From a virus (taxonomy: Duplodnaviria; Caudoviricetes): a stretch of DNA of 64,000 nt. The translations under genes were made by a program, and so were the position numbers. The stretch is from the IMG/VR virus record IMGVR_UViG_3300012663_001722, positions 1 through 64,000 of that record; one strand, written 5' to 3'. Positions within the stretch are counted from its first letter, which is position 1, and each line of letters begins with the position of its first letter. The notes below the pieces were generated by a model. The model was not told the origin of the DNA. It was given only the letters and a program-made list of their open reading frames with translations, and did no database searches. Positions 1 through 64,000 of this stretch are shown here, piece by piece.

Positions 1-206
1 CCACGGTCACTCCATGAGCCATCGTTATACCAAATTGTGCCAAAGAGTTCTTGACGACCATAGTCAAAGTCGAGACGAGGCAATACCTCTTCAAGAGTTC
101 CTTCGATCTTTATGTTACTATCTCCCCAGTCGAGTTCGTGGTTGATTTGAACATACTTTACTTGGCGATCTGCAATGTGATTCAATAATTCTTTTTTAGC
201 ATTCAT
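1..206 (-). CDS. Hypothetical phage protein, truncated by window start
   Basis: Read by hand: ATG at 206, MNAKKELLNHIADRQVKYVQ...QELFGTIWYNDGSWSDR, open to position 1. Confidence 0.7.
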   Translation of the reverse strand, partial: MNAKKELLNHIADRQVKYVQINHELDWGDSNIKIEGTLEEVLPRLDFDYGRQELFGTIWYNDGSWSDR

Positions 207-248
207 ATTATTATTCTTTGTCCTTTCTATCGGAACCTATGAGATGCA

Positions 249-440
249 TCATCTCATAAAACCTCCAAATAGTGCCATAAACACTATAGCGATAATCGCA
301 ATGCTGAGTACCAAAGCAAGTGGAAGCCAAAGCGGAGACAATACCCACCACCATGACCAATCGATCTGATCAGTTAGCTTGAGTACAATAAAGACCAAAG
401 TTAATACTAAAGCAAACCATCCATTATTATTATTTTCCAT
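249..440 (-). CDS. Small two-helix membrane protein
   Basis: Hydrophobic; LVFIVLKLT..IDWSWWWVLSPLW pattern common in phage membrane proteins. Confidence 0.75.
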   Translation of the reverse strand: MENNNNGWFALVLTLVFIVLKLTDQIDWSWWWVLSPLWLPLALVLSIAIIAIVFMALFGGFMR

Positions 441-441
441 A

Positions 442-741
442 TTATTTTTTAAGTTTTAATTGTTGTAATTGTTCAAGACATACTGCCAGTTGAGCTTCGA
501 GGTCAACATCCTTTAAGTTAAAAGTGCTGCACATCGACTTGATGCGAAACAGTGCAATAATTAATTCGCTCGCTAGAATCTCGAGACTGGCGTTACGCTC
601 CTTAGATTTTGCAAGATCGTCTTGTAAATCTAGCAGAGTCTCATAAAGAGTATTGCAACGATCCTTGTGGCTATTGCCAATGTCAAGATACTCGCAACAC
701 AGATCATGTTGACTTATTGCGTATTGATGCCGTTTTTTCAT
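442..741 (-). CDS. Hypothetical coiled-coil protein
   Basis: ORF track 442..792; start refined to ATG 741 overlapping upstream TGA (ATGA). Confidence 0.6.
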   Translation of the reverse strand: MKKRHQYAISQHDLCCEYLDIGNSHKDRCNTLYETLLDLQDDLAKSKERNASLEILASELIIALFRIKSMCSTFNLKDVDLEAQLAVCLEQLQQLKLKK

Positions 742-1292
742 TTTTTCTTTTGTTGTAATTTTGAATATTCTTCGTCGCTCATGATTCTCCACCAGCGATC
801 GGTTCTTAACTTGCCATCGCTGCTGCCACTAACTTGACAGCTATGACTGCAAATTTTTTCTGCAAGAGCTAACAATCCACTTATGCGTTCACGAGCTCTT
901 GGATCATCACAGCTATAATAGAGTCTCAGATCTGCAAACTTTTCTTTAAGTTGATTAATAACAATAACAGGCTTTACAACATTGCGTTTTGCTAATCTAT
1001 AACGAAATCGAAATTTACGAGGCAAGCGCAAGCTTGCAAAGAGACGATTGCACGCATCCGTTATACGCTTTACAAATCCAACCTCATAATAATCAATGCC
1101 ATTTTTGGCTAAGCTGTTGAGTTCTGCAAATAGATCATCAACAATTGGCCTCCAACCAATCGGGCAATCACTAATTTCAACCGTGCCTTGAGACCATTTA
1201 ACCGCAGGATATTTTTTTACAAGCTCATTAATAAAATCCATTTCTTCCTTCCATGCAGTTTCTAAGGCTGCTGATGTTTTATTCTCTTTCAT
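738..1292 (-). CDS. Hypothetical phage protein
   Basis: 184 aa ORF; QLKEKFADLRLYY and C-terminal C..C..G pattern recalled from phage hypotheticals. Confidence 0.7.
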   Translation of the reverse strand: MKENKTSAALETAWKEEMDFINELVKKYPAVKWSQGTVEISDCPIGWRPIVDDLFAELNSLAKNGIDYYEVGFVKRITDACNRLFASLRLPRKFRFRYRLAKRNVVKPVIVINQLKEKFADLRLYYSCDDPRARERISGLLALAEKICSHSCQVSGSSDGKLRTDRWWRIMSDEEYSKLQQKKK

Positions 1293-1293
1293 A

Positions 1294-1536
1294 TTAACTA
1301 CAAATGTGTTTACTAAAATTTTTCACAGCGCTTCTTGCGCCATTTGCTTGAAATCGTGCTCGATTTTCTTGCCAGCTATTATGTGATAGGATCTCGATCT
1401 CACCACCCGTTTTATGACTATAGATCATACGACCCTTTGGCCGTAAATCTGGTCCGGCAAAAGCACATGCCCGACAACTTTCAAGACCAAGTTCAGCTCT
1501 TGGCGTTTCTACAATATTTCCGCAATTGCAATACAT
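1294..1536 (-). CDS. Small Cys4 zinc-finger protein (DksA/TraR-finger-like)
   Basis: CNCG..I..PRAELGLESCRACA spacing. Confidence 0.55.
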   Translation of the reverse strand: MYCNCGNIVETPRAELGLESCRACAFAGPDLRPKGRMIYSHKTGGEIEILSHNSWQENRARFQANGARSAVKNFSKHICS

Positions 1537-1539
1537 AAT

Positions 1540-1578
1540 AAAAAAATTGAGGCAGGGATTAAGCGCCTCCCTGCCTCA
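1540..1578 (-). terminator. Rho-independent terminator
   Basis: 11-bp stem tgaggcaggga/tccctgcctca followed by U7 on minus strand. Confidence 0.85.
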
Positions 1579-1586
1579 GGTTAGGG

Positions 1587-1826
1587 TTAGGCGCGACCTT
1601 CTACAAAAGCATAGAGCTCGTCGGCTCTCTTAATGATTTGTGCTGAAGTTGGCATAATGCGTTCAATGTCAGCTTCACTGACTTTGGCTTCACTTATATG
1701 TCCATTTAAGTCTGGCTTTAACTTGCGAAGTTCGTCAAGTTTCCAGGCTGAGGCGTTAAACAAATCGCTATGTGCGATTTGCAATACTGCTAAGCGTATC
1801 TCATACGCGTTTTTACTGTTATTCAT
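1587..1826 (-). CDS. Hypothetical protein
   Basis: 79 aa ORF ending just before terminator; AYEIRLAVLQIA and IIKRADELYAFVE motifs. Confidence 0.7.
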   Translation of the reverse strand: MNNSKNAYEIRLAVLQIAHSDLFNASAWKLDELRKLKPDLNGHISEAKVSEADIERIMPTSAQIIKRADELYAFVEGRA

Positions 1827-1916
1827 TTTGTTTGTGTTTGTTTGTGTTTATGTCAGCATCTATTATGCACTGACAGTTTTATATATATGAGAGATTATCT
1901 CCATTGGATGACTTAT

Positions 1917-2261
1917 TCAAAAAAAATCAAATGACTTAGCATCTGTATAGTCATCAATCCAATAGACCCATTCGCCATCACGAAACAAGTAATTGTAGTT
2001 TTGACAATCAATATCTTTAGCTAAACTATATTCATTGATGTATAAATGTTCTTTGCGATCGCGATGATATGCAACAGTTTTTTCAAGATTTTCTGCGAGT
2101 TGGGATAGATCTCCAAGATCGATAAGCGCGTTTACTTTCTCTGCTGTATTATAATTCTCTTTGAGAAGCTTGCCATTGTGGCTCAAATAGCCATCAAAGT
2201 GGCAATAGATGGAGCGAATGCCTTTTGGAGTTTCAATTGAGATTGTTGATCGTGTTGACAT
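1917..2261 (-). CDS. Hypothetical phage protein
   Basis: MSTRSTI..IYCHFDGY..NYNT.EKV..LIDLGDLS..YNYLF..GEW pattern. Confidence 0.75.
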   Translation of the reverse strand: MSTRSTISIETPKGIRSIYCHFDGYLSHNGKLLKENYNTAEKVNALIDLGDLSQLAENLEKTVAYHRDRKEHLYINEYSLAKDIDCQNYNYLFRDGEWVYWIDDYTDAKSFDFF

Positions 2262-2269
2262 AGTGTGTG

Positions 2270-2434
2270 TTAATTATATTGGAGTTCGTTTTTGTTAGAG
2301 CGGCAGCCATATTTTGCATTATGATGCTTCTTGTCCTTGAATTTTTTCACAGGAGGAGCATAAGAATGACGAGTCAGTGCACGAAGGGCGATCGGACTAT
2401 AGTCGAAAGTCTTTGAGTTATGAGGCTTTTTCAT
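2270..2434 (-). CDS. Small basic early protein
   Basis: ATG 2434 follows the promoter leader; track start at 2488 lies inside the promoter. Confidence 0.6.
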   Translation of the reverse strand: MKKPHNSKTFDYSPIALRALTRHSYAPPVKKFKDKKHHNAKYGCRSNKNELQYN

Positions 2435-2444
2435 ATATTGGCTG

Positions 2445-2495
2445 TTGCTTACAAGGAAATAATACCACAAATCACGCGATTTGTACACCTAAAAA
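2445..2495 (-). promoter_or_regulatory. Early promoter type I (TGTACA-17-TATTAT, palindromic spacer)
   Basis: -35 at 2482-2487, -10 at 2459-2464; near-identical copies at 10167, 23342, 26036, 29099. Confidence 0.8.
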
Positions 2496-2706
2496 TTCAT
2501 ATTTTTTAAATATTTCTCCTATTGCACACTGAAGACCTAGGTCTGTGGCTCCTAGTAAATCCCATGTCGGATGTAATATTCTCGAATGGGCAGATGATGC
2601 TACATCAAATGTACAGCCGCTCCATATCTTGCTCCACACTTGATCCTCTACGCTGCAAAATACTGCATTCTTTATAGTGACATTGATCTCGTTTTTCAAT
2701 ATTCAT
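2472..2706 (-). pseudogene. Diverged MNI..YEY family gene with apparent +1 frameshift near the start
   Basis: ATG AAT ATT GAA AAA C GAG ATC: coupled ATG at 2706 is one base out of frame with the body ORF (2472..2699, TTG start). Confidence 0.45.
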
Positions 2707-2842
2707 ATCCGTTTATTGCATTGTCAACTGAGCCATAAATTGCGTTAATAACTGAGCCATAAACTGAGCCCCAAACTGAGCCACCAACTGAGCCCCAAAC
2801 TGAGTTACTAACTAAGTCATATATTTCCCTTTCAATATTCAT
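2696..2842 (-). CDS. SVxx-repeat mini-protein (48 aa)
   Basis: Read by hand: MNIEREIYDLVSNSVWGSVGGSVWGSVYGSVINAIYGSVDNAINGYEY; below ORF-track cutoff. Confidence 0.75.
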   Translation of the reverse strand: MNIEREIYDLVSNSVWGSVGGSVWGSVYGSVINAIYGSVDNAINGYEY

Positions 2843-2965
2843 AATCTGCTATTACAGTGTTAACAGAGTTACTAACTGAGTTACAAACTGAGTTCCAAAC
2901 TGAGTTCCAAACTGAGTTCCAAACTGAGTTACTAACTGAGTTACTAACTGAGTTACTAACTGAGC
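2720..2965. repeat. 12-bp tandem repeat array B (plus strand NNNNNAACTGAG)
   Basis: aactgag recurring every 12 bp in two blocks. Confidence 0.9.
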
Positions 2966-2990
2966 GATCTATTTCCCTTTCAATATTCAT
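2832..2990 (-). CDS. SVxx-repeat mini-protein (52 aa)
   Basis: Read by hand: MNIEREIDR(SVSN)3(SVWN)3SVCNSVSNSVNTVIADYEY. Confidence 0.75.
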   Translation of the reverse strand: MNIEREIDRSVSNSVSNSVSNSVWNSVWNSVWNSVCNSVSNSVNTVIADYEY

Positions 2991-3180
2991 AATGATCTAT
3001 ATAGTCGTCAATAGCATCTACAATTTTACATGTGCATACAAAATGAGGATATGTTACCTTAGACCAATAGATGTTATGAAAATCATAAGGTACAATGTAA
3101 GTCAAATCGTCAAGCTGTGTTTTAAGACTTGACTCACTAGTCTGCACATGACAATGTAGTTTTTCAAAAATATCAGTCAT
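2980..3180 (-). CDS. Hypothetical protein ending HYEY, coupled to the SVxx array
   Basis: ATG 3180 just after the tRNA; track extension to 3267 is tRNA sequence. Confidence 0.6.
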   Translation of the reverse strand: MTDIFEKLHCHVQTSESSLKTQLDDLTYIVPYDFHNIYWSKVTYPHFVCTCKIVDAIDDYIDHYEY

Positions 3181-3189
3181 AATAGAGAG

Positions 3190-3273
3190 TAGCCACGGCC
3201 GGAGTCGAACCGGCACGCCCGTAAGGACAACGGATTTTAAGTCCGCGACGTCTACCAATTCCGCCACGTGGCC
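3190..3273 (-). tRNA. trnL-TAA: tRNA-Leu (anticodon TAA), no encoded CCA
   Basis: GGCCACG acceptor, D arm GGCGGAATTGGTAGAC, anticodon loop CTTAAAA, long variable arm, GGTTCGACTCC T arm. Confidence 0.95.
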
Positions 3274-3288
3274 ATAAAACTTTATTTA

Positions 3289-3528
3289 TCAAATTCCTCG
3301 ATAGAGAGTATAGAAGGCAACATCTTCAGGCGTTGCATCTCGTACATATTCATAAGAACTGCTATGATGCGATGTGTATATATCAACTTCATGATATACT
3401 TTATTATCGCTGCCAATAAAATAACCACTTTTCCATCTACCAGTTATGATAAGATGCTGTTGAATTATTCTCAAGATCTCGCTCTGCGAGAGCTCTACTT
3501 CGACATGTTGAATTGCTTTTACTCTCAT
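3289..3528 (-). CDS. Hypothetical protein
   Basis: 79 aa ORF coupled (ATGA) to upstream gene. Confidence 0.6.
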   Translation of the reverse strand: MRVKAIQHVEVELSQSEILRIIQQHLIITGRWKSGYFIGSDNKVYHEVDIYTSHHSSSYEYVRDATPEDVAFYTLYRGI

Positions 3529-3947
3529 GCTTCTGAAGTTTTCATTGTTTCATGAACAGTGTCAATCACAATGGTATCGGGCTCGCCTTCATCTTGAAGA
3601 ATTTTTGTGCCCTCAGGCCAAGCTTGTTCTTTGGCTTTTTTGCCTTTGGTTTTTTTTAGCACAGGAGTCACGCTACTTAGCACTGGCTTGCCAGCTTTTT
3701 TAGCGCGCTTTGTGCCACTTGATGTTGGAGCAGTGACTGCCCTACCTGCATCAACGCCTGTGACATCCCATTTGCCTCGTCCGACTTTATTTGTCATAAA
3801 GACTTCAGCAGCGCCAACATAACCGAAGCCATGCGCGCGGGCTGTTTCATAGATTTGAACTGTAGAGGCAACAGGCCAAGCACCAATTGCATGTAGTGCG
3901 TTAATAACTGTTGCATTGTCACCATATTTTGTACGTGTTTGTTTCAT
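3525..3947 (-). CDS. Stand-alone paralog of the N-terminal domain of the MoxR/CobS-like ATPase, with basic tail
   Basis: ALHAIGAWPVASTVQIYETARAHGF..FMTNKVGRGKW aligns by eye with SLKAIGAWPTASTTQIYEHARANGF..FMTHKVGRGSW at 60761..61939. Confidence 0.75.
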   Translation of the reverse strand: MKQTRTKYGDNATVINALHAIGAWPVASTVQIYETARAHGFGYVGAAEVFMTNKVGRGKWDVTGVDAGRAVTAPTSSGTKRAKKAGKPVLSSVTPVLKKTKGKKAKEQAWPEGTKILQDEGEPDTIVIDTVHETMKTSEA

Positions 3948-3972
3948 AATATATTTGTTGTTTGTTGGAGAA

Positions 3973-4152
3973 TTAGAGATTGTTGTGAAGGACCAAATAG
4001 TCGACATAGCATTTTACACTAGACAAAGTCTTGAAGGTGGTTGCGCGCACCATCCACATGCCGCCATGTGTGCCGCTATTGGGCAGGCGTTTGAAAATAG
4101 TTACGCCGCGATATTCAGAGTGCTTTTTGTATTTAGGAGTGAGAACTAACAT
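3973..4152 (-). CDS. Small early protein (59 aa)
   Basis: Read by hand: MLVLTPKYKKHSEYRGVTIFKRLP...; first ATG after promoter. Confidence 0.6.
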   Translation of the reverse strand: MLVLTPKYKKHSEYRGVTIFKRLPNSGTHGGMWMVRATTFKTLSSVKCYVDYLVLHNNL

Positions 4153-4260
4153 ATTGCTTACAAGGATATTATACCATAAAACACAGGAAAAGTAAACAAA
4201 AAAGTGATATTTTTTTCACTTTTTTTAGGGGCCCCAGGCCGGCCCCCCAGCTGGGCCCCA
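4153..4260 (-). promoter_or_regulatory. Early promoter type II (TTTACT-17-TATAAT) with A-tract and upstream GC-rich palindromic element
   Basis: -10 4168-4173, -35 4191-4196, GC element 4228-4260. Confidence 0.8.
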
Positions 4261-4304
4261 GACATATATGTCTGGGGTCTTATTCGTGGCTCTCTCAGTT
4301 CAGC

Positions 4305-4526
4305 TTAGGGAGCGCAGACTAATGCATATTCACGCTGATGAATCTCGCTCCACACCTTTGATTCTATTCCTAAATTCATCATTGGCGAGATTATGCCATT
4401 CCATATCTCATCATCAGCCACACCATAGCCGGAAAATGTCATATGCTTGACTGCTATCAAGCTTGAAGAGATCGCGTCACGGGCCGCGCGCTGTATCTTG
4501 TCTCTTACCTCTACGTCAATATTCAT
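4305..4526 (-). CDS. Diverged MNI..YEY family protein
   Basis: MNIDVEV start overlapping upstream YEY-stop. Confidence 0.6.
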   Translation of the reverse strand: MNIDVEVRDKIQRAARDAISSSLIAVKHMTFSGYGVADDEIWNGIISPMMNLGIESKVWSEIHQREYALVCAP

Positions 4527-4740
4527 AATCAAAAAGACTATCTGCTATTCTAACGTATAGCTCGACCCATACTACGTCACTTACAGGAATCTCTATATCA
4601 CACCAAACATTGTCTGAGACTATGTTATGTTTAGATCTCGAAACGCTTTCGAAAAGTGGATCCGCTATATTAATATAGCTTCTGCGGCGTGTTACGTCAT
4701 ATAGATATTCTTCAATATTCATATATTGTTGATATATCAT
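4516..4740 (-). CDS. Diverged MNI..YEY family protein
   Basis: MNIEEYL near N-terminus, ends DYEY. Confidence 0.6.
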   Translation of the reverse strand: MIYQQYMNIEEYLYDVTRRRSYINIADPLFESVSRSKHNIVSDNVWCDIEIPVSDVVWVELYVRIADSLFDYEY

Positions 4741-4973
4741 TCAAAAATACCCGCGGGTATAAGGGTATAACTAACTTTCACCGACATCAACGATGAGTGC
4801 TTATCATAAAAATCATATTCAAAACTGGATAATACACGATCATATCTTACTCTACTTCGCACACTATTAATAACATCGACTTCCACAATATTTGCAATTT
4901 CGAAATATAGCTGTTCACGCAGACTGATATTTTTGTCATATAGTTTGGTATCTATTTCCTTTTCAATATTCAT
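4737..4973 (-). CDS. Diverged MNIEKEI family protein
   Basis: MNIEKEID N-terminus; residual NSV/SV motifs. Confidence 0.65.
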   Translation of the reverse strand: MNIEKEIDTKLYDKNISLREQLYFEIANIVEVDVINSVRSRVRYDRVLSSFEYDFYDKHSSLMSVKVSYTLIPAGIFE

Positions 4974-5169
4974 ATTCTTTTATTGCAGCGTTAACTGAGT
5001 TCCTAACTGAGTCACTAACTGAGATACCAGCTGAGATACCAGCTGAGATCCAAACTGAGATCCGAACTGAGATCCGAACTGAGTCATCAACCGAGCTATA
5101 AACCGAGTTATTAACTGAGTCATAAACTGAATTTCTAACTACATTATCTATTTCCTTTTTAATATTCAT
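4963..5169 (-). CDS. SVxx-repeat mini-protein
   Basis: MNIKKEID..(xxSV)n..NAAIKEYEY. Confidence 0.8.
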   Translation of the reverse strand: MNIKKEIDNVVRNSVYDSVNNSVYSSVDDSVRISVRISVWISAGISAGISVSDSVRNSVNAAIKEYEY

Positions 5170-5525
5170 ATTCCTCTAATATATCAATAACCGAGTCTCT
5201 AACTGAGTCCCAAACTGAGCCATAAACTGTGTTCCTAACTGAGATACCAACTGAGTGCCAAACTGAGTCTCTAACTGAGTGCCAAACTGAGTCTCTAACT
5301 GAGTTATCAACTGAGCGATCTATTTCCTTTTCAATATTCATATTCTTTTATTGCAGCGTTAACTGAGTTACTAACCGAGTCCCAAACTGAGTTCCCAACT
5401 GAGTTCAAAACTGAGTTCCCAACTGAGCCACCAACTGAGCCCCAAACTGAGTTACTAGCTGAGTTACGAACTGAGTCCCAAACTGAGTTACTAACTGAGT
5501 TATTAACTGAGTCAATAACTGAATA
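4985..5525. repeat. 12-bp tandem repeat array A
   Basis: aactgag/aaccgag every 12 bp in three blocks. Confidence 0.9.
5159..5341 (-). CDS. SVxx-repeat mini-protein
   Basis: MNIEKEIDR..SVRDSVWH..EEYEY. Confidence 0.8.
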   Translation of the reverse strand: MNIEKEIDRSVDNSVRDSVWHSVRDSVWHSVGISVRNTVYGSVWDSVRDSVIDILEEYEY

Positions 5526-5549
5526 ATATATTTCCTTTTTAATATCCAT
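5331..5549 (-). CDS. SVxx-repeat mini-protein
   Basis: MDIKKEIYYSVIDSV..NAAIKEYEY; start refined to 5549. Confidence 0.8.
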   Translation of the reverse strand: MDIKKEIYYSVIDSVNNSVSNSVWDSVRNSASNSVWGSVGGSVGNSVLNSVGNSVWDSVSNSVNAAIKEYEY

Positions 5550-5772
5550 AATAATCAACAACTTCTCTCAATTTCTGCTCAAATACATCACAAAAATCCA
5601 ATGGTCTCATGACCCCAGAACGGACTGCATGTAAATCATCTTTATTAACAATCATCATACTTAAGCTGACCATTTTTTCATCTATGCCTAGCACGCGAGG
5701 CAATGCTAGCCACACATTTCTATCACAAGAATAAACATAGTCATCAACGGATATTTCAAATGTAGTTTTCAT
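5539..5772 (-). CDS. Hypothetical protein ending YYGY, coupled to array A
   Basis: 77 aa ORF; stop overlaps ATGGATATT of next gene. Confidence 0.6.
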   Translation of the reverse strand: MKTTFEISVDDYVYSCDRNVWLALPRVLGIDEKMVSLSMMIVNKDDLHAVRSGVMRPLDFCDVFEQKLREVVDYYGY

Positions 5773-6062
5773 TAATCTTGCTTAGCAAGATGTATTTTTT
5801 GAAAAGCCTTAGCATTTGCGTAAACTGTTGACATGCTCAAACGACGTGTAAAGTCTGAGCGAGAAAGCGGTTTATCCATTGGAGTATTATCCATTCGCCA
5901 GCCGTCGGGCGACTTAATAAATTCAACATAAGCAAATTCAGGATCTTGTAGCCACTCTTGTGGAGTCTTTTTTGCAAAAATTACATCCCAGCCTTTGCGA
6001 TACATATCATTGCTAACGCGACTAGAGATGCTGTCGCCTGTAATATCATTTTTAGTTGCCAT
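5772..6062 (-). CDS. Hypothetical protein
   Basis: MATKNDITGDSI..MYRKGWDVIF motif; start refined. Confidence 0.65.
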   Translation of the reverse strand: MATKNDITGDSISSRVSNDMYRKGWDVIFAKKTPQEWLQDPEFAYVEFIKSPDGWRMDNTPMDKPLSRSDFTRRLSMSTVYANAKAFQKIHLAKQD

Positions 6063-7152
6063 ATTGTTCAAGAATTTTAAATAGGGTATCTGAGAATTGT
6101 TTCTCGTTAATTTCTTTGCGATCAAATAGAGAGAAGGCTAGACCAGTTTGCCAGCCTTCAAAGTTAGCTAGCACAAGTTGTGCCGCATCCTTGCGAGTCT
6201 CACACCAATCAAGATCAGTTTTGATAAAGCTCTTGATTCGATCAACTAGTTGCAAATAGTCATTATAGACTGCGACAACTGTCTCAATATCATCTTTGAT
6301 TTTTTCAGCAATCTCATAGTCAAGAGTGCTCTCAACATAGGCATAAAACTCATCAGCTGCAGTAAATCGAGGGCTGCAGATAAAAAGTTCAAGAACATGC
6401 TTGATATTTTTAATGCCAGTCGCGAGCCGATGCAGTTTTAAATATGCATCAGCTTTGATTTTCTTGAGAGTCTGGCCATCAGGACTATATAACACAACGC
6501 CTTCTTTACCCGTCCATGCACTTACATCAGCGATGCAGCTTGCGATGCTATCATAGACATATCGATCTGGACGTGGCAGGCCAAGAATAGTTGCAATAAC
6601 ATCCACATTACTTGGTGTCATAAGCACTGCAGTCTCATTGTCAACAAGACCAAGCAAAGTTAGAGTAGGCTCAGCATGCTCACGAATTACAATAATATTG
6701 TTTGGAGTAGTCCATTCGAAAAGCAAACTCCAGCCACTGTCAAGATAGACATTGCTAAAAGCAGTTGGATATTTCTCGCGCAGCATATTAATCTCATGGC
6801 CATTAGGCAAAGTGCGAGCATCAACTGTGCCGCGAGTGCGAGCAATACTAACTCCAGCATATTGTGAAACGATTAGCAAACTGCCATCCATTTTGTGTCG
6901 AGCCTCGACTGGCCAAGTTGGGTCCCAAGGTTGAAATGCTGGCTTTTCACCATAGTTAGTGAATTTGCCAAAACCTTGAGACACAACATCTCCAGAAGAA
7001 TTTAATAGACAACTGCGAAATCGAGAATTGTCGTCTTGCCAATCTGTGCCCATGTCAGTTGGAGTCACAAGCGTAAGGGATTCTAACAGCTCAGGATGCT
7101 GCACACTCTGGACTTTGAATCCGCAGGCGGCGAGATATGTGGTGTCTTGCAT
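6052..7152 (-). CDS. RNA ligase, T4 Rnl1-like
   Basis: FGKFTNYGE, KMDGSL (KxDG motif I), FEW, KEGVV, KIK; start refined to ATG 7152. Confidence 0.8.
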   Translation of the reverse strand: MQDTTYLAACGFKVQSVQHPELLESLTLVTPTDMGTDWQDDNSRFRSCLLNSSGDVVSQGFGKFTNYGEKPAFQPWDPTWPVEARHKMDGSLLIVSQYAGVSIARTRGTVDARTLPNGHEINMLREKYPTAFSNVYLDSGWSLLFEWTTPNNIIVIREHAEPTLTLLGLVDNETAVLMTPSNVDVIATILGLPRPDRYVYDSIASCIADVSAWTGKEGVVLYSPDGQTLKKIKADAYLKLHRLATGIKNIKHVLELFICSPRFTAADEFYAYVESTLDYEIAEKIKDDIETVVAVYNDYLQLVDRIKSFIKTDLDWCETRKDAAQLVLANFEGWQTGLAFSLFDRKEINEKQFSDTLFKILEQYGN

Positions 7153-7190
7153 GGGATGATTATAGCATATTTTTCGCGATTTGTAAACCA
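7153..7190 (-). promoter_or_regulatory. sigma70-like promoter, probably leaderless transcript
   Basis: GTTTACA..TGCTATAAT, then 6 nt to ATG. Confidence 0.7.
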
Positions 7191-7205
7191 AAAAATGATG
7201 TTTTA

Positions 7206-7808
7206 TCACTTTTTTGCCTTCCAATCAATCACGACCTTTTCGTAAGGCTCAACCTCATAGATGCTGCTATATTCAATTTCTGTGCCATTATAGCTGGCAT
7301 ACCAGCCTGGAATATAGAAATAACGAGATGTGCCAGGCACTGCGCGGCTTTCGGCCTTAATCACACTATGCCAGTGTTCGCCAGAACCTTCACCACCGCC
7401 AACCTGTTCAACACATGTTAGAGTGAAGTTGTCATAGACCAGTCGAATCATTTCATTGACATATTGAACAAACTCGTCGCGCTCAAGACCATAGGCGCCA
7501 ATAGTCGTCTCTGCAATGCTATTAACTGGAAGACTATGTTTATAATGTACATTACGTTCTTTTAGATAATGATCCGTATCAAGCAGAGCTAGTGTCTGTT
7601 CTTTTGTATTTGTTTCTAGCTGTTCTAAAAGTGTTTGAATGATTTTTGAATCAAGCTCACTTAACGTCAAGCTATGAAGTCTAGAGTGCAAGCTTGCCTC
7701 TGCCTCTGCCACCGCTGCTGCCTCTGATGCTGCCTTTTCTGCAGCAACCTCGGCTTTCATTTTTTCCAGTTGTTTTTCCAATTCAAGGATTTGTGTATTA
7801 GTTTTCAT
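7206..7808 (-). CDS. Hypothetical phage protein (N-terminal coiled coil)
   Basis: C-terminal VEQVGGGEGSGE..GWYASYNGT..EVEPYEK pattern. Confidence 0.7.
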   Translation of the reverse strand: MKTNTQILELEKQLEKMKAEVAAEKAASEAAAVAEAEASLHSRLHSLTLSELDSKIIQTLLEQLETNTKEQTLALLDTDHYLKERNVHYKHSLPVNSIAETTIGAYGLERDEFVQYVNEMIRLVYDNFTLTCVEQVGGGEGSGEHWHSVIKAESRAVPGTSRYFYIPGWYASYNGTEIEYSSIYEVEPYEKVVIDWKAKK

Positions 7809-8571
7809 ATTTTATGCGATTATTGTTTAGTGCTGTTTTGAATTTTTCTATAAAGCTGCGATCACGGCATTGACGAAGAATGTGTATATTGCTAAGAATA
7901 AACCACTTAAACCAGCCGCTGCTCATGGTTGTTGCGAGTTTTTTCAAACTCTTTTGATATGCAGCCGTGATGCTGCACTTAAAATCTGTGGGTATGATAT
8001 ATCGTTCAAGAGCAGTTACCCACACCTCTTCTTTAACGAGTAATATTTTATCAGTCCAGTTTAGTTGTTCAAAGCCGCGTTCGCTGCAACTCACACCTTC
8101 ATAAACTAGTCTTTCATAAAGAGGCTTGTCATAAATGGCAACTGCTTCATGAATGCTATCATGATTATATTTTCTCTTGACTGCGTCTTCAAAAAATGTA
8201 GTGCTATCTTTGCCCTTTAGACTGGCCCATTTCTTGCCGTGTTTTTGGATCCAGCCTTTGACAAGACGTTCATAAACTCCACGATCTGGCATGCATCCCT
8301 TTGAGAAAAGAAATTCAACATCAGAGACATGTTTTTCCCAAAGAATATCCCAGCCAAGATGGCTAAGTTTGAGAGTGAGTAGCAAATTTGGATCAAGATA
8401 GCTTTCATCAAAGTTAATGTCAATAAGCTCTTGAAATTCTGAGATCCAAAGACGTTCAACATCTTTTGTTGAAACACCATCGGCACAAATCAAATCAAGA
8501 TCCTTTGGCACTCGCTTAAAATCGTGATACCAATGTTTGATGGCAGTGCTGCCTATTATTAGACTTTTCAT
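7798..8571 (-). CDS. Putative nucleotidyltransferase-fold protein
   Basis: IIGSTA..(x12)..DLD resembles hG[GS]x9-13Dh[DE]; start refined to TAATG overlap at 8571. Confidence 0.55.
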   Translation of the reverse strand: MKSLIIGSTAIKHWYHDFKRVPKDLDLICADGVSTKDVERLWISEFQELIDINFDESYLDPNLLLTLKLSHLGWDILWEKHVSDVEFLFSKGCMPDRGVYERLVKGWIQKHGKKWASLKGKDSTTFFEDAVKRKYNHDSIHEAVAIYDKPLYERLVYEGVSCSERGFEQLNWTDKILLVKEEVWVTALERYIIPTDFKCSITAAYQKSLKKLATTMSSGWFKWFILSNIHILRQCRDRSFIEKFKTALNNNRIKYEN

Positions 8572-8996
8572 TATGCTAGTAAGGGAGTGTTTGTTGTATC
8601 TATTTCCCATTCGCGCCAGAGATATTTCGCATGTTCGAGACCCTTTTCATTCATAGTGCCATCAGTGTAGAATTCATATGAATCATGGAGATTCTGAAGG
8701 CGAATCCAGAATTGATTACAATGACCGCGATACTCTGGTTTCAATATTTCTTCGAGATTCTCAATATTCAGTACTGAGGCCTGGCAGCCCTCCATTTCCA
8801 CCACTTTCAAAGGAATAAAGGGCCGTTTAACCTCCATCATTGATCCCGGAATCAAGCATCGTCCTACTGCGCACATATTTCCTCCTTCGGTGAGATACAT
8901 ACATGCCTCTTCAACCTCATCATAACCACGCTTCGATGCATCTTTATAGTATTCAACTGTTTCGTTAATTATTTCTTGCTTAGTCTTAGTTTTCAT
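8571..8996 (-). CDS. Hypothetical protein
   Basis: CMYLTEGGNMCAVGRCL and LQNLHD motifs. Confidence 0.7.
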   Translation of the reverse strand: MKTKTKQEIINETVEYYKDASKRGYDEVEEACMYLTEGGNMCAVGRCLIPGSMMEVKRPFIPLKVVEMEGCQASVLNIENLEEILKPEYRGHCNQFWIRLQNLHDSYEFYTDGTMNEKGLEHAKYLWREWEIDTTNTPLLA

Positions 8997-9020
8997 ACTG
9001 GTATTATATTGAGGTTCGTT

Positions 9021-9191
9021 TTAGTTAGAGAGTTCAACTTCCTCCCACGCGTCAGGAATTGCTCTGCAGCCATCATCTTCAACCCAGCCCCAGGTTTTTA
9101 ACCCCAGAAGATTCATTTGCTCTCTTGCAAATTCAGGATGAAATCCGATGGTAACTAGTTCTGACGCTTTACGGTCGATATATGCTTTCAT
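9021..9191 (-). CDS. Small hypothetical protein (56 aa)
   Basis: Read by hand: MKAYIDRKASELVTIG...EEVELSN. Confidence 0.55.
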   Translation of the reverse strand: MKAYIDRKASELVTIGFHPEFAREQMNLLGLKTWGWVEDDGCRAIPDAWEEVELSN

Positions 9192-9396
9192 AAATTGGTT
9201 GGATTGTGTAAGTGGATGCAGAGTATTGATATTCGGGCTCAGTCATAAGAGCGGTTTCGGCTTCTTCGAAGGAATCATAGTCACGCTTATAGCCTTTTTG
9301 AGTGAAAGCATATTCGGTATAATTCGTGATATGATAGCCGTCAGGAACGGGACTCGTATGAGATTCAATTGTGTAAATGCGGTATTTCTTTTTCAT
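9169..9396 (-). CDS. Hypothetical protein
   Basis: 75 aa ORF in gene run. Confidence 0.6.
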   Translation of the reverse strand: MKKKYRIYTIESHTSPVPDGYHITNYTEYAFTQKGYKRDYDSFEEAETALMTEPEYQYSASTYTIQPIYESIYRP

Positions 9397-9413
9397 ATCA
9401 AGGTTTCCTTTAG

Positions 9414-9635
9414 TTAGAAGCTTGCAGGTTTATAGAGTTGGAGCTTAGCTTCGCGCGCTTGAAATAGAGAAAATCCACCAGAAATATCCTGCTCGTGATC
9501 ATCAAGCGATACAACCCTGAAGAAAGGATCATCTGGAAAAATCTCACTGTTCAAAATTTCAATGACTTTGTAAATATCACCAGAGCCGTCGTTAATAAAG
9601 ATGTCGCCTACTTGTACGAGTTCGTTGTCGTTCAT
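9414..9635 (-). CDS. Hypothetical protein
   Basis: 73 aa ORF preceded by junction motif. Confidence 0.6.
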   Translation of the reverse strand: MNDNELVQVGDIFINDGSGDIYKVIEILNSEIFPDDPFFRVVSLDDHEQDISGGFSLFQAREAKLQLYKPASF

Positions 9636-9657
9636 ATTGTATTATATTGGGGTTCGT

Positions 9658-9879
9658 TTAGCAAGGAGTGCCATATTCTGACTCTTTCACGTTCTGAGCA
9701 TCTTTCAAGAGCCGTTCATATTCAACACGTGAAACGATCACAAGATCCTTCTTAAGGAAATATGCTTTGATTGTTTGGAGAACACTCTCCTTTGCGCTCA
9801 TTGCTGGCTTTGCAAAGGTATTGTTGTTCCAGAACTTTTCAGTCAGGTCGTCAATCAGTTTGTCGAGTTTTACTTCCAT
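9658..9879 (-). CDS. Hypothetical protein
   Basis: 73 aa ORF flanked by junction motifs. Confidence 0.6.
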   Translation of the reverse strand: MEVKLDKLIDDLTEKFWNNNTFAKPAMSAKESVLQTIKAYFLKKDLVIVSRVEYERLLKDAQNVKESEYGTPC

Positions 9880-9902
9880 GATGATATTATATCGAGGTTC
9901 GT

Positions 9903-10139
9903 TTAGTTGGAGAGCTCCACTGTACCGTCAAAGTCTTTGAAGAGGCTGAGATCCCAGACGTCACTATAGGCACCAACTCGCGCGAAAGAAGATACAGAGT
10001 GAATGAGCACCCCTTGCCCTAGGTGCTCCCCAATTACTTTACGTTCAAGCACCATAAAGAAGACATCGCCATCCTCGTCGATCATAAGTTTCGGAAAGGG
10101 CTTGGTTTGTTTGGTTTGTTTGGTAATTTTCGTTTTCAT
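9903..10139 (-). CDS. Hypothetical early protein
   Basis: First gene after promoter; KPFPKLM..FKDFDGTVELSN. Confidence 0.7.
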   Translation of the reverse strand: MKTKITKQTKQTKPFPKLMIDEDGDVFFMVLERKVIGEHLGQGVLIHSVSSFARVGAYSDVWDLSLFKDFDGTVELSN

Positions 10140-10149
10140 ATTGTGTTAG

Positions 10150-10247
10150 AGGTTGCTTACAAGGAAATAATACCACAAATCACACGATTTGTACACCTAA
10201 AAATGATATTTTTTCACAAAAAATAAGGGGCCCCGGCAGGGCCCCCA
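10150..10247 (-). promoter_or_regulatory. Early promoter type I with upstream GC-rich element
   Basis: -10 10167-10172, -35 10190-10195, ggggccccggcagggccccc at 10227-10246. Confidence 0.8.
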
Positions 10248-10268
10248 GTAAAAAATGTCACATTTTTC

Positions 10269-11033
10269 TTATTTTTTTAGCTTCTTGAAGCCATTTGCCT
10301 TAATTGTCTCATAGACGCCATACTTCTCGAGCAGTACTCTCTCTAAGATATGGCATTCATAGGCATCCTCAAAATTATAGAGCATCTTGCTAATCACTGG
10401 ACACTCTGCAATAAAGATATCGCGAACTGCCTCAGCGACCAGTCGACATTCCTTTTGTGCTGTTTTATGTAAACGCTGGTTAAGAGTTGTAATCCAATCT
10501 CGAATCTTGCCGTTGAAAATAAGCACAGTCTCAGTTGTCTCTGGCAGAATCATACGAGCACACTCACGTGCGACACCTGCTTCAAGAAGTCGAGCGTAGA
10601 GTTCTTTTGTACGATTAAGATGAGACATGATCTCGTCACTTGCTAAGCTATCGTTTATAATACTCGGATCAAACTCTTCTGTCGAGCTTTGTCGATTATC
10701 TTTGCTTTGCATGCGCAGTTCAATTGGCTCGAACTCGCTGATGCTCTTATAGCGCTGACTTAGTTCTTGCGGAGCAAGACTCCAGTGACGCAGTAGTTCT
10801 CGACCGATAGCGCGACTAGTTGTAATTTCAAAACCAAGATTGGCTTCACCAAATACACTCCAGTGACTATGATTCAAGCAGTGACGCAGTAACTTATGAG
10901 GCTCAGCGAAAAGCTCATTTGCCTCACGGCTGCTACTGCATCTGGCAATGCCAACAATAATTTCATCAATAGTTTTTCCTTCATATTCTGTGCCCTTGGC
11001 ACCCTCAGTTTTTGTTAGTAATCGTACTTTCAT
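10269..11033 (-). CDS. thyX: Flavin-dependent thymidylate synthase
   Basis: HWSVFG, SRAIGRELLRHWSLAPQELSQRY (RHx7SxR), RECARMILP, RLHKTAQKECR. Confidence 0.9.
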   Translation of the reverse strand: MKVRLLTKTEGAKGTEYEGKTIDEIIVGIARCSSSREANELFAEPHKLLRHCLNHSHWSVFGEANLGFEITTSRAIGRELLRHWSLAPQELSQRYKSISEFEPIELRMQSKDNRQSSTEEFDPSIINDSLASDEIMSHLNRTKELYARLLEAGVARECARMILPETTETVLIFNGKIRDWITTLNQRLHKTAQKECRLVAEAVRDIFIAECPVISKMLYNFEDAYECHILERVLLEKYGVYETIKANGFKKLKK

Positions 11034-11365
11034 AGTTCTTTTTCCTTGAGTTCAACAAACTCAACAAGCTTCAACAACTCTTTTTGCGCTGTTTTATGTC
11101 GAGCTTTTATTGATGCTCTGCAAGTGACTGGTAGAATGCCATATCGTGTAGTTTTAAATTCTTTGATATCAGAACAGCCATGCGCAAAAGCTTGAAAATA
11201 AAGATTAAACTCAAGCATTAGCGCACTTTTTGCAGCGGACTTTTTGCTCCAATTTTCTTTGCCAGATCTCATGCGCAAATATTCGCCACGATAACGAATC
11301 TTCCAACTAGTTTTTCTTTTACCAAGTTGTGCTAATTGAGTTAGATGCTGATGAAAGTCAATCAT
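11030..11365 (-). CDS. Hypothetical basic protein
   Basis: 111 aa ORF coupled on both sides. Confidence 0.6.
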   Translation of the reverse strand: MIDFHQHLTQLAQLGKRKTSWKIRYRGEYLRMRSGKENWSKKSAAKSALMLEFNLYFQAFAHGCSDIKEFKTTRYGILPVTCRASIKARHKTAQKELLKLVEFVELKEKEL

Positions 11366-11658
11366 AGATCAATGTCATTGCCAAGGCACTCAATAAAGAG
11401 TTGCATATCACGAATTCTGGCAGAAATGGCGAAGATAGCTTGCGTGCGTTCGCTTGCTCCTGCAGGAAAATCTGAAGGGCAAGAAGGTACCTCCGCGGTA
11501 GACTTCTTCAAATAAGGTCCTAATCGGTCACGAAATACCGCTAGTTGTTCTTGCAAAATATTACATTCTTTGTAGAGCTTATCAATTGAATCGCTAATGC
11601 CTGGAGCTTTTTCGCATTGGACTTTTTCATTAAGTTGACCGGTGTGTATATTATACAT
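11362..11658 (-). CDS. Hypothetical protein
   Basis: 98 aa ORF coupled on both sides. Confidence 0.6.
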   Translation of the reverse strand: MYNIHTGQLNEKVQCEKAPGISDSIDKLYKECNILQEQLAVFRDRLGPYLKKSTAEVPSCPSDFPAGASERTQAIFAISARIRDMQLFIECLGNDIDL

Positions 11659-12182
11659 TATTTTATTTTTTCTTTTAGTTGTTCGAGAGTTGTGAAATAG
11701 TAATAGCCACTGCTGTCTGCCACTACTCGGTCAACACAAGTGTTGACATAGCGATCATCTAGCACTTTTTTGCCATACCAATTGCGACGTACTATGCTTT
11801 TCATATGCACATGTCCATGAACATTAAGCACACGTCCACGCAATTCATCGGGATGCAATGGTGCATGGCTTAACCACATTTTTTTATAGCTAATGATGCC
11901 ATGAATTTCTTCAAAGACATCTGCTTGTAAGCTTGTGCTTACAAAGTCGTCATGGTTGCCTTTGATTAGGATCTTACGACCAGGCAATTCGCCAACAAGT
12001 TTTAGGCTATCTTCGTCAAATGCGACATCGCCCATAAAAAAGACAATGTCCTTTTTCTTGATTTCTTTAAGATAACGAGATACAAAGATGCGAGAGTTGT
12101 CGGCTGTGTCCTTGACCCAAGGTCTATATTTTGCAATGGCTCTATGGCCAAGATGTGGGTCTCCGATAAAAAATATGCTCAT
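11658..12182 (-). CDS. Calcineurin-like metallophosphoesterase
   Basis: GDPHLGH, GDV, GNHD, SHAP, HGHVH. Confidence 0.9.
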   Translation of the reverse strand: MSIFFIGDPHLGHRAIAKYRPWVKDTADNSRIFVSRYLKEIKKKDIVFFMGDVAFDEDSLKLVGELPGRKILIKGNHDDFVSTSLQADVFEEIHGIISYKKMWLSHAPLHPDELRGRVLNVHGHVHMKSIVRRNWYGKKVLDDRYVNTCVDRVVADSSGYYYFTTLEQLKEKIK

Positions 12183-12183
12183 A

Positions 12184-12300
12184 TTACCAGTTGGGTGGAG
12201 GTGGAAGTTTATTGCTTATAAACAAGCAAATTAGAAATGCTCCCGCAAGAACGCCTAGCGTAAATGCGCCAAGTAGTAATAGAATAAGTCCTAGTGTCAT
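12184..12300 (-). CDS. Small single-TM membrane protein (38 aa)
   Basis: Read by hand: MTLGLILLLLGAFTLGVLAGAFLICLFISNKLPPPPNW. Confidence 0.55.
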   Translation of the reverse strand: MTLGLILLLLGAFTLGVLAGAFLICLFISNKLPPPPNW

Positions 12301-12301
12301 T

Positions 12302-12409
12302 TTATTTTGATTTTAGTTTTTCGATTATAAGAGATGCTATAAGCGCAATCAAACAGCAGAGTTGTATGCAAAACACACAGATGAAAATTTTAGTTGAGAT
12401 ATCATTCAT
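12302..12409 (-). CDS. Small single-TM membrane protein (35 aa)
   Basis: Read by hand: MNDISTKIFICVFCIQLCCLIALIASLIIEKLKSK; ATGA-coupled. Confidence 0.5.
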   Translation of the reverse strand: MNDISTKIFICVFCIQLCCLIALIASLIIEKLKSK

Positions 12410-12816
12410 AGCTGAATGGTATTTAGCAAACTAATTTTCTGATTGGCTTTGACTGCCTTTGGCACACTATGTACATCATCGCTGCCATGACGATTTTCAA
12501 GTACGACACTTGTGACAATTGCTCGGCCCTTTGCGGCGTTGACATAATAGGCAAAATCACTTGGCTTGGTATTAGTATTTGCTACAATGAGAAGCTGAGC
12601 AGTGCCATGTTCCAGCGAATGTTCAAAGCGTTCTTGGCATGCTCGATGTGCGTGTCCTAACAATTTTGCATCAAAGTTATAGTTGCCATTTTCATCAGTA
12701 AAGAAATCGTCGGCTGTGAAAACATCGACAAGTTTTGGATCAAGAGATTCGAGCATGCTAGCAAAGGTACTTTTGCCAGAGCCAGAGACGCCACGTAGTA
12801 TAAGAACAGTTTTCAT
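12406..12816 (-). CDS. P-loop kinase, polynucleotide-kinase-like (AAA_33 type)
   Basis: LILRGVSGSGKST, ADDFF, IVANTNT, HSVP. Confidence 0.8.
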   Translation of the reverse strand: MKTVLILRGVSGSGKSTFASMLESLDPKLVDVFTADDFFTDENGNYNFDAKLLGHAHRACQERFEHSLEHGTAQLLIVANTNTKPSDFAYYVNAAKGRAIVTSVVLENRHGSDDVHSVPKAVKANQKISLLNTIQL

Positions 12817-12839
12817 AATGATATTGTATCGGAGTTCAT

Positions 12840-13289
12840 TTAGACGTATTCATCAACTTCAGGTGATTGAGAACGCTGCATTTGCTTAGAAAGCTGACCT
12901 TCACGGCTCTTACGATCATGAAGTTGTCTTCGAGCATTCTTGAGAAGACGAGTGGCAAAGCAAGGGTCGTGATCAGTCAACCACTTTTCGAGACTGTATT
13001 CACCATTGCCGTTATCGAAAATCGCGGACGACAGCGGTGCAGGAGAATGAACCCTACCCTGAAAGTAGATAGTGACTCGTCCACCATTTTCAAATGAAAC
13101 AGTGCACATAGTGCCGTGCGCCTTAGCTTTGACGTTATTCACGTCTGATCTATACTTCAAAGTCATCAATTCATCAATGACATATCGTGCATAGCCGTTA
13201 CGACCTTCGAGCTTGCGCTCGGAGTAAGTCATTGGACGGGTAATCATAGTGCCTTTTGGTGGAGTAAATGTTGCAGGGCTGTTGATCAT
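12840..13289 (-). CDS. Hypothetical protein
   Basis: 149 aa ORF in gene run. Confidence 0.6.
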   Translation of the reverse strand: MINSPATFTPPKGTMITRPMTYSERKLEGRNGYARYVIDELMTLKYRSDVNNVKAKAHGTMCTVSFENGGRVTIYFQGRVHSPAPLSSAIFDNGNGEYSLEKWLTDHDPCFATRLLKNARRQLHDRKSREGQLSKQMQRSQSPEVDEYV

Positions 13290-13308
13290 AATGTAATTTT
13301 TGTAGAGT

Positions 13309-13509
13309 TTATTTAGTTTTGATACGACCTGCTCGGTCGCATAGAAAGATCTTATCGCCTACTGCTTTTAGTAGTTTCCAATCACCTGTCTTGTGATTCT
13401 CCATTTGCTTTTTGATGCGAGCTGGAATATCTTCAAACGAATCAAAGGTTTTGATTTCAGGACCAAAAATTCCAATCGGTCCAAAATACATATATTGCTT
13501 TGCTTTCAT
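13309..13509 (-). CDS. Hypothetical protein
   Basis: 66 aa ORF. Confidence 0.55.
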   Translation of the reverse strand: MKAKQYMYFGPIGIFGPEIKTFDSFEDIPARIKKQMENHKTGDWKLLKAVGDKIFLCDRAGRIKTK

Positions 13510-13533
13510 ATTATGATTGTGTTAGAGTTTTGT

Positions 13534-13833
13534 TTAGTGTGCGTAGCCGTATTCGTAGAGACCAGTGAGCATCTCCTTGAGTTCGAGCATGCTCATGTCC
13601 TTGAGACCAAGACCGCGAGGGCGAACGCCATGGACTTCTTTATAGACGTCCCAGATGGTGTTCTCGAGCTCTTGACGCTCGAAGTCTTCCACTGTGTGGA
13701 TGCCGATGCTGTTCCAGTAGCCGATGTCGCTGATATACTGGCACATAAAGCGGTTGTTCGGATCTTCATCGATCCAAGCTTGAGCTTTGGCGTTGAGTGA
13801 CTCGATGTGAGAGAGAAGAGAGTTGCTTTGCAT
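13534..13833 (-). CDS. Hypothetical early protein, probably leaderless
   Basis: IWDVYKEVHGVRPR motif; ATG 6 nt after TATAAT. Confidence 0.7.
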   Translation of the reverse strand: MQSNSLLSHIESLNAKAQAWIDEDPNNRFMCQYISDIGYWNSIGIHTVEDFERQELENTIWDVYKEVHGVRPRGLGLKDMSMLELKEMLTGLYEYGYAH

Positions 13834-13923
13834 GAGACCATTATACCATAAAAGTCCACAAAAGTAAACAAAAAAGTGAAAAAATGTGAAAATATTTTAG
13901 GGGCCCGGGCCGGCCCCAGGCCT
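13834..13923 (-). promoter_or_regulatory. Early promoter type II with upstream GC-rich element
   Basis: -10 13840-13845, -35 13863-13868, GC element 13900-13923. Confidence 0.8.
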
Positions 13924-14573
13924 CAATGATGATCCCACGAAGCTCTTGGTTTCGTTACCATGATCTCTTGGATCTCTTGGAGGCTAAAAAATGCAGTGCT
14001 ATTATGAGCCTTTGCATTATCTACGCCGCAGTCAAGAATCTTGCCGAAGTTCGTGCCTCGCGGATTAATGCCTTCAATTTTGCCATGGCTGTGTCCACAG
14101 AGACACATTGCTCCAAGGCTCATTTCAGGATAGACAAGCGGGCTCATGTGAGTGCAATAGAAAAGACTATGATCGATTTTCAATAGCATGCTATCACCAA
14201 TCATGGTTACGTTTGGAGTTAGCGGAAGCGGATAAACTTCTTCGTGGCTTGCATGATAGTCATCACACGCAGTGGCATAGAGTTGTTTTACGCCGCTGTT
14301 ATGATTACCCCAGACCATAAGAGTCTCGCATGGAATTTCACGAATCAGATTAATGATAGGATCAGGTCCAACACTAAGGCCAAAGTCACCGAGAAAAATC
14401 AATAGAGTTTTCGGATCAAGGTTTAGCAGTTGACTACGAATCCATGCACTATGCTCCTGTTCATTCTCAAATCCGCGAGCAGCCCAGACAAAATCCTTGT
14501 TATGTCCATAGTGCAGATCACTTGTAACTAGGACTTGACTATAGTCACTTGATTTTCTTTTAATTTTTATCAT
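13923..14573 (-). CDS. Calcineurin-like metallophosphoesterase
   Basis: SDLHYGH, GDF, GNHN, CGHSHG, DCGVD. Confidence 0.9.
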   Translation of the reverse strand: MIKIKRKSSDYSQVLVTSDLHYGHNKDFVWAARGFENEQEHSAWIRSQLLNLDPKTLLIFLGDFGLSVGPDPIINLIREIPCETLMVWGNHNSGVKQLYATACDDYHASHEEVYPLPLTPNVTMIGDSMLLKIDHSLFYCTHMSPLVYPEMSLGAMCLCGHSHGKIEGINPRGTNFGKILDCGVDNAKAHNSTAFFSLQEIQEIMVTKPRASWDHH

Positions 14574-14579
14574 AATATT

Positions 14580-14825
14580 CTATTTAATACGTTTTGGTGG
14601 TTTATTACGTTTTGGTGGCCGAACAAAGTCTTTAGCCACAAAGATATTTTCGAAAGCAGCGGAGATAACGCCAAGCGGCAACCCGCTGATCTCTGCCATC
14701 TTTTCCATGCAGACTCCATCAAGGATATATCGTGCAGAGCCTATAGCGAAAGCGCGATCATCATCGTCCATGTCTTCATATGACTTGATGTTGTCATATT
14801 GATCAAGATCTTCGATTTTATTCAT
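14580..14825 (-). CDS. Hypothetical protein
   Basis: 81 aa ORF. Confidence 0.55.
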   Translation of the reverse strand: MNKIEDLDQYDNIKSYEDMDDDDRAFAIGSARYILDGVCMEKMAEISGLPLGVISAAFENIFVAKDFVRPPKRNKPPKRIK

Positions 14826-14826
14826 A

Positions 14827-15045
14827 TTATTTTATTGCAGCGTTAAGCGAGATATAAACTGAGTTACTAACCGAGTTCCGAACTGAGACATTAACTGAGA
14901 TCCAAACTGAGCTCCAAACTGAGCCATCAACTGAGTTACAAAGTGAGTTACAAAGTGAGTCATCAACTGAGTCATAGACTGAGTTACTAACTGAGTCCCA
15001 AACTGAGTCAATAACTGAATAATATATTGCTTCTTTAATATCCAT
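14827..15045 (-). CDS. SVxx-repeat mini-protein
   Basis: MDIKEAIYYSVIDSVWDSV..NAAIK. Confidence 0.8.
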   Translation of the reverse strand: MDIKEAIYYSVIDSVWDSVSNSVYDSVDDSLCNSLCNSVDGSVWSSVWISVNVSVRNSVSNSVYISLNAAIK

Positions 15046-15190
15046 ATTCCCTTAGTGCAATATTAACAGAGTTATTAACTGAGCTCCTAACTGAGATCCA
15101 AACTGAGCTCCAAACTGAGTAACAAACCGAGCTATAAACCGAGCTATAAACCGAGTTATTAACTGAGTCACTAACTGAGCTAAAAACTGA
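14845..15190. repeat. 12-bp tandem repeat array C
   Basis: aactgag/aaccgag every 12 bp. Confidence 0.9.
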
Positions 15191-15217
15191 GACATCTATT
15201 TCCTTTTCAATATTCAT
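15035..15217 (-). CDS. SVxx-repeat mini-protein
   Basis: MNIEKEIDVSVFSSV..REYGY; start refined to 15217. Confidence 0.8.
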   Translation of the reverse strand: MNIEKEIDVSVFSSVSDSVNNSVYSSVYSSVCYSVWSSVWISVRSSVNNSVNIALREYGY

Positions 15218-15219
15218 AT

Positions 15220-15531
15220 TCAATCCCAGTTCCAACGGTTACCACTTTTTGTTGGAGCGTCAAGTGGAATGGCGTCATAGTCAGCGACATTCAATGCATC
15301 GCGAGTTGCTGCACGATTCTTACCGTTATGCTCGTCCTTTGTGCTTTGATTAATATTAGTTGCACGCTTATTGTCATGCGTATAGCAACGTGCCAATTCA
15401 ATAAGCTTACGAGGCGTATATTCTTTGTAATCACTCCAGCTAAAATGGAGAACATTGACGTTACCGTTTTCCAAGGAGACAACTTTCCACTTGTTACGCT
15501 TAATGATTTGTATTGCTTCAATGGTGTTCAT
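15220..15531 (-). CDS. Hypothetical protein
   Basis: 103 aa ORF preceded by junction motif. Confidence 0.65.
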   Translation of the reverse strand: MNTIEAIQIIKRNKWKVVSLENGNVNVLHFSWSDYKEYTPRKLIELARCYTHDNKRATNINQSTKDEHNGKNRAATRDALNVADYDAIPLDAPTKSGNRWNWD

Positions 15532-15564
15532 AATTATATTGTATCAGAGTTCGTTTAGTGTGCG

Positions 15565-15786
15565 TTAGCCACAGCAATTTATGAAGTTGCGGAGTCCTTC
15601 TGGAGTGTCGCACCCGCTTCCATTATCGGCGGCGGATTCCCACGCTCGCACCTGCGCCTCAAGTTTTCTGATGCGCCTTGCCGCTTCGTCCATCATTTCG
15701 GCGTGATCAGAGCTAGGGTTGTCGGGAGGATGAGCTTTTTCTGCAAGAGCGCATATAAAGTCTTGGTTGGTCATTTCGTCATACAT
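15565..15786 (-). CDS. Hypothetical protein
   Basis: 73 aa ORF. Confidence 0.55.
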   Translation of the reverse strand: MYDEMTNQDFICALAEKAHPPDNPSSDHAEMMDEAARRIRKLEAQVRAWESAADNGSGCDTPEGLRNFINCCG

Positions 15787-15827
15787 ATTATTGTTGTTGG
15801 TTACAGGTTAATTGTATCAGAGTTCGT

Positions 15828-16109
15828 TTATGCGGCTGCTTGCTTACGTCCTTGACGAGAGCGAGACTCGTTGGCATAGTCAGACCAATTGCCAAGCTTA
15901 CTCTCCCAGCGCAACAAGTCGCGGCAAGCAGCTCCAATATGCGCCTTGCCGCGGCAGCGATTTTCGGCATTGAGAATTCCATTCAGGAATACTCGGCAGC
16001 CATAGATGCCTTTGCCAAGATAAGTCACTTTGATTTCGTGCACGCAATAACCGAGCATCATGCGGCGGGGAGTTGCAACTCCCCAAAAGGGATATTGTTT
16101 TGTTTTCAT
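15828..16109 (-). CDS. Hypothetical protein
   Basis: Start refined to MKTKQY at 16109. Confidence 0.6.
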   Translation of the reverse strand: MKTKQYPFWGVATPRRMMLGYCVHEIKVTYLGKGIYGCRVFLNGILNAENRCRGKAHIGAACRDLLRWESKLGNWSDYANESRSRQGRKQAAA

Positions 16110-16113
16110 AATA

Positions 16114-16335
16114 TTAGCGAGAAAGTGGATTAAAGGTAGAGCGCTTATTTGCAGCCTCAACTTCTTCGAGAACTGCTGCATCAATTTCAGAGCTTTCATT
16201 GTCGCGCTCAAGCTCCTTGATAAAGGCGCGTTCAGCCATGTGACGTTGTGCAATCTCTGCGATCAGAGCCTTACGGGATGCAAGCTGTGCTTCGGAGAGG
16301 GCTGGGGTAGTGGTGTTTAGTTTCTTGTTGCTCAC
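16114..16335 (-). CDS. Hypothetical early protein, probable leaderless GTG start
   Basis: GTG AGC AAC 6 nt after TATAAT; track start lies upstream of promoter. Confidence 0.55.
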   Translation of the reverse strand: MSNKKLNTTTPALSEAQLASRKALIAEIAQRHMAERAFIKELERDNESSEIDAAVLEEVEAANKRSTFNPLSR

Positions 16336-16430
16336 AAGGTTATTATACCATAAAAGTCCCGAAAAGTAAATGTTTTTTTTCACAAAAACACACTTTTTTT
16401 AGGGGCCCCAGCCTGGCCCCCTAGCCCAGG
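16336..16430 (-). promoter_or_regulatory. Early promoter type II with upstream GC-rich element
   Basis: -10 16342-16347, -35 16365-16370, GC element 16402-16430. Confidence 0.8.
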
Positions 16431-17347
16431 GAGCCTAAAATTGCAGCAATGGCATGATCTTTGGCTTTGAGCTCTACCTCCCAAGTCACTCTCTCAGCTA
16501 AGCTCGAGACAATTTTAGGCACATGACTTGCATAGTCAGCATGGCTGCGACCTCCGCCTATGCCTTCACTCCAGTGAAAAACAGGTCTAGCAGCTCCCCA
16601 CGTGCCAGCAAAAAGATGTGCCATATCAGAGTCACTTGCATTGCATGCGTCATGATGATTGTCATAGACAAGTGCACGCACATCGCCAAAGGTCTCGTAG
16701 AGTCGAGTGCAATTCCAATAACCTTTATCTTCATTTTCTAGAACAAGTCGTGCTTGCACACCCAAACTGCAGCGTCTTAGATTTGTTAAAAATCTTTCGC
16801 GATATTGATCAAGCCTTTCTTTTTCTAGCTTAGGCGTTGCATTTAGATGCAAACACATTGGACTGCCAAGATCTTGGCTATAGCCCATCAAGTCAAGTAT
16901 ATGGCTTTGATGATTTAGTTCATTGATACTGCGATCAATCACAAGTGGATTATAACTCACGAGCACATTAAACTGATCAGGATGCATGCTAACACTCACA
17001 CCTAATTTTCTAGCTAGCTCTCCAGCCGATGCAAGAGCACTCAATATATGCTCATAATCTGGCAAACTCTCTAGAGATAATCCCAAAGTGGAGTCAGTTA
17101 CCAAAGGAAACATGCTGCTACTAACGCGATAGTGAGCAATGCCTTGACTATGACAATGTAATATTATGCGGCTTAGCAGCTTGCAATTATGATATGCTCT
17201 ACGACTCAACTCTGGCAATGCAACAGTTTTGCCCAATTTTAAATATTGAGCGCGTGTCATGGCCTTATATGCCAGAGTTTTGTCTTGTGCCTTTAATATC
17301 TCGCTAATGCATACTAAACCTAGTTTCATGGGCCTATAGTATATCAA
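16421..17347 (-). CDS. uvsE: UV-damage endonuclease (UvsE/UVDE)
   Basis: LGLVC, HYRVSSSMFP, SMHPDQFNVL, LENED, YDNHH, HWSE, HADY, EVELKAKD. Confidence 0.9.
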   Translation of the reverse strand: MIYYRPMKLGLVCISEILKAQDKTLAYKAMTRAQYLKLGKTVALPELSRRAYHNCKLLSRIILHCHSQGIAHYRVSSSMFPLVTDSTLGLSLESLPDYEHILSALASAGELARKLGVSVSMHPDQFNVLVSYNPLVIDRSINELNHQSHILDLMGYSQDLGSPMCLHLNATPKLEKERLDQYRERFLTNLRRCSLGVQARLVLENEDKGYWNCTRLYETFGDVRALVYDNHHDACNASDSDMAHLFAGTWGAARPVFHWSEGIGGGRSHADYASHVPKIVSSLAERVTWEVELKAKDHAIAAILGSLG

Positions 17348-17366
17348 AAACTAAGATTTGTAAATC

Positions 17367-17573
17367 TTATTTTTCAACTATTTCATAGTTCACGTCAATC
17401 AGTTTAATATCATCATGATTTTGTAAAGCTCGGACTTTTGCCCGTCTCAGCTCCTCATCTGTGAAGAAATAGACATTAAAGTCTTCGGCGACGATTGCAG
17501 TATAGGTCTTATCGGCGTTTCCTCTTCTTTTTTTATTCTCAACGGTTGTTATATAAGCATATTTTCTATTCAT
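17367..17573 (-). CDS. Hypothetical protein
   Basis: Start refined to MNRKY; FFTDEELRRAKVRA..N.DD motif. Confidence 0.6.
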   Translation of the reverse strand: MNRKYAYITTVENKKRRGNADKTYTAIVAEDFNVYFFTDEELRRAKVRALQNHDDIKLIDVNYEIVEK

Positions 17574-18147
17574 GGCTTTGTAAAAACATCTTCCATTCTG
17601 GGCGCATATCCTGTTTGCCAACAATAATATCTGGCATGCTAGGAGCACTTACGCTTTCATTGTTAACATTAAAATAAGGATAGTGACTGCTTTTGTTGCA
17701 ATTACATTTACGACATGCAAGCGTGCGATTAACATGCTCGTCACTGCCACCTAAACTTCGAGGCTTGATGTGATCAATTGTAAGCTGAGCGATCGGATAT
17801 TTTTTCAGGCAATATTGGCATATGTTGCCATAGACCTTTGCAAGATCTCCAAGTGCTAGTTTCTTTTTTGTTCGCTTATGATAAAATTTGCTTGTCACAG
17901 CCACAATTGTGGGTATTGGCCAGACCGCATTTTGCGAGCAGAGCACGGGCTGTTCTGGATCAAGATGATCATGACCATAGGCCATCCATTGACTCAAGCT
18001 CGTATAGCTATTGCCTTTTGTATCAAGAGCAATTACTTTGCCATTGAGTGTATAGGTAAAAGCAGCACGAGCTGGTATGACTGTGATTGGCTGCCATGCA
18101 TAGTTAAGCAGCAGGGTAGTCTTTTCGTCAGCACTTACTCTTTTCAT
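17566..18147 (-). CDS. HNH endonuclease (McrA-like)
   Basis: LLLNYAWQP, CQYC, TIDHIKPRSLGG, ACRKCNCNK. Confidence 0.9.
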   Translation of the reverse strand: MKRVSADEKTTLLLNYAWQPITVIPARAAFTYTLNGKVIALDTKGNSYTSLSQWMAYGHDHLDPEQPVLCSQNAVWPIPTIVAVTSKFYHKRTKKKLALGDLAKVYGNICQYCLKKYPIAQLTIDHIKPRSLGGSDEHVNRTLACRKCNCNKSSHYPYFNVNNESVSAPSMPDIIVGKQDMRPEWKMFLQSHE

Positions 18148-18355
18148 TTTGTAAAATTTTCATAATGGCATCAGCACCACTGGTTTTAACGTCGTCACAT
18201 ACGAGTGTTGGCACACTCTTAATATCATGTTTAATAAAAAATTCAGGATCAGCGCCTAGTTCTTTTAGTTCAATCTCAAGGGCGTTCTCTTGAATATAAG
18301 CTTTAATAACTTGGCAAGGCCCACAGAATTTACTTGTTGCTAGTGAAATTTTCAT
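18128..18355 (-). CDS. Thioredoxin/glutaredoxin-like protein
   Basis: CGPC active site, IKSVPTL cis-Pro motif. Confidence 0.85.
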   Translation of the reverse strand: MKISLATSKFCGPCQVIKAYIQENALEIELKELGADPEFFIKHDIKSVPTLVCDDVKTSGADAIMKILQNEKSKC

Positions 18356-18735
18356 TTGATCTTTGTTACTTTTACTTTGATTTTTCCAGTTTTTAGATTA
18401 TATATGCTGCTTGCCGCAGCGCGACTGAGATCAACAATTCGTGTCGGATGTGAACGCAGCGGCTTAATAGCTTTTCCATTTGAAGTTGCAAACGGCCCCC
18501 GATCGGTAATTTTTACGATTACACTCTTGCCATTTGCTAGATTTGTCACACGTACTGTTGAACCTAATGGAAAACGTGTGCTTGCAGCAGTATATGATCT
18601 ATCGCATAATGCTATGCCGCTTGCAGTATGAGTGCCGCCATTGCATGCTATAGTGTAATAGCTTGCTTCTCCAATAAGGGTTTGGGAGAATGCGGTGCTT
18701 AGCATGACAAATATCAATAATAGTATTTTTTTCAT
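18352..18735 (-). CDS. RlpA-like double-psi beta-barrel lytic transglycosylase with signal peptide
   Basis: GEASYY, TASG, TAAS, PLGSTVRVTN, VKITDRGPF, IVDLSRAAA. Confidence 0.85.
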   Translation of the reverse strand: MKKILLLIFVMLSTAFSQTLIGEASYYTIACNGGTHTASGIALCDRSYTAASTRFPLGSTVRVTNLANGKSVIVKITDRGPFATSNGKAIKPLRSHPTRIVDLSRAAASSIYNLKTGKIKVKVTKIK

Positions 18736-18740
18736 AATGA

Positions 18741-18945
18741 TAATTTGTTAGACTGATTGCCAACCTCACGCAAAGGTTTGTGTTTTAAGCTTTAGAGCTT
18801 GAGGTTTTACTACAAAGTTTTAAATTTTGAATTTTTACTTGCAATCGAAATATGCAAATCGTTATCCTTATCGTTATCAGTGAAGTATATGTGACTGAAC
18901 TCAGTCAAGTTTTTGAGGTCAGCAAGTCAGTCTAACAAAAATTAT
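18741..18945 (-). ncRNA. Candidate ~200 nt structured non-coding RNA
   Basis: Ends pair over ~25 bp (18744-18768 with 18914-18939) with G-U pairs only on the minus strand; three internal hairpins; no ORF. Confidence 0.65.
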
Positions 18946-18950
18946 TTATA
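18943..18950 (-). promoter_or_regulatory. T4-type late promoter consensus TATAAATA
   Basis: Exact match overlapping the stop of 18946..19404, immediately 5' of the RNA stem. Confidence 0.5.
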
Positions 18951-19404
18951 CAGTAGTTGTTGCATTGTAATTATCAACAACGTCTTGTAAATCTTCTACG
19001 AATTTTTGATAAAACTCGATTTTAGAGCGAACAGATTTGATGTCAAAGCAGTGCTCAATTGTATAGTCGCTTGTCATATAGGATCCAGTCTTGCGATCAT
19101 AGACCTGTTCTGTTTTACCATTTACTCCACTTATGTTTTCAAGTTGAGTTAAATATGTCAGCATAGCTTTGGCCTCAGCGAGGCCAACAAGTTCATCAGC
19201 GATGCAACCATTTGCACGTTGAATCTTAGCCTTAAGATTTATAAGACTAGCCTTTTCATCTAGTAACTTTTCCCATAGGTCACTTACATTTTCAACGGGT
19301 GTCTCATTGCTATGATAGCGGTTATATTTCTCGATGAGTTTTTGCAGGTTAACAATTCGACCAGCGATACGGTTTTTTTCTTTCAGAGCTTGTGCAATGT
19401 TCAT
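18946..19404 (-). CDS. Coiled-coil protein, DIP1984-like by recollection
   Basis: MNIAQALKEKNRI..L..KI..AN..LAE.K..IDNYNATT pattern. Confidence 0.65.
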   Translation of the reverse strand: MNIAQALKEKNRIAGRIVNLQKLIEKYNRYHSNETPVENVSDLWEKLLDEKASLINLKAKIQRANGCIADELVGLAEAKAMLTYLTQLENISGVNGKTEQVYDRKTGSYMTSDYTIEHCFDIKSVRSKIEFYQKFVEDLQDVVDNYNATTTV

Positions 19405-19409
19405 ATTTT

Positions 19410-19440
19410 TATAGTATAATGTTTTTCGTTATTTGTAAAT
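19410..19440 (-). promoter_or_regulatory. sigma70-like promoter
   Basis: TTTACA..TATACT upstream of 19404. Confidence 0.6.
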
Positions 19441-19447
19441 GTTATTT

Positions 19448-20545
19448 TTAATTATTTTCATGGAAGCAAAGATAAAGTCCAACTTGGCTAAGCAGCATAA
19501 TTATAAATGCAGCAACTACCCAGCCTGTTCCAATAATAACTGGAGCATCTTTATATTTTGTCCATTCATGTGCTTCATAGCTAGCAAGCACTATAGCCTT
19601 TAGCTCTGGCAACAAATAGTCATTGATTGGTTTTTCGAGAAATAAACTTTGAATGTTTAATTTCACGAGCTCGCTTTTACTCCAGCCAAAAACATAACAC
19701 CATTGAGCTGGAGCATTCTTTTCACCATCATAGCAAATCACAAGATCATTCTTTTTACCATTTTGCCAATAGCCTTGAAGTTGTTTTGCTTGATCAACTC
19801 CACCTTTTAGATTTACGAGAACCAAATTTACATGCTTCGTGGGTCCTAGATAGCTATTCAGCTTATCCCAATTCCAAATGTTAATTGCTATGTCTCCAAT
19901 TATACGCGAGCTGCCAAAGGTTTCGTTTTTGGGATATTGAGGCAAGCCTAAACTCTGTGCTTCTTTATCACTAATATTTTTATAGCTATGCAAGCCTTGA
20001 GTATTTTTTAATGGATTTGACCACGAACGGGTTTGTGTCATAGGATAATCGCAATATTCTGGATCATCATGCACCTCGCTGATATAATCATTCATATCGC
20101 CGCTATAATAATGATAACGATCGCCGCGAACGCTATGTGTGCCATGTTTTTCTGCAATTTGCATATAGAAACTTTGCGTGATGCTTACACGGCCAAGAGT
20201 TGTATCAGCATGCCATTCTGGAGGATAATGACGATTACGAGTTACAATTCGTGTATGTGATTGTGACTTGCCTTTACTATCTGTTGTTGTATATGTCTCA
20301 AGCTCAGTCCAGCGTGCATGCCATTCAGGAATATAAACAGCAGAGGTTACACTGCCGCTTAGTGTCTCGCTATCTCTTTTCATGCTGCATGTGCCAAGCG
20401 TTAGCACACCAGTAATAATTAAGATAGCAGCGACGACTCCTGCGCCAAGTTCTTTCAGATCAATTGTATCATATTTGATCCAACAAAAAATCCCTGCAAT
20501 TACAGGGATTAACATTAGTACAAATAGCCAGTAGCCTAGTGTCAT
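19448..20545 (-). CDS. Membrane protein with large extracytoplasmic domain
   Basis: Two N-terminal and one C-terminal TM segments; W.NGKKNDLVI motif. Confidence 0.7.
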   Translation of the reverse strand: MTLGYWLFVLMLIPVIAGIFCWIKYDTIDLKELGAGVVAAILIITGVLTLGTCSMKRDSETLSGSVTSAVYIPEWHARWTELETYTTTDSKGKSQSHTRIVTRNRHYPPEWHADTTLGRVSITQSFYMQIAEKHGTHSVRGDRYHYYSGDMNDYISEVHDDPEYCDYPMTQTRSWSNPLKNTQGLHSYKNISDKEAQSLGLPQYPKNETFGSSRIIGDIAINIWNWDKLNSYLGPTKHVNLVLVNLKGGVDQAKQLQGYWQNGKKNDLVICYDGEKNAPAQWCYVFGWSKSELVKLNIQSLFLEKPINDYLLPELKAIVLASYEAHEWTKYKDAPVIIGTGWVVAAFIIMLLSQVGLYLCFHENN

Positions 20546-21102
20546 TATTTGATCCAGTTAGAATTGTCTTCTCCAGACTTAAAGTTTTCTTTTGTCTCTG
20601 CGCTTGTAACAATCACGACTTCAATCTCGCGCTTGCCTAGCATCTTTAGAATAGTTCCAGATGGAAACATACCAAGAGCATCATCGGCCTGTCGTTTCAC
20701 TTCAAGCAATCGAGTCTGACTATACTGCCAATCTTTGCGTCCTGCGACAACAATATTTTGCAAGTTAGTTAGAGTTTTAATTTCGGTAATACCTGGCACA
20801 GCTTCTTGCACCATACCAACAGTTACCATTTGTCCTTCACCTGCAGTATTGCCACCTCTAGCCTCGGCGTAACCAGTGATAATGTTTGTAAGAGCTTCAA
20901 CCTCCTTATCACTCACACCTGCAGCTTCACGAATACTCTTTCGAGTATTATCAAGCACATTACTATTATCGACTTGAGTAGCTTTTGCTAGATTTTCAAG
21001 TCGTGTATAACTGTTCATACTGCCAATAGCAGAGAACATAAGAATTAGACCAAGTAGAAATACACCTCCAAGAGATGCTAGTGCGATTAGTTTTGTTTTC
21101 AT
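20545..21102 (-). CDS. Membrane-anchored coiled-coil protein (LemA-like)
   Basis: N-terminal TM, helical body, ends FPSG..L..LG; start refined. Confidence 0.6.
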   Translation of the reverse strand: MKTKLIALASLGGVFLLGLILMFSAIGSMNSYTRLENLAKATQVDNSNVLDNTRKSIREAAGVSDKEVEALTNIITGYAEARGGNTAGEGQMVTVGMVQEAVPGITEIKTLTNLQNIVVAGRKDWQYSQTRLLEVKRQADDALGMFPSGTILKMLGKREIEVVIVTSAETKENFKSGEDNSNWIK

Positions 21103-21103
21103 A

Positions 21104-21385
21104 TTAGTTTGTTTTGTAGATATTGAAGTCTCCAAACTTTGGTCTGGAAACTATATTTGGTGAATTGATCGCTCCGAACTTTGTGAGATATTCTTCAAAT
21201 GAAATTTCTTCACCGCTGTTATAGATATAATCAAATAGGAACTCTTCAGCCTTGTCGCTTAACTTTAGTTCGTTTTTTAGCGTATCGAAATAGAGATCTT
21301 GCACTCGACCAAGTTCTTGAATAAATGCACGATTTTTATAAATTAGATCTTCGTGACTTGCTGTTATGCCGTTATTTTCTTTCAT
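21104..21385 (-). CDS. Hypothetical protein
   Basis: 93 aa; EEFLFDYIYN motif. Confidence 0.6.
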   Translation of the reverse strand: MKENNGITASHEDLIYKNRAFIQELGRVQDLYFDTLKNELKLSDKAEEFLFDYIYNSGEEISFEEYLTKFGAINSPNIVSRPKFGDFNIYKTN

Positions 21386-21391
21386 ATTATT

Positions 21392-21802
21392 TTATAGTTC
21401 AACGTCTGAGAATGGAACGATGCAAGCGCAATAGCTCCACTTAGAAGGTAAGATCGCAGCCACTCCAGATAGTTCTTCTTGTTCTTCTTTAGACTCAGGA
21501 ATCATCCAAAGAATTACACTATCGTGCGGCATATCACAACCATCATCGGGATATGTTTCTTGCGTCTCGATAGAGAAGCCTTCAGCAAAAGCATATGAGT
21601 CATCTTCAAATCTTATAGATTCACCACATGGTGCATTGCCCGAGATGTTGTAGTTCACATTAAGATATTTGTGATTCGTACTTGAGAAACTTGCAACCCA
21701 TTGGCCTTTGCTATTTTTAAGAGCACGAAGACCAGTTAGACTGATCTTCTCTCCGGCCTTGGCTTCAGCATGAGTATAACGATGTTCAACAGCTAATTTC
21801 AT
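21392..21802 (-). CDS. Hypothetical protein
   Basis: 136 aa ORF coupled to ligase. Confidence 0.6.
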   Translation of the reverse strand: MKLAVEHRYTHAEAKAGEKISLTGLRALKNSKGQWVASFSSTNHKYLNVNYNISGNAPCGESIRFEDDSYAFAEGFSIETQETYPDDGCDMPHDSVILWMIPESKEEQEELSGVAAILPSKWSYCACIVPFSDVEL

Positions 21803-22788
21803 TTTCTTTCATCGTATTGTAGGTTAATAATTTTGAAGCTTCCGCCAGCATGTTTGATTACAACACCTTCAAAAGCTTTGCCATCAATCTTATCAATCTC
21901 GGCGCTATATTTTTGAATGTGTTCTGGAGTTAGCACAACACTTTTTTCAAGCATTGGCACAACTGGAATGTTTAGCTGAGCACAAACCTTCTCATAGTAA
22001 TGGTTGTCATCTGGATCAGCATAACATAATTCATCCATTTTGTAAACATTAAAGGCAGCAAAATTTAGTGGCAACTGACCGTGAGGATTTTTACCAAAGC
22101 CCTGAATGCTATTGCCATAGAGCTCACCGCGCAAGCTTAGACTAACATCATGCTGTTGACAATAAGCTGCTAGCTTATTGAGAATGTCATACTTAGCAAC
22201 TCCTTGAATATATTTGTTATCACATTCAGTTTTAAGGCGCAAGCTACGACTAGTGACACCAGTTTCCCAAGAGCCGTCTTCAAGTTTGCGAGCATATACA
22301 CTTAACGAGCTGCCATCAATCTTGAGCGTAATATCACACACTTCACCAAAGGGCAAGTCAGCGATATTCTGCCAACGCTCTTCATCAGTCTTAGGCAAGC
22401 CACGTGGCAAATAGCCAGCGGCGCTGAGATCTTGAGGAGCAGGTGGCTCATATTTAGTTACGCCAATAATTTCAGAGACTTCAGTGCCTGGCACAATATC
22501 ACCATAGGCAACAAGTGCAGACCAAGTGCCAATAGACATCACGATGCCAAAGCTCCATTCGCCACGCAAACGACAAGCCTTAACACGATTGCTACGTTTG
22601 CGGAACATTTCAGCCCACGGTTCGTCAGGCAGCACTGTATCAGGTTGGATTAGCACAACCTTATCTCCTTGAGAGAAGGCATCACGAGCAACAATGCAGC
22701 GATAGCCAAGTACAGTTGCAATGTCGAGAGCATCGGCATTTGGGTGCTGCTCGATAGTTTTAATAGTTTCAATAGAAGCGAGTTTCAT
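21799..22788 (-). CDS. RNA ligase, DRB0094/Rnl5-like
   Basis: N-terminal IEQHPNADALD..GY.CIV domain, KIDGSS, GELYG, EGVVIK, FKIIN. Confidence 0.85.
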   Translation of the reverse strand: MKLASIETIKTIEQHPNADALDIATVLGYRCIVARDAFSQGDKVVLIQPDTVLPDEPWAEMFRKRSNRVKACRLRGEWSFGIVMSIGTWSALVAYGDIVPGTEVSEIIGVTKYEPPAPQDLSAAGYLPRGLPKTDEERWQNIADLPFGEVCDITLKIDGSSLSVYARKLEDGSWETGVTSRSLRLKTECDNKYIQGVAKYDILNKLAAYCQQHDVSLSLRGELYGNSIQGFGKNPHGQLPLNFAAFNVYKMDELCYADPDDNHYYEKVCAQLNIPVVPMLEKSVVLTPEHIQKYSAEIDKIDGKAFEGVVIKHAGGSFKIINLQYDERK

Positions 22789-22799
22789 AATTTTGTAGA

Positions 22800-23063
22800 T
22801 TAGCCAGCGTGAAAGCTTGCGCAAACAACGCGAGGCAGTATTTCGTTTTCAGCAGCAACTCCGACTAGAGTAACGCTCACATTTTCAGGCGAGCTCGCCC
22901 AGCCGCTATAACGATATTGCCAATCCGCGTCAGTCATAAAGACGTTACCGGACAAGCTAGGGTTTATACGGCGCGCAATTTCAACATCAGGTGCGACCAC
23001 TACAGCATCGCTATAGGTATCATAGCCGCGATTTTCAGTTTGAGAGATATGGTAGATGTTCAT
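22800..23063 (-). CDS. Hypothetical phage protein
   Basis: GYDTYSDAVVVAPD...VVCASFHAG pattern. Confidence 0.7.
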   Translation of the reverse strand: MNIYHISQTENRGYDTYSDAVVVAPDVEIARRINPSLSGNVFMTDADWQYRYSGWASSPENVSVTLVGVAAENEILPRVVCASFHAG

Positions 23064-23065
23064 AA

Positions 23066-23335
23066 TTATTTTGAGCTAAGAAGAGAGGATTTTTTAGTGT
23101 CAAGGTCGATGGTTGCGCCTTTGTCAAAGTTGCGGAAGATTCGATAGCTTTCTCCCCAAACACAGTCATTTAGAAAACGGCGAAGACCAGAAGGTGTTCC
23201 AATTTCATGACATTCACCATCAACAATCACTGTATATTTTTTTCTGCAGGCTGCGCGTTGGTGCCCTTTGCAAATTTCGTTACAAGTCTTGATGATGTCA
23301 GTAATTTCGTTTGCTGTAAAGTAGGTGTTGCTCAC
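23066..23335 (-). CDS. Hypothetical early protein, probable leaderless GTG start
   Basis: GTG AGC AAC 6 nt after TACTAT. Confidence 0.55.
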   Translation of the reverse strand: MSNTYFTANEITDIIKTCNEICKGHQRAACRKKYTVIVDGECHEIGTPSGLRRFLNDCVWGESYRIFRNFDKGATIDLDTKKSSLLSSK

Positions 23336-23448
23336 AAGGAAATAGTACCACAAATCACGCGATTTGTACACCTAAAAATGCATATTTTTTCATTTTTTTT
23401 TAGGGCCCCCTTAAGGGGGCCCCCTTAAGGGGGCCCCAGCCTAGGCCC
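23336..23448 (-). promoter_or_regulatory. Early promoter type I with tandem GC palindromes upstream
   Basis: -10 23342-23347, -35 23365-23370; gggcccccttaagggggcccccttaagggggcccc at 23403-23437. Confidence 0.85.
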
Positions 23449-23449
23449 T

Positions 23450-23938
23450 TTAGTCCAGGATTCCATGGAGAGCGGCATCCAGCTTTTCGAGCAGCTCTTC
23501 TTTGCTATGCGCCAGAGGTACGCCATATCTCTCGCAAACAATGCGAACATTGCCTTTGCGCCAAAAGCCATCAGGACAGCATACAACAGTTTTGTCATGA
23601 TCAGCAAATAGGCCAAGCTCAAGCAAACTAATAGGACTCTTCGTAGCAGGATCAAAATAAAGAATGATCATATCAGCAGCGTCAAGATGATCAAGCTCCC
23701 AATTTACCTGTTCGTTAAATGCGTCGCTTGTATCAGTCCATGTGCTATCCCAATCAGGTCGACGAGGATTAAGAAAGACGATTGGCAAGTGAGAATAGCG
23801 ATTAGTAAACTCTTCTTGCCAAGGCTCAGCTACACCCATTTCGATGCTGCCAGCTAAAAAGATTTTTGGATAATCCTTATAGAGTGTCTTTTCTTCTGAG
23901 GTTAAAACGCGCGGTGCGTGTAATGTAATGTTTTTCAT
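23450..23938 (-). CDS. Nucleoside 2-deoxyribosyltransferase-like protein
   Basis: IFLAGSI, WQ, FLNPRR, QVNWE, SPISLLELG, FWRKGNV. Confidence 0.8.
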   Translation of the reverse strand: MKNITLHAPRVLTSEEKTLYKDYPKIFLAGSIEMGVAEPWQEEFTNRYSHLPIVFLNPRRPDWDSTWTDTSDAFNEQVNWELDHLDAADMIILYFDPATKSPISLLELGLFADHDKTVVCCPDGFWRKGNVRIVCERYGVPLAHSKEELLEKLDAALHGILD

Positions 23939-24021
23939 ATTTTTTTGTAAAGATTGTAACGGCGGAAGCATTCCACTTAAGGCACTCTCTTTAAAGCTTA
24001 GGCTACCGTTAATATTATAAC

Positions 24022-25617
24022 TTAGAAATTTTTAGCAACTCGAGCACGAATCTCACTTAGAGTTTCAACAACACATTCTTTACCATTTGCAAATACAGGA
24101 TAGAATGCGCAATTGCGAACTTCATCCCACGTTGCTTGATCTTTAAGCTCGAATCCATCTTCTGTTTCATAGACTGCAGTCAGACCTTTTGCACTCTTCT
24201 TCAGACCATTGTCAGTCTTAGGATCTTTGAAGATCTCTTTACCGACGATAGCTCCATTGAGCTCAACTTCACCATAGGTGCTCTTTACAGCAAAGCCATA
24301 GGTGTCACGAGTTACAATTGCATTAGGAGTTACAGCACCTTGATAGGTAAAGCTGCCAATACCAAAGACAATGTTGGTCGATGCAAAGCCTTTATCGGCG
24401 AGTCGTTGACAGATTTGCTCAGCGCGTTCAAGTGTAATACTGTCACCATAGATTGCACCAATGTGGCTGTCAAGCTGCTTATATCCAGTGCTGGTTTCGG
24501 TACCACCGAAGATTTCCCAAAGACACTGAATCATACCCTTGACTTCAAGCTCAGTGATTTCTTTGGTGTAAGGTGTTGGCGAGCCATTTTTATGCGATAC
24601 AATATCAAAGATGTAATATTTTCCATCGCGAACTTCATATTCATCAGGCAAATAGCCAGTCACAATCTTAACTGGATCACCACTGTCAGGACGAATCACA
24701 ACCTTACCATCACGTGCCATGATCTTATCCTTCAGCTGTGTGCAAATGCCTCCATCAGGATCGACAACATTCCAGAAGTCCCATGTGTCCGAGACAATCG
24801 AAACAATGCCGCTTGGATAGACTTCGCTAATAAGTCGTGTAAATGTACCAACTTCATCGTCGAGTCCGCCCATGCACATCACGCTGTGTTCTGTTGCAGC
24901 AACCGAACCACCGACGAGTTCTTTCTCAACATCAGCGCCATAATATTCCTCGAGGAAATCAATAGCAGGCAATGTATCAGTGCCAGTGAAGCTCAGTAAG
25001 TGAGCAGCTCCGCTCATAGATGCAGCCTCAAGACCAAAGTGGCCTCGGAAAGAGAAGTCGTGGCCTTGCCATGGCACAAAGTCAATCGCTTCAGGTGCAG
25101 TTTTTTGAGCCCAACGATTTAGGATTCGACGATACATCAATGCAGTTGTTGCGCTTGTGCAAGGCCCCCAGATTGTCGTACTTAAAATCGTTTCAATAGC
25201 ATTAGTCAGCCAGAAGAAACGAGGATCAGTATTCCATACGACAAACATTGGCACACGAAGATCAACGAGACTGCCTTCTGGCAAACTCCAGATTTCGAGA
25301 GGCAAATGGCCAAGAGCATGCAGATCACGAATGTGTGCATCACCAATCTGATTAGGCCCAAGATATGCAAGCAAGCGGCGAGCATATTTTGCTGTTACCT
25401 CATCCAATGGTCGCTCAAAGAAATTGCGATTCCAATCTTCAATCAAATAGCGCTTGATGAAATATTGCAAGCCAAAGAGTACGACCTTATCTTGACCCGC
25501 TACACGAGAGCCCCGCGCAGTAAGGTTACTAAAGACAAGTGTGCTGTTGCTTGGATATTGACGGCGATGGTCGACTTTATAGCCGTCGACAAGTAGTGGT
25601 GCTAGTGTATTATTCAT
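24022..25617 (-). CDS. Nicotinamide phosphoribosyltransferase-like (Nampt/Namat)
   Basis: DGYKVDH, HDFSFRG, GTDT, ATEHSVM, SIVSDTWD, VVIRPDSGDP, IYGDSIT, KKSAKG. Confidence 0.92.
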   Translation of the reverse strand: MNNTLAPLLVDGYKVDHRRQYPSNSTLVFSNLTARGSRVAGQDKVVLFGLQYFIKRYLIEDWNRNFFERPLDEVTAKYARRLLAYLGPNQIGDAHIRDLHALGHLPLEIWSLPEGSLVDLRVPMFVVWNTDPRFFWLTNAIETILSTTIWGPCTSATTALMYRRILNRWAQKTAPEAIDFVPWQGHDFSFRGHFGLEAASMSGAAHLLSFTGTDTLPAIDFLEEYYGADVEKELVGGSVAATEHSVMCMGGLDDEVGTFTRLISEVYPSGIVSIVSDTWDFWNVVDPDGGICTQLKDKIMARDGKVVIRPDSGDPVKIVTGYLPDEYEVRDGKYYIFDIVSHKNGSPTPYTKEITELEVKGMIQCLWEIFGGTETSTGYKQLDSHIGAIYGDSITLERAEQICQRLADKGFASTNIVFGIGSFTYQGAVTPNAIVTRDTYGFAVKSTYGEVELNGAIVGKEIFKDPKTDNGLKKSAKGLTAVYETEDGFELKDQATWDEVRNCAFYPVFANGKECVVETLSEIRARVAKNF

Positions 25618-25669
25618 TTTTGTTGAGTTTGATATTAAGTGAAAAGTTTAGGAGAGTGGCTTAGTGCGG

Positions 25670-26008
25670 TTATGCTGTTCGAGTATATCGATAAACATCA
25701 AGAGTTGCACCATGTTTTGGAGCAATATTTTGATAGGCATGAGAACCGAAGTGGAAACGTGCTGCCATCAGAGATTTCGCCCGTTCGCGATAAATCATAG
25801 CATTTGGATTGTTCTGACCGAGGCGAGCACGAACCTCGATTTTTAAAATTTTTGGCTTATATGAAGGATCCTGTAGAGCTAAGAGTCTCTGTGCAGCATT
25901 ATGCCGACGATTTTGTTGTCGAATTTCTACAATTTGAGCGAGGCCTTTTGCGTCATTTTGAACGCTAAAGAGATAGGAGTCAGTGCGATTAGTGTGAATT
26001 GTTTTCAT
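25670..26008 (-). CDS. Hypothetical early protein
   Basis: First gene after type I promoter. Confidence 0.65.
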   Translation of the reverse strand: MKTIHTNRTDSYLFSVQNDAKGLAQIVEIRQQNRRHNAAQRLLALQDPSYKPKILKIEVRARLGQNNPNAMIYRERAKSLMAARFHFGSHAYQNIAPKHGATLDVYRYTRTA

Positions 26009-26019
26009 AATATGTTAGA

Positions 26020-26117
26020 GATTGCTTACAGGGAAATAGTACCACAAATCACGCGATTTGTACACCTAAAAATGCATATTTTTTCACTTTTTTTAGGGGG
26101 CCCTGGGCTAGGCAGGG
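26020..26117 (-). promoter_or_regulatory. Early promoter type I with upstream GC-rich element
   Basis: -10 26036-26041, -35 26059-26064, GC element 26096-26117. Confidence 0.85.
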
Positions 26118-26161
26118 ATCATTAAGCTTACTTGATGATGATGATATTGTATCAGAGTTTG

Positions 26162-26410
26162 TTACCAACTTGCTGCAGTTTGGTAGCCGCTATCGTATTT
26201 GAATTGCGCGTAGTCCTTGATGAAGTCATCGAAGCTATCATAGCGTGCGCACCATTCAAAAGAGTTTCCGCGGTCACTTGCGTAAAAGCAATCGCAATCC
26301 TCTTCTCGATCAGTCTCAGCATTCCATCGAGATTCGACTTTGTGGGAGATACTCTCAATTGCAGCAATGCGTTTGATGATTGCGATTTCTTCAGGAGTTA
26401 CTTTGGTCAT
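26162..26410 (-). CDS. Hypothetical protein
   Basis: 82 aa, flanked by junction motifs. Confidence 0.6.
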   Translation of the reverse strand: MTKVTPEEIAIIKRIAAIESISHKVESRWNAETDREEDCDCFYASDRGNSFEWCARYDSFDDFIKDYAQFKYDSGYQTAASW

Positions 26411-26433
26411 AATGTTATTGTATTAGAGTTCGT

Positions 26434-26688
26434 TTAGTAAGCGCGTGCTACTGCGTAAAACTTTCCGTCGATGTTTTTTTCGATGTCCCAATAGACTCGA
26501 CGATTGCCGCATGTGCAACGACGATCAAAGCCGTCCCAGCCGCTGCACTCAATTTGACTTTCTTCAAGCCACTCATTGCAATTCATACCATCGAATTCGA
26601 CATCGCCATTCTCTTGGGCATAGTCTTCGGCAGCTTTGATTGCTTCTTCAGGAGTGTTGAATGTTGCGGACCAATAGTTGTTGTTCAT
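26434..26688 (-). CDS. Hypothetical protein, Cys-containing
   Basis: GMNC..CSGWDG.DRRCTCGNRRVYW pattern. Confidence 0.65.
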   Translation of the reverse strand: MNNNYWSATFNTPEEAIKAAEDYAQENGDVEFDGMNCNEWLEESQIECSGWDGFDRRCTCGNRRVYWDIEKNIDGKFYAVARAY

Positions 26689-26710
26689 AATATTATTGTA
26701 TTAGAGTTTG

Positions 26711-26899
26711 TTACCAGTAAGTGTAGATGAGAATCGTTCCATCCTCGTGACGGTACCTAGCATTCACATAATTCTGAACGCAGCTATCATCGCATGTTTC
26801 GAACACTCCCAAACGCTCTTGAAGGTCTCTCATTGCATCGACATAGGCTTTACATGCTAATGCTGCTTCGTCGCGTGTGTTGTAAATGATTTCGGTCAT
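26711..26899 (-). CDS. Hypothetical protein
   Basis: 62 aa, flanked by junction-like motifs. Confidence 0.55.
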   Translation of the reverse strand: MTEIIYNTRDEAALACKAYVDAMRDLQERLGVFETCDDSCVQNYVNARYRHEDGTILIYTYW

Positions 26900-27168
26900 A
26901 ATATTATTGTATTGTAGTTCCCAGGTTTAGCTGCTTTAAGAGCTTTGAGTGCTGCAGCGTTATCATTGAAGGTGCCAACTGGAGTTACAAAGCCTCCGAA
27001 GTTTTCAAGCACCTCGTTGCGTACAACATAGTGAGTTACCTGACCATCACGGACACGAAAGCCAATCCAGCGAGCTTGATACACTCCATCCTTTTTAGCC
27101 TTAGCCTTCTCTTGAATGAAGAGGCGATTGGCTTGGTTGAGTTGCCCGTAGAAAATGACTTCTTTCAT
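26896..27168 (-). CDS. Hypothetical protein
   Basis: 90 aa, coupled. Confidence 0.6.
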   Translation of the reverse strand: MKEVIFYGQLNQANRLFIQEKAKAKKDGVYQARWIGFRVRDGQVTHYVVRNEVLENFGGFVTPVGTFNDNAAALKALKAAKPGNYNTIIL

Positions 27169-27398
27169 GCTGGTAATACGGTTGCTGTTCCTAATTCCGT
27201 GTCGAACTCAATAAAGATATACTCGCTGTATTTAATCCATTTTTCTAGCTGTTCGTTAATCTTCTTGTATCGTGATTCAATCAATGATTCCGATTCGTCA
27301 TCATCCAATCCTTCCATTTCTAGGACTTGGTTTTCTGCCGCTTCACGTATCATTTCGCATACGCCGTCAGGGTCTTTTAGTGTTAGTTTTAGTTTCAT
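27165..27398 (-). CDS. Hypothetical early protein
   Basis: MKLKLTLKDPDGV..KWIKYSEY..IEFDTE; start refined. Confidence 0.65.
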   Translation of the reverse strand: MKLKLTLKDPDGVCEMIREAAENQVLEMEGLDDDESESLIESRYKKINEQLEKWIKYSEYIFIEFDTELGTATVLPA

Positions 27399-27404
27399 GC
27401 TGTG

Positions 27405-27485
27405 GTGTTGCTTACAAGGATATTCTACCACAAAACGAGCAAAAAGTACACAACTTTTTTCAAAAAAGTGCGTTTTTTCTCACTT
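27405..27485 (-). promoter_or_regulatory. Early promoter (TGTACT-17-TAGAAT), no GC element
   Basis: -10 27422-27427, -35 27445-27450, shared GTAAGCAAC leader. Confidence 0.7.
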
Positions 27486-27486
27486 T

Positions 27487-28434
27487 TTATAGCCCAATTG
27501 GCCAAATCGTGAGATTCTTGAGACCGGCATGAGAGATTTTGCGGCTATTCGTGATGTAAACACCATCAAACTCGCCGCACATCTTGACTACTCCCTTAAG
27601 GCAATCAGCATGCGAGACGCTCAAATAGACTCTTTTTGCGCCGACCTCTTTGAGCTTAGAGTTGAGTCCAATAAAGGTGCCGCCCATGCTCACAATGTCA
27701 TCAAAGATTATGCAGTTATATTCGCTGAGGTTGCGATCATCGGCATGAACTTTAAAGCTTTGCAATTCACCTGTAGCAAGATCACGAACTTTCTCGCAAT
27801 TGACTACGTCAAAATTATGGAATGTTGCAAACGTTGCTTTAAGATGTTTGACGATCTTTTCAATGCGTTTGCCTGCTCCAGCGTCTGGACAGATAATCAT
27901 AAAGCTATTCACTCCAGTTTTTTGATAGATGTCAGCTACAGCCTTTTCGGCATAGACAAGATCGTCAAGAAGCTCAACATTATTGATGAGTGCTGGAGTA
28001 ACATCGCTATGAGGAGTTAGGATATACACAGCATCAAAATTGCAACGATTAATCATATCAGCATAGACTTTGACTGTCAAGCTTTCGCCTTCATTGCAAA
28101 CACGATCTTGACGTGCGCCAGGAAAATAAGGCAAAACGAGACTAATGTTTTTGAATCCAAGACGACGAGCTGCATCAGATGCAATTACAACTCTGAAAAA
28201 GTCTTCGACATTATCTGCGCGTTGTGTAATAAACAATTGAGCATTAGGATCTTGAGTTGCATCAGCTAGATGGTCAGTGAATCTTAAATATGGCTCACCG
28301 CCTAGAAAGGTGCTTTGCTTGATCGCGAGATGAAACTTTTCATCTGAATTCACCGGTGTGAAGTCAGGGTCGAGGTTAGCGATAAAAATTTGTGTGGTGC
28401 TAACGGCCCACTTTAGGTGTAATTGTTTTTTCAT
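27487..28434 (-). CDS. Ribose-phosphate pyrophosphokinase-like (Prs/Adps)
   Basis: FLGGE, LPYFPGARQDR, PHS, PDAGA, IFDDIVSMGGTF, VSH. Confidence 0.9.
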   Translation of the reverse strand: MKKQLHLKWAVSTTQIFIANLDPDFTPVNSDEKFHLAIKQSTFLGGEPYLRFTDHLADATQDPNAQLFITQRADNVEDFFRVVIASDAARRLGFKNISLVLPYFPGARQDRVCNEGESLTVKVYADMINRCNFDAVYILTPHSDVTPALINNVELLDDLVYAEKAVADIYQKTGVNSFMIICPDAGAGKRIEKIVKHLKATFATFHNFDVVNCEKVRDLATGELQSFKVHADDRNLSEYNCIIFDDIVSMGGTFIGLNSKLKEVGAKRVYLSVSHADCLKGVVKMCGEFDGVYITNSRKISHAGLKNLTIWPIGL

Positions 28435-28676
28435 AAATTGTTTTTCTTAGGTCCACATATAGCCACTTTAGTAAATGTTTTTGTAAAAAGTTCATTGTCA
28501 ATTGTATTTGCAACAGCTGTTAACTGTACATGATTTGGTATATTTGTTGCAAGGAATTCTCGATCGAGAAAATCAATATTTTTCCAAATCTCCCGCCTAA
28601 ATTTTGTTTGAAAACCACAGTCTTCTTCCATTGCATGCCAGTAATCATCATCAAGTTTAGTGGCAATGCAGATCAT
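28431..28676 (-). CDS. Hypothetical protein
   Basis: 81 aa coupled ORF. Confidence 0.5.
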   Translation of the reverse strand: MICIATKLDDDYWHAMEEDCGFQTKFRREIWKNIDFLDREFLATNIPNHVQLTAVANTIDNELFTKTFTKVAICGPKKNNL

Positions 28677-28853
28677 AACATATGTGGCTCTGAGCCAAAA
28701 ACTACGTTGCTGCTATATCTCTCAGCGTTATAAACAAAGTTCATAATATTGCCCCATGGACTTACTTCAGTATCTTCGCATTCAGTCTCAGAAACTAAGA
28801 CCCAACCATATTTTGGATCAGTATAGACCCACGCTTGTTCTTCCATAATTAGT

Positions 28854-29075
28854 TTAATAATTTTTGAAAACTCCAGTGCTTTCTTGATATTTGAATCCTT
28901 TACGATATTCCTCGATCTCTTCAGAGGTCAAGTTCTCAACCTTTTCTCCGACATATGTGCCAGCTGGGTACCAGTGTGGTTCAAAAGCTCGGCGATAATA
29001 GGCATCGGCCGATCCGCGATCAAAGAGTGAGCCGTTTTTGTTGCGATCAAATTGTGGTGGGAAGAAGTCTTTCAT
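28854..29075 (-). CDS. Hypothetical early protein
   Basis: GSLFDRGSADAYYRR..PH.Y...EEYRKGF motif; start refined. Confidence 0.7.
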   Translation of the reverse strand: MKDFFPPQFDRNKNGSLFDRGSADAYYRRAFEPHWYPAGTYVGEKVENLTSEEIEEYRKGFKYQESTGVFKNY

Positions 29076-29084
29076 AATGTGGTG

Positions 29085-29210
29085 TTGCTTACAGGGAAAT
29101 AGTACCACAAATCACGCGATTTGTACACCTAAAAATGCATATTTTTTCACTTTTTTTCAAAAAATAAGGGGCCCCAGCAGGACCCCTAAGTTTTTATGGG
29201 CCCCCAGCCC
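29085..29210 (-). promoter_or_regulatory. Early promoter type I with upstream GC-rich element
   Basis: -10 29099-29104, -35 29122-29127, GC element 29168-29210. Confidence 0.85.
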
Positions 29211-29897
29211 TTAGTTTTTTGCCTTTTGTGCTCTTTTTTTGGTTTTTGCAGGCTCAGCTGTAGCAGCTGCAGCAGCAGCTTCGACCGCAGCAGCCTCTAC
29301 CTCAAGCAATGCATTTCGGGCATTTAGTCTTTCAACGACTACATTGCAATCCATCCAAATATCTTTGTCATCAATCAGGCTGTCAATTTCCTCTTCAGTC
29401 AAAAAGTTCTTATAGGCTTTACGCAAGATGTGTTCACTCCATTTGCGCTGATGAATAACGCTCTGATACATTTCACCGCCTTTGCCAACTACACCGCCGC
29501 TATAGTTATGAAATAGGAAAGCGCTATGTTCATTTACAAGATATTCGTCACCTGCTAAAAAGATTAGCGTTGCTGCACTCATGCATGCTCCTGCTACATT
29601 CATAACCAAATGAGCATTGCTTATTTCAAATGCCTGTAGCAATTGAACAGCAGTAAAGAGATTGCCACCTGGACTATTAATGTTGATTTTAATAATATCG
29701 CTCTCACGAGCATTGCTTATGATATGAAACCATTCAATATAATCTTCGGGATCACCGATCTCACCACAGAGATAAAATTCAATTAGATTGCCATAGTCTC
29801 CAATATAGACATCTTTTCCTTTAGAAAAAATATCTTCAATTGAATTTATTTTGGCTGTTGTGGGCTTGCTATTGTTGAGCACGATTTGTTTTGTCAT
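29211..29897 (-). CDS. ClpP-like serine protease
   Basis: INSPGG, ACMSAAT (catalytic Ser), LFHN (His), KDIWM. Confidence 0.85.
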   Translation of the reverse strand: MTKQIVLNNSKPTTAKINSIEDIFSKGKDVYIGDYGNLIEFYLCGEIGDPEDYIEWFHIISNARESDIIKININSPGGNLFTAVQLLQAFEISNAHLVMNVAGACMSAATLIFLAGDEYLVNEHSAFLFHNYSGGVVGKGGEMYQSVIHQRKWSEHILRKAYKNFLTEEEIDSLIDDKDIWMDCNVVVERLNARNALLEVEAAAVEAAAAAATAEPAKTKKRAQKAKN

Positions 29898-29901
29898 AGA
29901 T

Positions 29902-30579
29902 TTACTTATTCGTTAGATAGTATTGTGTTAGAGTATCATATAATGGCTTAATAAAGTTTTTGGTCTTTTCAATAAAGACAATTGGTTGCGGATCATCATC
30001 AACTGCCATAATAATAACGATCTGATTGATCTTGATGCCTGTGCGCTCTTCAAACATAATCGCATAGGCCGTAGCTTGTTGAAAATAGTTTGAAATGTCT
30101 TCAGCACTCTTGCGGCGACGACTAGTTTTAAAATCAACAATACTATATGTGCCATTATAGTTTGCAACAAGATCAACGCGACCAGCTGTGCGTAGCGTAT
30201 CACTATATAGTGGACACTCTTGTAAGATCACTTCATTAATGTGACTATCAAGTATGGGACGTATGCTCTTAAAAAGAGCGCGTTGATGAGGCATATCACT
30301 TGGCAGAAAATAGTCTGGATTGTTGTCAAGATAGCGTTCAACAATCTCATGCATTGCTGTGCCTCGAGTTGCAGCATGACGGCATATTCGATCTGCCTCT
30401 GCATCTCCTACATTTTCACGCCAGGTTTTTAAGTGATCTTTGCCTATGCTGCCAAGTATTGTGGTAATGCTAGCATATGCTGCACCGTCTGGTGTTACAT
30501 ATCGACGACCATTTTCGCCATTCTCGACAGCTAAATCACTATAGCCAAGATCAACTGGCGAATGTTTGAATCGATTCAT
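29902..30579 (-). CDS. PD-(D/E)XK exonuclease (T4-like phage exonuclease)
   Basis: YASITTIL, RGTAMH, AGRVDLV, IVDFKTS, QATAYA. Confidence 0.85.
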   Translation of the reverse strand: MNRFKHSPVDLGYSDLAVENGENGRRYVTPDGAAYASITTILGSIGKDHLKTWRENVGDAEADRICRHAATRGTAMHEIVERYLDNNPDYFLPSDMPHQRALFKSIRPILDSHINEVILQECPLYSDTLRTAGRVDLVANYNGTYSIVDFKTSRRRKSAEDISNYFQQATAYAIMFEERTGIKINQIVIIMAVDDDPQPIVFIEKTKNFIKPLYDTLTQYYLTNK

Positions 30580-30638
30580 TTGTCTCTTTTTGGACCGCCT
30601 CGTTTGTCTTTGTTTCGATCACCTTTGGATTTTCCCAT
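30576..30638 (-). CDS. Tiny basic peptide (20 aa)
   Basis: MGKSKGDRNKDKRGGPKRDK; stop overlaps next ATG (ATGA). Confidence 0.35.
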   Translation of the reverse strand: MGKSKGDRNKDKRGGPKRDK

Positions 30639-30716
30639 AGTCTTTATAGATTAAAGGTTTTATTTAATTGTTCCAATGTCTAATTGTATTAGCAATAATG
30701 AAAAAGCTGCATGCAA

Positions 30717-30980
30717 TTAGAGAGTTTCAATGGTGTTTTTTCGACCTGATTGTTTTTTTACTTTGTTAAGAACATCATTCCAGCCAGAGCCAGCACGGCG
30801 TATAACACTAACAACACCGCCACCATCATAGCTTACACTTGGTGCAGCTAGACAACGAACGATTTTGCCCTCTGTCCCACAATGCGGACATGGGCTTTGT
30901 GTTGGAAGATCACGATCAGCTAGTCTTACGCTCTGTTCCCAACGGGTGTCGCAATCGCTGCAATGATAATCATAGTTCAT
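30717..30980 (-). CDS. FmdB-family zinc-ribbon protein
   Basis: YDYHCSDC..PCPHCG..GWNDVL. Confidence 0.8.
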   Translation of the reverse strand: MNYDYHCSDCDTRWEQSVRLADRDLPTQSPCPHCGTEGKIVRCLAAPSVSYDGGGVVSVIRRAGSGWNDVLNKVKKQSGRKNTIETL

Positions 30981-30981
30981 A

Positions 30982-31431
30982 TTAAATTAAATTAGGAAAT
31001 GCCTTTTGAACAAGAGCTTCTGTAAGTTTAGGATAAAGATTCTGCAACTTTTTGTCTTTCATCGCAATAAGAATTTTTGCATCAGCTGGATGACATGTTT
31101 CAAGAAGCTTGATAAACACAGTCTCACGCTTTACGCTGCCAATTTGTTTTTTAGCGCCCTTAACAAGATATGCCAAATCAAAGATCGCCTTTTCAATGTG
31201 GCGATATTGCATGCCTGCGATATCTGGTTGCAGACTATATGGCGGTGCTCCTTCCGGCAAATCAAAAGTTACGCTACTCTTATAGTTGGCTTGCAAGATT
31301 GTCTTGATTGCAAATGTGCTGTATTGTTGTAAAATAGCGGCGCGATCATCGATATTTTTTGCTTCACTTACCAATACGAAAACTTCGTGTGGCAATTTAA
31401 CCTGATTATGTTTTGCTGTTTGTTCTTTCAT
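30982..31431 (-). CDS. Conserved T4-like hypothetical protein
   Basis: LPEGAPPY..RET.FI.LLETCHP.DA.ILIAMKDKKL; start refined. Confidence 0.75.
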   Translation of the reverse strand: MKEQTAKHNQVKLPHEVFVLVSEAKNIDDRAAILQQYSTFAIKTILQANYKSSVTFDLPEGAPPYSLQPDIAGMQYRHIEKAIFDLAYLVKGAKKQIGSVKRETVFIKLLETCHPADAKILIAMKDKKLQNLYPKLTEALVQKAFPNLI

Positions 31432-32294
31432 TTTTTTACGAAAAATTCTTCTGCAGAACCAACCAATTGATTGCACCGTTTGCTAATCAAATAGTTTAGA
31501 ACCTTAGAATTGTTTTTTGCACTCTTACGTGCATATTCTTCATTTATAGAATTAATTAAATCCTCTGGAATTTGAGTCAAGTCAATCATCTTCATATTGC
31601 GCATATAGTTTCGATATGTCTCAGAATTCAAATATTCACTTGGCTGTTTAGTTTTACTTGCTTCATACCATGAGTCAAGAGTTTTACTTGATAATGGCTT
31701 TTGACGGCTGCCGCTTACAAAGACACTATCTTCGCTAAGAACGTTTGGCACACCATCACTTGTATCACCTCGCATAATATGTTCAAAGAGCATGCGATGC
31801 GGGTTTTTCTCAACAATCTTTTTCTTAAGTGCTGGACTAAATTGTTCAACATTGCTATAGCGCTGCAACTGACCAAAATCTTTATCGCTACTAATAATCA
31901 TAATTGGCTCGCTCTGGCCAAATTCTTGTGTATTTGCTACAAGCGTTGCAATAATATCATCAGCCTCTGCACCTCGGACTTGCAGCACTCGATATGGCAT
32001 AAATTCATCAATCTCTGCTTTTACAGTATTGATAATCTCATAGATCTCTTTCCAATCTCGATCGCTTGACTCGCGATTGGTTTTACGTGAAGCTTTATAT
32101 TCTGCAAAAACAGTTTTGCGCCAGCTATTGCTATCACAAACAATAACCGTTTCTCCATAGTTGTCGCGATATTTTGCATTATACATGCGTAAGCTATTTA
32201 AGATCATGTGCCGCACAAGAGCCTCATTGAGGTTTTGTTTTGGTTGTGAAAGTACGCTGCTAATGCAAATGCCCGAAAAGTCAATAATTGTCAT
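31428..32294 (-). CDS. rnh: T4-type RNase H (5'-3' exonuclease)
   Basis: IDFS, WRK.VF.EYKA.R, EADDII, SSDKDF.QL, GDTSDGVPN. Confidence 0.92.
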   Translation of the reverse strand: MTIIDFSGICISSVLSQPKQNLNEALVRHMILNSLRMYNAKYRDNYGETVIVCDSNSWRKTVFAEYKASRKTNRESSDRDWKEIYEIINTVKAEIDEFMPYRVLQVRGAEADDIIATLVANTQEFGQSEPIMIISSDKDFGQLQRYSNVEQFSPALKKKIVEKNPHRMLFEHIMRGDTSDGVPNVLSEDSVFVSGSRQKPLSSKTLDSWYEASKTKQPSEYLNSETYRNYMRNMKMIDLTQIPEDLINSINEEYARKSAKNNSKVLNYLISKRCNQLVGSAEEFFVKK

Positions 32295-32301
32295 ACGTTC
32301 T

Positions 32302-32745
32302 CTATTCTACACAAGAATTAGAATTTGTAAACTCTTTTTTTAATTTTTTTACGTGGTTGCGGTGAATGCGCGCCTGTATAATGCCATTGTAATAGCTGTC
32401 ATCTAGGAGGACTTGTCGATCCATTTGTTCCTTAAGCTCCAAATAGCCCATAACACCAGCAGTCTCGCAAAGATGAAGTATCTCCCTAGAAAAGCGACTG
32501 GCTCCAAATTCTTCAACAAGTGCCTGGGTTTCTGTTGAACTGCCAAAATAGTTTTTCCAGTCGCTTTCCTTTACGCTCCGACGTTTTCGAGTTTTGCCCT
32601 TTAATGGTGCTTTGGTTACTTTGCTCCAGAACTTTTTCTTGCCAATGTATTTTTTACCATTCACAAGATCTGTAAGAAGATAGACAAATCCAAGATATTC
32701 GCCTATCATCTCACTTGTAAACTCCGTATCATTATAAATCCACAT
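32302..32745 (-). CDS. GIY-YIG-family nuclease-like protein
   Basis: GFVY..KKYIGKK..WKNYFGS..YYN. Confidence 0.75.
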   Translation of the reverse strand: MWIYNDTEFTSEMIGEYLGFVYLLTDLVNGKKYIGKKKFWSKVTKAPLKGKTRKRRSVKESDWKNYFGSSTETQALVEEFGASRFSREILHLCETAGVMGYLELKEQMDRQVLLDDSYYNGIIQARIHRNHVKKLKKEFTNSNSCVE

Positions 32746-32761
32746 ATTTTATCTATGACTC

Positions 32762-32965
32762 TCAATAATCATCAATGTCACAAATATCGTCTTCACAAAT
32801 ATCTGATCCGCAAAATGGACAATATCGAGGCTCGCGGCATTCTTCAAGATCATTATAAATCTCTTGATCAAGCTCTTCTACATCTGCGCTCCAAAGATCA
32901 TCACTATCATCCCATGTTAGTTCATAGACCAATCTGCAGCAACTACATTTAAACTTTTCAACCAT
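32762..32965 (-). CDS. Small zinc-ribbon protein
   Basis: CSCC..CPFCG, acidic. Confidence 0.65.
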   Translation of the reverse strand: MVEKFKCSCCRLVYELTWDDSDDLWSADVEELDQEIYNDLEECREPRYCPFCGSDICEDDICDIDDY

Positions 32966-32968
32966 AAT

Positions 32969-34630
32969 TTATGCTTCACATGTTTGGCAACTAACAATAC
33001 TGCGGGCAAGATTTTGCGCAGGATTTGTACCGCGTTGATAATAGAGACTCTTAATGCCATTTTCCCATGCAAAGATTTGCAGATCGCTGACATCCTTTGG
33101 TTTTGTATCAGTACTAATCATAAGATTTAAACTCTGACCTTGATCAATATAAGGCTGACGTTGTGCAGCTTGTATGACAACATCCTTTTGCGAGATCTCA
33201 GCAAACGTCTTAAAGACTGCACGAGTTTCATCGCTAAGTAATTCAGTGAGATGTTGTACACTACCACCGTGTATTAGAATATCTTTCCAGACTGAAGCTT
33301 TGTCTGCACCTTTGTCGGCCAGTACTTTTTTCAGATATGGATTCTTATATGTGAATTTACCTTTTGCAAGATCCTTAACAAAATAGTTACTATTTAGTGG
33401 TTCAATGCTTGGCGATACCTGACCTAGAATAGCACTGCTTGAAACAGTTGGCGCAATAGCAAGTGTTGTTGCATTACGACGACCATAGCCTTTCAATAAT
33501 TCTGGCTCACCAAAAATTTGAGCAAGTTGGCCAGTAGCAGAATCAGTTCTTTCACGAATCGTTTTCCAGATTTCAACGTTGCGAGCTTGAGCTTCAATAG
33601 TTTCAAATGCAATGGCATTCTTTTGTAGATAGCTATGCCAGCCAAGTACACCAACACCAAGTGCTCGCTGATTCATTGCAAATTTACGAGGAGCGCTCAT
33701 GTGTGGAATGTCTGCAGTCTTGTCAATAAACTCGCTCATGACTGCATCCAAGAAATAGACGAGGGTTTCAATCGCATCAGTATCTTTAATCTCTTCCCAA
33801 TTTTCAAGATTGAGACTGCTAAGATTGCATACAAAGCTTTCGTCAGGACTGCTGCTTAACATAATCTCACTACAAAGATTGCTTGCATGAATTGTCAAGC
33901 CCTTATCTTTATAGACCTGAGGTGCGGCATCATTAACATTATCAGTAAAGAACAAATAAGGATAGCCACTTTCAAAACGCTTTTTAATAATCTTGCCCCA
34001 TAGAGCACGTTTAGTTTTATCTCCATTAAGCATGCTTTGCATCCATTCATTACTAATGCATGCACCAATGCTCATGTTTTGAATAGCATGGCCATCACTG
34101 CGAATCTTTAAAAATTCTTCAAAGTCTGGATGATCAACTGGCAGATATGCTGCAAAACTGCCACGACGCACACTGCCTTGACTTACTACATTCATAAGAG
34201 TCTCATAGAGCTCCATAAAATGAACTGCTCCAGTGCTTGTGCCTTCACTATTAATTGCACTGCCGCGGCCGCGAAGAGCTCCAAAATATGCACTTGTGCC
34301 ACCGCCGTATTTTGTCATCATTGCAACCTCAGCAATCTTTGACCCAGCAATTTCACTTAGTGTGTCATCAATATAACTACCAAAGCAACTAATTGGCAAG
34401 CCTCGATCTCGACCGAAATTTGCCCAAATAGGACTACTCAAACTATAAAAGCCTCTATGCAAATAGCCTAAAAACTTATTTGCGAATCCATCAATTTTTA
34501 AAATGTGTTCAGCACTAGCGGCAATTGCTGTCATTCGTTCTTCTGCACTCTCACCCTCAAGTAAATAGCCTCTGCTCAAAAATTTGCGGCTATCTTCATT
34601 CAACCAATATATTTCCATAGTATCATTCAT
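32969..34630 (-). CDS. nrdA: Class I ribonucleotide reductase alpha subunit (short, no ATP cone)
   Basis: ISCFG, SNLCSEI, VCNLSSLN, LAIAPT, KSLYYQR. Confidence 0.95.
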   Translation of the reverse strand: MNDTMEIYWLNEDSRKFLSRGYLLEGESAEERMTAIAASAEHILKIDGFANKFLGYLHRGFYSLSSPIWANFGRDRGLPISCFGSYIDDTLSEIAGSKIAEVAMMTKYGGGTSAYFGALRGRGSAINSEGTSTGAVHFMELYETLMNVVSQGSVRRGSFAAYLPVDHPDFEEFLKIRSDGHAIQNMSIGACISNEWMQSMLNGDKTKRALWGKIIKKRFESGYPYLFFTDNVNDAAPQVYKDKGLTIHASNLCSEIMLSSSPDESFVCNLSSLNLENWEEIKDTDAIETLVYFLDAVMSEFIDKTADIPHMSAPRKFAMNQRALGVGVLGWHSYLQKNAIAFETIEAQARNVEIWKTIRERTDSATGQLAQIFGEPELLKGYGRRNATTLAIAPTVSSSAILGQVSPSIEPLNSNYFVKDLAKGKFTYKNPYLKKVLADKGADKASVWKDILIHGGSVQHLTELLSDETRAVFKTFAEISQKDVVIQAAQRQPYIDQGQSLNLMISTDTKPKDVSDLQIFAWENGIKSLYYQRGTNPAQNLARSIVSCQTCEA

Positions 34631-34642
34631 TAATATTATATA

Positions 34643-35641
34643 TCAAAACAAATCATCTTCATCAAAGCTCTGGTTTTTCTTGCTATAGCCAGTATCTTTT
34701 GTATGAAAGAAGTCTGTCATATTATTTCCAAAGAGCTCTTCATCAAACCATGTTGTGGCTTCTAGCAGTTCAGTATTAATATCTTCAAATGGTGCTTTGA
34801 AACCAATTTGAATCATGCTATTGTTAATACGATTTTTAATAAACTCTTTGAGCAGTGGTGCACTCAGTGCTGGCTCTTGTATGCCATTGATCATCCAATC
34901 AACAATCTTGCTCTCTGCTTTAAATGCTTCATGCGCTTCATGTGCGATACGCTCTTCAAGCTCTGCATCAAATAGATCTGGCAACTCTTCACGAATCGTA
35001 TTAATAATTTTCATGCCAACGAGAGCATGAATGTTTTCTTCATTGCGTGTATATTTGACCTGTTGATCTGTATCAAATAGCACATTGCGATAGCGTGCAA
35101 ACCAGTTAATGACATAGAACTGACTAAAGAGACTTACGTTCTCAACAAAGAGTGTAAACAAGATAAGAGCATAGAGATATTGTTTGCGACTATCTTTATA
35201 AAATTTGTGGGTATATTTACGAAGATATTTTACTCTTCCTTGAATCCAATCAAGTTTTAGATTCTCTTCAAATACATCCTCCATATCAAGGACCTTTAAC
35301 AATCTCTCATAGGCATTATTATGAATTACTTCAATATTTGCCATAACATAGCCAAGATCTTGCAAACCAGGATGTGGTAGATTCTCACCGAGTTTAGCCC
35401 AAAAAGTCTTGACTGCAACTTCGATTTGACCAACTGCACTTAATGTTCGTATTATAATTTGTCGTTCCTGTTCTGTCAAGACTGTCTTAAATTGGTGTAG
35501 ATCTGCATTAAAACTAAATTCCTTATCTGTCCAAAATCCATTATGCATGCTCTCAATAAACTGTTCTGTCCATGGATAGCGATTAGGTTTTCGACTAATT
35601 TGTTCATCAAATATCGTAGTAGGTGCTTGTTCTATTTTCAT
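34643..35641 (-). CDS. nrdB: Ribonucleotide reductase beta subunit, class Id-like
   Basis: QIEVAVK, EVIHNNAY, ENVSLF, NEENIH. Confidence 0.92.
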   Translation of the reverse strand: MKIEQAPTTIFDEQISRKPNRYPWTEQFIESMHNGFWTDKEFSFNADLHQFKTVLTEQERQIIIRTLSAVGQIEVAVKTFWAKLGENLPHPGLQDLGYVMANIEVIHNNAYERLLKVLDMEDVFEENLKLDWIQGRVKYLRKYTHKFYKDSRKQYLYALILFTLFVENVSLFSQFYVINWFARYRNVLFDTDQQVKYTRNEENIHALVGMKIINTIREELPDLFDAELEERIAHEAHEAFKAESKIVDWMINGIQEPALSAPLLKEFIKNRINNSMIQIGFKAPFEDINTELLEATTWFDEELFGNNMTDFFHTKDTGYSKKNQSFDEDDLF

Positions 35642-35645
35642 TTAA

Positions 35646-35680
35646 TATAGTATAAATTATTTTTGTGAAATTGTAAACCT
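35646..35680 (-). promoter_or_regulatory. sigma70-like promoter for nrdB-nrdA
   Basis: GTTTACA..TATACT, 7 nt to ATG. Confidence 0.6.
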
Positions 35681-36006
35681 TATTTTGAAACTTTTCTTCG
35701 AATCATTTTTAATTCTCCGGTTTTGGAGTTACGCAATAATATCGTTTTATTAGGATTTTTCGTTGCATATTCATGAATAGCCTTTTGTTGTTCACTGCTG
35801 CAATCAAGTTCTCCTAGCCATTCTTCAGTTGTGGCTTTTCTCTTATTCTCAAAACGTCGCCATACTCTTGGCACAAGATTAAACATTTTATATTTCTTTC
35901 GATCCATGCCAAGTGGAATTGGATTGTCTGCTATTGCATCAGCTGACATACTTGGAGCATTATTGCCTGCCTCCCCTCCTGAAATTTCATCTTCTTTTAT
36001 TTTCAT
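35680..36006 (-). CDS. Hypothetical protein
   Basis: 108 aa; YATKNP..ILLRNSKTG motif. Confidence 0.7.
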   Translation of the reverse strand: MKIKEDEISGGEAGNNAPSMSADAIADNPIPLGMDRKKYKMFNLVPRVWRRFENKRKATTEEWLGELDCSSEQQKAIHEYATKNPNKTILLRNSKTGELKMIRRKVSK

Positions 36007-36037
36007 CTAGACTATCTATAAAGATTCGCGATTCAAC

Positions 36038-36412
36038 CTACATCTCTTTTAGTCTCTTAGCAACTAAAAGATCGCTTGGTATATCATGAAAATCATCATA
36101 GTTAATATAGTTATAATACATAAGAAATGTTTTTAGCGCTGGCCACTGAGTCTCCTTAAGCTTATAAAAACACATGTTTGTTGCCGCTTCATAGCGAAAC
36201 ACATTAAAGATGCAAATTAGATGATTGCTAATAAGACGCTCATGCAATTCACCTTTATCAGTATATTGTGTAAATAACTTTTTGAGATATTTAAATCGGT
36301 CAAGATCCTCATTAAACTCATTAATGTTTAGAATACGAGGATTGTTATAATTTTGTGCAGCATATAGCACAAAATTTTCACCGCTTATTGAATTATGATC
36401 GATTCTATTCAC
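36038..36412 (-). CDS. Conserved T4-like hypothetical protein
   Basis: NFVLYAAQNYNNP..EF.EDL.RFKYLK.L..HERLI.NH. Confidence 0.8.
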   Translation of the reverse strand: MNRIDHNSISGENFVLYAAQNYNNPRILNINEFNEDLDRFKYLKKLFTQYTDKGELHERLISNHLICIFNVFRYEAATNMCFYKLKETQWPALKTFLMYYNYINYDDFHDIPSDLLVAKRLKEM

Positions 36413-36674
36413 AGATTTTTATCTTAAGATCGCTGCTGCCAATCCTATATATTCTGTGGTATTCCATTTTTGGAATATGGAGTTTATCACCGATGCGTAA
36501 TTCAAAAGGCAATTGATTATCGCACTGTAGCATCCAGCCAACTCCTTCGAGTATTTCAATTTCACGTGATTCATGATCTCGGTGCCATACCATTTCATCA
36601 TCGTTAACATCATGCTTAAATAAGCGTTCATATGATTCATCATTTGTTTTTTTATCAATATATGGTTTATTCAT
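36405..36674 (-). CDS. Cupin-like hypothetical protein
   Basis: EMVWHRD..GW.LQ.DN.LP..IPKMEYHR; start refined. Confidence 0.7.
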   Translation of the reverse strand: MNKPYIDKKTNDESYERLFKHDVNDDEMVWHRDHESREIEILEGVGWMLQCDNQLPFELRIGDKLHIPKMEYHRIYRIGSSDLKIKICE

Positions 36675-36675
36675 A

Positions 36676-37212
36676 TTACCAGAAAAATGATCCTCCACCC
36701 TTAAGACCTAATTCTTTTGCATAATAAGGCAATCGACATGCCCAATAACCAGGCTTTGTTTTATCTTTCTTTGTTGAACATTTATGTCTTGCCGCAAAAC
36801 TAGCTCGAGCCTCTGGATCATTTATTTTTGCATTCAGACCAGTTGTATCACCAAACTCTACCTTAATTACATTACCTTTATCATTCTTAACAAAGACATA
36901 AAACTTTTTGCTGCCGCCTCGTTTAGGCTTATTAAGTTCAGGTTGAGTTTCTTCTATTAAAGGATGATCAAGCGGAACGATCTCTCCTTCATAGAGAGCA
37001 GATTCACCAATGTCACTTTCAAGTATCATCTTTTCAAAGCTAGTTGGTGCTAGTTCATCTATGCGAGTCTTAGCATATCTAAATAGTTCATAATAGCTTT
37101 CACTATGTGGCCTAAAAATATTTTCAGCAATAGGTATATTATTCTCAATATGAAAATCAAAGGCCTTTTCAATATCAACACGTTCACTTAAAATATTTGC
37201 TAATTTTTTCAT
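36676..37212 (-). CDS. Conserved T4-like hypothetical protein
   Basis: LNKPKRGGSKKFYV..FGD..ARASFAARHKC..KPGYWAC; start refined. Confidence 0.75.
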   Translation of the reverse strand: MKKLANILSERVDIEKAFDFHIENNIPIAENIFRPHSESYYELFRYAKTRIDELAPTSFEKMILESDIGESALYEGEIVPLDHPLIEETQPELNKPKRGGSKKFYVFVKNDKGNVIKVEFGDTTGLNAKINDPEARASFAARHKCSTKKDKTKPGYWACRLPYYAKELGLKGGGSFFW

Positions 37213-37354
37213 TTTTTGGTTTACAAACTTTCTAGTATATGTATAATAGGTGCTTAGCACCTCCCGCTGAATTTATGAAGCGGGTAATAATATTTAAATG
37301 TTCTTATAATTTATCTATATTTGTTAATAAAACATTAAGATCTTAGTAATCATA

Positions 37355-38629
37355 TTAAAGTATGCTATTCCAATTTAAGGAGCCATGAACATTGCCGCCG
37401 CCAGTGCTTAAGTGGCGGACTCCTAATGTAAATGTATCAGAAGCACCACCGATCGTTCTGCCTAATTGATGTTCAAATGCATATTGTAAATTTTCATTAA
37501 TTATTTCACGAGATCGATTGCTACTTTCAAATAGTCCACTTTCTTCAACAATCCCGCCTGTCATTGAAGTTGCAGTTATGTTATATTCTAACACTGATCC
37601 ACTACCAGTATGTGTTGTCCAACTTCCTCCAGTAATATCGGCGTTTCGTATAAGAGCATATTCATAAATGATTCCATTTCCAGTGCCAAGAATATGAACT
37701 TGTGAAGGTAAAACAATAGCATCAGTATATCCACTTTTCAAACGAAGTGATACAACTGGAGCATATCCGCCGCTTGCGACTGAAGTACTTGCAATAGCTG
37801 TTGTTCTTGTTGCAGCCCACTGTTTCGTAATAGGTTCATAACCGCCTTCAGATATTACAGTAGAACAAATTTGCTTCATTGTAGTTGAGCCGCTTGTAGC
37901 TGCTAAGTTTTCAATTTCATAGCGAATAGGCAAGCAAGCTGTTGACATATATGTCGTTGTTCGGGCGTTATCATTGTGGAATGTATGAGCTACAATTAAG
38001 TGGCCATCTACAACAAATCCGCAGCGAACATCGCCTACACCCAACCATTCAATATCCATCCAAAATATTTGAGCTTTAGTAAAATCAATTGTTCGGCCAC
38101 TATAACCTGTACCGTCAAACTTATCACCATTCCATTCGCTACGTGACGCAGTTAGCGTAGTATTAAGGCTACGACTGCGAATCTTTAATGAAACGGTTTC
38201 ACCATCAGCTTCAAGAAATATACCATCATCATTTCCAAAATAGCCAATGCGTTGGCGAACATTTGCCTTAAGAGTTCCTAAACAAAAACTAGCAAGAATT
38301 AGCAAACTTTTTCCAGGCTGATACGACATTACTCGACGTGTTTCGCGAACAACTTTGCTGCCTGACTCATTCGTTACAGCTAGCGCCATTACGTTTTCAG
38401 TTGCCACGTGAGTAGCAGTTCCATTTGTTGTGGTTAGCGTGTCCCACTTGCCATTATCGCCATAACGATATTGACTATCAAACAATGTGAATGGTGCACT
38501 TGTTCGTAGTCGACCAAATGCGTCAGTTAACGATCCGCCCGGTGTTAACTGATCGGCCAACATATGAACTTCATATCTCGCTCCGGCGTTCGTTAATTTC
38601 TTAGATTCTGATAAGTATTGAGTAGGCAT
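37355..38629 (-). CDS. Putative virion structural protein
   Basis: 424 aa beta-rich; DAFGRLR.S.P.TLFD..YQPGKS..EWLGVG pattern; late-gene region. Confidence 0.6.
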   Translation of the reverse strand: MPTQYLSESKKLTNAGARYEVHMLADQLTPGGSLTDAFGRLRTSAPFTLFDSQYRYGDNGKWDTLTTTNGTATHVATENVMALAVTNESGSKVVRETRRVMSYQPGKSLLILASFCLGTLKANVRQRIGYFGNDDGIFLEADGETVSLKIRSRSLNTTLTASRSEWNGDKFDGTGYSGRTIDFTKAQIFWMDIEWLGVGDVRCGFVVDGHLIVAHTFHNDNARTTTYMSTACLPIRYEIENLAATSGSTTMKQICSTVISEGGYEPITKQWAATRTTAIASTSVASGGYAPVVSLRLKSGYTDAIVLPSQVHILGTGNGIIYEYALIRNADITGGSWTTHTGSGSVLEYNITATSMTGGIVEESGLFESSNRSREIINENLQYAFEHQLGRTIGGASDTFTLGVRHLSTGGGNVHGSLNWNSIL

Positions 38630-38647
38630 ATTTTATTTAGAGTTATT

Positions 38648-39376
38648 TTAAATGCATTTGCGAATTATATCGGCTTCTTCGTCACGTCGACGTAACAAAC
38701 CATCAAGACCTTTACCAACCCATAATCTTTTCATTGCAATTATTTGATCTGCAATATATTTATAAAGTTCTTTGTTAATTGGTTTAGTTGCAATAGCGTC
38801 TTTTATATTTTTCATTTCAACTCGAGATGCACCCTTTGTGCTGCCACCTCGATTAAAGACAATTGATACAAGAGCTCCAAAGGCATCAGGATGTAGCTTA
38901 TCAGCTCCAGGAAAACTCGTCTTGGTTAGTTTAATAAAACGAGGCAATGTTCTCTCATTAAATACTTCCTGAGCGCTGCTCCATGGAATGTTAATATCCT
39001 TTAGACCTGAGATTTTTCCACTAGCAGCTTTGCTCTTTAGACCAATACAACCATGCAAACGAGCAAAAACCTTTGCATCAAGTTTGTTTTTCCAGTCACG
39101 AGCAAATCCTTCTGCTGTATTATAGCCTAGATCATAGCCAATGCCGATTGTAACACCGCTCTGGCCGCCTGGATAGGTTGGTCTTTGCAATGCTTTTTTA
39201 TAATAGCTTTCTCCACCTGTCTCATGTTTAATTATGAGATCATATGATTTCTTAGTTAAGCCATGTGTTTTATCAAGTCTTTTTTCAAGTATCTCGGGAG
39301 ATACACTAGTTGGGGTTTCAATAATCTTTTTAGTAAAGATCTTGCCAATTGTGTTTAATATTAATTGTTTAATCAT
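38648..39376 (-). CDS. Lysozyme-like (pesticin/T4-lysozyme fold) peptidoglycan hydrolase
   Basis: HETGG..YPGGQSGVTIGIGYDLG..ALVSIVFNRG..LLRRRDEEA. Confidence 0.8.
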   Translation of the reverse strand: MIKQLILNTIGKIFTKKIIETPTSVSPEILEKRLDKTHGLTKKSYDLIIKHETGGESYYKKALQRPTYPGGQSGVTIGIGYDLGYNTAEGFARDWKNKLDAKVFARLHGCIGLKSKAASGKISGLKDINIPWSSAQEVFNERTLPRFIKLTKTSFPGADKLHPDAFGALVSIVFNRGGSTKGASRVEMKNIKDAIATKPINKELYKYIADQIIAMKRLWVGKGLDGLLRRRDEEADIIRKCI

Positions 39377-39780
39377 AATCCTCTGTTTGTATTTTGCACA
39401 GCACTTAGTGCGTTTCTATTATTAATTACACGACGTAAGATTTCCTGAGTTACGTCAGATATTTTTTGTAGCATCGGCTTTTGTACACCACCTGTCGAAC
39501 CATTCTCAAGGCTATTCATCGCTTTTATGAAAGCAGCAATTTGATTTGCCGGCACACCGAGAGTTGGTAAAATTTTTGATAGCTTAAATTTATCACTAGC
39601 TAGATCTTCACTAACTCGTTGGCTAAATGATAGAGCTAGCAAGCCCTTTACGAATTTTGCGGCAGCGGTTGCATCTGTTTTTGACAGATATTCTCCGTTT
39701 GCCGCAAGATCTAGTAGCTGCAGCGCCTGATCAGCAGATATGCCAAGTGCGACGCTTAAGCGATCAATTGATTCAGTTAC
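39373..39780 (-). CDS. Start-less ORF continuing 39777..41324 in the -1 frame
   Basis: Open from the A9 run (VTESIDRLSVALG...GLLALSFSQRV...) with no ATG. Confidence 0.55.
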   Translation of the reverse strand, partial: VTESIDRLSVALGISADQALQLLDLAANGEYLSKTDATAAAKFVKGLLALSFSQRVSEDLASDKFKLSKILPTLGVPANQIAAFIKAMNSLENGSTGGVQKPMLQKISDVTQEILRRVINNRNALSAVQNTNRGL

Positions 39781-41324
39781 TTTTTTTTTAACTCGATCGA
39801 TTCCTTTAATCCGCCTGCTGCTTTATATGCAGTATAATCAGCTACGCTCTTTTTAATATATTCCTTTGCGTTGCCTTTAATTACAACACTATATGGAGCT
39901 TTTTGATAATCAGTTTGAGTCAACAGCGTTTTACTCTCAGGATGCACATACATGCTAATCACTTTGCGATCAGTTGGATTCCAATGCTTCGCAAAATCGG
40001 TATCTTTTACTGATTTAAAACCAGCATTAACAAGATCTGGGTGCAGTGCTTGGTTCTTTGCAGAACCTGATGCAACTGAATTATCTTCTACCATAGCTTT
40101 AATATAGTTAGAAACATCTTTGATATTAGCAAATGTTTTGTGTTGTTTGGCATCTGCTACGAAATAACTATCACCATCTAATTCACTTGTTACACCAATT
40201 ACTGTATCAGCATATTTGCCAGCACGCATCTGTATAGCGTAAAGACCTAGCAGCTTACCATCTTTGTTATACTTTTTGAAAAATGGGTGATCTTTTGGTA
40301 CAACAGTAAAGTCATGTTTTTTCAAGAGTTCGATAAATGCAAGAGCATGAGGTGTTTTATCGGCTTCAGCTAAAATTTGGCCTAGTGATTTACTAACGCT
40401 TTCATTTTTATTTTTATCAAAAAGATTTGTCAGTGCAGCAACAAAGCCCTTTATGTCTTTATAACGTCCAACGTTGTCAAGACGTTTTGATTTTGCATCA
40501 GTATCATGAATAAAGAAACTAGCTTTTTCACCAATCATAAACATGCCAATTAGAATGTTTTTGTGTTTTTTGCTGGTATAGAGATGCAGCAGATCTTTAG
40601 CTTTATCAACTTTTGATACTGCATCAAATAATTTAGTTCCTGCTTTTACACGATTAAATTGATGTTTAGCAATCATTTTAATTACGCTCTTTGGCATAAC
40701 ATAATCTTTTAATCCCGCCTCTTCCGGCTCAGCAATTTGTTTTGCTTCGTTTAATTCATATTGACCCTTTTTGAGTGTAAGATTAATTACATCTCCCTTT
40801 TTATCGCTCTTTTTATATTGGACATTGATGCGACCATCTGGAAACTTGTGGAAGATATCAACCTTTTTGCCATTCAATCTAGATCCGATGAAAGTGACAG
40901 TTGCAGTGCCCATTGAATGTGATCCAGCTGCTTCATCCATACGTTTACCAAAGGTGCTATGAACAAGATCATCGAGCTTTTTGTGAAACTCTGTTTCATC
41001 ATCTTTGCTGATGCCAGGATCTTCTTCTCCATCAGAAGCTTCTAATTGCTCCTCTTCCTCTTCGTCATCTTTGCATGTATCGCAACAAGCATCAAAACCA
41101 TATGCTTCAAGAGCACAATCGCATGCTGATTTAATGTGCTCACGAGTTGAACTAATGCATTCCATCATGCTTTCATCCATTTCAGAGTCAACGTCTTGTA
41201 GACCTTCAATTAGATTATTGCACATTGTGATGATCTCATCAAGACATGCAAAGGCATCTTCACATGTGTTTTCTACATCTTCTTTTAACTGTGTTGGTTT
41301 TAATATTGCTGCTAAGCTTTTCAT
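39777..41324 (-). CDS. Large late/virion-associated hypothetical protein
   Basis: Acidic N-terminal segment, FHKKLDDLVH.TFG motif; ends at A_AAA_AAG TAA. Confidence 0.65.
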   Translation of the reverse strand: MKSLAAILKPTQLKEDVENTCEDAFACLDEIITMCNNLIEGLQDVDSEMDESMMECISSTREHIKSACDCALEAYGFDACCDTCKDDEEEEEQLEASDGEEDPGISKDDETEFHKKLDDLVHSTFGKRMDEAAGSHSMGTATVTFIGSRLNGKKVDIFHKFPDGRINVQYKKSDKKGDVINLTLKKGQYELNEAKQIAEPEEAGLKDYVMPKSVIKMIAKHQFNRVKAGTKLFDAVSKVDKAKDLLHLYTSKKHKNILIGMFMIGEKASFFIHDTDAKSKRLDNVGRYKDIKGFVAALTNLFDKNKNESVSKSLGQILAEADKTPHALAFIELLKKHDFTVVPKDHPFFKKYNKDGKLLGLYAIQMRAGKYADTVIGVTSELDGDSYFVADAKQHKTFANIKDVSNYIKAMVEDNSVASGSAKNQALHPDLVNAGFKSVKDTDFAKHWNPTDRKVISMYVHPESKTLLTQTDYQKAPYSVVIKGNAKEYIKKSVADYTAYKAAGGLKESIELKKK

Positions 41325-41343
41325 AGTTCTATTTATTGTTTTG

Positions 41344-42855
41344 TTATTTTCCAAATTCATGACCTGCGACTCTACGCATTTCTGCACTAAATTGCTCAAA
41401 ACTTGGTTTTGTTTTGAAATATTTGATTGTAAGATTATCCTTTTCTTTGCCTTTAATTCTCCAAAGATAGCCTGCAGCTTTGCGCTCAGGATCTGTTGTT
41501 TTTACGACACGTCTCTCATAGCCAGCTTCCCAAGTTTCCTCAGTCAGTGATGACTCAGTCATTGCTTTATGCTTTTTCCAAAGATCAGCATCAGCTGTTG
41601 TTCTTGTTTTACCTCCAGTAATAAAGCTATTTACTCGAGCATAACCCCATTGTTGTTGATTTGCACCTGGTCGATGACCAGTTTTCCATGCAGCAAGACC
41701 ACGATTATAAACTTGTTTTAATATACTAAAACTAATACCACTAGCATCAGATTTCTTTTTTAATGCAGAGTCAGCATCCTCTTCAAGATCCGAAAACTTA
41801 TCATGATATGCCTTTGTGTATTTGCTAGTTTTAGTTTGCTTTGAATCTCCAGGTGCAGGCTTATATGCATCTGGATCATCGTCACTCATTTTCGTTTGTT
41901 TAGCGAACTGAGCTTTTCTTTTTTGTGCAGTTGATTTACTTAATCCAGTATAATATTTTTCAGATTCAACAAAACGTTTTGCGTCATCTAATGTTTGACC
42001 CGGAGTATCGCGCTTATAAATGTTTGCTGCGCGAGTTGTGCCATATTCAAGAACCTTTGATTCATCAAGATCTATCTGATTTAAGAAGAACTTTTTAATT
42101 TCTCCGCTTGGACTCTTTGCGCTAACAAAATTACTATGACGTTCAACAATCACATAGCTTTGGGATTTTGCTACAATCTTATCACCTACATTAAAAATAT
42201 TTCCAGAGATATAAGCTTCACGAACATCATCAATTTCTTTGTTTTGTTCTTTAACATTCAAACCATCTCTTACTGCACTATATAATGCACTTGCATCTTT
42301 AAAGCCCTTTGGCATGCCAAGCATAAACAAATCAAAATCACCAGCAATTGCTGCAGCTTTTAGTTTGCTGCTGCTCATGCCGTCGACGCCCTCACTATCA
42401 GGATCTCTTTCACCAGCACTCTTTACTTCAATAGTTTTAAAATCATAGTGACCATGTGCACCGGTTTTTCCATTATAGTCAGTTAGTAGTTTTTTGAAAT
42501 CGGCAATGCGATCTCCACCAACAACAAATACAAATCGATTATAGCCTTCGTCATAAGCAGAGGCCGCAATTTGCAATGCATTTTTTATATTTTTATTTGA
42601 GACAAAATGACGAGCAAACTCTGGAAACATTTTTCTCAAAAACTTAATCTTGCTATCATAGTCAAGAGGATTCTTTTTCTTATCCTGACTTTGACTACTA
42701 TAGATTAAATAGTCTGCATTATCAGAGTCAGCTAAACTCTTAAGTCTTTTAAATAGTTTTTCGTGACCAATTGTTGGAGGATTAAAACGACCGAAGGTTG
42801 CATAGATTGCTCTATTTCCTGCAGCTTCATTTTTATATTCTTTGAAACTCTTCAT
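41344..42855 (-). CDS. T4-like cytidyltransferase-like (HIGH-class nucleotidyltransferase) multidomain protein
   Basis: TFGRFNPPTIGHEKL, VVGGDR, SAGERDPD, MSSSKL; C-terminal PGDSK and WKTGHRPGA..QWG.ARVNSF modules. Confidence 0.8.
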   Translation of the reverse strand: MKSFKEYKNEAAGNRAIYATFGRFNPPTIGHEKLFKRLKSLADSDNADYLIYSSQSQDKKKNPLDYDSKIKFLRKMFPEFARHFVSNKNIKNALQIAASAYDEGYNRFVFVVGGDRIADFKKLLTDYNGKTGAHGHYDFKTIEVKSAGERDPDSEGVDGMSSSKLKAAAIAGDFDLFMLGMPKGFKDASALYSAVRDGLNVKEQNKEIDDVREAYISGNIFNVGDKIVAKSQSYVIVERHSNFVSAKSPSGEIKKFFLNQIDLDESKVLEYGTTRAANIYKRDTPGQTLDDAKRFVESEKYYTGLSKSTAQKRKAQFAKQTKMSDDDPDAYKPAPGDSKQTKTSKYTKAYHDKFSDLEEDADSALKKKSDASGISFSILKQVYNRGLAAWKTGHRPGANQQQWGYARVNSFITGGKTRTTADADLWKKHKAMTESSLTEETWEAGYERRVVKTTDPERKAAGYLWRIKGKEKDNLTIKYFKTKPSFEQFSAEMRRVAGHEFGK

Positions 42856-42858
42856 ATG

Positions 42859-44415
42859 TTATTTAGTTGAAGATTTATTTAGACTTTTTACAGTGCTAAT
42901 AATACCATTCATGCCTTTCTTTTTAACACTATCTAAAAATTCCTTTGCATCTTCAATATTATCAAACTCTTGCTGATAGATTTTAGATGTGCGGCCTACT
43001 GCATATTTTACAATAAACCCAATATCTTCTTCAAGTTCTTTTTCTTCTTCGCCCATGACCGAGCTGCTAATACGACGATCACGATATTTTTTAGCGATAT
43101 AACCACTGCTATCATTCCATGAACCACCAGTTGGATCAGTACGTTGCATATCTTTAAAATCAATTTCTTCACTGACTTCATTGCGCTGCCAACCTTTTAA
43201 TATCTCGGAGCTGAAGTTGTTCTTACTGAATTCTAGTCGATCAACGAGTTTAACCGCACTCTGACCACCAAGATCTGTACTAATTGCAACATAACCTTCT
43301 TGACCTGTTACTTTAAAGCCATCTTTTGTTTTTACGAATGTGCTTAGTTCAGCAATACGATCAAGTTGAGCAATAACCATTTTCTTTGCATTTACCAATG
43401 CACTTTGTAGATCATAGATTAGCTGTAGATTTTTGCGATTATCATCAGAGAAAAAGCTCATGGCTTTTTGCATCTTGTCTCGTGCTTGTTCTTTACCTTT
43501 ATCGCTCTTTTTGCTTTCAATATCTTTTTCAAAACGATCACTCATCCATTTAATTAGAGCTGCAACCATTTTATCACTGCTTGGTAAAGTTTCACCCTTA
43601 CGAACAAATGTGTTGTTAAACTGTTCAAGCTTTTGAGCCAGATCAGGATCACCATAGATTGCTGCTAATGCTGTTGGCTTGATCTTCTTAAATGTTTGCT
43701 CGGCCGATGCGATATAACTTTGTAATTTCTTAGTGTCTGCAACACTCAACGATGCTTGCTTTGAAACATTCTTTAGATCAGCTGTGCGCCACCAAACGCT
43801 AGGGATTTTCTTAAAGCTGCTTGTGTCGACCTTATATGTCGCCTTTAGACTATCAAATGTTTTACCAGTATATTGTGTATGAAATACTACACCAATTTTT
43901 GCTTTTAGTATATCCTCTGCACTTTCAACTGGAACAGCATAGACGATGGTATTAGGGTGAAATGTAACATATTTCTTACCATCAATTGTTTCAGTCTTAA
44001 GATCGTCATGAGTGAACATCATATCACCTTGTATAATGCCTTTGATGCCTAGCTTTTGCAACTCGTTAAAAGCAACAATCATTTTTGCTTGCAAATCACC
44101 ACTTGTATCGGCCTTAACTTCTTCAACACTTGTATAGACTTTAGGATCTTTATTAAAGATACCTTTTTTCGCAACGAAAAACTTTCCAGTTTCGGGATGT
44201 TGGCCAGCGAAAACGGCAGGTGCTCCATCCCATTTTACTGTTACACTGCTTGATGATTCACCGCCGCTCATTGATGCAGTCAGTGATTTAAGACTAGAGA
44301 TTGCTTGTTGTACACCATCTGCACCGCCATAAAGAACTAAATCGTCGAGGTGGGTCATGTGTGTATTTTTACCAGCTACGCTGGCTTCGTAGATATACTT
44401 TTTAAAAGTTTTCAT
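42859..44415 (-). CDS. Conserved T4-like hypothetical protein (ligase-like motif)
   Basis: KNTHMTHLDD, TVKWDGAPA, QGDMMF, F.PNTI.Y, EGYV, KLVDRLEFS.NNF. Confidence 0.75.
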   Translation of the reverse strand: MKTFKKYIYEASVAGKNTHMTHLDDLVLYGGADGVQQAISSLKSLTASMSGGESSSSVTVKWDGAPAVFAGQHPETGKFFVAKKGIFNKDPKVYTSVEEVKADTSGDLQAKMIVAFNELQKLGIKGIIQGDMMFTHDDLKTETIDGKKYVTFHPNTIVYAVPVESAEDILKAKIGVVFHTQYTGKTFDSLKATYKVDTSSFKKIPSVWWRTADLKNVSKQASLSVADTKKLQSYIASAEQTFKKIKPTALAAIYGDPDLAQKLEQFNNTFVRKGETLPSSDKMVAALIKWMSDRFEKDIESKKSDKGKEQARDKMQKAMSFFSDDNRKNLQLIYDLQSALVNAKKMVIAQLDRIAELSTFVKTKDGFKVTGQEGYVAISTDLGGQSAVKLVDRLEFSKNNFSSEILKGWQRNEVSEEIDFKDMQRTDPTGGSWNDSSGYIAKKYRDRRISSSVMGEEEKELEEDIGFIVKYAVGRTSKIYQQEFDNIEDAKEFLDSVKKKGMNGIISTVKSLNKSSTK

Positions 44416-44960
44416 ATGTATTGTGCAGAGATTTTATATTTCTCGTTAAATTGTTTAGTTTGAGCAGTATGTTTTAATGAACTATATGGTATATTATAAT
44501 CTTTAAGGGCATCCTTTAAACACTCATATTCTTTTCCATTAACAATAGCTCTTTTTGCTTTAGGATTTTTTGAACCATTTTTATCATGTTTACCTTGTTT
44601 TTTACAACGTTCTTTATATTCTTCTTCTGTTAAATTATCCCAATAGTTTTTTACTACATTTGACATACTAGTATCATCTTTAAATCCTGTATCACCTCCT
44701 TGACCACCAATATGTAAATTATAATAATCTGTATCTTCTACTGCATTTTCTAATTCAATATAATATTTTTCCATTTTTCTTAGATCTTCTTCACACTCGG
44801 TTGAGTATAATATCTCCTTTTTAAAATTAGAACTTCCATATTTCTTAATAGCTTGTCGTAGTAATATACCAGAACCTAAATAATATTTTTTATTTCCATT
44901 GCTTTTTCCGATATATTTTTTATCGTTTATTAAATTAGTTGTTTTATAAATGTAACCCAT
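44412..44960 (-). CDS. Free-standing GIY-YIG homing endonuclease (Seg-like)
   Basis: GYIYKTTNLINDKKYIGK..YLGSG..YYNL..GG; AT-rich. Confidence 0.85.
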   Translation of the reverse strand: MGYIYKTTNLINDKKYIGKSNGNKKYYLGSGILLRQAIKKYGSSNFKKEILYSTECEEDLRKMEKYYIELENAVEDTDYYNLHIGGQGGDTGFKDDTSMSNVVKNYWDNLTEEEYKERCKKQGKHDKNGSKNPKAKRAIVNGKEYECLKDALKDYNIPYSSLKHTAQTKQFNEKYKISAQYI

Positions 44961-44965
44961 AATTG

Positions 44966-44973
44966 TATTTATA
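44966..44973 (-). promoter_or_regulatory. T4-type late promoter TATAAATA
   Basis: Exact match 5 nt upstream of ATG 44960. Confidence 0.7.
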
Positions 44974-44993
44974 AAATTCGCGTCTTCTATATG

Positions 44994-45062
44994 CTAATTT
45001 AAATCTACAGTGTTTTTGCCAGCAGCGCTAGCTTCAAAAATATATCGTTTTAAGCTTTTCAT
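44994..45062 (-). pseudogene. Stranded N-terminal fragment of the 42859..44415 gene
   Basis: MKSLKRYIFEASAAGKNT vs MKTFKKYIYEASVAGKNT. Confidence 0.7.
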
Positions 45063-45072
45063 TTTTACTTTA

Positions 45073-46356
45073 TTATTTTGGTTCGAACAATGGAGCTGAG
45101 TTAATAAAGTCATAAGGCTCAACATCAGCAAAACTAACTTTTCCACTAATTGCTTGTTTTTCACCTTCTTTAACACCGAATGACGCAATTACTTTTCCAG
45201 TTGGACCTTTAATATTTAAACTAACACCGCTTCTTTCTAAAGTAATTTTGCTCAAATCCAATTCCGGATGTTCTGCAATAATTTCGCTCTTAACACCCCT
45301 TTTATTAAAGGTTATGACGCTCATTAGCATCTTTGTATCTTTGTCGGTAAAGCCCATAATCTTTAAAATATTTTCTGCAAACTCTTCTTTCTTAGAAATT
45401 GGTTTTAATACACTATAAACAATTTCAGCAACACGAGGATTAATAGGCTTACGAGCTTCATTACGCTTTTTATCGATTACGTTAATATCGAGAGCCATCA
45501 TGCCTTGTTCAGTATAACCAAGTTTTGTTAGTGCCTTTTTAGCAGAAACTTCGGCCGAGCCTCCTTTATTTAAACCCTTAATAGCTTGTTTAATTTTATC
45601 AAATTGTTTTGCTACTTCAATTAATTCTCTTAAGCGAGCATCCTCTTTAATCGCTTTTTTTACAGCATCACCCGCTTTTTTTCCACCAAGGTGAGTTGCT
45701 AATCCAACTGCTGTGGTATTAGCAAGTCCTACTTGTTTGCCTGTATATAGTTTTAAGGAATAGCCTTGAAGAGTTTCTTTTCCATTCTTTCTCAAAAAGA
45801 GTTGAATATCCGCTTTGCTGCTAATGCCACCACGTTGAAAACTTAAATTATCGCTATATCCTCCAATAATGACTGCGTCATTTTTAACAGCCTCGCTTAT
45901 CAAATAGCGTGCCATATCTTCGCTGCCTTTTTTAATAATCATTTCAGCTTTAGCGAAGTTTTCAGAAGATACTTTTGTTTTTAGATCGTTTTTCCATTTT
46001 GCAACGCTATTAACAATATTATTTCTATATTTTTCATATTTTGCTGCAATCTTTACTCCAGGCATACTAATGCTATAAAGCATCAATAGTACCAACACTT
46101 CATTATAGTTACCCTGAATTGCGGCAAGTGCTCCTTCTTTCAATTCTTTTTCCATTTCAACTTTAATTTCAATAGGTATAGTGATAGCTATTTCATCGCC
46201 AATTTCTGTGTTTTTTAGTTCACTAGAAAATAAACTTGAAATTTTATCTTTAAGGCTAGTCCATACACTTTTTAGTTTTAACACACCACCCTTCACAAAA
46301 TCCTTAAATGATGTAAAATCTTCTGTAATTTGGTTTCTTTTATTGCTTTTCATCAT
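45073..46356 (-). CDS. Late-expressed hypothetical protein, possible PD-(D/E)XK fold
   Basis: 427 aa; GNYNE..KADIQL..GYSLK; AT-rich; TATAAATA at 46370-46377. Confidence 0.6.
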   Translation of the reverse strand: MMKSNKRNQITEDFTSFKDFVKGGVLKLKSVWTSLKDKISSLFSSELKNTEIGDEIAITIPIEIKVEMEKELKEGALAAIQGNYNEVLVLLMLYSISMPGVKIAAKYEKYRNNIVNSVAKWKNDLKTKVSSENFAKAEMIIKKGSEDMARYLISEAVKNDAVIIGGYSDNLSFQRGGISSKADIQLFLRKNGKETLQGYSLKLYTGKQVGLANTTAVGLATHLGGKKAGDAVKKAIKEDARLRELIEVAKQFDKIKQAIKGLNKGGSAEVSAKKALTKLGYTEQGMMALDINVIDKKRNEARKPINPRVAEIVYSVLKPISKKEEFAENILKIMGFTDKDTKMLMSVITFNKRGVKSEIIAEHPELDLSKITLERSGVSLNIKGPTGKVIASFGVKEGEKQAISGKVSFADVEPYDFINSAPLFEPK

Positions 46357-46369
46357 GTCGTATATTCCT

Positions 46370-46377
46370 TATTTATA
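46370..46377 (-). promoter_or_regulatory. T4-type late promoter TATAAATA
   Basis: Exact match upstream of 46356. Confidence 0.7.
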
Positions 46378-46382
46378 TAGTT

Positions 46383-46808
46383 TTAAATTTTAACAAATTT
46401 ATTATATAGGATCTTTTCGTATTTGCGAGCTTCTCTTTCCCATGGTCGATTCCATTCATTTGCGATATCAGCAAATTGCTGACCTTTCCAGAGACTATAT
46501 TTTGCCTTGTATACGAGCTCTTTTTTTGCATATTGCTTAACGTGAGCGAGCTCGTGAAATAGTGTACGTAATAACTCAGCATTATCAAGATCTTTATAGA
46601 GATCGATATAATAATAGTGAGGATCATCTGTACTATAGCATAGACCATAGGCACTATGCTCTTCTAATAGATTTGCCTTTCTTTTAACAATAAGCTCAAG
46701 TTTGCGTTTACTTGGCAGCAATTCTTTTAAGGCAAAATCTATAGATTTTTTTACGATAGCTTTAAGTGCTGGATCATCTTTAAATCCATATATTCTTATG
46801 CGTATCAT
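46383..46808 (-). CDS. Zn-metallopeptidase-like protein
   Basis: TLFHELAHVKQY (HExxH), PWEREA. Confidence 0.8.
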   Translation of the reverse strand: MIRIRIYGFKDDPALKAIVKKSIDFALKELLPSKRKLELIVKRKANLLEEHSAYGLCYSTDDPHYYYIDLYKDLDNAELLRTLFHELAHVKQYAKKELVYKAKYSLWKGQQFADIANEWNRPWEREARKYEKILYNKFVKI

Positions 46809-46826
46809 AGTCTATCTATACTTAAT

Positions 46827-46856
46827 AAAAAAGGGCTGAGGTTTCCCCCAGCCCTT
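46827..46856 (-). terminator. Rho-independent terminator
   Basis: aagggctg/cagccctt stem plus U-tract. Confidence 0.8.
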
Positions 46857-46869
46857 ATCAAACAATAAA

Positions 46870-48408
46870 TTAGGCGTATAGCGCAATCATTTTGGCAAGT
46901 TCTTCGCCACTAATTGATACACCTGCTGCACCGGCACCAGCTGCCATATTAAGACCTCTTTGTAGTTTTCGGAAGTTAGCAGTTTGTTTGCTCTTGCCTG
47001 CTTTAAGCAATGCAATAACGTCTTTACGCTTTTGTGAACTAAGTGTCAAACCATCTGCGATTTCCATATCATCAACAATTTTTTCCATGTGTTCATATAC
47101 TTCTTCATCAGTTGGATCAATGTCAATCATGAATGCACGTGTGCGAATAGCACCATCTGGATCGAGTTTATCCATGCTCAGGTTACTAATAAAGATAATA
47201 CGACCTGTAAATTCGAAATAGCGAGGTATCATGCCCTGATCGAGAATCTCTTCGTCAGTTAGATCTCCATCGGGATCAGCAACGTTTTTACCCATTTTGT
47301 TCCAAACAAGTTTACGCTTTTTCTTTGTATCAGTCGCTGCTTTAATAATGTTGCGGCTTTCTTGATCTTTTAGGGCATCATCGCTGTCATCAAACAAGAT
47401 AACCTTATCTTTATATTTGAAGAGCAAACTATACATACCAGCTGCTGTTGCACTGCCTGTATTTTTGAAATAACCTGCGCCGTCTCTCAATCCAGCTTGA
47501 CCTAAGATTTTTTCAACGCCGTGTGTTTTACCAACACCGCCACGACCCGCAATAAAGAGAGCGTTGCTTGCGCCGCTAATAGTCATGCGAATAAGGTTTT
47601 CCATGTGCTCAAGCTGCTTTTCATATACAAGACGCTCTACGTTATCTTCAATATATTTTTCTTTTGCGCTTGGTTCATAGGTCTCATCACTGCTACCTTT
47701 ACGAACGCTTACTTTTACGCAACCGAGTTTTGTAAGAATACGATCTTTATCATCTTTGAATTTTTTAAGATCAGCTTTTGTGCCAACAAAGACAAACTTG
47801 TTTCCGTTCTTTGTAATTACATCTTCGCTTGCATTTGCAACAAGATAGTCAAAGATTTTTTGGCCAGCGCTACGATATGCTTTATAGACTGCAAGACGAC
47901 TAAACTTAGGATCAGTAAGCATATCAACAACACCATCAAAAATGTCATTCATGTTAGATGATACACTCTCGACAATAAAGTTAGGCTTATATTGCAATGC
48001 GCTCTCATTAAGCTCTGCTTCGTCTGGCATTGTCCAGCCATCTTTCATATTAGAGCCAGTTAATACCGCTGCTGCAACTGGTAAAGTCTTTACAAGACTA
48101 ACTTTTTTGTCAAACTCAATAGTTTTCTTTGATTTGCCGTTAAATACGTCAATGCTTTGCAATGCCATCATATTGACATTCTTGCTAGACCAGTTAAAAC
48201 GAATGCTTTGTTCTCCATTTTTGCTATAGAGACGAATGCCATGGCCACTGTGATCGCCGCTGCTAAACTTCTCAATTCCAGGATATCTGAAAAATTTGTT
48301 ACCAGTCTTCTTGTTTAAATAGCTAATAATAATCTTTATTGCTCCATCAATAGAGCTGACATCAAGCTCTTCCTTTAAAAATTCATTAAATGATAATGTT
48401 GTCTGCAT
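46870..48408 (-). CDS. Late-expressed protein with C-terminal AAA+ P-loop ATPase
   Basis: GRGGVGKT (Walker A), ILFDDSD (Walker B), IIFISN, AIRTR. Confidence 0.75.
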   Translation of the reverse strand: MQTTLSFNEFLKEELDVSSIDGAIKIIISYLNKKTGNKFFRYPGIEKFSSGDHSGHGIRLYSKNGEQSIRFNWSSKNVNMMALQSIDVFNGKSKKTIEFDKKVSLVKTLPVAAAVLTGSNMKDGWTMPDEAELNESALQYKPNFIVESVSSNMNDIFDGVVDMLTDPKFSRLAVYKAYRSAGQKIFDYLVANASEDVITKNGNKFVFVGTKADLKKFKDDKDRILTKLGCVKVSVRKGSSDETYEPSAKEKYIEDNVERLVYEKQLEHMENLIRMTISGASNALFIAGRGGVGKTHGVEKILGQAGLRDGAGYFKNTGSATAAGMYSLLFKYKDKVILFDDSDDALKDQESRNIIKAATDTKKKRKLVWNKMGKNVADPDGDLTDEEILDQGMIPRYFEFTGRIIFISNLSMDKLDPDGAIRTRAFMIDIDPTDEEVYEHMEKIVDDMEIADGLTLSSQKRKDVIALLKAGKSKQTANFRKLQRGLNMAAGAGAAGVSISGEELAKMIALYA

Positions 48409-48414
48409 ATTTCT

Positions 48415-48422
48415 TATTTATA
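48415..48422 (-). promoter_or_regulatory. T4-type late promoter TATAAATA
   Basis: Exact match upstream of 48408. Confidence 0.75.
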
Positions 48423-48430
48423 CTTTTTAT

Positions 48431-49828
48431 TTATTCAACAGTGAAATCTTTAAAGTCATTGACCTTACGCGATTTATTAGAAAATGGGCTGCTTACAACT
48501 GGATTTGAAGTTGGGCTTGCAGCATTAATTAGATTTGCTGTAGGATCTGCAATATCGTAGAGCCTCATTTTTGCTCGATCAAGACCAACGGTAAATCTCT
48601 TATTTTTGGATATATCATTATAACGATTTTTAAGTTGTTTGATCATAAGCTGACCCATGCTTTCAAGCTGTTCAGTGCTTAGCAATGCAAGAAATAGATC
48701 TGCGGTGGCTGGCAAACCGAAGCTCTCACTTGTATCTGTAAGCTCCATATCACTGCTGCTTGCACCTTGTCGATTTACTTGTGTTGCAGTCCAGATTGGC
48801 ACGTTATTTTCAACAGCAAGGCCTCGCAATTCTTCAGCAATTGCTTTTACAAGACTATATGTATTTACACCGCCGCTTAGACCTTTGATTCTGCTGCTTG
48901 CACAAATATTTAAATAGTCAATAAAGATTACATCGGCTTTGAAATTCTTTTTAAGAGCTAGCTCGTTTATAAGAGCTCTAAAATGTCCAGCATGTGCGCT
49001 TGCAGTGGGATATTCCTTAATAAGAAGTTTGCCTCTTGTCTTTTTAGCAAGATCGCCTATCTTACTTGAGAAGCTGCTTTCACTGAGATTTTTTAGTTGA
49101 TCAATTCGAGTATCAAGCAGATTGGCATCAATACGCTCAGCAATGCGCTCTTCTGCCATTTCCATAGTAATATAAAGCACATTCAAGCCTTGTGAGAGAT
49201 ATGAACTTGCAAAGTGACACATAACCAAACTCTTACCAACGCCAGTGCCAGCCATTAGTAGGTTTAGTGTCTTGCGACCTACTCCACCGTTTGTAATGGT
49301 ATTGAGCATATCAACATCAAAAGCAATCTTATCTTCTTTTTTATGATAAAAGTCATAGCGAGCAGCAGCATTGTCAATATAATCATGACCAACGTTTGTA
49401 TCAAAGCAAACACTAAGTGCACTGCTTAGCAACTCAGGGATCATGCCTTCTGTTTTATTAGATCGCTTGCCATCAATAATAGCAATGCTCTCCATCACGG
49501 CATTAAAAACTGCTCGATCTTTACACCATTTTTCGGTGTTTTCGAGCAACCATTCTCTATCTGTTTCAAGTGGAGTTGCAAAGCCAGTTAGATGTTTTGC
49601 AATCTCAGAGATATGTGGACTATTGACAATATCTGCAGTCTGGCATTCAACAGCCAGACTTGTCGCATTTGGTCTATTATTATATTTTGTGATATATGCC
49701 TCAATGAGTTTAAAAGTTTCCTTTGTTGCTCCTTCAAAATATTCTGCCTTTAAATGCGGCAGCGCAGTTCTGCAAAATTCTTCATTTGTTACGAGATTAT
49801 TAAGAATGATTTCTTCAATGCTGTGCAT
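48431..49828 (-). CDS. 41: Replicative DNA helicase (gp41)
   Basis: AGTGVGKS, YITMEMAE, IDYLNIC, ATQVNR, SESFGLPATAD, KQLKNRY. Confidence 0.95.
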   Translation of the reverse strand: MHSIEEIILNNLVTNEEFCRTALPHLKAEYFEGATKETFKLIEAYITKYNNRPNATSLAVECQTADIVNSPHISEIAKHLTGFATPLETDREWLLENTEKWCKDRAVFNAVMESIAIIDGKRSNKTEGMIPELLSSALSVCFDTNVGHDYIDNAAARYDFYHKKEDKIAFDVDMLNTITNGGVGRKTLNLLMAGTGVGKSLVMCHFASSYLSQGLNVLYITMEMAEERIAERIDANLLDTRIDQLKNLSESSFSSKIGDLAKKTRGKLLIKEYPTASAHAGHFRALINELALKKNFKADVIFIDYLNICASSRIKGLSGGVNTYSLVKAIAEELRGLAVENNVPIWTATQVNRQGASSSDMELTDTSESFGLPATADLFLALLSTEQLESMGQLMIKQLKNRYNDISKNKRFTVGLDRAKMRLYDIADPTANLINAASPTSNPVVSSPFSNKSRKVNDFKDFTVE

Positions 49829-50096
49829 ATTTTTCAGTTAAAATGTTGTGTAGTATTTTGTTCATAATTGTTTTAAAATCGTCATCTCTGTCCAATTCAG
49901 ATGTGCATTCATAGAGTTCATTGCCATTCTCGATTTTAAAACTATAGTGCAATGTAGCACTATCTTCATTCTCAGTTACGCTTACGCTTGAGTAATAGTA
50001 TTTAATGCCAGCATATTCACCAGTTAGTAATTCAATGCTAGTGTGCTTTTCATCATGAGTGCTTGGCACTAATTTATAATGTTTGTTTTCAATCAT
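49815..50096 (-). CDS. Small acidic protein in the gp40 position
   Basis: Between uvsX and 41 as in T4; sequence not recognised with certainty. Confidence 0.5.
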   Translation of the reverse strand: MIENKHYKLVPSTHDEKHTSIELLTGEYAGIKYYYSSVSVTENEDSATLHYSFKIENGNELYECTSELDRDDDFKTIMNKILHNILTEKYAQH

Positions 50097-50102
50097 AAAA
50101 TT

Positions 50103-50123
50103 AGGGGAGACATTGTCTCCCCT
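50103..50123 (-). terminator. Hairpin, probable terminator after uvsX
   Basis: aggggagac/gtctcccct stem. Confidence 0.6.
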
Positions 50124-50134
50124 TTAGGTTAAGA

Positions 50135-51172
50135 TTAATTTTCTTCTTCTTCGAAAAGGGCTACACCGCCAAGTTTATAGTTTTGTTCAATCTTGTCTTT
50201 AAAGTTAGTTTGATTAAACAGCAGATCCCAGAATTCTTTATTATCTGTATCAGCTGCTCGCAAGTTGCCAGTCAATGGGCTTGCCGTTTCAGGATCATAT
50301 GCCATATACCAACCATTTTTTGGTTTTTGCACATAGCCAAGTTTAAGCGCGAGATCAAGCAAGCCACTCCATTTACTTACGCCATGTTCATAGGTAACAA
50401 GCAAAGGAATCTTACTGCCCTCGCGAACTGTTCGACTCTTTTCAATCTTGATATTGAACTTGAATCCAATTAGATCAGTGCCATCTTTTTCTTGTGAACG
50501 GCTAATAAACCAAATTGCATTTGCACCATAATATGCACCTTTACCACCACTTAGAATAGTCTTGCCATACATCTTTTGCTCTTCATAGGTATGTCCAATT
50601 GCAATCATTGGAATATCTTTGAGAGTAAGATATGGCGTAATCATTCTGAAAAGACCTTTGAGTGCTTTAGCTCTGCTCATATCAGCAGCACTATTTTCGC
50701 TAATTGCATCATCAATTTCTTTTTTACTTGCGATGTTACCAAAGCTATCAAGAATAATAAAGACTTTTTCTTTTTTATCAATAGCTTCAAGCTGATTAAC
50801 AATGTCGAATTTAAGCTCTTCAATATTTTTTACTGGAATATGAAGCACTCGACTTGTATCAATGCCAAATGTTTCAAAATAGCTCTGTGGACTGCCAAAC
50901 TCACTATCATAAAACATCAATACACCATCATCATTTGCTTTTAGCCATGCTGCTGCCATAAGCAAGCTTAATGTACTCTTAAAGCTTTTGCTATCACCAG
51001 CAAAAATGGTTAATCCATTCGTAATGCCTCCATCAATCTTTCCACTTAGGCCAACATTTAGCATTGGCACGCCAACACTAATTAACTCCTTTGCTTCAAA
51101 GAATGACGAATCAGCCAACACTTCTGCCTCTTTAACTCGGCAGTTCTTTTTTAGTTTCTCTAATAATGACAT
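50135..51172 (-). CDS. uvsX: RecA-like recombinase
   Basis: AGDSKSFKS, FYDSEFG, DSFGN, DMSRAK, SGGKGAYY, IEKSRTVRE. Confidence 0.95.
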   Translation of the reverse strand: MSLLEKLKKNCRVKEAEVLADSSFFEAKELISVGVPMLNVGLSGKIDGGITNGLTIFAGDSKSFKSTLSLLMAAAWLKANDDGVLMFYDSEFGSPQSYFETFGIDTSRVLHIPVKNIEELKFDIVNQLEAIDKKEKVFIILDSFGNIASKKEIDDAISENSAADMSRAKALKGLFRMITPYLTLKDIPMIAIGHTYEEQKMYGKTILSGGKGAYYGANAIWFISRSQEKDGTDLIGFKFNIKIEKSRTVREGSKIPLLVTYEHGVSKWSGLLDLALKLGYVQKPKNGWYMAYDPETASPLTGNLRAADTDNKEFWDLLFNQTNFKDKIEQNYKLGGVALFEEEEN

Positions 51173-51176
51173 ATCT

Positions 51177-51548
51177 CTATCTTATACTGTTTTTTTCGTA
51201 TTGTACACCTAATTTTCTATTTAAAAAGTCCCTATCAGGACTTTGACCTTGCATTTGTCCTCGCGAATATTCAACGGCAAAGCTACAATAGTTAATAGTA
51301 TCTTTAAAACTGTCTTCAATACTCTCAAAGTTTGGAGAGTAGTTTGGATCATGTTGCATCGCTTCAATGACACTACGAATACGCAGCATTTTAGCCCAAA
51401 CAATATCAAGCAGTGTGCTTACTCCATTTGGATAATAGTCAGCTTGTTGAATGCTGCTATATGGATTCTGATAATCATTTCCCTTTTTGAGTTGTAATTC
51501 TACACACTCTCGTAATACCTTTACGCTTTCTTTTTCTTCTAGTCTCAT
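51177..51548 (-). CDS. Nucleotide-modification-associated domain 1 (Nmad1)-like protein
   Basis: KKGNDY..K.LR..ESIEDSFKDTINY; start refined. Confidence 0.7.
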   Translation of the reverse strand: MRLEEKESVKVLRECVELQLKKGNDYQNPYSSIQQADYYPNGVSTLLDIVWAKMLRIRSVIEAMQHDPNYSPNFESIEDSFKDTINYCSFAVEYSRGQMQGQSPDRDFLNRKLGVQYEKNSIR

Positions 51549-51549
51549 G

Positions 51550-52230
51550 TTATTTTTGTTTATAAATTTCTCCAGTTTTTGCATAGTGTTCAACAAGATA
51601 AAACTGTCTTTCGTATAGATGTAAATTACCAACTTGCCAGACTATATCTCCAGGCAAGATGCCAAGATCATCAGCTAGTGCATGCTGAACGTGACATTGC
51701 CATGCATAGTCGTTGCGATAGCCAGCCCATGCATCATTGCTTCGCATCTGCACAACTGTTTGCAATCGACCATCGCGAATTTGATATTGTACTGTATTTG
51801 TACAAATGAAATCGCTCATGCCATCTGTATTATATTCATAGTGCATACTTGGTCGAGTATAGATCATAACAGCGCGACGGCTATTAGGATTAGTTCTTAA
51901 TTCAAGCAATACGTTTTGATATTGATTATAGTTCTTTTCGTGCCAAACCAAATAGCCATAGTTGCTATTAATATATCCACCTTTACTTGCTACTTGTTGC
52001 CAGATCTTTGGCACATCACCCGGAATATCATCTACTCTTAGACTTTGAGAGAGATACCATGCCAGTTCGCGTGTGACATAATCTTCGTTGACTTCACCGA
52101 AAATACTTGGCTCATCAGCAATAAAACTAGCGCCCAATATTTCGATTGTTTTGCAACCAGTCTTATCAGTTGTAAACTGTCCTGAATTATAGGCAGTTAA
52201 AAAATTATTTCTTATATCTGTTATCAACAT
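51550..52230 (-). CDS. Thymidylate-synthase homolog of dCMP hydroxymethylase (T4 gp42) type
   Basis: INSNYG, SRRAVMIY.RP, FICT, MRSNDAWAGYRNDYAWQ, GNLHLYERQF. Confidence 0.8.
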   Translation of the reverse strand: MLITDIRNNFLTAYNSGQFTTDKTGCKTIEILGASFIADEPSIFGEVNEDYVTRELAWYLSQSLRVDDIPGDVPKIWQQVASKGGYINSNYGYLVWHEKNYNQYQNVLLELRTNPNSRRAVMIYTRPSMHYEYNTDGMSDFICTNTVQYQIRDGRLQTVVQMRSNDAWAGYRNDYAWQCHVQHALADDLGILPGDIVWQVGNLHLYERQFYLVEHYAKTGEIYKQK

Positions 52231-52234
52231 AGAT

Positions 52235-52648
52235 TTATACATAACGGTTAATTGTTGCACGATTATCAAGCAACATGATCATATAACGACGATCGAATTC
52301 TTGGATCTTTTCAATTGCTGCGCGCAAATTTTGTTCATCAATTTTGCCGTGAATATATTCCAATTCAGTTTCAATAAGCCAATTGACCATAAGCTCACGA
52401 TCATTATTTAGATATTCGATAAATTCTTCAAAATCTATACGAGTTTGATCAGCTGGCCAAATATAATCACCAGCTAAAGTTTCTGTTACATGCTTATAGA
52501 AAGTTTCACCTGCTTTAAACAAATGACATCTAATGTCATCGTTTTCTGCGACAATGAGACAATCAATTGCATTTGACAATTCATGGCTTGTTGTTTGCAT
52601 CTCTTTTGTTTTTATCATATTGTTATGGAATGTATTATAGTCTATCAT
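52235..52648 (-). CDS. Hypothetical protein
   Basis: 137 aa ORF; true start may be downstream. Confidence 0.55.
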   Translation of the reverse strand: MIDYNTFHNNMIKTKEMQTTSHELSNAIDCLIVAENDDIRCHLFKAGETFYKHVTETLAGDYIWPADQTRIDFEEFIEYLNNDRELMVNWLIETELEYIHGKIDEQNLRAAIEKIQEFDRRYMIMLLDNRATINRYV

Positions 52649-52675
52649 GTTTTTTGTATTTTGTAAATCATAAAA

Positions 52676-53620
52676 TCATATTAAAACGCTTTCAATTGCC
52701 CAATTAAGAGCTCTTTGGCTTTCAGTATGCAAATCTCGGCTTTTATACCAGCCTCCAGTATCGGCGTCAAGTTGTTTAGCAATCATTTCAAGATCATATG
52801 CACTTATATCAAAGCCGCGTTTGAGGGCATTTGCGGCTGTTGAGCAGAGTATAAGATACATCTTATGATACCAACCACTCGTAGTTAGTGCTCGATATTC
52901 TGCAACTGCTTTTTTATTAACAAACGGACAATCAACATAGCTGCTCCATTTAGCATTGCGATTTAAACGCTGACGCTGATAATCAAGCAACTTTTGTTTA
53001 ATCTCATCACTTAGTTGTGCCTTAAAGCTTGTGCTCTTGAAACTATTGTCATTATACTCAACACTTGCGAGAAGTTCATCAACTTTAATAGGCTCTCCGT
53101 TAAAACTATGGAAAAAACTATATGCTTGTGGATATTGTGCAGGCACATAATACATGCGACTAAGATCTTTAGTTTGTGGATCTCCTAGTTCATTATATCT
53201 CTTATTAAGCGCATACCAAAAATGTTTGATTTCACCAGCTGCGATATCTCGATCACATGCTAAGACTATTCTAAACTTAGCATGTTCAGCACGACTGCTT
53301 GAGCTGTTATAAACCACACACTGACAATCCTTAAAGGTATCAATAACGCTTTGAGCATCACCATTATAGTCATCAATATCGAGTGCAGCCCAACCAGCCC
53401 AGCATTCAACATTGACATTTGCTCGTGTTGAATCTGGTTTATAAACAGCTGGACTAATTAGTGGACTGCCCTGTCGTCTTTCATCGCGTTTGGGTTTATA
53501 GCCAGGCTGAGTGTATAGATTATGCAAACATTCAACAAACTGTTCCCAGTTTTCAAACTCACCATGTCGATGAGTCTTGTTATCAAAAATTGATTTGAAT
53601 ATTGTAAAACCTATTTTCAT
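52676..53620 (-). CDS. Primase-polymerase (AEP)-like protein
   Basis: ALDIDD, YNSSS..KFRIVL, DPQTKDLSRMYYVPA. Confidence 0.65.
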   Translation of the reverse strand: MKIGFTIFKSIFDNKTHRHGEFENWEQFVECLHNLYTQPGYKPKRDERRQGSPLISPAVYKPDSTRANVNVECWAGWAALDIDDYNGDAQSVIDTFKDCQCVVYNSSSSRAEHAKFRIVLACDRDIAAGEIKHFWYALNKRYNELGDPQTKDLSRMYYVPAQYPQAYSFFHSFNGEPIKVDELLASVEYNDNSFKSTSFKAQLSDEIKQKLLDYQRQRLNRNAKWSSYVDCPFVNKKAVAEYRALTTSGWYHKMYLILCSTAANALKRGFDISAYDLEMIAKQLDADTGGWYKSRDLHTESQRALNWAIESVLI

Positions 53621-54024
53621 ACAAGTTCAGAAAAACGGCCATGATTGCCGCTATGATTTGGTGGTTGCCAGCCTTCTGGCTTAATTAAGTCTGGAAGACC
53701 AAAGGCATTTGGTCGACTTGCTTTTACGCCAACCTCTTTATTCATATTTGCAGCAAGTACTTCATTCCATGCTGCATGACTATCAACACCAAAAAGATCA
53801 AGTGTGCCGATCGCGACAACACAAAGATCAATCAATGCATCAACTGTTTCTTCAGAATCACGACGCGTAATTGCTTCTTGCAATTCAGCTAGCTCTTCTG
53901 CTAGAAAGCTTACTCTAAATTTAATAAACTCATGTAGCAGCTCTGGCGAAAGAGTCGCCATTTTAGCTTTTACATTATAATGCTCATGCATCTTTTCAAT
54001 ATCTTCTACCCAGTTTTGTGACAT
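53617..54024 (-). CDS. MazG-like all-alpha dNTP pyrophosphatase
   Basis: EELAEL..EETVDALIDL..WNEVLAANMNK..IKPEGW.PP. Confidence 0.85.
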   Translation of the reverse strand: MSQNWVEDIEKMHEHYNVKAKMATLSPELLHEFIKFRVSFLAEELAELQEAITRRDSEETVDALIDLCVVAIGTLDLFGVDSHAAWNEVLAANMNKEVGVKASRPNAFGLPDLIKPEGWQPPNHSGNHGRFSELV

Positions 54025-54046
54025 ATATTTTTTTAGTTATTTGTTA

Positions 54047-56569
54047 TTATGCGAAAAAGTCTTCGAGGCTTGAACGCTCCTCTGCGCTCCAGCCAATTGC
54101 ATCAAGAATTAGTTGTATTGGCTCAAGAAACGCCTTTTGAAATTGCATATCAAAGTCAATATAACTTTCAATCTTAAATTCAATTGGCAGTTTACCAACA
54201 AATGCTATGCAATTTTCTCGTGTTGGATTTTGTGGTCGCAAGAATATGTATTTAATCTTTTCTCCGTTTTTAATCTTTGGCACATTTTTGCAATTCACTT
54301 CATCAAGCAACCAGTTATGCATAAGACATCCACGCACATGCAGCGGTGTGCCCTTTGTATAGATGGTTTTGCGATCAGCATATTTGCGAACATTAGTAAC
54401 ACCGCGCGGCAATCCAATTTGTTCAGGAGTCATGCTTTCAAACTCACGTCTAAATTTAGCAATTGCATCTTGTGTTTGTTTTTGATTGCCGCTAATAATA
54501 ACAGAGAATAGATTTTTCATAGCTTCACGACAAACCTTTGGCGTACTGCTTTTTACTGCTTCAATGCCTTTCATTTTAATTTTAGGCTTTGCATATTGTA
54601 CGCCTTCACTGTTATGCACATTCAGAATATATCTTTTCTTTGCAGTCCAGATTGCGCGATCAGCAATAACTTCTCGCTTCATATTCATAGTATTTTTATA
54701 TGCTTGAGTCATATCAGCGAGAGTTTTAAATGTTTTTTGAAAAAGAGGCTCAAGTGCCTTGGAACCAAACTCATCAAGAAATGCTACTGGATTTTTAGGT
54801 GAGAATTGATTAACTACGTCTTCAACATTCAAATAGATGCTATCAGTGTCCATTGCAATAACATAGTCTTTAGACTTTGTGTTTTTCAAAAAGCTATTGA
54901 GATATGTATTGATTGCATACTCAGCTTTGTTAATAACAAGCTGGCCAGTAAGTGTAATGCCTTCTGCAATAAGAATATCAAAATAGCGGAAATATTTGTT
55001 TGCAATAGCACCGTAAAGACTATTCATCAAAATCTTGATACACATCTGCTCAGTATCAAGCCGAGAGATTTCAGATACGAGAGCTGGAGACTTTGAGATT
55101 TCATAGTCTTGCTGTTTGCCTAACATCTCCTTTTTAATAATCACGCGGCGATTATAAAGCTCTTCAACAATCGCTGGCAAAAAGCCCTGTTTATCTCGAC
55201 GAAATGTTGCACCATTTGCGGCAACAGCAAGATTATCTTCTAAGCCATCAATTTTAGATAGAGTCAATAGCTTATCAGGACCTAATCCACTAATCACGCT
55301 ATGTCGTACGAGCATTTCGGGACTCATGTTATATTGAATAATGATATTAGGATATAGACTATTCAAGTCGAAGCTTAGCACCCAATTATACATGCCAGGT
55401 TTTGGATCCTTAACATATCCACCAGCATAGTCTTGTGCAAAGCTAGCTCTATTATTTGGTGGTACAGCAATTTTTTTATTTGCGAGATAGCGAAAGATAA
55501 TGCTATCCCAGATACCAACAGTGCCGAGTGTATCGGCATAGTTAACACCGCCAAAATAGGCAAGTGTAAAAACTAGATTAAGCAGGCCGAGCTTTTGCTC
55601 AAAGCGTTCAATAAGTTCAACGTCAACAACGTTATATTCAACATATGTTTGATAGTCTGTTTCATAGAGATTTTTTAGACTGCCACTATAATCAACCTTA
55701 TTTTCGCCAAGCACAACTTCAGCGATATGATCAAGCTTATAACTTTCTTGTTGACCATATGTGTTGAGAGTAAATTTCTTAAAGAGCTCAAGATAGTCGA
55801 GTTGTTGTATGCCTACGATATTATAACCATATTGCTCTTGACCTTTGACAGTGACATTGCGCTCTTCAATTTGTTTCCATGGACTAAGCTTAAGAACTTC
55901 TCCTTCATCAAGCAAAAGACTGCAGCGATTAACAAGATATGGTATATCGAAAAAGTTTGTGTTCCAGCCAGTAATAACATCAGGTGTATTATCAGGATCA
56001 CTCCACCAATCAATAAAGTCTTGAAGCATATCAGACTCTTTGATAAACTCGCGATATTCAATTTTCAAATGGCGAAGCTTGCTAATTGACATGTCATATT
56101 CTTTAAGACCCCAAACAATATAAACATCTTGTCGACTACTCTTAACAGTAATTGTTAGCACACGATTGCTTGCCATGCGTGCTTCACTATAGCTTCCTTC
56201 TTCATCGCAGTCAACCTCAATATCGATATACGCAATATCAATAAAACGCTTGACATAGTCAATCCTATCTGGAAATTGGCTTTGAATAAACGCAGGAATC
56301 CAACGATCATTGCCATAGATCTTAAAACCAGAAATGCCTTCATATTGTTTTGTAAAAGCTCGGGCTTCGCTCATGCTATCAAATCGAACTGGCTCCAGAG
56401 CTTTGTCATCAAGACTGCGCCAACCGCTTTTTGGATCCTTTGATTCAACATATAGACATGGCTTATATCGAAAGCTTTCATAGAGTTTTTTACCGCTCGC
56501 ATCATAGCCTCGATATTTAATGCTATTCATGTGGCGATCCACGTTTGTATAAAAACCAGTTAATGTCAT
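54047..56569 (-). CDS. 43: Family B DNA polymerase (gp43)
   Basis: DIEVD, GWNTNFFD, SFDLNSLYP, KILMNSLYG, DTDS, KKRY. Confidence 0.97.
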   Translation of the reverse strand: MTLTGFYTNVDRHMNSIKYRGYDASGKKLYESFRYKPCLYVESKDPKSGWRSLDDKALEPVRFDSMSEARAFTKQYEGISGFKIYGNDRWIPAFIQSQFPDRIDYVKRFIDIAYIDIEVDCDEEGSYSEARMASNRVLTITVKSSRQDVYIVWGLKEYDMSISKLRHLKIEYREFIKESDMLQDFIDWWSDPDNTPDVITGWNTNFFDIPYLVNRCSLLLDEGEVLKLSPWKQIEERNVTVKGQEQYGYNIVGIQQLDYLELFKKFTLNTYGQQESYKLDHIAEVVLGENKVDYSGSLKNLYETDYQTYVEYNVVDVELIERFEQKLGLLNLVFTLAYFGGVNYADTLGTVGIWDSIIFRYLANKKIAVPPNNRASFAQDYAGGYVKDPKPGMYNWVLSFDLNSLYPNIIIQYNMSPEMLVRHSVISGLGPDKLLTLSKIDGLEDNLAVAANGATFRRDKQGFLPAIVEELYNRRVIIKKEMLGKQQDYEISKSPALVSEISRLDTEQMCIKILMNSLYGAIANKYFRYFDILIAEGITLTGQLVINKAEYAINTYLNSFLKNTKSKDYVIAMDTDSIYLNVEDVVNQFSPKNPVAFLDEFGSKALEPLFQKTFKTLADMTQAYKNTMNMKREVIADRAIWTAKKRYILNVHNSEGVQYAKPKIKMKGIEAVKSSTPKVCREAMKNLFSVIISGNQKQTQDAIAKFRREFESMTPEQIGLPRGVTNVRKYADRKTIYTKGTPLHVRGCLMHNWLLDEVNCKNVPKIKNGEKIKYIFLRPQNPTRENCIAFVGKLPIEFKIESYIDFDMQFQKAFLEPIQLILDAIGWSAEERSSLEDFFA

Positions 56570-56606
56570 GTCACTATATTACCACAAATTTTATCATTTG
56601 TAAACC
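56570..56606 (-). promoter_or_regulatory. sigma70-like promoter for gp43, probably leaderless
   Basis: GTTTACA..TGTGGTAATAT, 6 nt to ATG. Confidence 0.65.
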
Positions 56607-56634
56607 AAAAAAGCACTGCTTAAGCAGTGCTTTT
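56607..56634. terminator. Terminator hairpin with A/T tracts on both sides
   Basis: aaaagcactgct/agcagtgctttt. Confidence 0.85.
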
Positions 56635-56659
56635 GTTTTAAGAATATTGGAACTTAATA

Positions 56660-57313
56660 TTATTTAATAGTTTTGCCAAACAATAGTTCCTTTGCTTGCT
56701 CTAATATTGTTTTTCCACTATAATGAGATTCGTTTTTCATTTTGGAGATTTTGGCTAAATCAACAATGGATCTTTTTAAGCCGCTCATATCGGCAGGAGA
56801 CTGCAAATATAGCTTGCCAATATTTTTTAGTGCAGAGGCAGCAACTGTTGCACGTGTTCTAACTCCATCTTTTTCTTTTTGCAATATTAGATTAAGAAGA
56901 TCTTTGCCTGCGACTAGTGGTTTTAAGTATTTGGTAACATAGTTAACTGTTAAAAAGTCAGTTTTTACCCCTTTATCATTTTCTAGGCCATAGCTCTTTA
57001 ATTTAGCTTTCGTAGCTGCACTTTCATTATTAATAATCTCAGTAAGAGCAGCTAATGCCTCTTTATAATTATTTTTGAAAAATGTTTTTGCGATACTATT
57101 AATTAGGGCATTGCTATCTTTTAGACACTTAAGAAGTGCATCAGCATAATATTGATTCATATCATCAACTGAGATTTCTGTTTTCATAATACCAGCTTTT
57201 GCCTTTGATGCAGACTTTAATAGATCCTCTGAATCACCAATAAATTGTTCTGTAGCATCTTGATAAGCAACGGCAATACTTTTTATTAATTTCTTATATT
57301 GATCTTTTTCCAT
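56660..57313 (-). CDS. Late-expressed hypothetical protein
   Basis: 217 aa helical, Lys-rich; TATAAATA at 57321-57328. Confidence 0.65.
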   Translation of the reverse strand: MEKDQYKKLIKSIAVAYQDATEQFIGDSEDLLKSASKAKAGIMKTEISVDDMNQYYADALLKCLKDSNALINSIAKTFFKNNYKEALAALTEIINNESAATKAKLKSYGLENDKGVKTDFLTVNYVTKYLKPLVAGKDLLNLILQKEKDGVRTRATVAASALKNIGKLYLQSPADMSGLKRSIVDLAKISKMKNESHYSGKTILEQAKELLFGKTIK

Positions 57314-57320
57314 ATTATCT

Positions 57321-57328
57321 TATTTATA
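57321..57328 (-). promoter_or_regulatory. T4-type late promoter TATAAATA
   Basis: Exact match upstream of 57313. Confidence 0.75.
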
Positions 57329-57334
57329 GTTTTT

Positions 57335-57757
57335 TTACTTTTTAACTACTCCAATTTTATATTTGGCTTCAAGACTCCATTCACTCTTTTCGCGATATGG
57401 TACAATCTTGATGCTCTTTAGGCTGCTAACGTTATTAGCAATCTTATTGCGATCAACAATAGTGCATAGTCCCCAATCGTGCAGCAAGCTTGCAATTGCA
57501 TTACGACGAGCAATGTCATCGCTACTCAATGTGCTAGGCTTGCCATCAAGCATAAAGAGCTCTTTGAAATGGCAGATATAATAACGACCTTGTTTATGCA
57601 AGATGTGACAGCTTTGCCAAAGTTTCTTTTCTTCGTTTTTACTTGCGACACCAATACGTGTTAGCGTCTCTTTAACCTTCAAGAAATCATCTGGCTCTTC
57701 AAGTGAAATCTCTAGCATCCAGCTACTATTCCATTCATAATCTGATTGTGTTGTCAT
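57335..57757 (-). CDS. regA: Translational repressor RegA
   Basis: EPDDFLKVKETLTRIGVAS..L.QSCHILHKQGRYYI.HFKELF.LDG; start refined. Confidence 0.95.
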   Translation of the reverse strand: MTTQSDYEWNSSWMLEISLEEPDDFLKVKETLTRIGVASKNEEKKLWQSCHILHKQGRYYICHFKELFMLDGKPSTLSSDDIARRNAIASLLHDWGLCTIVDRNKIANNVSSLKSIKIVPYREKSEWSLEAKYKIGVVKK

Positions 57758-57770
57758 GTTACTATTTATC

Positions 57771-58202
57771 TTAACATTTTCCTCCAACATTCATAGCAAG
57801 TCGCAATTCTCGCAAAGCATCCTCTCCGAAGAGAGGCAATACTTCTCGAGCTTTTTGACTGCTATAGCCATAGCGACGTTTGATTAGTTCAACATCATCG
57901 CCGTCTGGCAATGCCTTGAACCATTTACTAAAACGTTTGCGAGGCCTCAGACTATGTCGATAAAAATCATATGACATTTTTGCTGGCAAGTCATGATGAA
58001 TATTCATCTCATTTGCAAAGAGTATGCTATCTTGAAAAAAGCTTAATCCGCGATTAATCATAAACGAGTTATAAGCCTTTTCATTCTCAGAGACTGTCGC
58101 TTCTGTTGGAGTAGCAGTGCTATCACACAACAAATCATCGACCTTTGGGCCACTATTAATATTTGTTAAAATATCAAAAAAGTTAATTGGTTTTTTACTC
58201 AT
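57771..58202 (-). CDS. 62: Clamp loader small subunit (gp62)
   Basis: YNSFMINRGLS..D.ILFANEMN..KRFSKW..YGYS..KARE. Confidence 0.9.
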   Translation of the reverse strand: MSKKPINFFDILTNINSGPKVDDLLCDSTATPTEATVSENEKAYNSFMINRGLSFFQDSILFANEMNIHHDLPAKMSYDFYRHSLRPRKRFSKWFKALPDGDDVELIKRRYGYSSQKAREVLPLFGEDALRELRLAMNVGGKC

Positions 58203-59134
58203 TTCCAATTTACTGTTCCCATAAGTTCAGTGCAGCATGCAACAAGATTAATTTCTTTATCTGCTACAAAACTAGATTTATATTGATAGTCGGCTAGAAT
58301 AAGAACAGCTGCTGGTTTACTCGCAGGCTCGATCCAACTATCCATGTTATCATAGATCTTGCGAAAGACATATGTGCTATCGCCATTGCTGCTATTTGCA
58401 ACCCACTCACGCATAGTCTTAAAGTTTTTAGTTTTAAGGCTATCACGCAGAACTTCAAAACTATCATCACCGCTATCAGCTAGAATGTGAGCTCCGATAC
58501 TACCACTTAATGCGTGACGTTGACATTCGCCAATCACTCGTCTCCAGTCTGGAGCATGCTTGCAAATAAGTTGGGCAAGCACAGCATCATCTGCACTTAC
58601 ACCTTCGCTTTGCAAGATATATTGCAGCCGTTGCATAAACTTGCCTGCTAATGAAGCTAGTGTCTTTTTATTGACATTAAATTCAACTACAGTGCATCGA
58701 CTATGCAATGGCTCAATAATACGATTTTTGAAATTACAAGTTAAGATGAAACGACAGTTATTACTAAACTCTTCCATAAATGCACGCAACGCTGGCTGAG
58801 TGCTATGAACGCCGAGATATTCGGCCTCGTCAATAATAACAACTTTGGTGCCACCACTTAAACTAATACTGCTTGCAAATTGTTTAATTTTGTTTCGCAG
58901 CACATCAATGCCACTCTCTTCAGAGCCGTTGATGAAAATCCAATCACACCCCATTTCTTTGCAAAGTGCCTTTGCTAGTGTTGTTTTGCCAGTGCCTGCG
59001 CTGCCAGCAAAAATCATATTTGGTACATTGCCACTCTTAACAATCTCTTGAAAGGTTGTCTTAAGAGTTTTTGGCAGGATGCAATCTTCAATTTTTTGTG
59101 GTCTATATTTTTCTACCCAAAGTGTTTCTGTCAT
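58199..59134 (-). CDS. 44: Clamp loader large subunit (gp44)
   Basis: LWVEKYRP, GSAGTGKTT, IIDEAE, LHSRC, PDWRR. Confidence 0.95.
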   Translation of the reverse strand: MTETLWVEKYRPQKIEDCILPKTLKTTFQEIVKSGNVPNMIFAGSAGTGKTTLAKALCKEMGCDWIFINGSEESGIDVLRNKIKQFASSISLSGGTKVVIIDEAEYLGVHSTQPALRAFMEEFSNNCRFILTCNFKNRIIEPLHSRCTVVEFNVNKKTLASLAGKFMQRLQYILQSEGVSADDAVLAQLICKHAPDWRRVIGECQRHALSGSIGAHILADSGDDSFEVLRDSLKTKNFKTMREWVANSSNGDSTYVFRKIYDNMDSWIEPASKPAAVLILADYQYKSSFVADKEINLVACCTELMGTVNWK

Positions 59135-59137
59135 AAT

Positions 59138-59392
59138 TTATTGTTTCTTCAATGCGTCATATAATGATTTAATATCGCTGGTTTCTTCTTCAAAACTTGC
59201 TCCAGCTCGTTTATGATAGAGACGCGCTACCTTACGAACCATTGGTTTTGGCAGATCAAGACTATCATGCACAGCATGAATAATTTCTTTGATCTGATCT
59301 TTAGCAGCATCGACAATATCGAGCTGCTCATCAATTTCTTTGATCGCATCATAAAATGCGACTCGATCTGTTTCAGACTTGAATTCAATCAT
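59138..59392 (-). CDS. T4 DsbA-like dsDNA-binding protein
   Basis: AIKEID..IKEI..LPK.MVRKVARLYHK..FEEE pattern. Confidence 0.65.
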   Translation of the reverse strand: MIEFKSETDRVAFYDAIKEIDEQLDIVDAAKDQIKEIIHAVHDSLDLPKPMVRKVARLYHKRAGASFEEETSDIKSLYDALKKQ

Positions 59393-59394
59393 GT

Positions 59395-59658
59395 TTATAG
59401 AGGAAGTTCAAGTTGTTGTTGAGCTGCGTCAGGTTGGCAATCACCATCACAAACTTCAAGCTGACGCTCGCAGTCGCAGTCGGTTGAGCATTCTGCTTCA
59501 ACCTCAGATTCTAGCATCTGACCGAGAAACTGCATGGTAGCATATACTTCACCAACAAGATGCAATTCATCTTCATGAAATGCTGCTCGATCGCGGCATG
59601 CTTCAATAATTGCCAATACACAGAAAAATGGATTTTTATTTGCTTCGATTAATTTCAT
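59395..59658 (-). CDS. Hypothetical acidic protein
   Basis: IIEAC.DR.AF..DEL..VG pattern. Confidence 0.6.
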   Translation of the reverse strand: MKLIEANKNPFFCVLAIIEACRDRAAFHEDELHLVGEVYATMQFLGQMLESEVEAECSTDCDCERQLEVCDGDCQPDAAQQQLELPL

Positions 59659-59671
59659 AGTAAGTTATCTA

Positions 59672-60343
59672 TTACGCGTTAAATGTTGAAGTCTTTTCAA
59701 GTGCGATGTAATATTGAACGCCTGCACCAGCGTGAGTCCAATGACTAATAAAGCGTTTGCTAAGCTCGACACTATAGTCACCATTTAGCAACTTAAGATT
59801 GGCAATCAAAATATGAAAGTCAAAGCTATCAGTATTGTCATTGCTAGAGTCAAGCAGCAATTCAAAACTATTTGCGCTACTATTTTTTGGATCACTAATT
59901 CGTGCAATAATCTTGCCGCTATTGCCGACAATACTCAACACACTTTGACCAAGAATTGCAGCAGCTTTGCGTAATTGACCAAGCTGAGCATTTGAAAATG
60001 ATACTGTCACATCAACGCTAGGCATAGTAATGCTCTTTTGTGGATGTGTAAGAATATTTGGATCTGCAAAACGATAGTTTGCGCTGATGCCTCCATCACT
60101 AATCTTGACGCTCTTGTCCGAGAATTCAAGTTCAGCATCAGTGGAGCCGATCAAGCCATATACATTCATGAATTCATTGAGATCATAGATTCCAAAGTCA
60201 ACATCAAAGGTTGGGCTTGCTGTAGCATAGATGCTTTTTGCATCGTTAATTGTATCAAGCGGCTTATTAGCCTTGACAACAAGATTAGGGTTGATTGACG
60301 CAAAATTGCGTAGGATTTCGATTGTGTTTGTTTCTAACTTCAT
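59672..60343 (-). CDS. 45: Sliding clamp (gp45)
   Basis: LRNFASINPNL, FGIYDLNEF, NLKLL.GDY.V, YYIALE. Confidence 0.95.
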   Translation of the reverse strand: MKLETNTIEILRNFASINPNLVVKANKPLDTINDAKSIYATASPTFDVDFGIYDLNEFMNVYGLIGSTDAELEFSDKSVKISDGGISANYRFADPNILTHPQKSITMPSVDVTVSFSNAQLGQLRKAAAILGQSVLSIVGNSGKIIARISDPKNSSANSFELLLDSSNDNTDSFDFHILIANLKLLNGDYSVELSKRFISHWTHAGAGVQYYIALEKTSTFNA

Positions 60344-60392
60344 AGTGTTATTAATATATCATAAGGCGTGATGTTTGTAAACAAAAAAATAC

Positions 60393-60421
60393 ATCTTGTC
60401 GACCACCACAATCGACAAGAT
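60393..60421 (-). terminator. Hairpin, probable terminator
   Basis: atcttgtcga/tcgacaagat stem with downstream U-tract. Confidence 0.7.
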
Positions 60422-60440
60422 GCTATTGCTAAGCGAGCTA

Positions 60441-60710
60441 TTAGCCACGCTTAGGAGATCCCAAACGATAGCGCATAACTGTGCCACCGGATTTGGTCTT
60501 ACGAGGATTGCAATAGATTGCAGCTCCTTCGTTACGAAGATTATAAATTACGCGAGCAGGATCGGCGATGCCAGCAAGTTTAGCTTCAACTGTGCTAAAT
60601 TCATGACCTTCTTCGAGAAAGCTATAAATCGCAGCGGCTTGAGTGCTATTTTTTACGAGACGAACGAATTTCTCGAGTTGTTTTTGTGTCAGTTTTGTAC
60701 TTGGTTTCAT
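60441..60710 (-). CDS. Small basic winged-HTH-like protein
   Basis: L.EGH..ST..A..GI..PARVIYNLR.EG..I..N..YRLG pattern. Confidence 0.6.
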   Translation of the reverse strand: MKPSTKLTQKQLEKFVRLVKNSTQAAAIYSFLEEGHEFSTVEAKLAGIADPARVIYNLRNEGAAIYCNPRKTKSGGTVMRYRLGSPKRG

Positions 60711-60760
60711 ATGTTATGTTGTTTGTTGTTTTGTGATTAGTCAATATTGTCGACTAAAGC

Positions 60761-61939
60761 TTAGAAAGGGACTTCGTCAACTGCAGTGAGAAGAGTATTA
60801 TCGGCGAGACTCTGTGCATCAATTTTGCTATAGAGGTCGAGAAATGCTTCGCGAGTATCGTTATCAAAGCGAGCAATGCACATGCGAATTGCAGTCATGC
60901 GATCGCGAAAGATAGCAAAGCTCTTAACGATGTGACAGAGGCGTCGTGTAGAGACTACTTCATCCACACCTTCGTTTTCAAAGGTGGCGCGAATAACGCT
61001 GCTCCATGATACAAGCCTATTAGCAAACTCATCGTCATCGCATTGTAAGCTAGTCATATGCTTCTTGACAATTTTGAGCTCAGTAGCAAACTCAGGATAT
61101 GGCTGGTCGATGCTAGCAACAAAGCGTTCAATGAATGCTTCGTCAATGATTTGAGCTGCCACATAGCGACCATCATCGCTGCCGCGACCCTTTGTGTTGG
61201 CGGTTGCAATGACGTTAAAGCCTGGGGCCGGAGTCACGGTCTCACCTGTTTTCTTGATGAGAATTGGCTTGCCTTCGAGAACGCCTTGCAAACACATAAT
61301 TTTGTTGCTGCCGCGGTCGAGCTCATCAATAAGTAGGATGGCACCACGTTTCATCGCTTTGATGACTGGACCATGTTGGAAAACTGTCTCGCCATTGACA
61401 AGACGAAAGCCGCCGAGAAGATCATCTTCGTCTGTTTCGGGACTGATTTGCACACGCACATATTCGCGCTTGCTTTTGGCGCATGCTTGCTCAACCATAA
61501 TGGTCTTGCCATTGCCGCTCATGCCGCTAATATAGAGTGGGAAAAACATGCGACTATCAACAATGCGCTTGACATTTTGATATTCTCCCCATGGAATGAA
61601 ATTACTATCAACAGCAGGCACATAAATCTCATCGCTTGATACACTCTGCACTCCGCGTAGAGCCACAACTGGTGCAGCCTTTGGAGTTGGAGTTGGAGTT
61701 GGAGTTGGAGTTGGAGCTTGAGTTTGAACTTGTGCGGCAACTACGCCATCGGCGAGATGCGCTAAGTTCCATGAGCCGCGACCAACTTTGTGCGTCATAA
61801 AGGTGCTATTTGCACCGTTATAGCTAAAGCCATTGGCACGTGCGTGCTCATAGATTTGAGTTGTGCTTGCTGTGGGCCAGGCGCCAATAGCTTTGAGTGA
61901 CGCGAGGGTGGATTCGATATTTCCTGATTTAGTGGACAT
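60761..61939 (-). CDS. MoxR/CobS-like AAA+ ATPase
   Basis: GMSGNGKT, LLIDELD, VIATANTKG, AFIERF, STRRL. Confidence 0.92.
   Translation of the reverse strand: MSTKSGNIESTLASLKAIGAWPTASTTQIYEHARANGFSYNGANSTFMTHKVGRGSWNLAHLADGVVAAQVQTQAPTPTPTPTPTPKAAPVVALRGVQSVSSDEIYVPAVDSNFIPWGEYQNVKRIVDSRMFFPLYISGMSGNGKTIMVEQACAKSKREYVRVQISPETDEDDLLGGFRLVNGETVFQHGPVIKAMKRGAILLIDELDRGSNKIMCLQGVLEGKPILIKKTGETVTPAPGFNVIATANTKGRGSDDGRYVAAQIIDEAFIERFVASIDQPYPEFATELKIVKKHMTSLQCDDDEFANRLVSWSSVIRATFENEGVDEVVSTRRLCHIVKSFAIFRDRMTAIRMCIARFDNDTREAFLDLYSKIDAQSLADNTLLTAVDEVPF
61681..61716. repeat. (ttggag)6 microsatellite encoding a Pro-Thr linker
   Basis: Six perfect hexamer copies within the ATPase gene. Confidence 0.9.
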
Positions 61940-61974
61940 AATATTGTGGTGTAGGAGAGAAGTTTTTCAGCCGC

Positions 61975-62074
61975 TGCTGACTTGGATATCTTAACAAAAA
62001 GGGAGAGAAAAGTAAACAAAAAAGTGATAAAAAGTGAAAATATTTTAGGGCCCCCTGGGGGGGGGGGGTGGCCT
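61975..62074 (-). promoter_or_regulatory. Early promoter type II with upstream GC-rich element (G12 run)
   Basis: -10 TAAGAT 61988-61993, -35 TTTACT 62011-62016, GC element 62048-62074. Confidence 0.75.
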
Positions 62075-62078
62075 CAGA

Positions 62079-64000
62079 TTAGGCAATCAAGTCCATGAAC
62101 TTGCTCAGAAAGACTCGGCTTTGCTTTTTGTTAGCAGTATGCTTCGTGAACTCCTTGGCGAGCTTATTACGACCTGCGCGGCTTTCAGTATCAAGATCAT
62201 TGATGCTAAAGTCATCATCAGAGAGTTTAACTCCAGCACGAGCATCTCGCATTACGAAATAGCCGTCGAAGCCAAAGCCGCCGGGGATGTAGATCACTCG
62301 ATCGTTTGAGCTTCGCGAAGCTTTCATAGTCTTTTCATAGGCAACATAGCCTTCGCCCCAAGTTTTGATATTTGGAAAAGCTGCGCTGCTAATATATGCA
62401 TTAGAGCATTTGGCAACAAGATCTTTTTTGCCGCTAGTTGGCAAGAAGAAGCAAAGAGTGTTACTGCCGGTGACTGCTTTAAAGTCGAGCATCAATTGAC
62501 TTGCCATTGCTGCTTTATCTGTAGCTTCGCGGGCAAAAAGCTTAATCTCTTTCTTATGCCAAACAAAGTTGCGGTGAGTGCTATGATTACGTGGGTCTTT
62601 GTCATGCAATGCATCATTGCCGTTTCTAATAACACCGAGACAGCCACCATCGCCATCGCTGATGAAAATTGTGTTCATTTTTTGCACTCCAGTTTTTGCT
62701 CTAAAGGCATTGACAAGATGTGCAGCAATGATTGTTGTTTCATAGAGAGGTGTGCCGCTCATAGTTTCGATTTGGCTGCCAAAGATATTGCTACGACTAC
62801 ATACATAGTTAAGAAAAAGCTCTTTGCTTGCAGTTTCAAATTCGACTTTATTGAGTTCACTATTAAGCAGCTCATTGACTGTCGCCCAGCGAAAATCAAT
62901 ATTGTCACCAATGCGAGATTCACGATAGTCAAAATTTTCACGGATCGAAGTAAAGCCATAGACAACAAATGGAACACCAACTGCTTTGCAAAACCATACA
63001 AGCTCAAATGTTTGTTTGACAACATCAGATATTACTCCATCCATGCTTTGGCTGCAATCGAGAAAGAATGCCATGCCGTGGCTTTTGCTTTGGGCGAGGC
63101 GAGATACGTTCTTGAAGATTTGATCGTCATAGCGATAAGCATGCAATTTGTTAACATTGATCTGACCAGTTGTGGCAAGAGTAGCTCTGCTATATTCAAA
63201 GGCACTCTTTTTGCGTTCGAACTCTTTGACAAAGCTTGCTACACTTGACTTGCTGCTCTTTTTGAATTCGTTCCAACGCTCATTCATTATGGAATTAGTC
63301 ATAGCATCGTTATAGCGACTCAATTGTTTTTGACGCTCAGCGCGAACTTTCTTGAGATCATTGACACATTTTGCAAAGTCAGATGGGATTGGAGTATTGA
63401 TTGAGCTATAGTCATTGCCTTCATGAAGCTTATTCAATTCATTGTCAAAGCTTTGTTGTGTAGAACAGCTATAGTCAGCTTCTTTAGATTCTTTGGCTTG
63501 AGTTTGAGATTTGACACTTTTGCCAGCGCCTGAGATTTCAGACTTATCATCTTGAGGCTGAGTAACTTGATTTTGATCTTTTGAATCATCTTGAGAATCT
63601 TCAGTAGTAGAGTCAGCTTCAGTGCCATCATCGGCCTCGTCAGAATTCTCAGAGCTTTCAGATTTGTCGCTCTTGGATTCTTCAGAAGCTTTATCGCTCT
63701 CAGAGCTTTGGCTATCTTCATCAGCAGGACTGATATGGCTTAGATTTTGAGTGTCGTCGTCACCTTCTTCGTTGCTTTGTTCATCGCAGCTTGGAGATGA
63801 CATATCATCTTGAGAGTCTTGCTGCTGAGCAATTTGAGGATTGACGTTTTTGTCACTCTCGATAAATTCAATGATGCGACCGCAAACTTCAAGCACATCG
63901 CTCCATGTTTGTGTAGCGTCACATGCTTCAAAGAGAGCTTGCTCTTCAGCAGAGAATGTAATGCTTACTTGATCGCGCAGCTTGCCTTTAAGATTAAGGC
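62079..64000 (-). CDS. CobT-like VWA/peptidase partner of the MoxR ATPase, truncated by window end
   Basis: Frame open to 64000; acidic linker, GQINVNKLHAYRY, FLDCSQSM (MIDAS), GTPL, ISDGDG. Confidence 0.85.
   Translation of the reverse strand, partial: LNLKGKLRDQVSITFSAEEQALFEACDATQTWSDVLEVCGRIIEFIESDKNVNPQIAQQQDSQDDMSSPSCDEQSNEEGDDDTQNLSHISPADEDSQSSESDKASEESKSDKSESSENSDEADDGTEADSTTEDSQDDSKDQNQVTQPQDDKSEISGAGKSVKSQTQAKESKEADYSCSTQQSFDNELNKLHEGNDYSSINTPIPSDFAKCVNDLKKVRAERQKQLSRYNDAMTNSIMNERWNEFKKSSKSSVASFVKEFERKKSAFEYSRATLATTGQINVNKLHAYRYDDQIFKNVSRLAQSKSHGMAFFLDCSQSMDGVISDVVKQTFELVWFCKAVGVPFVVYGFTSIRENFDYRESRIGDNIDFRWATVNELLNSELNKVEFETASKELFLNYVCSRSNIFGSQIETMSGTPLYETTIIAAHLVNAFRAKTGVQKMNTIFISDGDGGCLGVIRNGNDALHDKDPRNHSTHRNFVWHKKEIKLFAREATDKAAMASQLMLDFKAVTGSNTLCFFLPTSGKKDLVAKCSNAYISSAAFPNIKTWGEGYVAYEKTMKASRSSNDRVIYIPGGFGFDGYFVMRDARAGVKLSDDDFSINDLDTESRAGRNKLAKEFTKHTANKKQSRVFLSKFMDLIA

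What the first reader, a model, noticed from the sequence alone, without database searches (positions are those of the whole stretch)
2472..15217. Three arrays of translationally coupled mini-genes built from hypervariable 12-bp S-V-x-x repeats
Seen: seven 48-72 aa genes (2696-2842, 2832-2990, 4963-5169, 5159-5341, 5331-5549, 14827-15045, 15035-15217) share an M(N/D)I(E/K)xEI head, 8-15 S-V-x-x units and, in six of the seven, a YEY/YGY tail. The xx positions vary freely (W, Y, R, G, S, N, D, H, I, C). S-V is kept with synonymous changes (TCA/TCG/TCT GTT), unit counts differ only in multiples of 12 bp and no stop appears in the sense frame, which points to protein-level selection. Arrays 10 kb apart share an identical 27-nt head (ATATATTATTCAGTTATTGACTCAGTT at about 5505 and 15001), suggesting ongoing recombination or gene conversion. 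Two genes are missed by the ORF track. Inference: a combinatorial peptide library diversified by slippage and recombination without a reverse transcriptase, possibly early anti-defence decoys or host-protein binders. The 4-residue period would put S/V on one helix face and the variable aromatic residues on another.
Basis: partly seen in the sequence, partly recalled or inferred. Interest (0 to 1): 0.85.

Follow-up and report, generated by a model that had tools for sequence, protein, structure and literature searches.

The report
Free-standing tetrapeptide-repeat mini-gene arrays in phage
An uncultured freshwater T4-like phage carries seven tiny overlapping genes built almost entirely from a fast-changing four-amino-acid repeat (Ser-Val-x-x); other phages carry this repeat inside larger proteins of unknown function (DUF6745), the gene count differs between near-identical strains, and the function is unknown, with binding or counter-defence only inferred.

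Summary
Seven minus-strand genes of 48-72 aa in three arrays consist of a 7-aa head, 8-15 S-V-x-x units (12-bp period) and, in six of the seven, a YEY/YGY tail. A 21-nt junction encodes both one gene's tail and the next gene's start.

They are real coding genes:
- More than 30 copies in this phage and its relatives keep the S-V frame open.
- Diversity by codon position is 2nd < 1st < 3rd.
- Other lineages encode the same S-V with different codons.

The repeat matches the internal tetrapeptide tract of DUF6745 and DUF7666 phage and prophage proteins (hhalign 99% probability; 1869 cluster representatives). It is analogous, not homologous, to the A-A-x-x tract of mycobacteriophage Tweety gp54, a published tunable counter-defence protein.

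Strains with about 97% identical flanks carry 2, 6 or at least 4 mini-genes at one site. No reverse transcriptase was found. Function is unknown; binding or counter-defence is inferred.

Related phages have a repeat-less DUF6745 gene beside an array. This 86-kb fragment, about 48% complete, has none.

Earlier notes of this scan report the same kind of array on other DNA: 85 notes in at least 60 genomes match the search words.

Verdict: a new variant of a known kind, moderately high interest.

The parts
2696..2842 (-). mini-gene, 48 aa, about 9 S-V-x-x units, tail GYEY (array B, second gene)
   Evidence: hmmsearch E 5e-20
2832..2990 (-). mini-gene, 52 aa; runs of identical adjacent 12-nt units (SVSN x3, SVWN x3)
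4963..5169 (-). mini-gene, 68 aa (array A, third gene)
5159..5341 (-). mini-gene, 60 aa, with a duplicated 24-nt unit (SVRDSVWH x2)
5331..5549 (-). mini-gene, 72 aa (array A, first gene); used as the query for homology and fold work
14827..15045 (-). mini-gene, 72 aa; ends without the YEY tail, at a TAA where paralogs have GAA
15035..15217 (-). mini-gene, 60 aa, tail EYGY (array C, first gene)
2472..2699 (-). diverged eighth relative: about four repeat units at the N-terminus, then a non-repeat C-terminus ending KKYEF...; conserved in sister strains
   Evidence: hmmsearch E 2e-4; orthologs L026:3411-3647 and L027:734-970
4305..4973 (-). three non-repeat small genes (4737-4973, 4516-4740, 4305-4532) chained by the same YEY-stop/ATGAAT junction
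   Evidence: marginal hmmsearch hits at E about 0.05 that I attribute to the shared head and tail
2980..3186 (-). non-repeat gene ending ...HYEY whose stop overlaps the start of the first array-B mini-gene
3189..3273 (-). tRNA-Leu(TAA), directly upstream of array B in the same gene string
7159..7187 (-). sigma-70-like promoter (TTTACA-17-TATAAT with TG), nearest strong promoter upstream of array A
   Evidence: consensus match only
4168..4196 (-). sigma-70-like promoter (TTTACT-17-TATAAT with TG) upstream of the string that ends in array B
   Evidence: consensus match only
16342..16370 (-). sigma-70-like promoter (TTTACT-17-TATAAT with TG) upstream of the string that holds array C
   Evidence: consensus match only

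Best explanation
The seven ORFs are real protein-coding genes of a phage-specific family of small acidic proteins (pI 4.05-5.09). Each consists of a 7-aa head (M-N/D-I-E/K-x-E-I), a run of S-V-x-x tetrapeptides and a short tail (..EYEY). They are free-standing versions of the tetrapeptide tract that many phage and prophage accessory proteins carry between an N-terminal domain and a DUF6745 or other C-terminal domain. S and V are held by purifying selection. The two x positions (mostly W, Y, R, G, S, N, D) are kept diverse. The arrays evolve quickly in two ways. One is slippage or duplication of 12- and 24-nt units within a gene. The other is unequal recombination between genes, for which the 21-nt junction repeated at each gene boundary offers a ready site of homology. 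The result is that near-identical strains differ in the number and sequence of mini-genes. No reverse transcriptase is involved as far as the held sequence shows. Inferred, not shown: the genes lie in strings behind sigma-70-like promoters, so they are probably early genes. The variable repeat surface probably binds host or defence proteins, making a multi-copy tunable panel. This follows the analogy with Tweety gp54, where changes in the number of tetrapeptide repeats retune a counter-defence.
For: Coding in the S-V frame:
- All 7 copies here are intact, as are 12 in contig 008176, 4 in contig 002506, 9 in L026 and 4 in L027.
- Nucleotide diversity per unit position is 0-0.02 at the second codon positions of S and V, 0.12-0.14 at the first and 0.20-0.33 at the third (267 units).
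- The alternative T-Q-F frame does not show a codon-like pattern.
- Other lineages encode S-V with TCG-GTC (L014) or AGT-GTY (L015), which destroys the alternative frame.

Diversity at x-x:
- Diversity (pi) is 0.55-0.69 at the five x nucleotides, against 0.20-0.33 at silent sites.
- The third base before S is C in 89% of units, although long ORFs of the window prefer AAT and GAT (72-77%).

Homology:
- 88 longer proteins match, down to E 1e-24, most of them carrying PF20530.
- 1869 cluster representatives match at E<=1e-3.
- hhalign of the mini-gene profile against a DUF6745-family profile gives 99.2% probability, E 1.8e-19, over the tract.
- The larger proteins sit in phage or prophage early or accessory regions.
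- The ESM Atlas nearest clusters are viral 59-69-aa proteins, and its DUF6745 cluster is 88% viral.

Turnover:
- L026 is 96.7-97.0% identical to the window over 1869 and 1367 nt of flanks but has six mini-genes where the window has two.
- L027 (97.6% identical flank) has at least four at that site.
- Relative G001 has four mini-genes after a 94%-identical ortholog of 15220-15531, where the window has two.
- Identical adjacent 12- and 24-nt units and exact 28-39-nt blocks shared between paralogs mark slippage and exchange.
- The first array-B gene aligns as a mosaic of L026 gene 1 (94 nt, 97%) and the end of L026 gene 2 (50 nt, 94%).

No reverse transcriptase in G000 or G001-G004.

Analogue: Tweety gp54 has 12-bp A-A-x-x units with invariant third codon positions and variable first and second positions (PMC2884959). 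Defence-escape mutants against Phrann gp29/gp30 change the repeat number (PMC9262239).
Against: - No expression or protein data exist. The only RNA hint is a few exact 151-nt contigs of a metatranscriptome over neighbouring genes, which may be DNA carry-over.
- Matches between simple repeats inflate E-values, so shared ancestry with the DUF6745 tract, as opposed to convergence, is likely but not proven.
- The structure is unresolved: pLDDT 65 for the mini-protein and 35-41 for the tract in context.
- Individual copies are clearly dispensable, since strains have 2 or 6.
- Frozen silent sites could also reflect a constraint on DNA or RNA rather than selection for protein diversity.
- Tweety gp54 is not homologous (hhalign probability 0.3%) and has flanking domains that these proteins lack, so carrying its function over is analogy only.
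Confidence: 0.6

Rival explanations
1. Detached-insert model. The mini-proteins are exchangeable helical inserts that dock onto a repeat-less DUF6745 core protein encoded by the same phage, rebuilding in trans the architecture that other phages encode in one chain. One core could then take many alternative repeat modules.
For: Relatives G001/G002 and G003 encode a repeat-less DUF6745-like protein (336 and 324 aa; PF20530 at 34.6 and 33.5 bits, above the 27-bit cut-off). In G001 it lies one gene upstream of the 9-gene array. In the AF2 model of a one-chain DUF6745 protein, residues 1-73 and 134-327 both reach pLDDT above 90, the whole-model pTM is 0.70, and the tract (74-133) is modelled as a low-confidence helical hairpin between them. 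Earlier notes of this scan report the same neighbourhood and docking models in other genomes; those notes are unchecked leads.
Against: This record has no DUF6745-like gene by Pfam model or by the relatives' protein. It also has no type B or C flanking domain. The record is only about 48% complete, and array B lies 2.7 kb from the contig end, so absence is not shown. The arrays here are scattered among unrelated early genes.
Confidence: 0.2
2. Neutral or selfish repeat ORFs. The cassettes spread and shrink by recombination at the shared junction. Their products are tolerated but have no function of their own.
For: Copy number varies freely between strains (2, at least 4, or 6). The junction also chains unrelated genes. 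No family with a known function matches.
Against: S-V is preserved across lineages with different codons. Diversity by codon position is codon-like. Every one of more than 30 copies is intact, with head and tail. Head and tail are conserved at protein level even in distant arrays (MNFKDKI...KEYEF in L025).
Confidence: 0.1
3. DNA-level element. The 12-bp periodic CTCAGTT core would be an array of protein-binding sites (iteron-like, recombination or packaging signal), and the ORFs would be incidental.
For: The 7-nt core, including three silent positions, is conserved against the genome's codon preference. Two frames are open on the same strand.
Against: Start, stop, head and tail are conserved in all copies. 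Other lineages keep the peptide repeat but use other 7-mers (TTCGGTC, CAGTGTY), so no particular DNA word is conserved. In one-chain homologs the same tract is in frame with globular domains.
Confidence: 0.05
4. A diversity-generating retroelement drives the variation (AAC to NNC at the x2 codon).
For: The x2 codons are NNC and AAC is the commonest, the codon type typical of DGR templates.
Against: No RVT_1 match at E<=1 in this record or in four related records, about 356 kb in all. No template/variable repeat pair was seen. All three bases of the x1 codon vary. Strains differ by gain and loss of whole units and genes, which DGRs do not cause.
Confidence: 0.03

Closest known systems
Internal tetrapeptide tract of DUF6745 (Pfam PF20530) phage and prophage proteins, e.g. 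P0004, P0075, P0092; Mycobacterium prophage prophiGD102-1 gp38 (QL-x-x) and Caudoviricetes sp. MW202476 UOF77368 (SL-x-S)
   Same: Same S-V-[W/R/G..]-[D/N..] unit, with hhalign 99.2% probability over the tract and E down to 1e-24. Two residues are fixed and two vary. Silent sites are uniform within each lineage. Both occur in phage early or accessory gene neighbourhoods.
   Different: Those proteins are 250-500 aa, with the tract inserted between an N-terminal domain and the DUF6745 domain. The mini-proteins have only a 7-aa head and a tail of about 9 aa, give no Pfam hit, and come as chained multi-gene arrays. DUF6745 itself has no known function and no clear fold match.
Mycobacteriophage Tweety gp54 (also Che8 gp57, PMC gp51): tetrapeptide-repeat 'tunable' counter-defence protein
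   Same: It has a 12-bp unit encoding a tetrapeptide with two invariant and two variable residues. Third codon positions are frozen while first and second positions of the variable codons change. W and G are common at the first variable position. Repeat number differs between related phages, and the gene is non-essential (PMC2884959; sequence). It is the only member of this kind with a tested role: escape mutants against Phrann gp29/gp30 change the repeat number (PMC9262239).
   Different: It is not homologous. The unit is A-A-x-x, with no Pfam match and hhalign probability 0.3% against the DUF6745 family. It is one 374-aa protein with unique N- and C-terminal regions, and the published model needs those domains. 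The host is an actinobacterium and the phage is temperate and siphovirus-like, not T4-like.
DUF7666 (PF24703) and 'MCxFFS...' N-terminal proteins with an SVxx tract and a ...SFDG..WRLH C-terminus (P0054, P0051, P0010, P0016)
   Same: They carry the same SVxx tract. P0016 lies next to the repressor/Cro-like genes and integrase of a prophage-like contig.
   Different: They have different flanking domains and are single genes. None of these domains is present in this record.
Diversity-generating retroelements and Bordetella phage BMP-1 VR2 repeats (bbp36)
   Same: They are phage-encoded loci that vary a protein surface. VR2 is a variable-number repeat in a non-essential gene, already compared with Tweety gp54 by Pham et al..
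   Different: No reverse transcriptase or template repeat was found. Variation here includes changes in unit and gene copy number.

Membership tests
DUF6745 (PF20530) proteins with an internal tetrapeptide tract | Tetrapeptide tract of the [S/Q]-[V/L]-x-x type | tested here: met
   (hhalign 99.2% over 41 columns); repeat matches inflate significance
DUF6745 (PF20530) proteins with an internal tetrapeptide tract | C-terminal DUF6745 domain (206-position Pfam model) | tested here: not met
   No Pfam hit on any of the seven proteins. No PF20530 match anywhere in the 86-kb record and no match to the relatives' DUF6745-like protein.
DUF6745 (PF20530) proteins with an internal tetrapeptide tract | N-terminal LTxEQ...W..G...P..I.W..SP domain before the tract | tested here: not met
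   The mini-proteins begin 7 residues before the tract.
Tweety gp54-type tunable tetrapeptide-repeat proteins | 12-bp unit with two invariant and two variable residues; silent third positions frozen while first and second positions vary | tested here: met
   compared with PMC2884959
Tweety gp54-type tunable tetrapeptide-repeat proteins | Repeat number differs between related phages | tested here: met
   Unit and gene numbers differ between the window, L026, L027 and G001.
Tweety gp54-type tunable tetrapeptide-repeat proteins | Sequence homology to gp54 and its unique N- and C-terminal regions | tested here: not met
   gp54 (P0236) has no Pfam family and hhalign probability 0.3% against the DUF6745 family. 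gp54 was not compared directly with the mini-proteins. The mini-proteins have no flanking domains.
Tweety gp54-type tunable tetrapeptide-repeat proteins | Counter-defence activity that depends on repeat number | not testable with these tools
   This needs phage genetics on defended hosts.
Diversity-generating retroelement | Reverse transcriptase plus a template/variable repeat pair with adenine-specific changes | tested here: inconclusive
   No RVT_1 match in G000 or G001-G004. All five records are fragments (24-51% complete). No template repeat was seen.
Iteron-like or other DNA-binding-site array | The DNA word is conserved regardless of coding, and frames are not maintained in relatives | tested here: not met
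   Frames are intact in more than 30 copies. Other lineages use other DNA words for the same peptide.

The most novel reading that the evidence does not exclude
The arrays would be an RT-independent diversity system at the level of whole proteins. Each mini-gene would encode an exchangeable repeat hairpin that works on its own or clips onto a repeat-less DUF6745-type core, as encoded beside the arrays in related phages. One phage would then express a panel of alternative specificity modules against host defence or other host targets, and would renew the panel by unit slippage and junction-mediated unequal recombination.
Probability: 0.2. Interest if true: 0.85.

Novelty: new variant of a known kind. 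Interest (0 to 1): 0.62.

Why it matters
Tetrapeptide-repeat proteins are a large class of phage accessory proteins that has barely been studied. Here 1869 cluster representatives match the profile. Only one analogue, Tweety gp54, has a tested role, and that role is a mutationally tunable counter-defence.

The free-standing arrays show the repeat tract can exist as a unit of its own. They also show it being copied, shuffled and lost at a rate visible between strains that are 97% identical elsewhere. If the products bind defence or host proteins, this would be a way for large lytic phages to diversify binders without a retroelement. It would also give a natural scaffold of minimal binders rich in W, Y, R and G.

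There is a practical point as well. Gene callers sometimes read these arrays in the wrong frame, so the family is under-annotated.

Tried and rejected
- **Family searches on the mini-proteins.** Pfam, PHROGs and NCBIfam gave only sub-threshold noise.
- **Cultured phages.** Megablast of 2400-5700 and tblastn of a mini-protein found nothing. The low-complexity filter may hide repeat matches.
- **Near-length protein search.** It gave only three fragments. The 'longer' search was the informative one.
- **Read and contig laying.** Contigs of three lake metagenomes cover the unique flanks with a few differences per hundred bases. Inside the arrays they break or join mosaically. This cannot separate real strain variation from assembly failure at repeats, so it is not used as evidence. 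The RNA-library contigs are too few to show transcription.
- **L016/L017 and L020/L021.** They are 100% identical, so they say nothing about variation.
- **Homotetramer prediction of the 72-aa protein.** No verdict (score 0.01).
- **Fold searches of the DUF6745 model.** Foldseek against PDB found nothing at E<=0.001. VIA-align wide gave a best Z of 4.8 over 56 residues. No usable fold assignment resulted.
- **Literature.** Searches for DUF6745, PF20530 and the motif DSVWDSV gave no papers. The primary paper behind the review's account of Tweety gp54 could not be retrieved under the PMC id I guessed from memory. The functional claim is therefore cited from the review PMC9262239.
- **DNA-mimic idea.** The proteins are only moderately acidic (net charge -1.5 to -6.3), and the one-chain homologs balance D with R. 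I did not pursue it.
- **Shine-Dalgarno argument for coupling.** Dropped, because other genes checked in this phage also lack the motif.

Full report
**Source.** The window is the first 64 kb of an 86,277-bp IMG/VR virus record estimated 48% complete. Its DNA polymerase is at most 47% identical to that of any cultured phage; the nearest are T4-like cyanophages. Public runs that hold the stretch are lake and other freshwater metagenomes. Nearly all genes lie on the minus strand.

- All seven ORFs are at the stated coordinates.
- The plus-strand word AACTGAG recurs every 12 nt: 65 matches of AACTGAG-N5-AACTGAG against 0.05 expected, all within 2726-2964, 4993-5523 and 14857-15191. There are none elsewhere in the record. 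Tandem Repeats Finder reports the same arrays.
- A 21-nt junction occurs seven times against 0.04 expected. On the coding strand it reads ..TATGAATATTGAAAAGGAAATA. The same letters therefore give Y-E-Y-stop for one gene and M-N-I-E-K-E-I for the next, with an 11-nt overlap.
- Gene lengths (147, 159, 183, 183, 207, 219, 219 nt) differ only by multiples of 12.
- Gene 14827-15045 ends without the tail, at a TAA where its paralogs have GAA.
- The two M-D-I-K genes share 28 exact nt at the head. Other pairs share exact blocks of 32-39 nt.
- All seven products are acidic, pI 4.05-5.09.
- A profile of the seven finds exactly these seven in the 86-kb record, plus a weaker eighth at 2472-2699 (E 2e-4). 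That gene has about four units followed by a non-repeat C-terminus.

**Which frame, and is it protein?** A second frame on the same strand (T-Q-F/L) is also open. Public gene calls of a sister strain use it for three genes. Three results favour the S-V frame.
1. Head, tail, start and stop are kept in every copy examined: 7 here, 12 in contig 3300042465_008176, 4 in 3300042544_002506, 9 in L026 and 4 in L027.
2. Over 267 units, nucleotide diversity is 0-0.02 at the second codon positions of S and V, 0.12-0.14 at the first and 0.20-0.33 at the third. That order is codon-like in this frame only.
3. Homologous tracts in other lineages encode S-V with TCG-GTC or AGT-GTY. This keeps S-V but changes the alternative frame entirely.

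S is TCA in 61 of 71 codons and V is GTT in 70 of 71.

**The variable positions.**
- The five nucleotides of x1 and the first two of x2 have diversity 0.55-0.69, two to three times that of the silent sites.
- The silent base before S is C in 89% of units, although long ORFs of the window prefer AAT and GAT over AAC and GAC (72-77%).
- Pham et al. described the same odd pattern for Tweety gp54: frozen third positions with varying first and second positions (PMC2884959).
- The pattern fits units that are copied from one another often, combined with selection that keeps x-x diverse. A constraint on the 7-nt core itself is not excluded.

**Relatives of the repeat.**
- The mini-proteins match no Pfam, PHROG or NCBIfam family.
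- A search among longer proteins gave 88 hits down to E 1e-24, most carrying PF20530 (DUF6745) and some PF24703 (DUF7666). A full HMMER search gave 1869 cluster representatives at E<=1e-3, mostly 250-500 aa, and a few stand-alone ones of 61-71 aa.
- In the long proteins the S-V-[W/R/G]-[D/N] tract sits between an N-terminal domain and DUF6745. In the other architecture it sits before a C-terminus ending ..SFDG..WRLH.
- Other lineages use Q-L-x-x or S-L-x-S at the same place.
- Profile-profile comparison of the mini-genes with 40 DUF6745 proteins gives 99.2% probability over the tract. Simple repeats inflate such scores.
- The long proteins examined lie in phage or prophage early or accessory regions.
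- The ESM Atlas lists viral clusters of 59-69-aa look-alikes with 58-120 members. It marks its DUF6745 cluster as 88% viral.

**Structure.**
- AlphaFold2 models the 72-aa protein as a two-helix hairpin at pLDDT 65.
- In a one-chain DUF6745 protein (P0075, 40-sequence alignment), residues 1-73 and 134-327 are confident (pLDDT above 90, pTM 0.70). The tract at 74-133 is a helical hairpin at pLDDT 35-41.
- The tract therefore looks like an excursion from a globular body, but its fold is not settled.
- DUF6745 has no clear match among solved structures.

**Turnover between strains** is the most direct new result.
- L026, an independent metagenome scaffold, matches the window at 96.95% over 1869 nt (window 4724-2862) and at 96.7% over 1367 nt (window 2817-1454).
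- Between these flanks the window has two mini-genes and L026 has six. L027 (97.6% over 1971 nt) has at least four and shares only the last two with L026.
- Upstream of the ortholog of 4516-4740, L026 has three mini-genes and lacks the 78-aa gene 4737-4973.
- In G001 a four-gene array follows a 94%-identical ortholog of 15220-15531, where the window has two.
- The window's first array-B gene aligns as the 5' 94 nt of L026 gene 1 (97%) joined to the 3' end of L026 gene 2 (94%). Alignments within repeats are not unique, so I treat this as suggestive.
- Identical adjacent 12- and 24-nt units mark recent slippage.
- No reverse transcriptase is found in this record or in four related ones. All of them are fragments.

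**Context.**
- Each array lies in a minus-strand gene string behind a strong sigma-70-like promoter with an extended -10: 7187-7159, 4196-4168 and 16370-16342 (consensus matches only).
- Neighbours include tRNA-Leu(TAA), a T4 Rnl1-like RNA ligase and a metallophosphoesterase.
- The junction also chains non-repeat genes. A distant 2-kb contig (L025) carries 11 chained genes with heads MN(F/L)xDKI and tails KEYEF. Some have repeats and some do not.

**Function.** Nothing here shows it. The published analogue is Tweety gp54. Mutants that escape the Phrann gp29/gp30 defence map to gene 54 and change the number of tetrapeptide repeats (review PMC9262239). gp54 is not homologous to the DUF6745 family. 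The authors' model also relies on its terminal domains, which the mini-proteins lack. My reading is that the repeat surface itself is the working part. Its variable positions are dominated by W, Y, R, G, S, N and D, residues common at protein-binding surfaces (my own knowledge, not tested here). The phage would then express a renewable panel of such surfaces early in infection. I put the coding and turnover parts at high confidence and the binding or counter-defence part at roughly one in three.

**A lead from earlier notes of this scan.** The notes say such arrays sit beside a repeat-less DUF6745 gene onto which a mini-protein docks. I tested the lead in part. G001/G002 and G003 do encode a repeat-less DUF6745-like protein (336 and 324 aa), and in G001 it lies one gene upstream of the nine-gene array. 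This record has none. It is about half a genome, and array B lies 2.7 kb from the contig end. Docking was not tested because my one complex job had already gone to a homotetramer, which gave no verdict.

**Comparison and novelty.** Variable tetrapeptide repeats in phage proteins have been in print since 2007, and DUF6745 is a Pfam family. I found no paper on DUF6745, PF20530 or the motif. I also found none describing free-standing chained arrays. Earlier notes of this scan report the same kind of array on other DNA: 85 notes in at least 60 genomes match the search words. I class it as a new variant of a known kind.

Noticed in passing
window 2696-5772 and 14825-15217: The YEY-stop/ATGAAT(A/T)T junction also links non-repeat genes: 2980-3186, 4737-4973, 4516-4740, 4305-4532, and the start of 14580-14825 as a degraded copy. 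It behaves as a general connector for small early genes, not only for the repeat genes.
   Followed up: partly
L026:248-391, 2534-2650, 2694-2849; L027:17-172: Public metagenome gene calls read several mini-genes in the wrong same-strand frame (T-Q-F/L peptides). The family is therefore partly mis-annotated in protein databases.
   Followed up: partly
window 4215-4262, 10226-10246, 23403-23437: There are short, very G+C-rich palindromic elements (GGGGCCCC-type) in a genome of about 39% G+C. One at 10246-10226 scores as a terminator. Another lies between array A's gene string and the next promoter. They may be a dispersed terminator or insulator family.
   Followed up: no
window 3189-3273 and 6052-7152: tRNA-Leu(TAA) and a T4 Rnl1-like RNA ligase (PF09511, E 2.6e-11) lie in the same early gene strings as the arrays. 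This pairing recalls tRNA-repair counter-defence in T4.
   Followed up: no
window, starts of 17 sampled minus-strand genes: The starts sampled are not preceded by a Shine-Dalgarno motif. This suggests a host with Shine-Dalgarno-independent initiation, and it weakens any argument that the mini-genes need coupling because they lack such a motif.
   Followed up: partly
L028:1033-2043 (G001) and L030:1069-2043 (G003): Related phages encode a DUF6745-like protein without any tetrapeptide tract. In G001 it lies one gene upstream of a nine-gene mini-gene array.
   Followed up: partly
L025:1-2065: A 2-kb contig from a public sequencing run consists wholly of 11 chained overlapping genes of 48-78 aa, with heads MN(F/L)xDKI and tails KEYEF. 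It mixes SVxx-repeat members with non-repeat members, a more diverged version of the same cassette system.
   Followed up: partly
window 3533-4913: A riverine metatranscriptome run (X15) holds exact 151-nt contigs over 3533-3683, 3700-3850, 4543-4693 and 4763-4913. This is a possible sign of transcription of the early strings, but DNA carry-over is not excluded.
   Followed up: no

Follow-up and report, generated by a model that had tools for sequence, protein, structure and literature searches.

What does the 210-nt gap behind a small gene in a freshwater phage encode, and does it belong to the gene in front of it? The gap lies in the window, the whole 64,000-nucleotide stretch of phage DNA that was analysed, which comes from an IMG/VR phage record of 86 kb with an estimated completeness of 48%. 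The phage is T4-like and of fresh water, and read recruitment gave lake and other fresh water as the source habitat. All genes around the gap are on the minus strand, and the features discussed below are, in the order in which that strand is read:

21799 to 22824, minus strand: RNA ligase gene (PF09414 and PF21189), 2.4 kb upstream of the 152-residue gene; context, outside the RNA
between that gene and the next one listed, minus strand: three to four unrelated genes, small or of no known function
18946 to 19404, minus strand: open reading frame of the 152-residue DIP1984/DUF6847-like protein (helix, long helix, beta hairpin, helix)
between the 152-residue gene and the RlpA-like gene: the 210-nt gap that holds the RNA element
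18744 to 18939, minus strand: whole RNA element, about 196 nt, beginning 7 nt after the stop codon and ending 8 nt before the next start codon
18914 to 18939, minus strand: 5′ arm of the closing stem P1, sequence UUUGUUAGACUGACUUGCUGACCUCA
18892 to 18907, minus strand: variable hairpin P2, UGACUG-AGUU-CAGUCA, present in the MFE fold
18859 to 18878, minus strand: hexad box GAUAAC GAUAAG GAUAAC GA with a G every 6 nt, from the column profile of the covariance model (CM) alignment
18839 to 18857, minus strand: hairpin P3, UUGCA, 9-nt loop, UGCAA, from covariation and the MFE fold
18775 to 18837, minus strand: heptad array U-Y-A-A-N-N-N, read directly in the sequence and from the column profile
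18787 to 18800, minus strand: AAGCU/AGCUU hairpin inside the heptad array, from the MFE fold
18744 to 18768, minus strand: 3′ arm of the closing stem P1
18735 to 18352, minus strand: RlpA-like DPBB protein with a signal peptide, the next gene 3′ of the RNA
beyond the RlpA-like gene, minus strand: genes for a thioredoxin-like protein, an HNH endonuclease and UvdE

A preliminary description of this locus had enclosed the gap in a long-range stem of 13 bp, a 1-nt bulge and 12 bp, and the stem is exactly as described there. In its outer part, 18939-18927 pairs with 18744-18756 over 13 bp and, past the bulge at 18926, 18925-18914 pairs with 18757-18768 over 12 bp. The two G·U pairs that had been said to form on the minus strand only are also present (18921/18761 and 18920/18762). 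The minus-strand RNA has an MFE of -57.8 kcal/mol, compared to -33.9 ± 3.9 kcal/mol for dinucleotide shuffles (z = -6.1), and no tRNA-like part was found in the element by ARAGORN or Rfam.

The same description had proposed that homologs of the gene be examined for a comparable downstream structure with covariation. When the gap region was used as a blastn query against 50,697 phage records, no match was obtained, and tblastn with the 152-residue protein returned one match, in an unannotated metagenomic phage. Eighty word-indexed homologs of the protein span 97% to 28% identity, and a profile search of a representative metagenome-wide library gave 1831 clusters at 50% identity; the loci gathered comprised 66 viral, 80 metagenomic and 19 genomic ones, plus nine close relatives. 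Behind nearly every homolog lies a tail of 170 to 450 nt without an open reading frame, and the tails share a common design, in which a 5′ arm that starts a few bases past the stop codon has its pairing partner, the 3′ arm, about 200 nt downstream; the sequences of the arms are lineage specific. Between the arms come, in this order, a region with a variable hairpin, the GAnAAn box, a short hairpin whose loop is often of the UUCG type, and a row of A-rich units, and in some lineages the 3′ arm is succeeded by an intrinsic terminator.

A covariance model (R1) built on 18 sequences of the window's clade matched 55 of 100 sources, with one match per locus that always followed the gene on the same strand, and its single match in the 64-kb window was at 18743-18940 on the minus strand, with 169 bits. 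The rebuilt model, R2, found a match in 79 of 100 homologous loci, again one per locus and none on the minus strand relative to the gene. On the 86-kb record itself, the sole R2 match was 18743-18940 on the minus strand (120 bits). About a fifth of the loci gave no R2 match, and several of these are G+C-rich, with units that are visible by eye only. In five phage genomes (91-100% complete, 197-318 kb), exactly one match was present in each, always at the gene, and the known locus was the only one matched in a bacterial genome of 5.4 Mb.

Support for the helices came from several kinds of alignment. Over the outer 9 bp of P1, the family-wide CM alignment, which as a CM-fitted alignment leans to the modelled stem, had 94% of cells paired and 134 double-change cells, compared to 34 ± 5 after shuffling, while control registers slid by 1-3 columns were 29-48% paired. 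Because of this lean, the seven nearest relatives, at 66-97% protein identity, were also aligned with MAFFT. In that alignment, 95.3% of cells were paired over the full 25 bp of P1, and double-sided changes occurred in 14 of the 25 pairs; slid controls over the two alignments ranged from 28% to 48%. As an alignment-free control, the best end-closing helix was scored in 117 non-redundant tails; in 45 tails it topped each of the 20 dinucleotide shuffles, and in 40% it reached at least the 99th percentile of the null. P1 and P3 covary, as the preliminary description had asked of a genuine structure.

The inner hairpins fared differently. P3, the UUGCA/UGCAA hairpin already pointed out at 18839-18857, shows double-sided changes in all 5 of its 5 pairs among the seven nearest relatives, and of 51 family members about 80% have a hairpin with a different stem at its site, with a mean z of -2.0. 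The proposed UGACUG/CAGUCA hairpin (P2) is found in the MFE fold, and each relative has its own, different hairpin at this site when inspected by eye; the formal count was spoiled by indels, through which MAFFT misaligns the region. The third proposed hairpin, AAGCU/AGCUU, does exist in the sequence and in the MFE fold but is probably not a conserved helix, with 0 compensatory changes among near relatives and 3 of its 5 pairs only broken. A scan of all column pairs of the CM alignment for further helices and pseudoknots gave a clear signal only for P1 and one P3 pair, and it established no pseudoknot for the window's lineage. RNAalifold recovered P1 only, on MAFFT as well as on CM alignments. 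An isolated column pair, 170/214 (C-G 15, U-A 12), was also seen and may be a lineage signal.

The strand on which the structure is selected could be read from its wobble pairs. Family-wide, P1 contains 24 G·U or U·G cells compared to 3 A·C or C·A cells, the latter being would-be wobble pairs on the opposite strand, and the CM matches are on the gene's strand in 79 of 79 cases. The excess of G·U and the fixed orientation together show that a sense-strand RNA is under selection, rather than duplex DNA or an antisense transcript. These data also bear on the idea that the element works as DNA, i.e., as a MITE, an iteron replication origin, or a packaging or recombination site. The plus strand folds as well (z = -4.6), and short periodic repeats resemble iterons. 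However, the P1 arms are unique within the window and the element is single copy in the 86-kb record, so it is not a dispersed repeat, which speaks against a MITE; the G·U asymmetry and the fixed orientation speak against a DNA cruciform or origin; and the element is also found inside bacterial rtc operons. Altogether, a role at the DNA level is so improbable that it can nearly be dismissed.

The neighbor on the 3′ side varies between loci and can be RlpA, RtcB, RtcA, an AAA ATPase, opposite-strand genes or terminators. Because the downstream gene differs between lineages, the RNA belongs to the upstream gene, and the pair of gene and RNA is present in more than 100 phage and bacterial loci. 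The earlier proposal of a structured RNA on the transcribed (minus) strand, tied to the gene upstream, is thereby borne out in more than 100 loci with covariation. We are highly confident that the conserved structured RNA is real and that it is paired with the DIP1984-like gene.

How the RNA is made is suggested by its position. An exact TATAAATA box overlaps the stop codon (18943-18950), and the preliminary description had taken it for a T4-type late promoter from which an independent small RNA would start. The box itself is there, and the six TATAAATA occurrences of the window are all on the gene strand, so the phage may use such promoters. However, six occurrences are what chance predicts (5.3 expected), and the box is found in only 2 of 135 homologous loci, which are the two closest relatives, and is absent from the other 133. 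At the stop codon it is a by-product of the codons GTA-TAA-ATA. A late promoter is thus ruled out as a feature of the family, and an RNA with its own late promoter is a very improbable explanation even for the window. Candidate sigma-70-like hexamers were also noticed within the 3′ end of the gene. In most loci the RNA starts 5-9 nt past the stop codon, with no conserved promoter of its own, and together with the operon setting in bacteria this is most simply explained if the RNA is made from the gene's own transcript. Assembled contigs from RNA libraries in Logan cover 18468-18708 and 19278-19500, and none of them covers the element.

This close linkage is also what would be expected of a purely cis-acting 3′ untranslated region that stabilizes the mRNA or mediates feedback by the gene's own protein, with no free RNA and no separate function. 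Such a region would sit just past the stop codon and need no promoter, as is seen here; in the window, moreover, the element is squeezed between the two genes at distances of 7 nt and 8 nt, and the link between protein and RNA would be explained equally well. Against it, protection of a 3′ end would call for far less than an element of about 200 nt in which seven invariant units, a hexad box and two covarying helices are combined, and the arrangement is kept at 28-97% protein identity, in phages and in bacteria. In addition, one clade carries an extra conserved structured segment of about 200 nt between the gene and the element, so the element need not directly adjoin the stop codon. We therefore regard a purely cis-acting role as unlikely.

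The most regular part of the RNA is its row of short repeated units. The preliminary description had counted them as AAAA(C/U)-type units; repeated units they are, but U-Y-A-A with a 7-nt period describes them better. In 52 distinct sequences, the pattern is U-Y-A-A-N-N-N with a period of exactly 7 columns, and the U, A and A are 96-100% conserved. Across the family, the array has seven UYAA units, arranged as two units, a linker of about 10 nt (AAYUUnGU) and five units, and the window shows 2-3 units, a 7-nt stretch UUUGUAG that falls inside the family's linker, and 5 units. The number of units is fixed, not variable, which argues for a geometric fit to a partner and against a simple low-complexity tract. 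The GAUAAC/GAUAAG triplet singled out earlier was also recovered (18859-18878) as the local form of a GAnAAn box upstream of P3, in which four G residues stand at 6-nt spacing family-wide and two of them are 100% invariant (47-52 distinct sequences).

The protein encoded directly upstream had been likened to DIP1984, a comparison that holds. Its full-length alignments to Pfam PF20935 (E 1.7e-5, 25.2 bits, below the cut-off of 27) and to NCBIfam NF038048 (34.4 bits, below the cut-off of 70) score under the curated cut-offs, which indicates a distinct subfamily; its Atlas neighbors carry PF20935. The subfamily is marked by a near-invariant N-terminus, ALKEKNR (MNIAQALKEKNR), and by a C-terminus LQDxIDxYNATT. 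The AlphaFold (AF2) model has a pLDDT of 91 and consists of helices at residues 3-27, 40-91 (the long one) and 122-149, with a beta hairpin at 97-116. The best Foldseek matches were 3kdq_C and 3kdq_A (probability 1.00, TM 0.66-0.67), followed by weak prefoldin-like rows. 3KDQ is the DIP1984 protein of Corynebacterium diphtheriae, of unknown function. The 152-residue protein resembles DIP1984/DUF6847 members in length, in the order of helices and beta hairpin and in fold (TM 0.66 to 3KDQ), and differs from them in falling below both cut-offs and in its RNA, since no heptad RNA is obvious behind three canonical, high-scoring PF20935 genes (L183-L185). Members of DIP1984/DUF6847 are sometimes automatically named “septicolysin,” and the DUF6847 gene of Deinococcus radiodurans gave a signal in a control search. 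In the literature on the DUF6847/DIP1984/PF20935 family we found nothing on function or RNA, only one unrelated mention.

The protein is predicted to be a homo-oligomer. A four-copy prediction gave an ipSAE of 0.70, compared to 0.00 for the best of three controls, and a mark of 0.70 is reached by 20 of 30 proteins solved as one-chain pairs and by 1 of 23 solved as single chains. The four-copy runs agreed in at least 95% of contacts, with a partner pLDDT of at least 88; a solved relative with four chains exists (3KDQ), so that the score may in part reflect that known structure. The idea that a ribonucleoprotein assembles on the repeated units, raised in the preliminary description, fits both the strict 7-nt UYAA period and the predicted homo-oligomer. 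We infer binding of the one to the other, and consider a particle of RNA and protein reasonably likely.

In Bacillus, ring-shaped oligomers are known to recognize short RNA units at even spacing: HutP recognizes NAG units in hut mRNA, also with a 7-nt period, and TRAP recognizes GAG/UAG units in the trp leader. Both targets are 5′ leaders, through which attenuation of the operon behind them is controlled. The RNA described here shares with them short conserved units at fixed spacing, in two blocks with a linker, and by this analogy the UYAA spacing suggests that one unit may be taken up by each subunit of a homo-oligomer. The likeness is one of mechanism only: the protein folds are unrelated, with no such Pfam match and a helical bundle plus hairpin in our case, and the RNA follows its partner's gene on the 3′ side, has its ends joined in a long stem and precedes genes that vary. 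Type III toxin-antitoxin systems (ToxIN, CptIN and TenpIN) also have a repeat RNA that assembles with a protein; there, repeats of 36-45 nt precede the toxin gene and are cleaved by the toxin, which has an endoribonuclease fold. The two arrangements are alike in that a protein gene is joined to a repeat-bearing RNA, but the units here are 7 nt long, downstream and enclosed by a stem, and the protein combines an all-helical bundle with a beta hairpin.

No known RNA family had been recognized at this locus, and the searches agree. At the gathering score, Rfam 15 matched only tRNAs in the window and in 33 other loci, and at E up to 10 over 18600-19100 it gave only chance-level rows for a snoRNA, SAM-II and U6. 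The orphan RNA motif RAGATH-27 (RF03100) had no match in the window or in the 33 other loci at the gathering score, nor in 18600-19100 at E up to 10. In phage T5 (AY543070), there was no match to the subfamily protein profile A2 or to PF20935, and none to RF03100 at E up to 1, although A2 covers one subfamily and may miss a remote T5 relative. The heptad RNA is therefore a large uncatalogued family, for which neither an Rfam match nor a publication was found.

The surroundings of the pair in bacteria point to RNA repair, a connection absent from the preliminary description. A census of 176 loci by tblastn and ARAGORN, in which the flank is only 1.5-2.5 kb for most loci, counted RtcR in 9, RtcA and RtcB in 6 each and Ro60 in 4; 17 loci had an RNA ligase and 19 had tRNA genes. 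The carriers of rtc operons are metagenome-assembled genomes of Verrucomicrobiota, Lentisphaerota and Kiritimatiellota, and the individual arrangements, with a further locus (L187) added last, are:

L165: divergent RtcR, gene, RNA, RtcA, RtcB
L168, L171 and L176: RtcR, gene, RNA, RtcB
L174: RtcR upstream; RtcB not found in the locus
L164: gene, RNA, RtcA
L170: Ro60 homolog, gene, RNA, RtcB
L187: RtcB downstream, read from its N-terminus

In the window's own clade, an RNA ligase gene (PF09414) is found upstream of the DIP1984-like gene, only one small gene away in L002/L005, L153, L155, L157 and L158, and in the window the ligase lies 2.4 kb upstream after insertion of unrelated genes. Elsewhere, phages with the pair have their RNA ligase genes at distances of 8-35 kb from it, and they lack RtcB. 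RNA ligases are common in T4-like phages anyway, and the rtc and Ro60 contexts come mostly from one superphylum (PVC) and may therefore reflect few independent events. On these gene neighborhoods, the particle may act in RNA repair or an RNA-damage response, a step to which we give slightly less than even confidence.

This setting recalls Ro60 (Rsr) and its bacterial Y RNAs (Yrn1 and YrlA/YrlB). In Salmonella, the rsr-yrlBA-rtcBA operon has Y RNAs directly before rtcBA (PMC4201824, PMC7790460), and Y RNAs such as YrlA carry the motif GNCGAAN0-1G in the 5′ strand and a domain resembling the D and T arms of tRNA (PMC4201824). The RNA described here is similar in several respects: a long end-closing stem surrounds a large loop, the RNA lies directly behind the gene of its presumed partner, it occurs in an RtcR-controlled operon just before rtcB/rtcA (L165, L168, L170, L171 and L176) and is also carried by phages, and tRNA-like T-arm hairpins appear in the variable part of some lineages. 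However, no Rfam Y RNA model matched the window or 13 bacterial loci, including the Ro60-adjacent L170; the 5′ arm has no Ro-binding motif GNCGAAN0-1G; the partner is a helical DUF6847-like protein of about 150 residues and not a TROVE ring; and Y RNAs contain nothing that corresponds to the heptad and hexad arrays. Where Ro60 is present, in 4 of 176 loci, it accompanies the pair and does not replace it, and Ro60/TROVE (PF05731) had no match in the 86-kb record, which is 48% complete. The likeness to Y RNA is thus one of design and context, not of homology, and the pair is a member of neither the Ro60-Y RNA nor the HutP/TRAP families.

The same repair contexts could also accommodate a decoy, sponge or sentinel RNA, whose single-stranded UYAA units would mimic the targets of a host ribonuclease (an anticodon nuclease or an mRNA interferase) and so soak up or report damage, while the protein would only protect or present the RNA. 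Many identical short single-stranded sites, near RNA-repair genes and tRNA clusters, would suit such a function, which resembles the competitive inhibition of an anticodon nuclease that has been raised as an idea for YrlA (PMC7790460). However, units that are fixed in number and spaced at exactly 7 nt point to a geometric fit with an oligomer and not to mere multiplicity of sites, and the hosts range from freshwater bacteria to gut PVC bacteria, which makes a single shared nuclease unlikely. We consider a decoy function quite improbable.

The reading that we favor, and hold to be rather probable, is that the DIP1984-like gene has its fixed genomic partner in the sense-strand noncoding RNA of about 196 nt and that protein and RNA act as an oligomer-RNA particle in an RNA-damage response. 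The RNA would be made as the 3′ part of the gene's transcript and may afterwards be excised or persist as a stable 3′ fragment. P1 closes a large loop displaying the GAnAAn box, P3 and the seven UYAA units, and each subunit of the 152-residue helical homo-oligomer would read one periodic unit, which would give a defined protein-RNA particle. Beside RNA ligases, this particle may serve in the repair or quality control of cleaved tRNA or rRNA, a role somewhat like that of Ro60 with Y RNA, and a phage might benefit by keeping translation running while host nucleases attack RNA. More tentatively, and with more doubt than confidence, we propose that the pair could represent an unrecognized class of ribonucleoprotein, in which a helical homo-oligomer lies along, or is ringed by, the seven UYAA units; it would be a counterpart of Ro60-Y RNA in RNA repair, expressed from RtcR operons together with RtcB and RtcA in bacteria and used by large phages to defend tRNA against host attack, beside RNA ligases and tRNA genes.

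If this holds, a widespread protein family, whose crystal structure 3KDQ has stood unexplained since 2009, would gain a fixed RNA partner and a biological setting. The Rtc RNA-repair system is still little understood and, to our knowledge, has no known RNA-protein accessory other than Ro60-Y RNA. Another particle, unrelated to Ro60-Y RNA but placed likewise within the operon, would offer a handle on what rtc operons repair and on how phages protect translation, and the strict 7-nt rail would be an unusual and directly testable rule of protein-RNA recognition.

The heptad RNA, the structured element of ~196 nt with UYAA units spaced 7 nt apart, begins 200 to 250 nt past the stop codon of the DIP1984-like gene in one phage clade. 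Members of this clade and two other arrangements found among homologous loci are as follows.

Clade with spaced heptad RNA: L009 (2953-3145), L012, L013 (2957-3189), L010, and L076-L081
Short Cys-rich ORF in the first ~190 nt past the stop codon of the DIP1984-like gene: L021, L028, L031, L037, L069, and L124
Small inserted genes downstream of the heptad RNA: L002 (3704-3849); L157 and L158, past the RNA

The stretch that separates gene and RNA in the first clade is conserved and rich in hairpins (e.g., ...CAGUAGGAUGACAACCUAC...) and may therefore represent a second RNA by analogy with yrlB and yrlA, the Y RNAs associated with Ro60. T-arm-like GGUUCGAAUCC hairpins were present in L009, L091, and L045. 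The second arrangement is that of a cyanophage-like clade, in which the separating ORF (CDFC...CFECG) is zinc-ribbon-like and the heptad RNA begins directly after it. On the other side of the RNA, some relatives carry small genes, encoding signal-peptide or membrane proteins of ~48 aa, between the heptad RNA and the RlpA-like gene.

Transcription signals in the window were also considered. Exact TATAAATA boxes occur six times, always on the minus (gene) strand; the 38-57 kb region holds five of the six.

38757, minus, exact TATAAATA box
44966, minus, exact TATAAATA box
46370, minus, exact TATAAATA box
48415, minus, exact TATAAATA box
57321, minus, exact TATAAATA box

Although this total is in line with the chance expectation, the strand bias suggests that genuine T4-type late promoters are among the six. 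Closer to the heptad RNA, the 3′ end of the DIP1984-like gene contains two sigma-70-like hexamer pairs.

Within 18964-19046, minus, TTGACA-16-TAAAAT (11/12)
Within 18964-19046, minus, TTTACA-16-TACAAT (10/12)

Transcription from the second pair would start ~18 nt before P1, the closing stem of the RNA. The same pair overlaps the conserved LQD...YN codons of the gene, and this candidate promoter may be a coding by-product. Elsewhere, a conserved intergenic cassette of ~80 nt is present in seven to eight copies at 2430-29176.

Cassette copies: near 2445, 4154, 10153, 16328, 23328, 26022, and 29085; also 13840 and 61988

On the gene strand, a promoter-like TGnTATTAT region adjoins a G+C-rich hairpin (GGGGCCCC...), and the cassette probably represents a recurring promoter-terminator unit of the early or middle class. 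Small genes at 2665-5511 and 14832-15191 contain repeat arrays with a 12-nt period, accompanied by repeated junctions of ~30 nt (repeat families D1, D6, D7, and D9).

Among 14 control genomes, only Deinococcus radiodurans gave a PF20935 match over the cut-off; TROVE/Ro60 matches came from this genome and one other control. Finally, the N-terminus of the DIP1984-like protein, MNIAQALKEKNR (residues 1-12; 19371-19404), is near-identical in homologs down to ~30% overall identity. This unusually strong conservation may mark a putative RNA-binding face.
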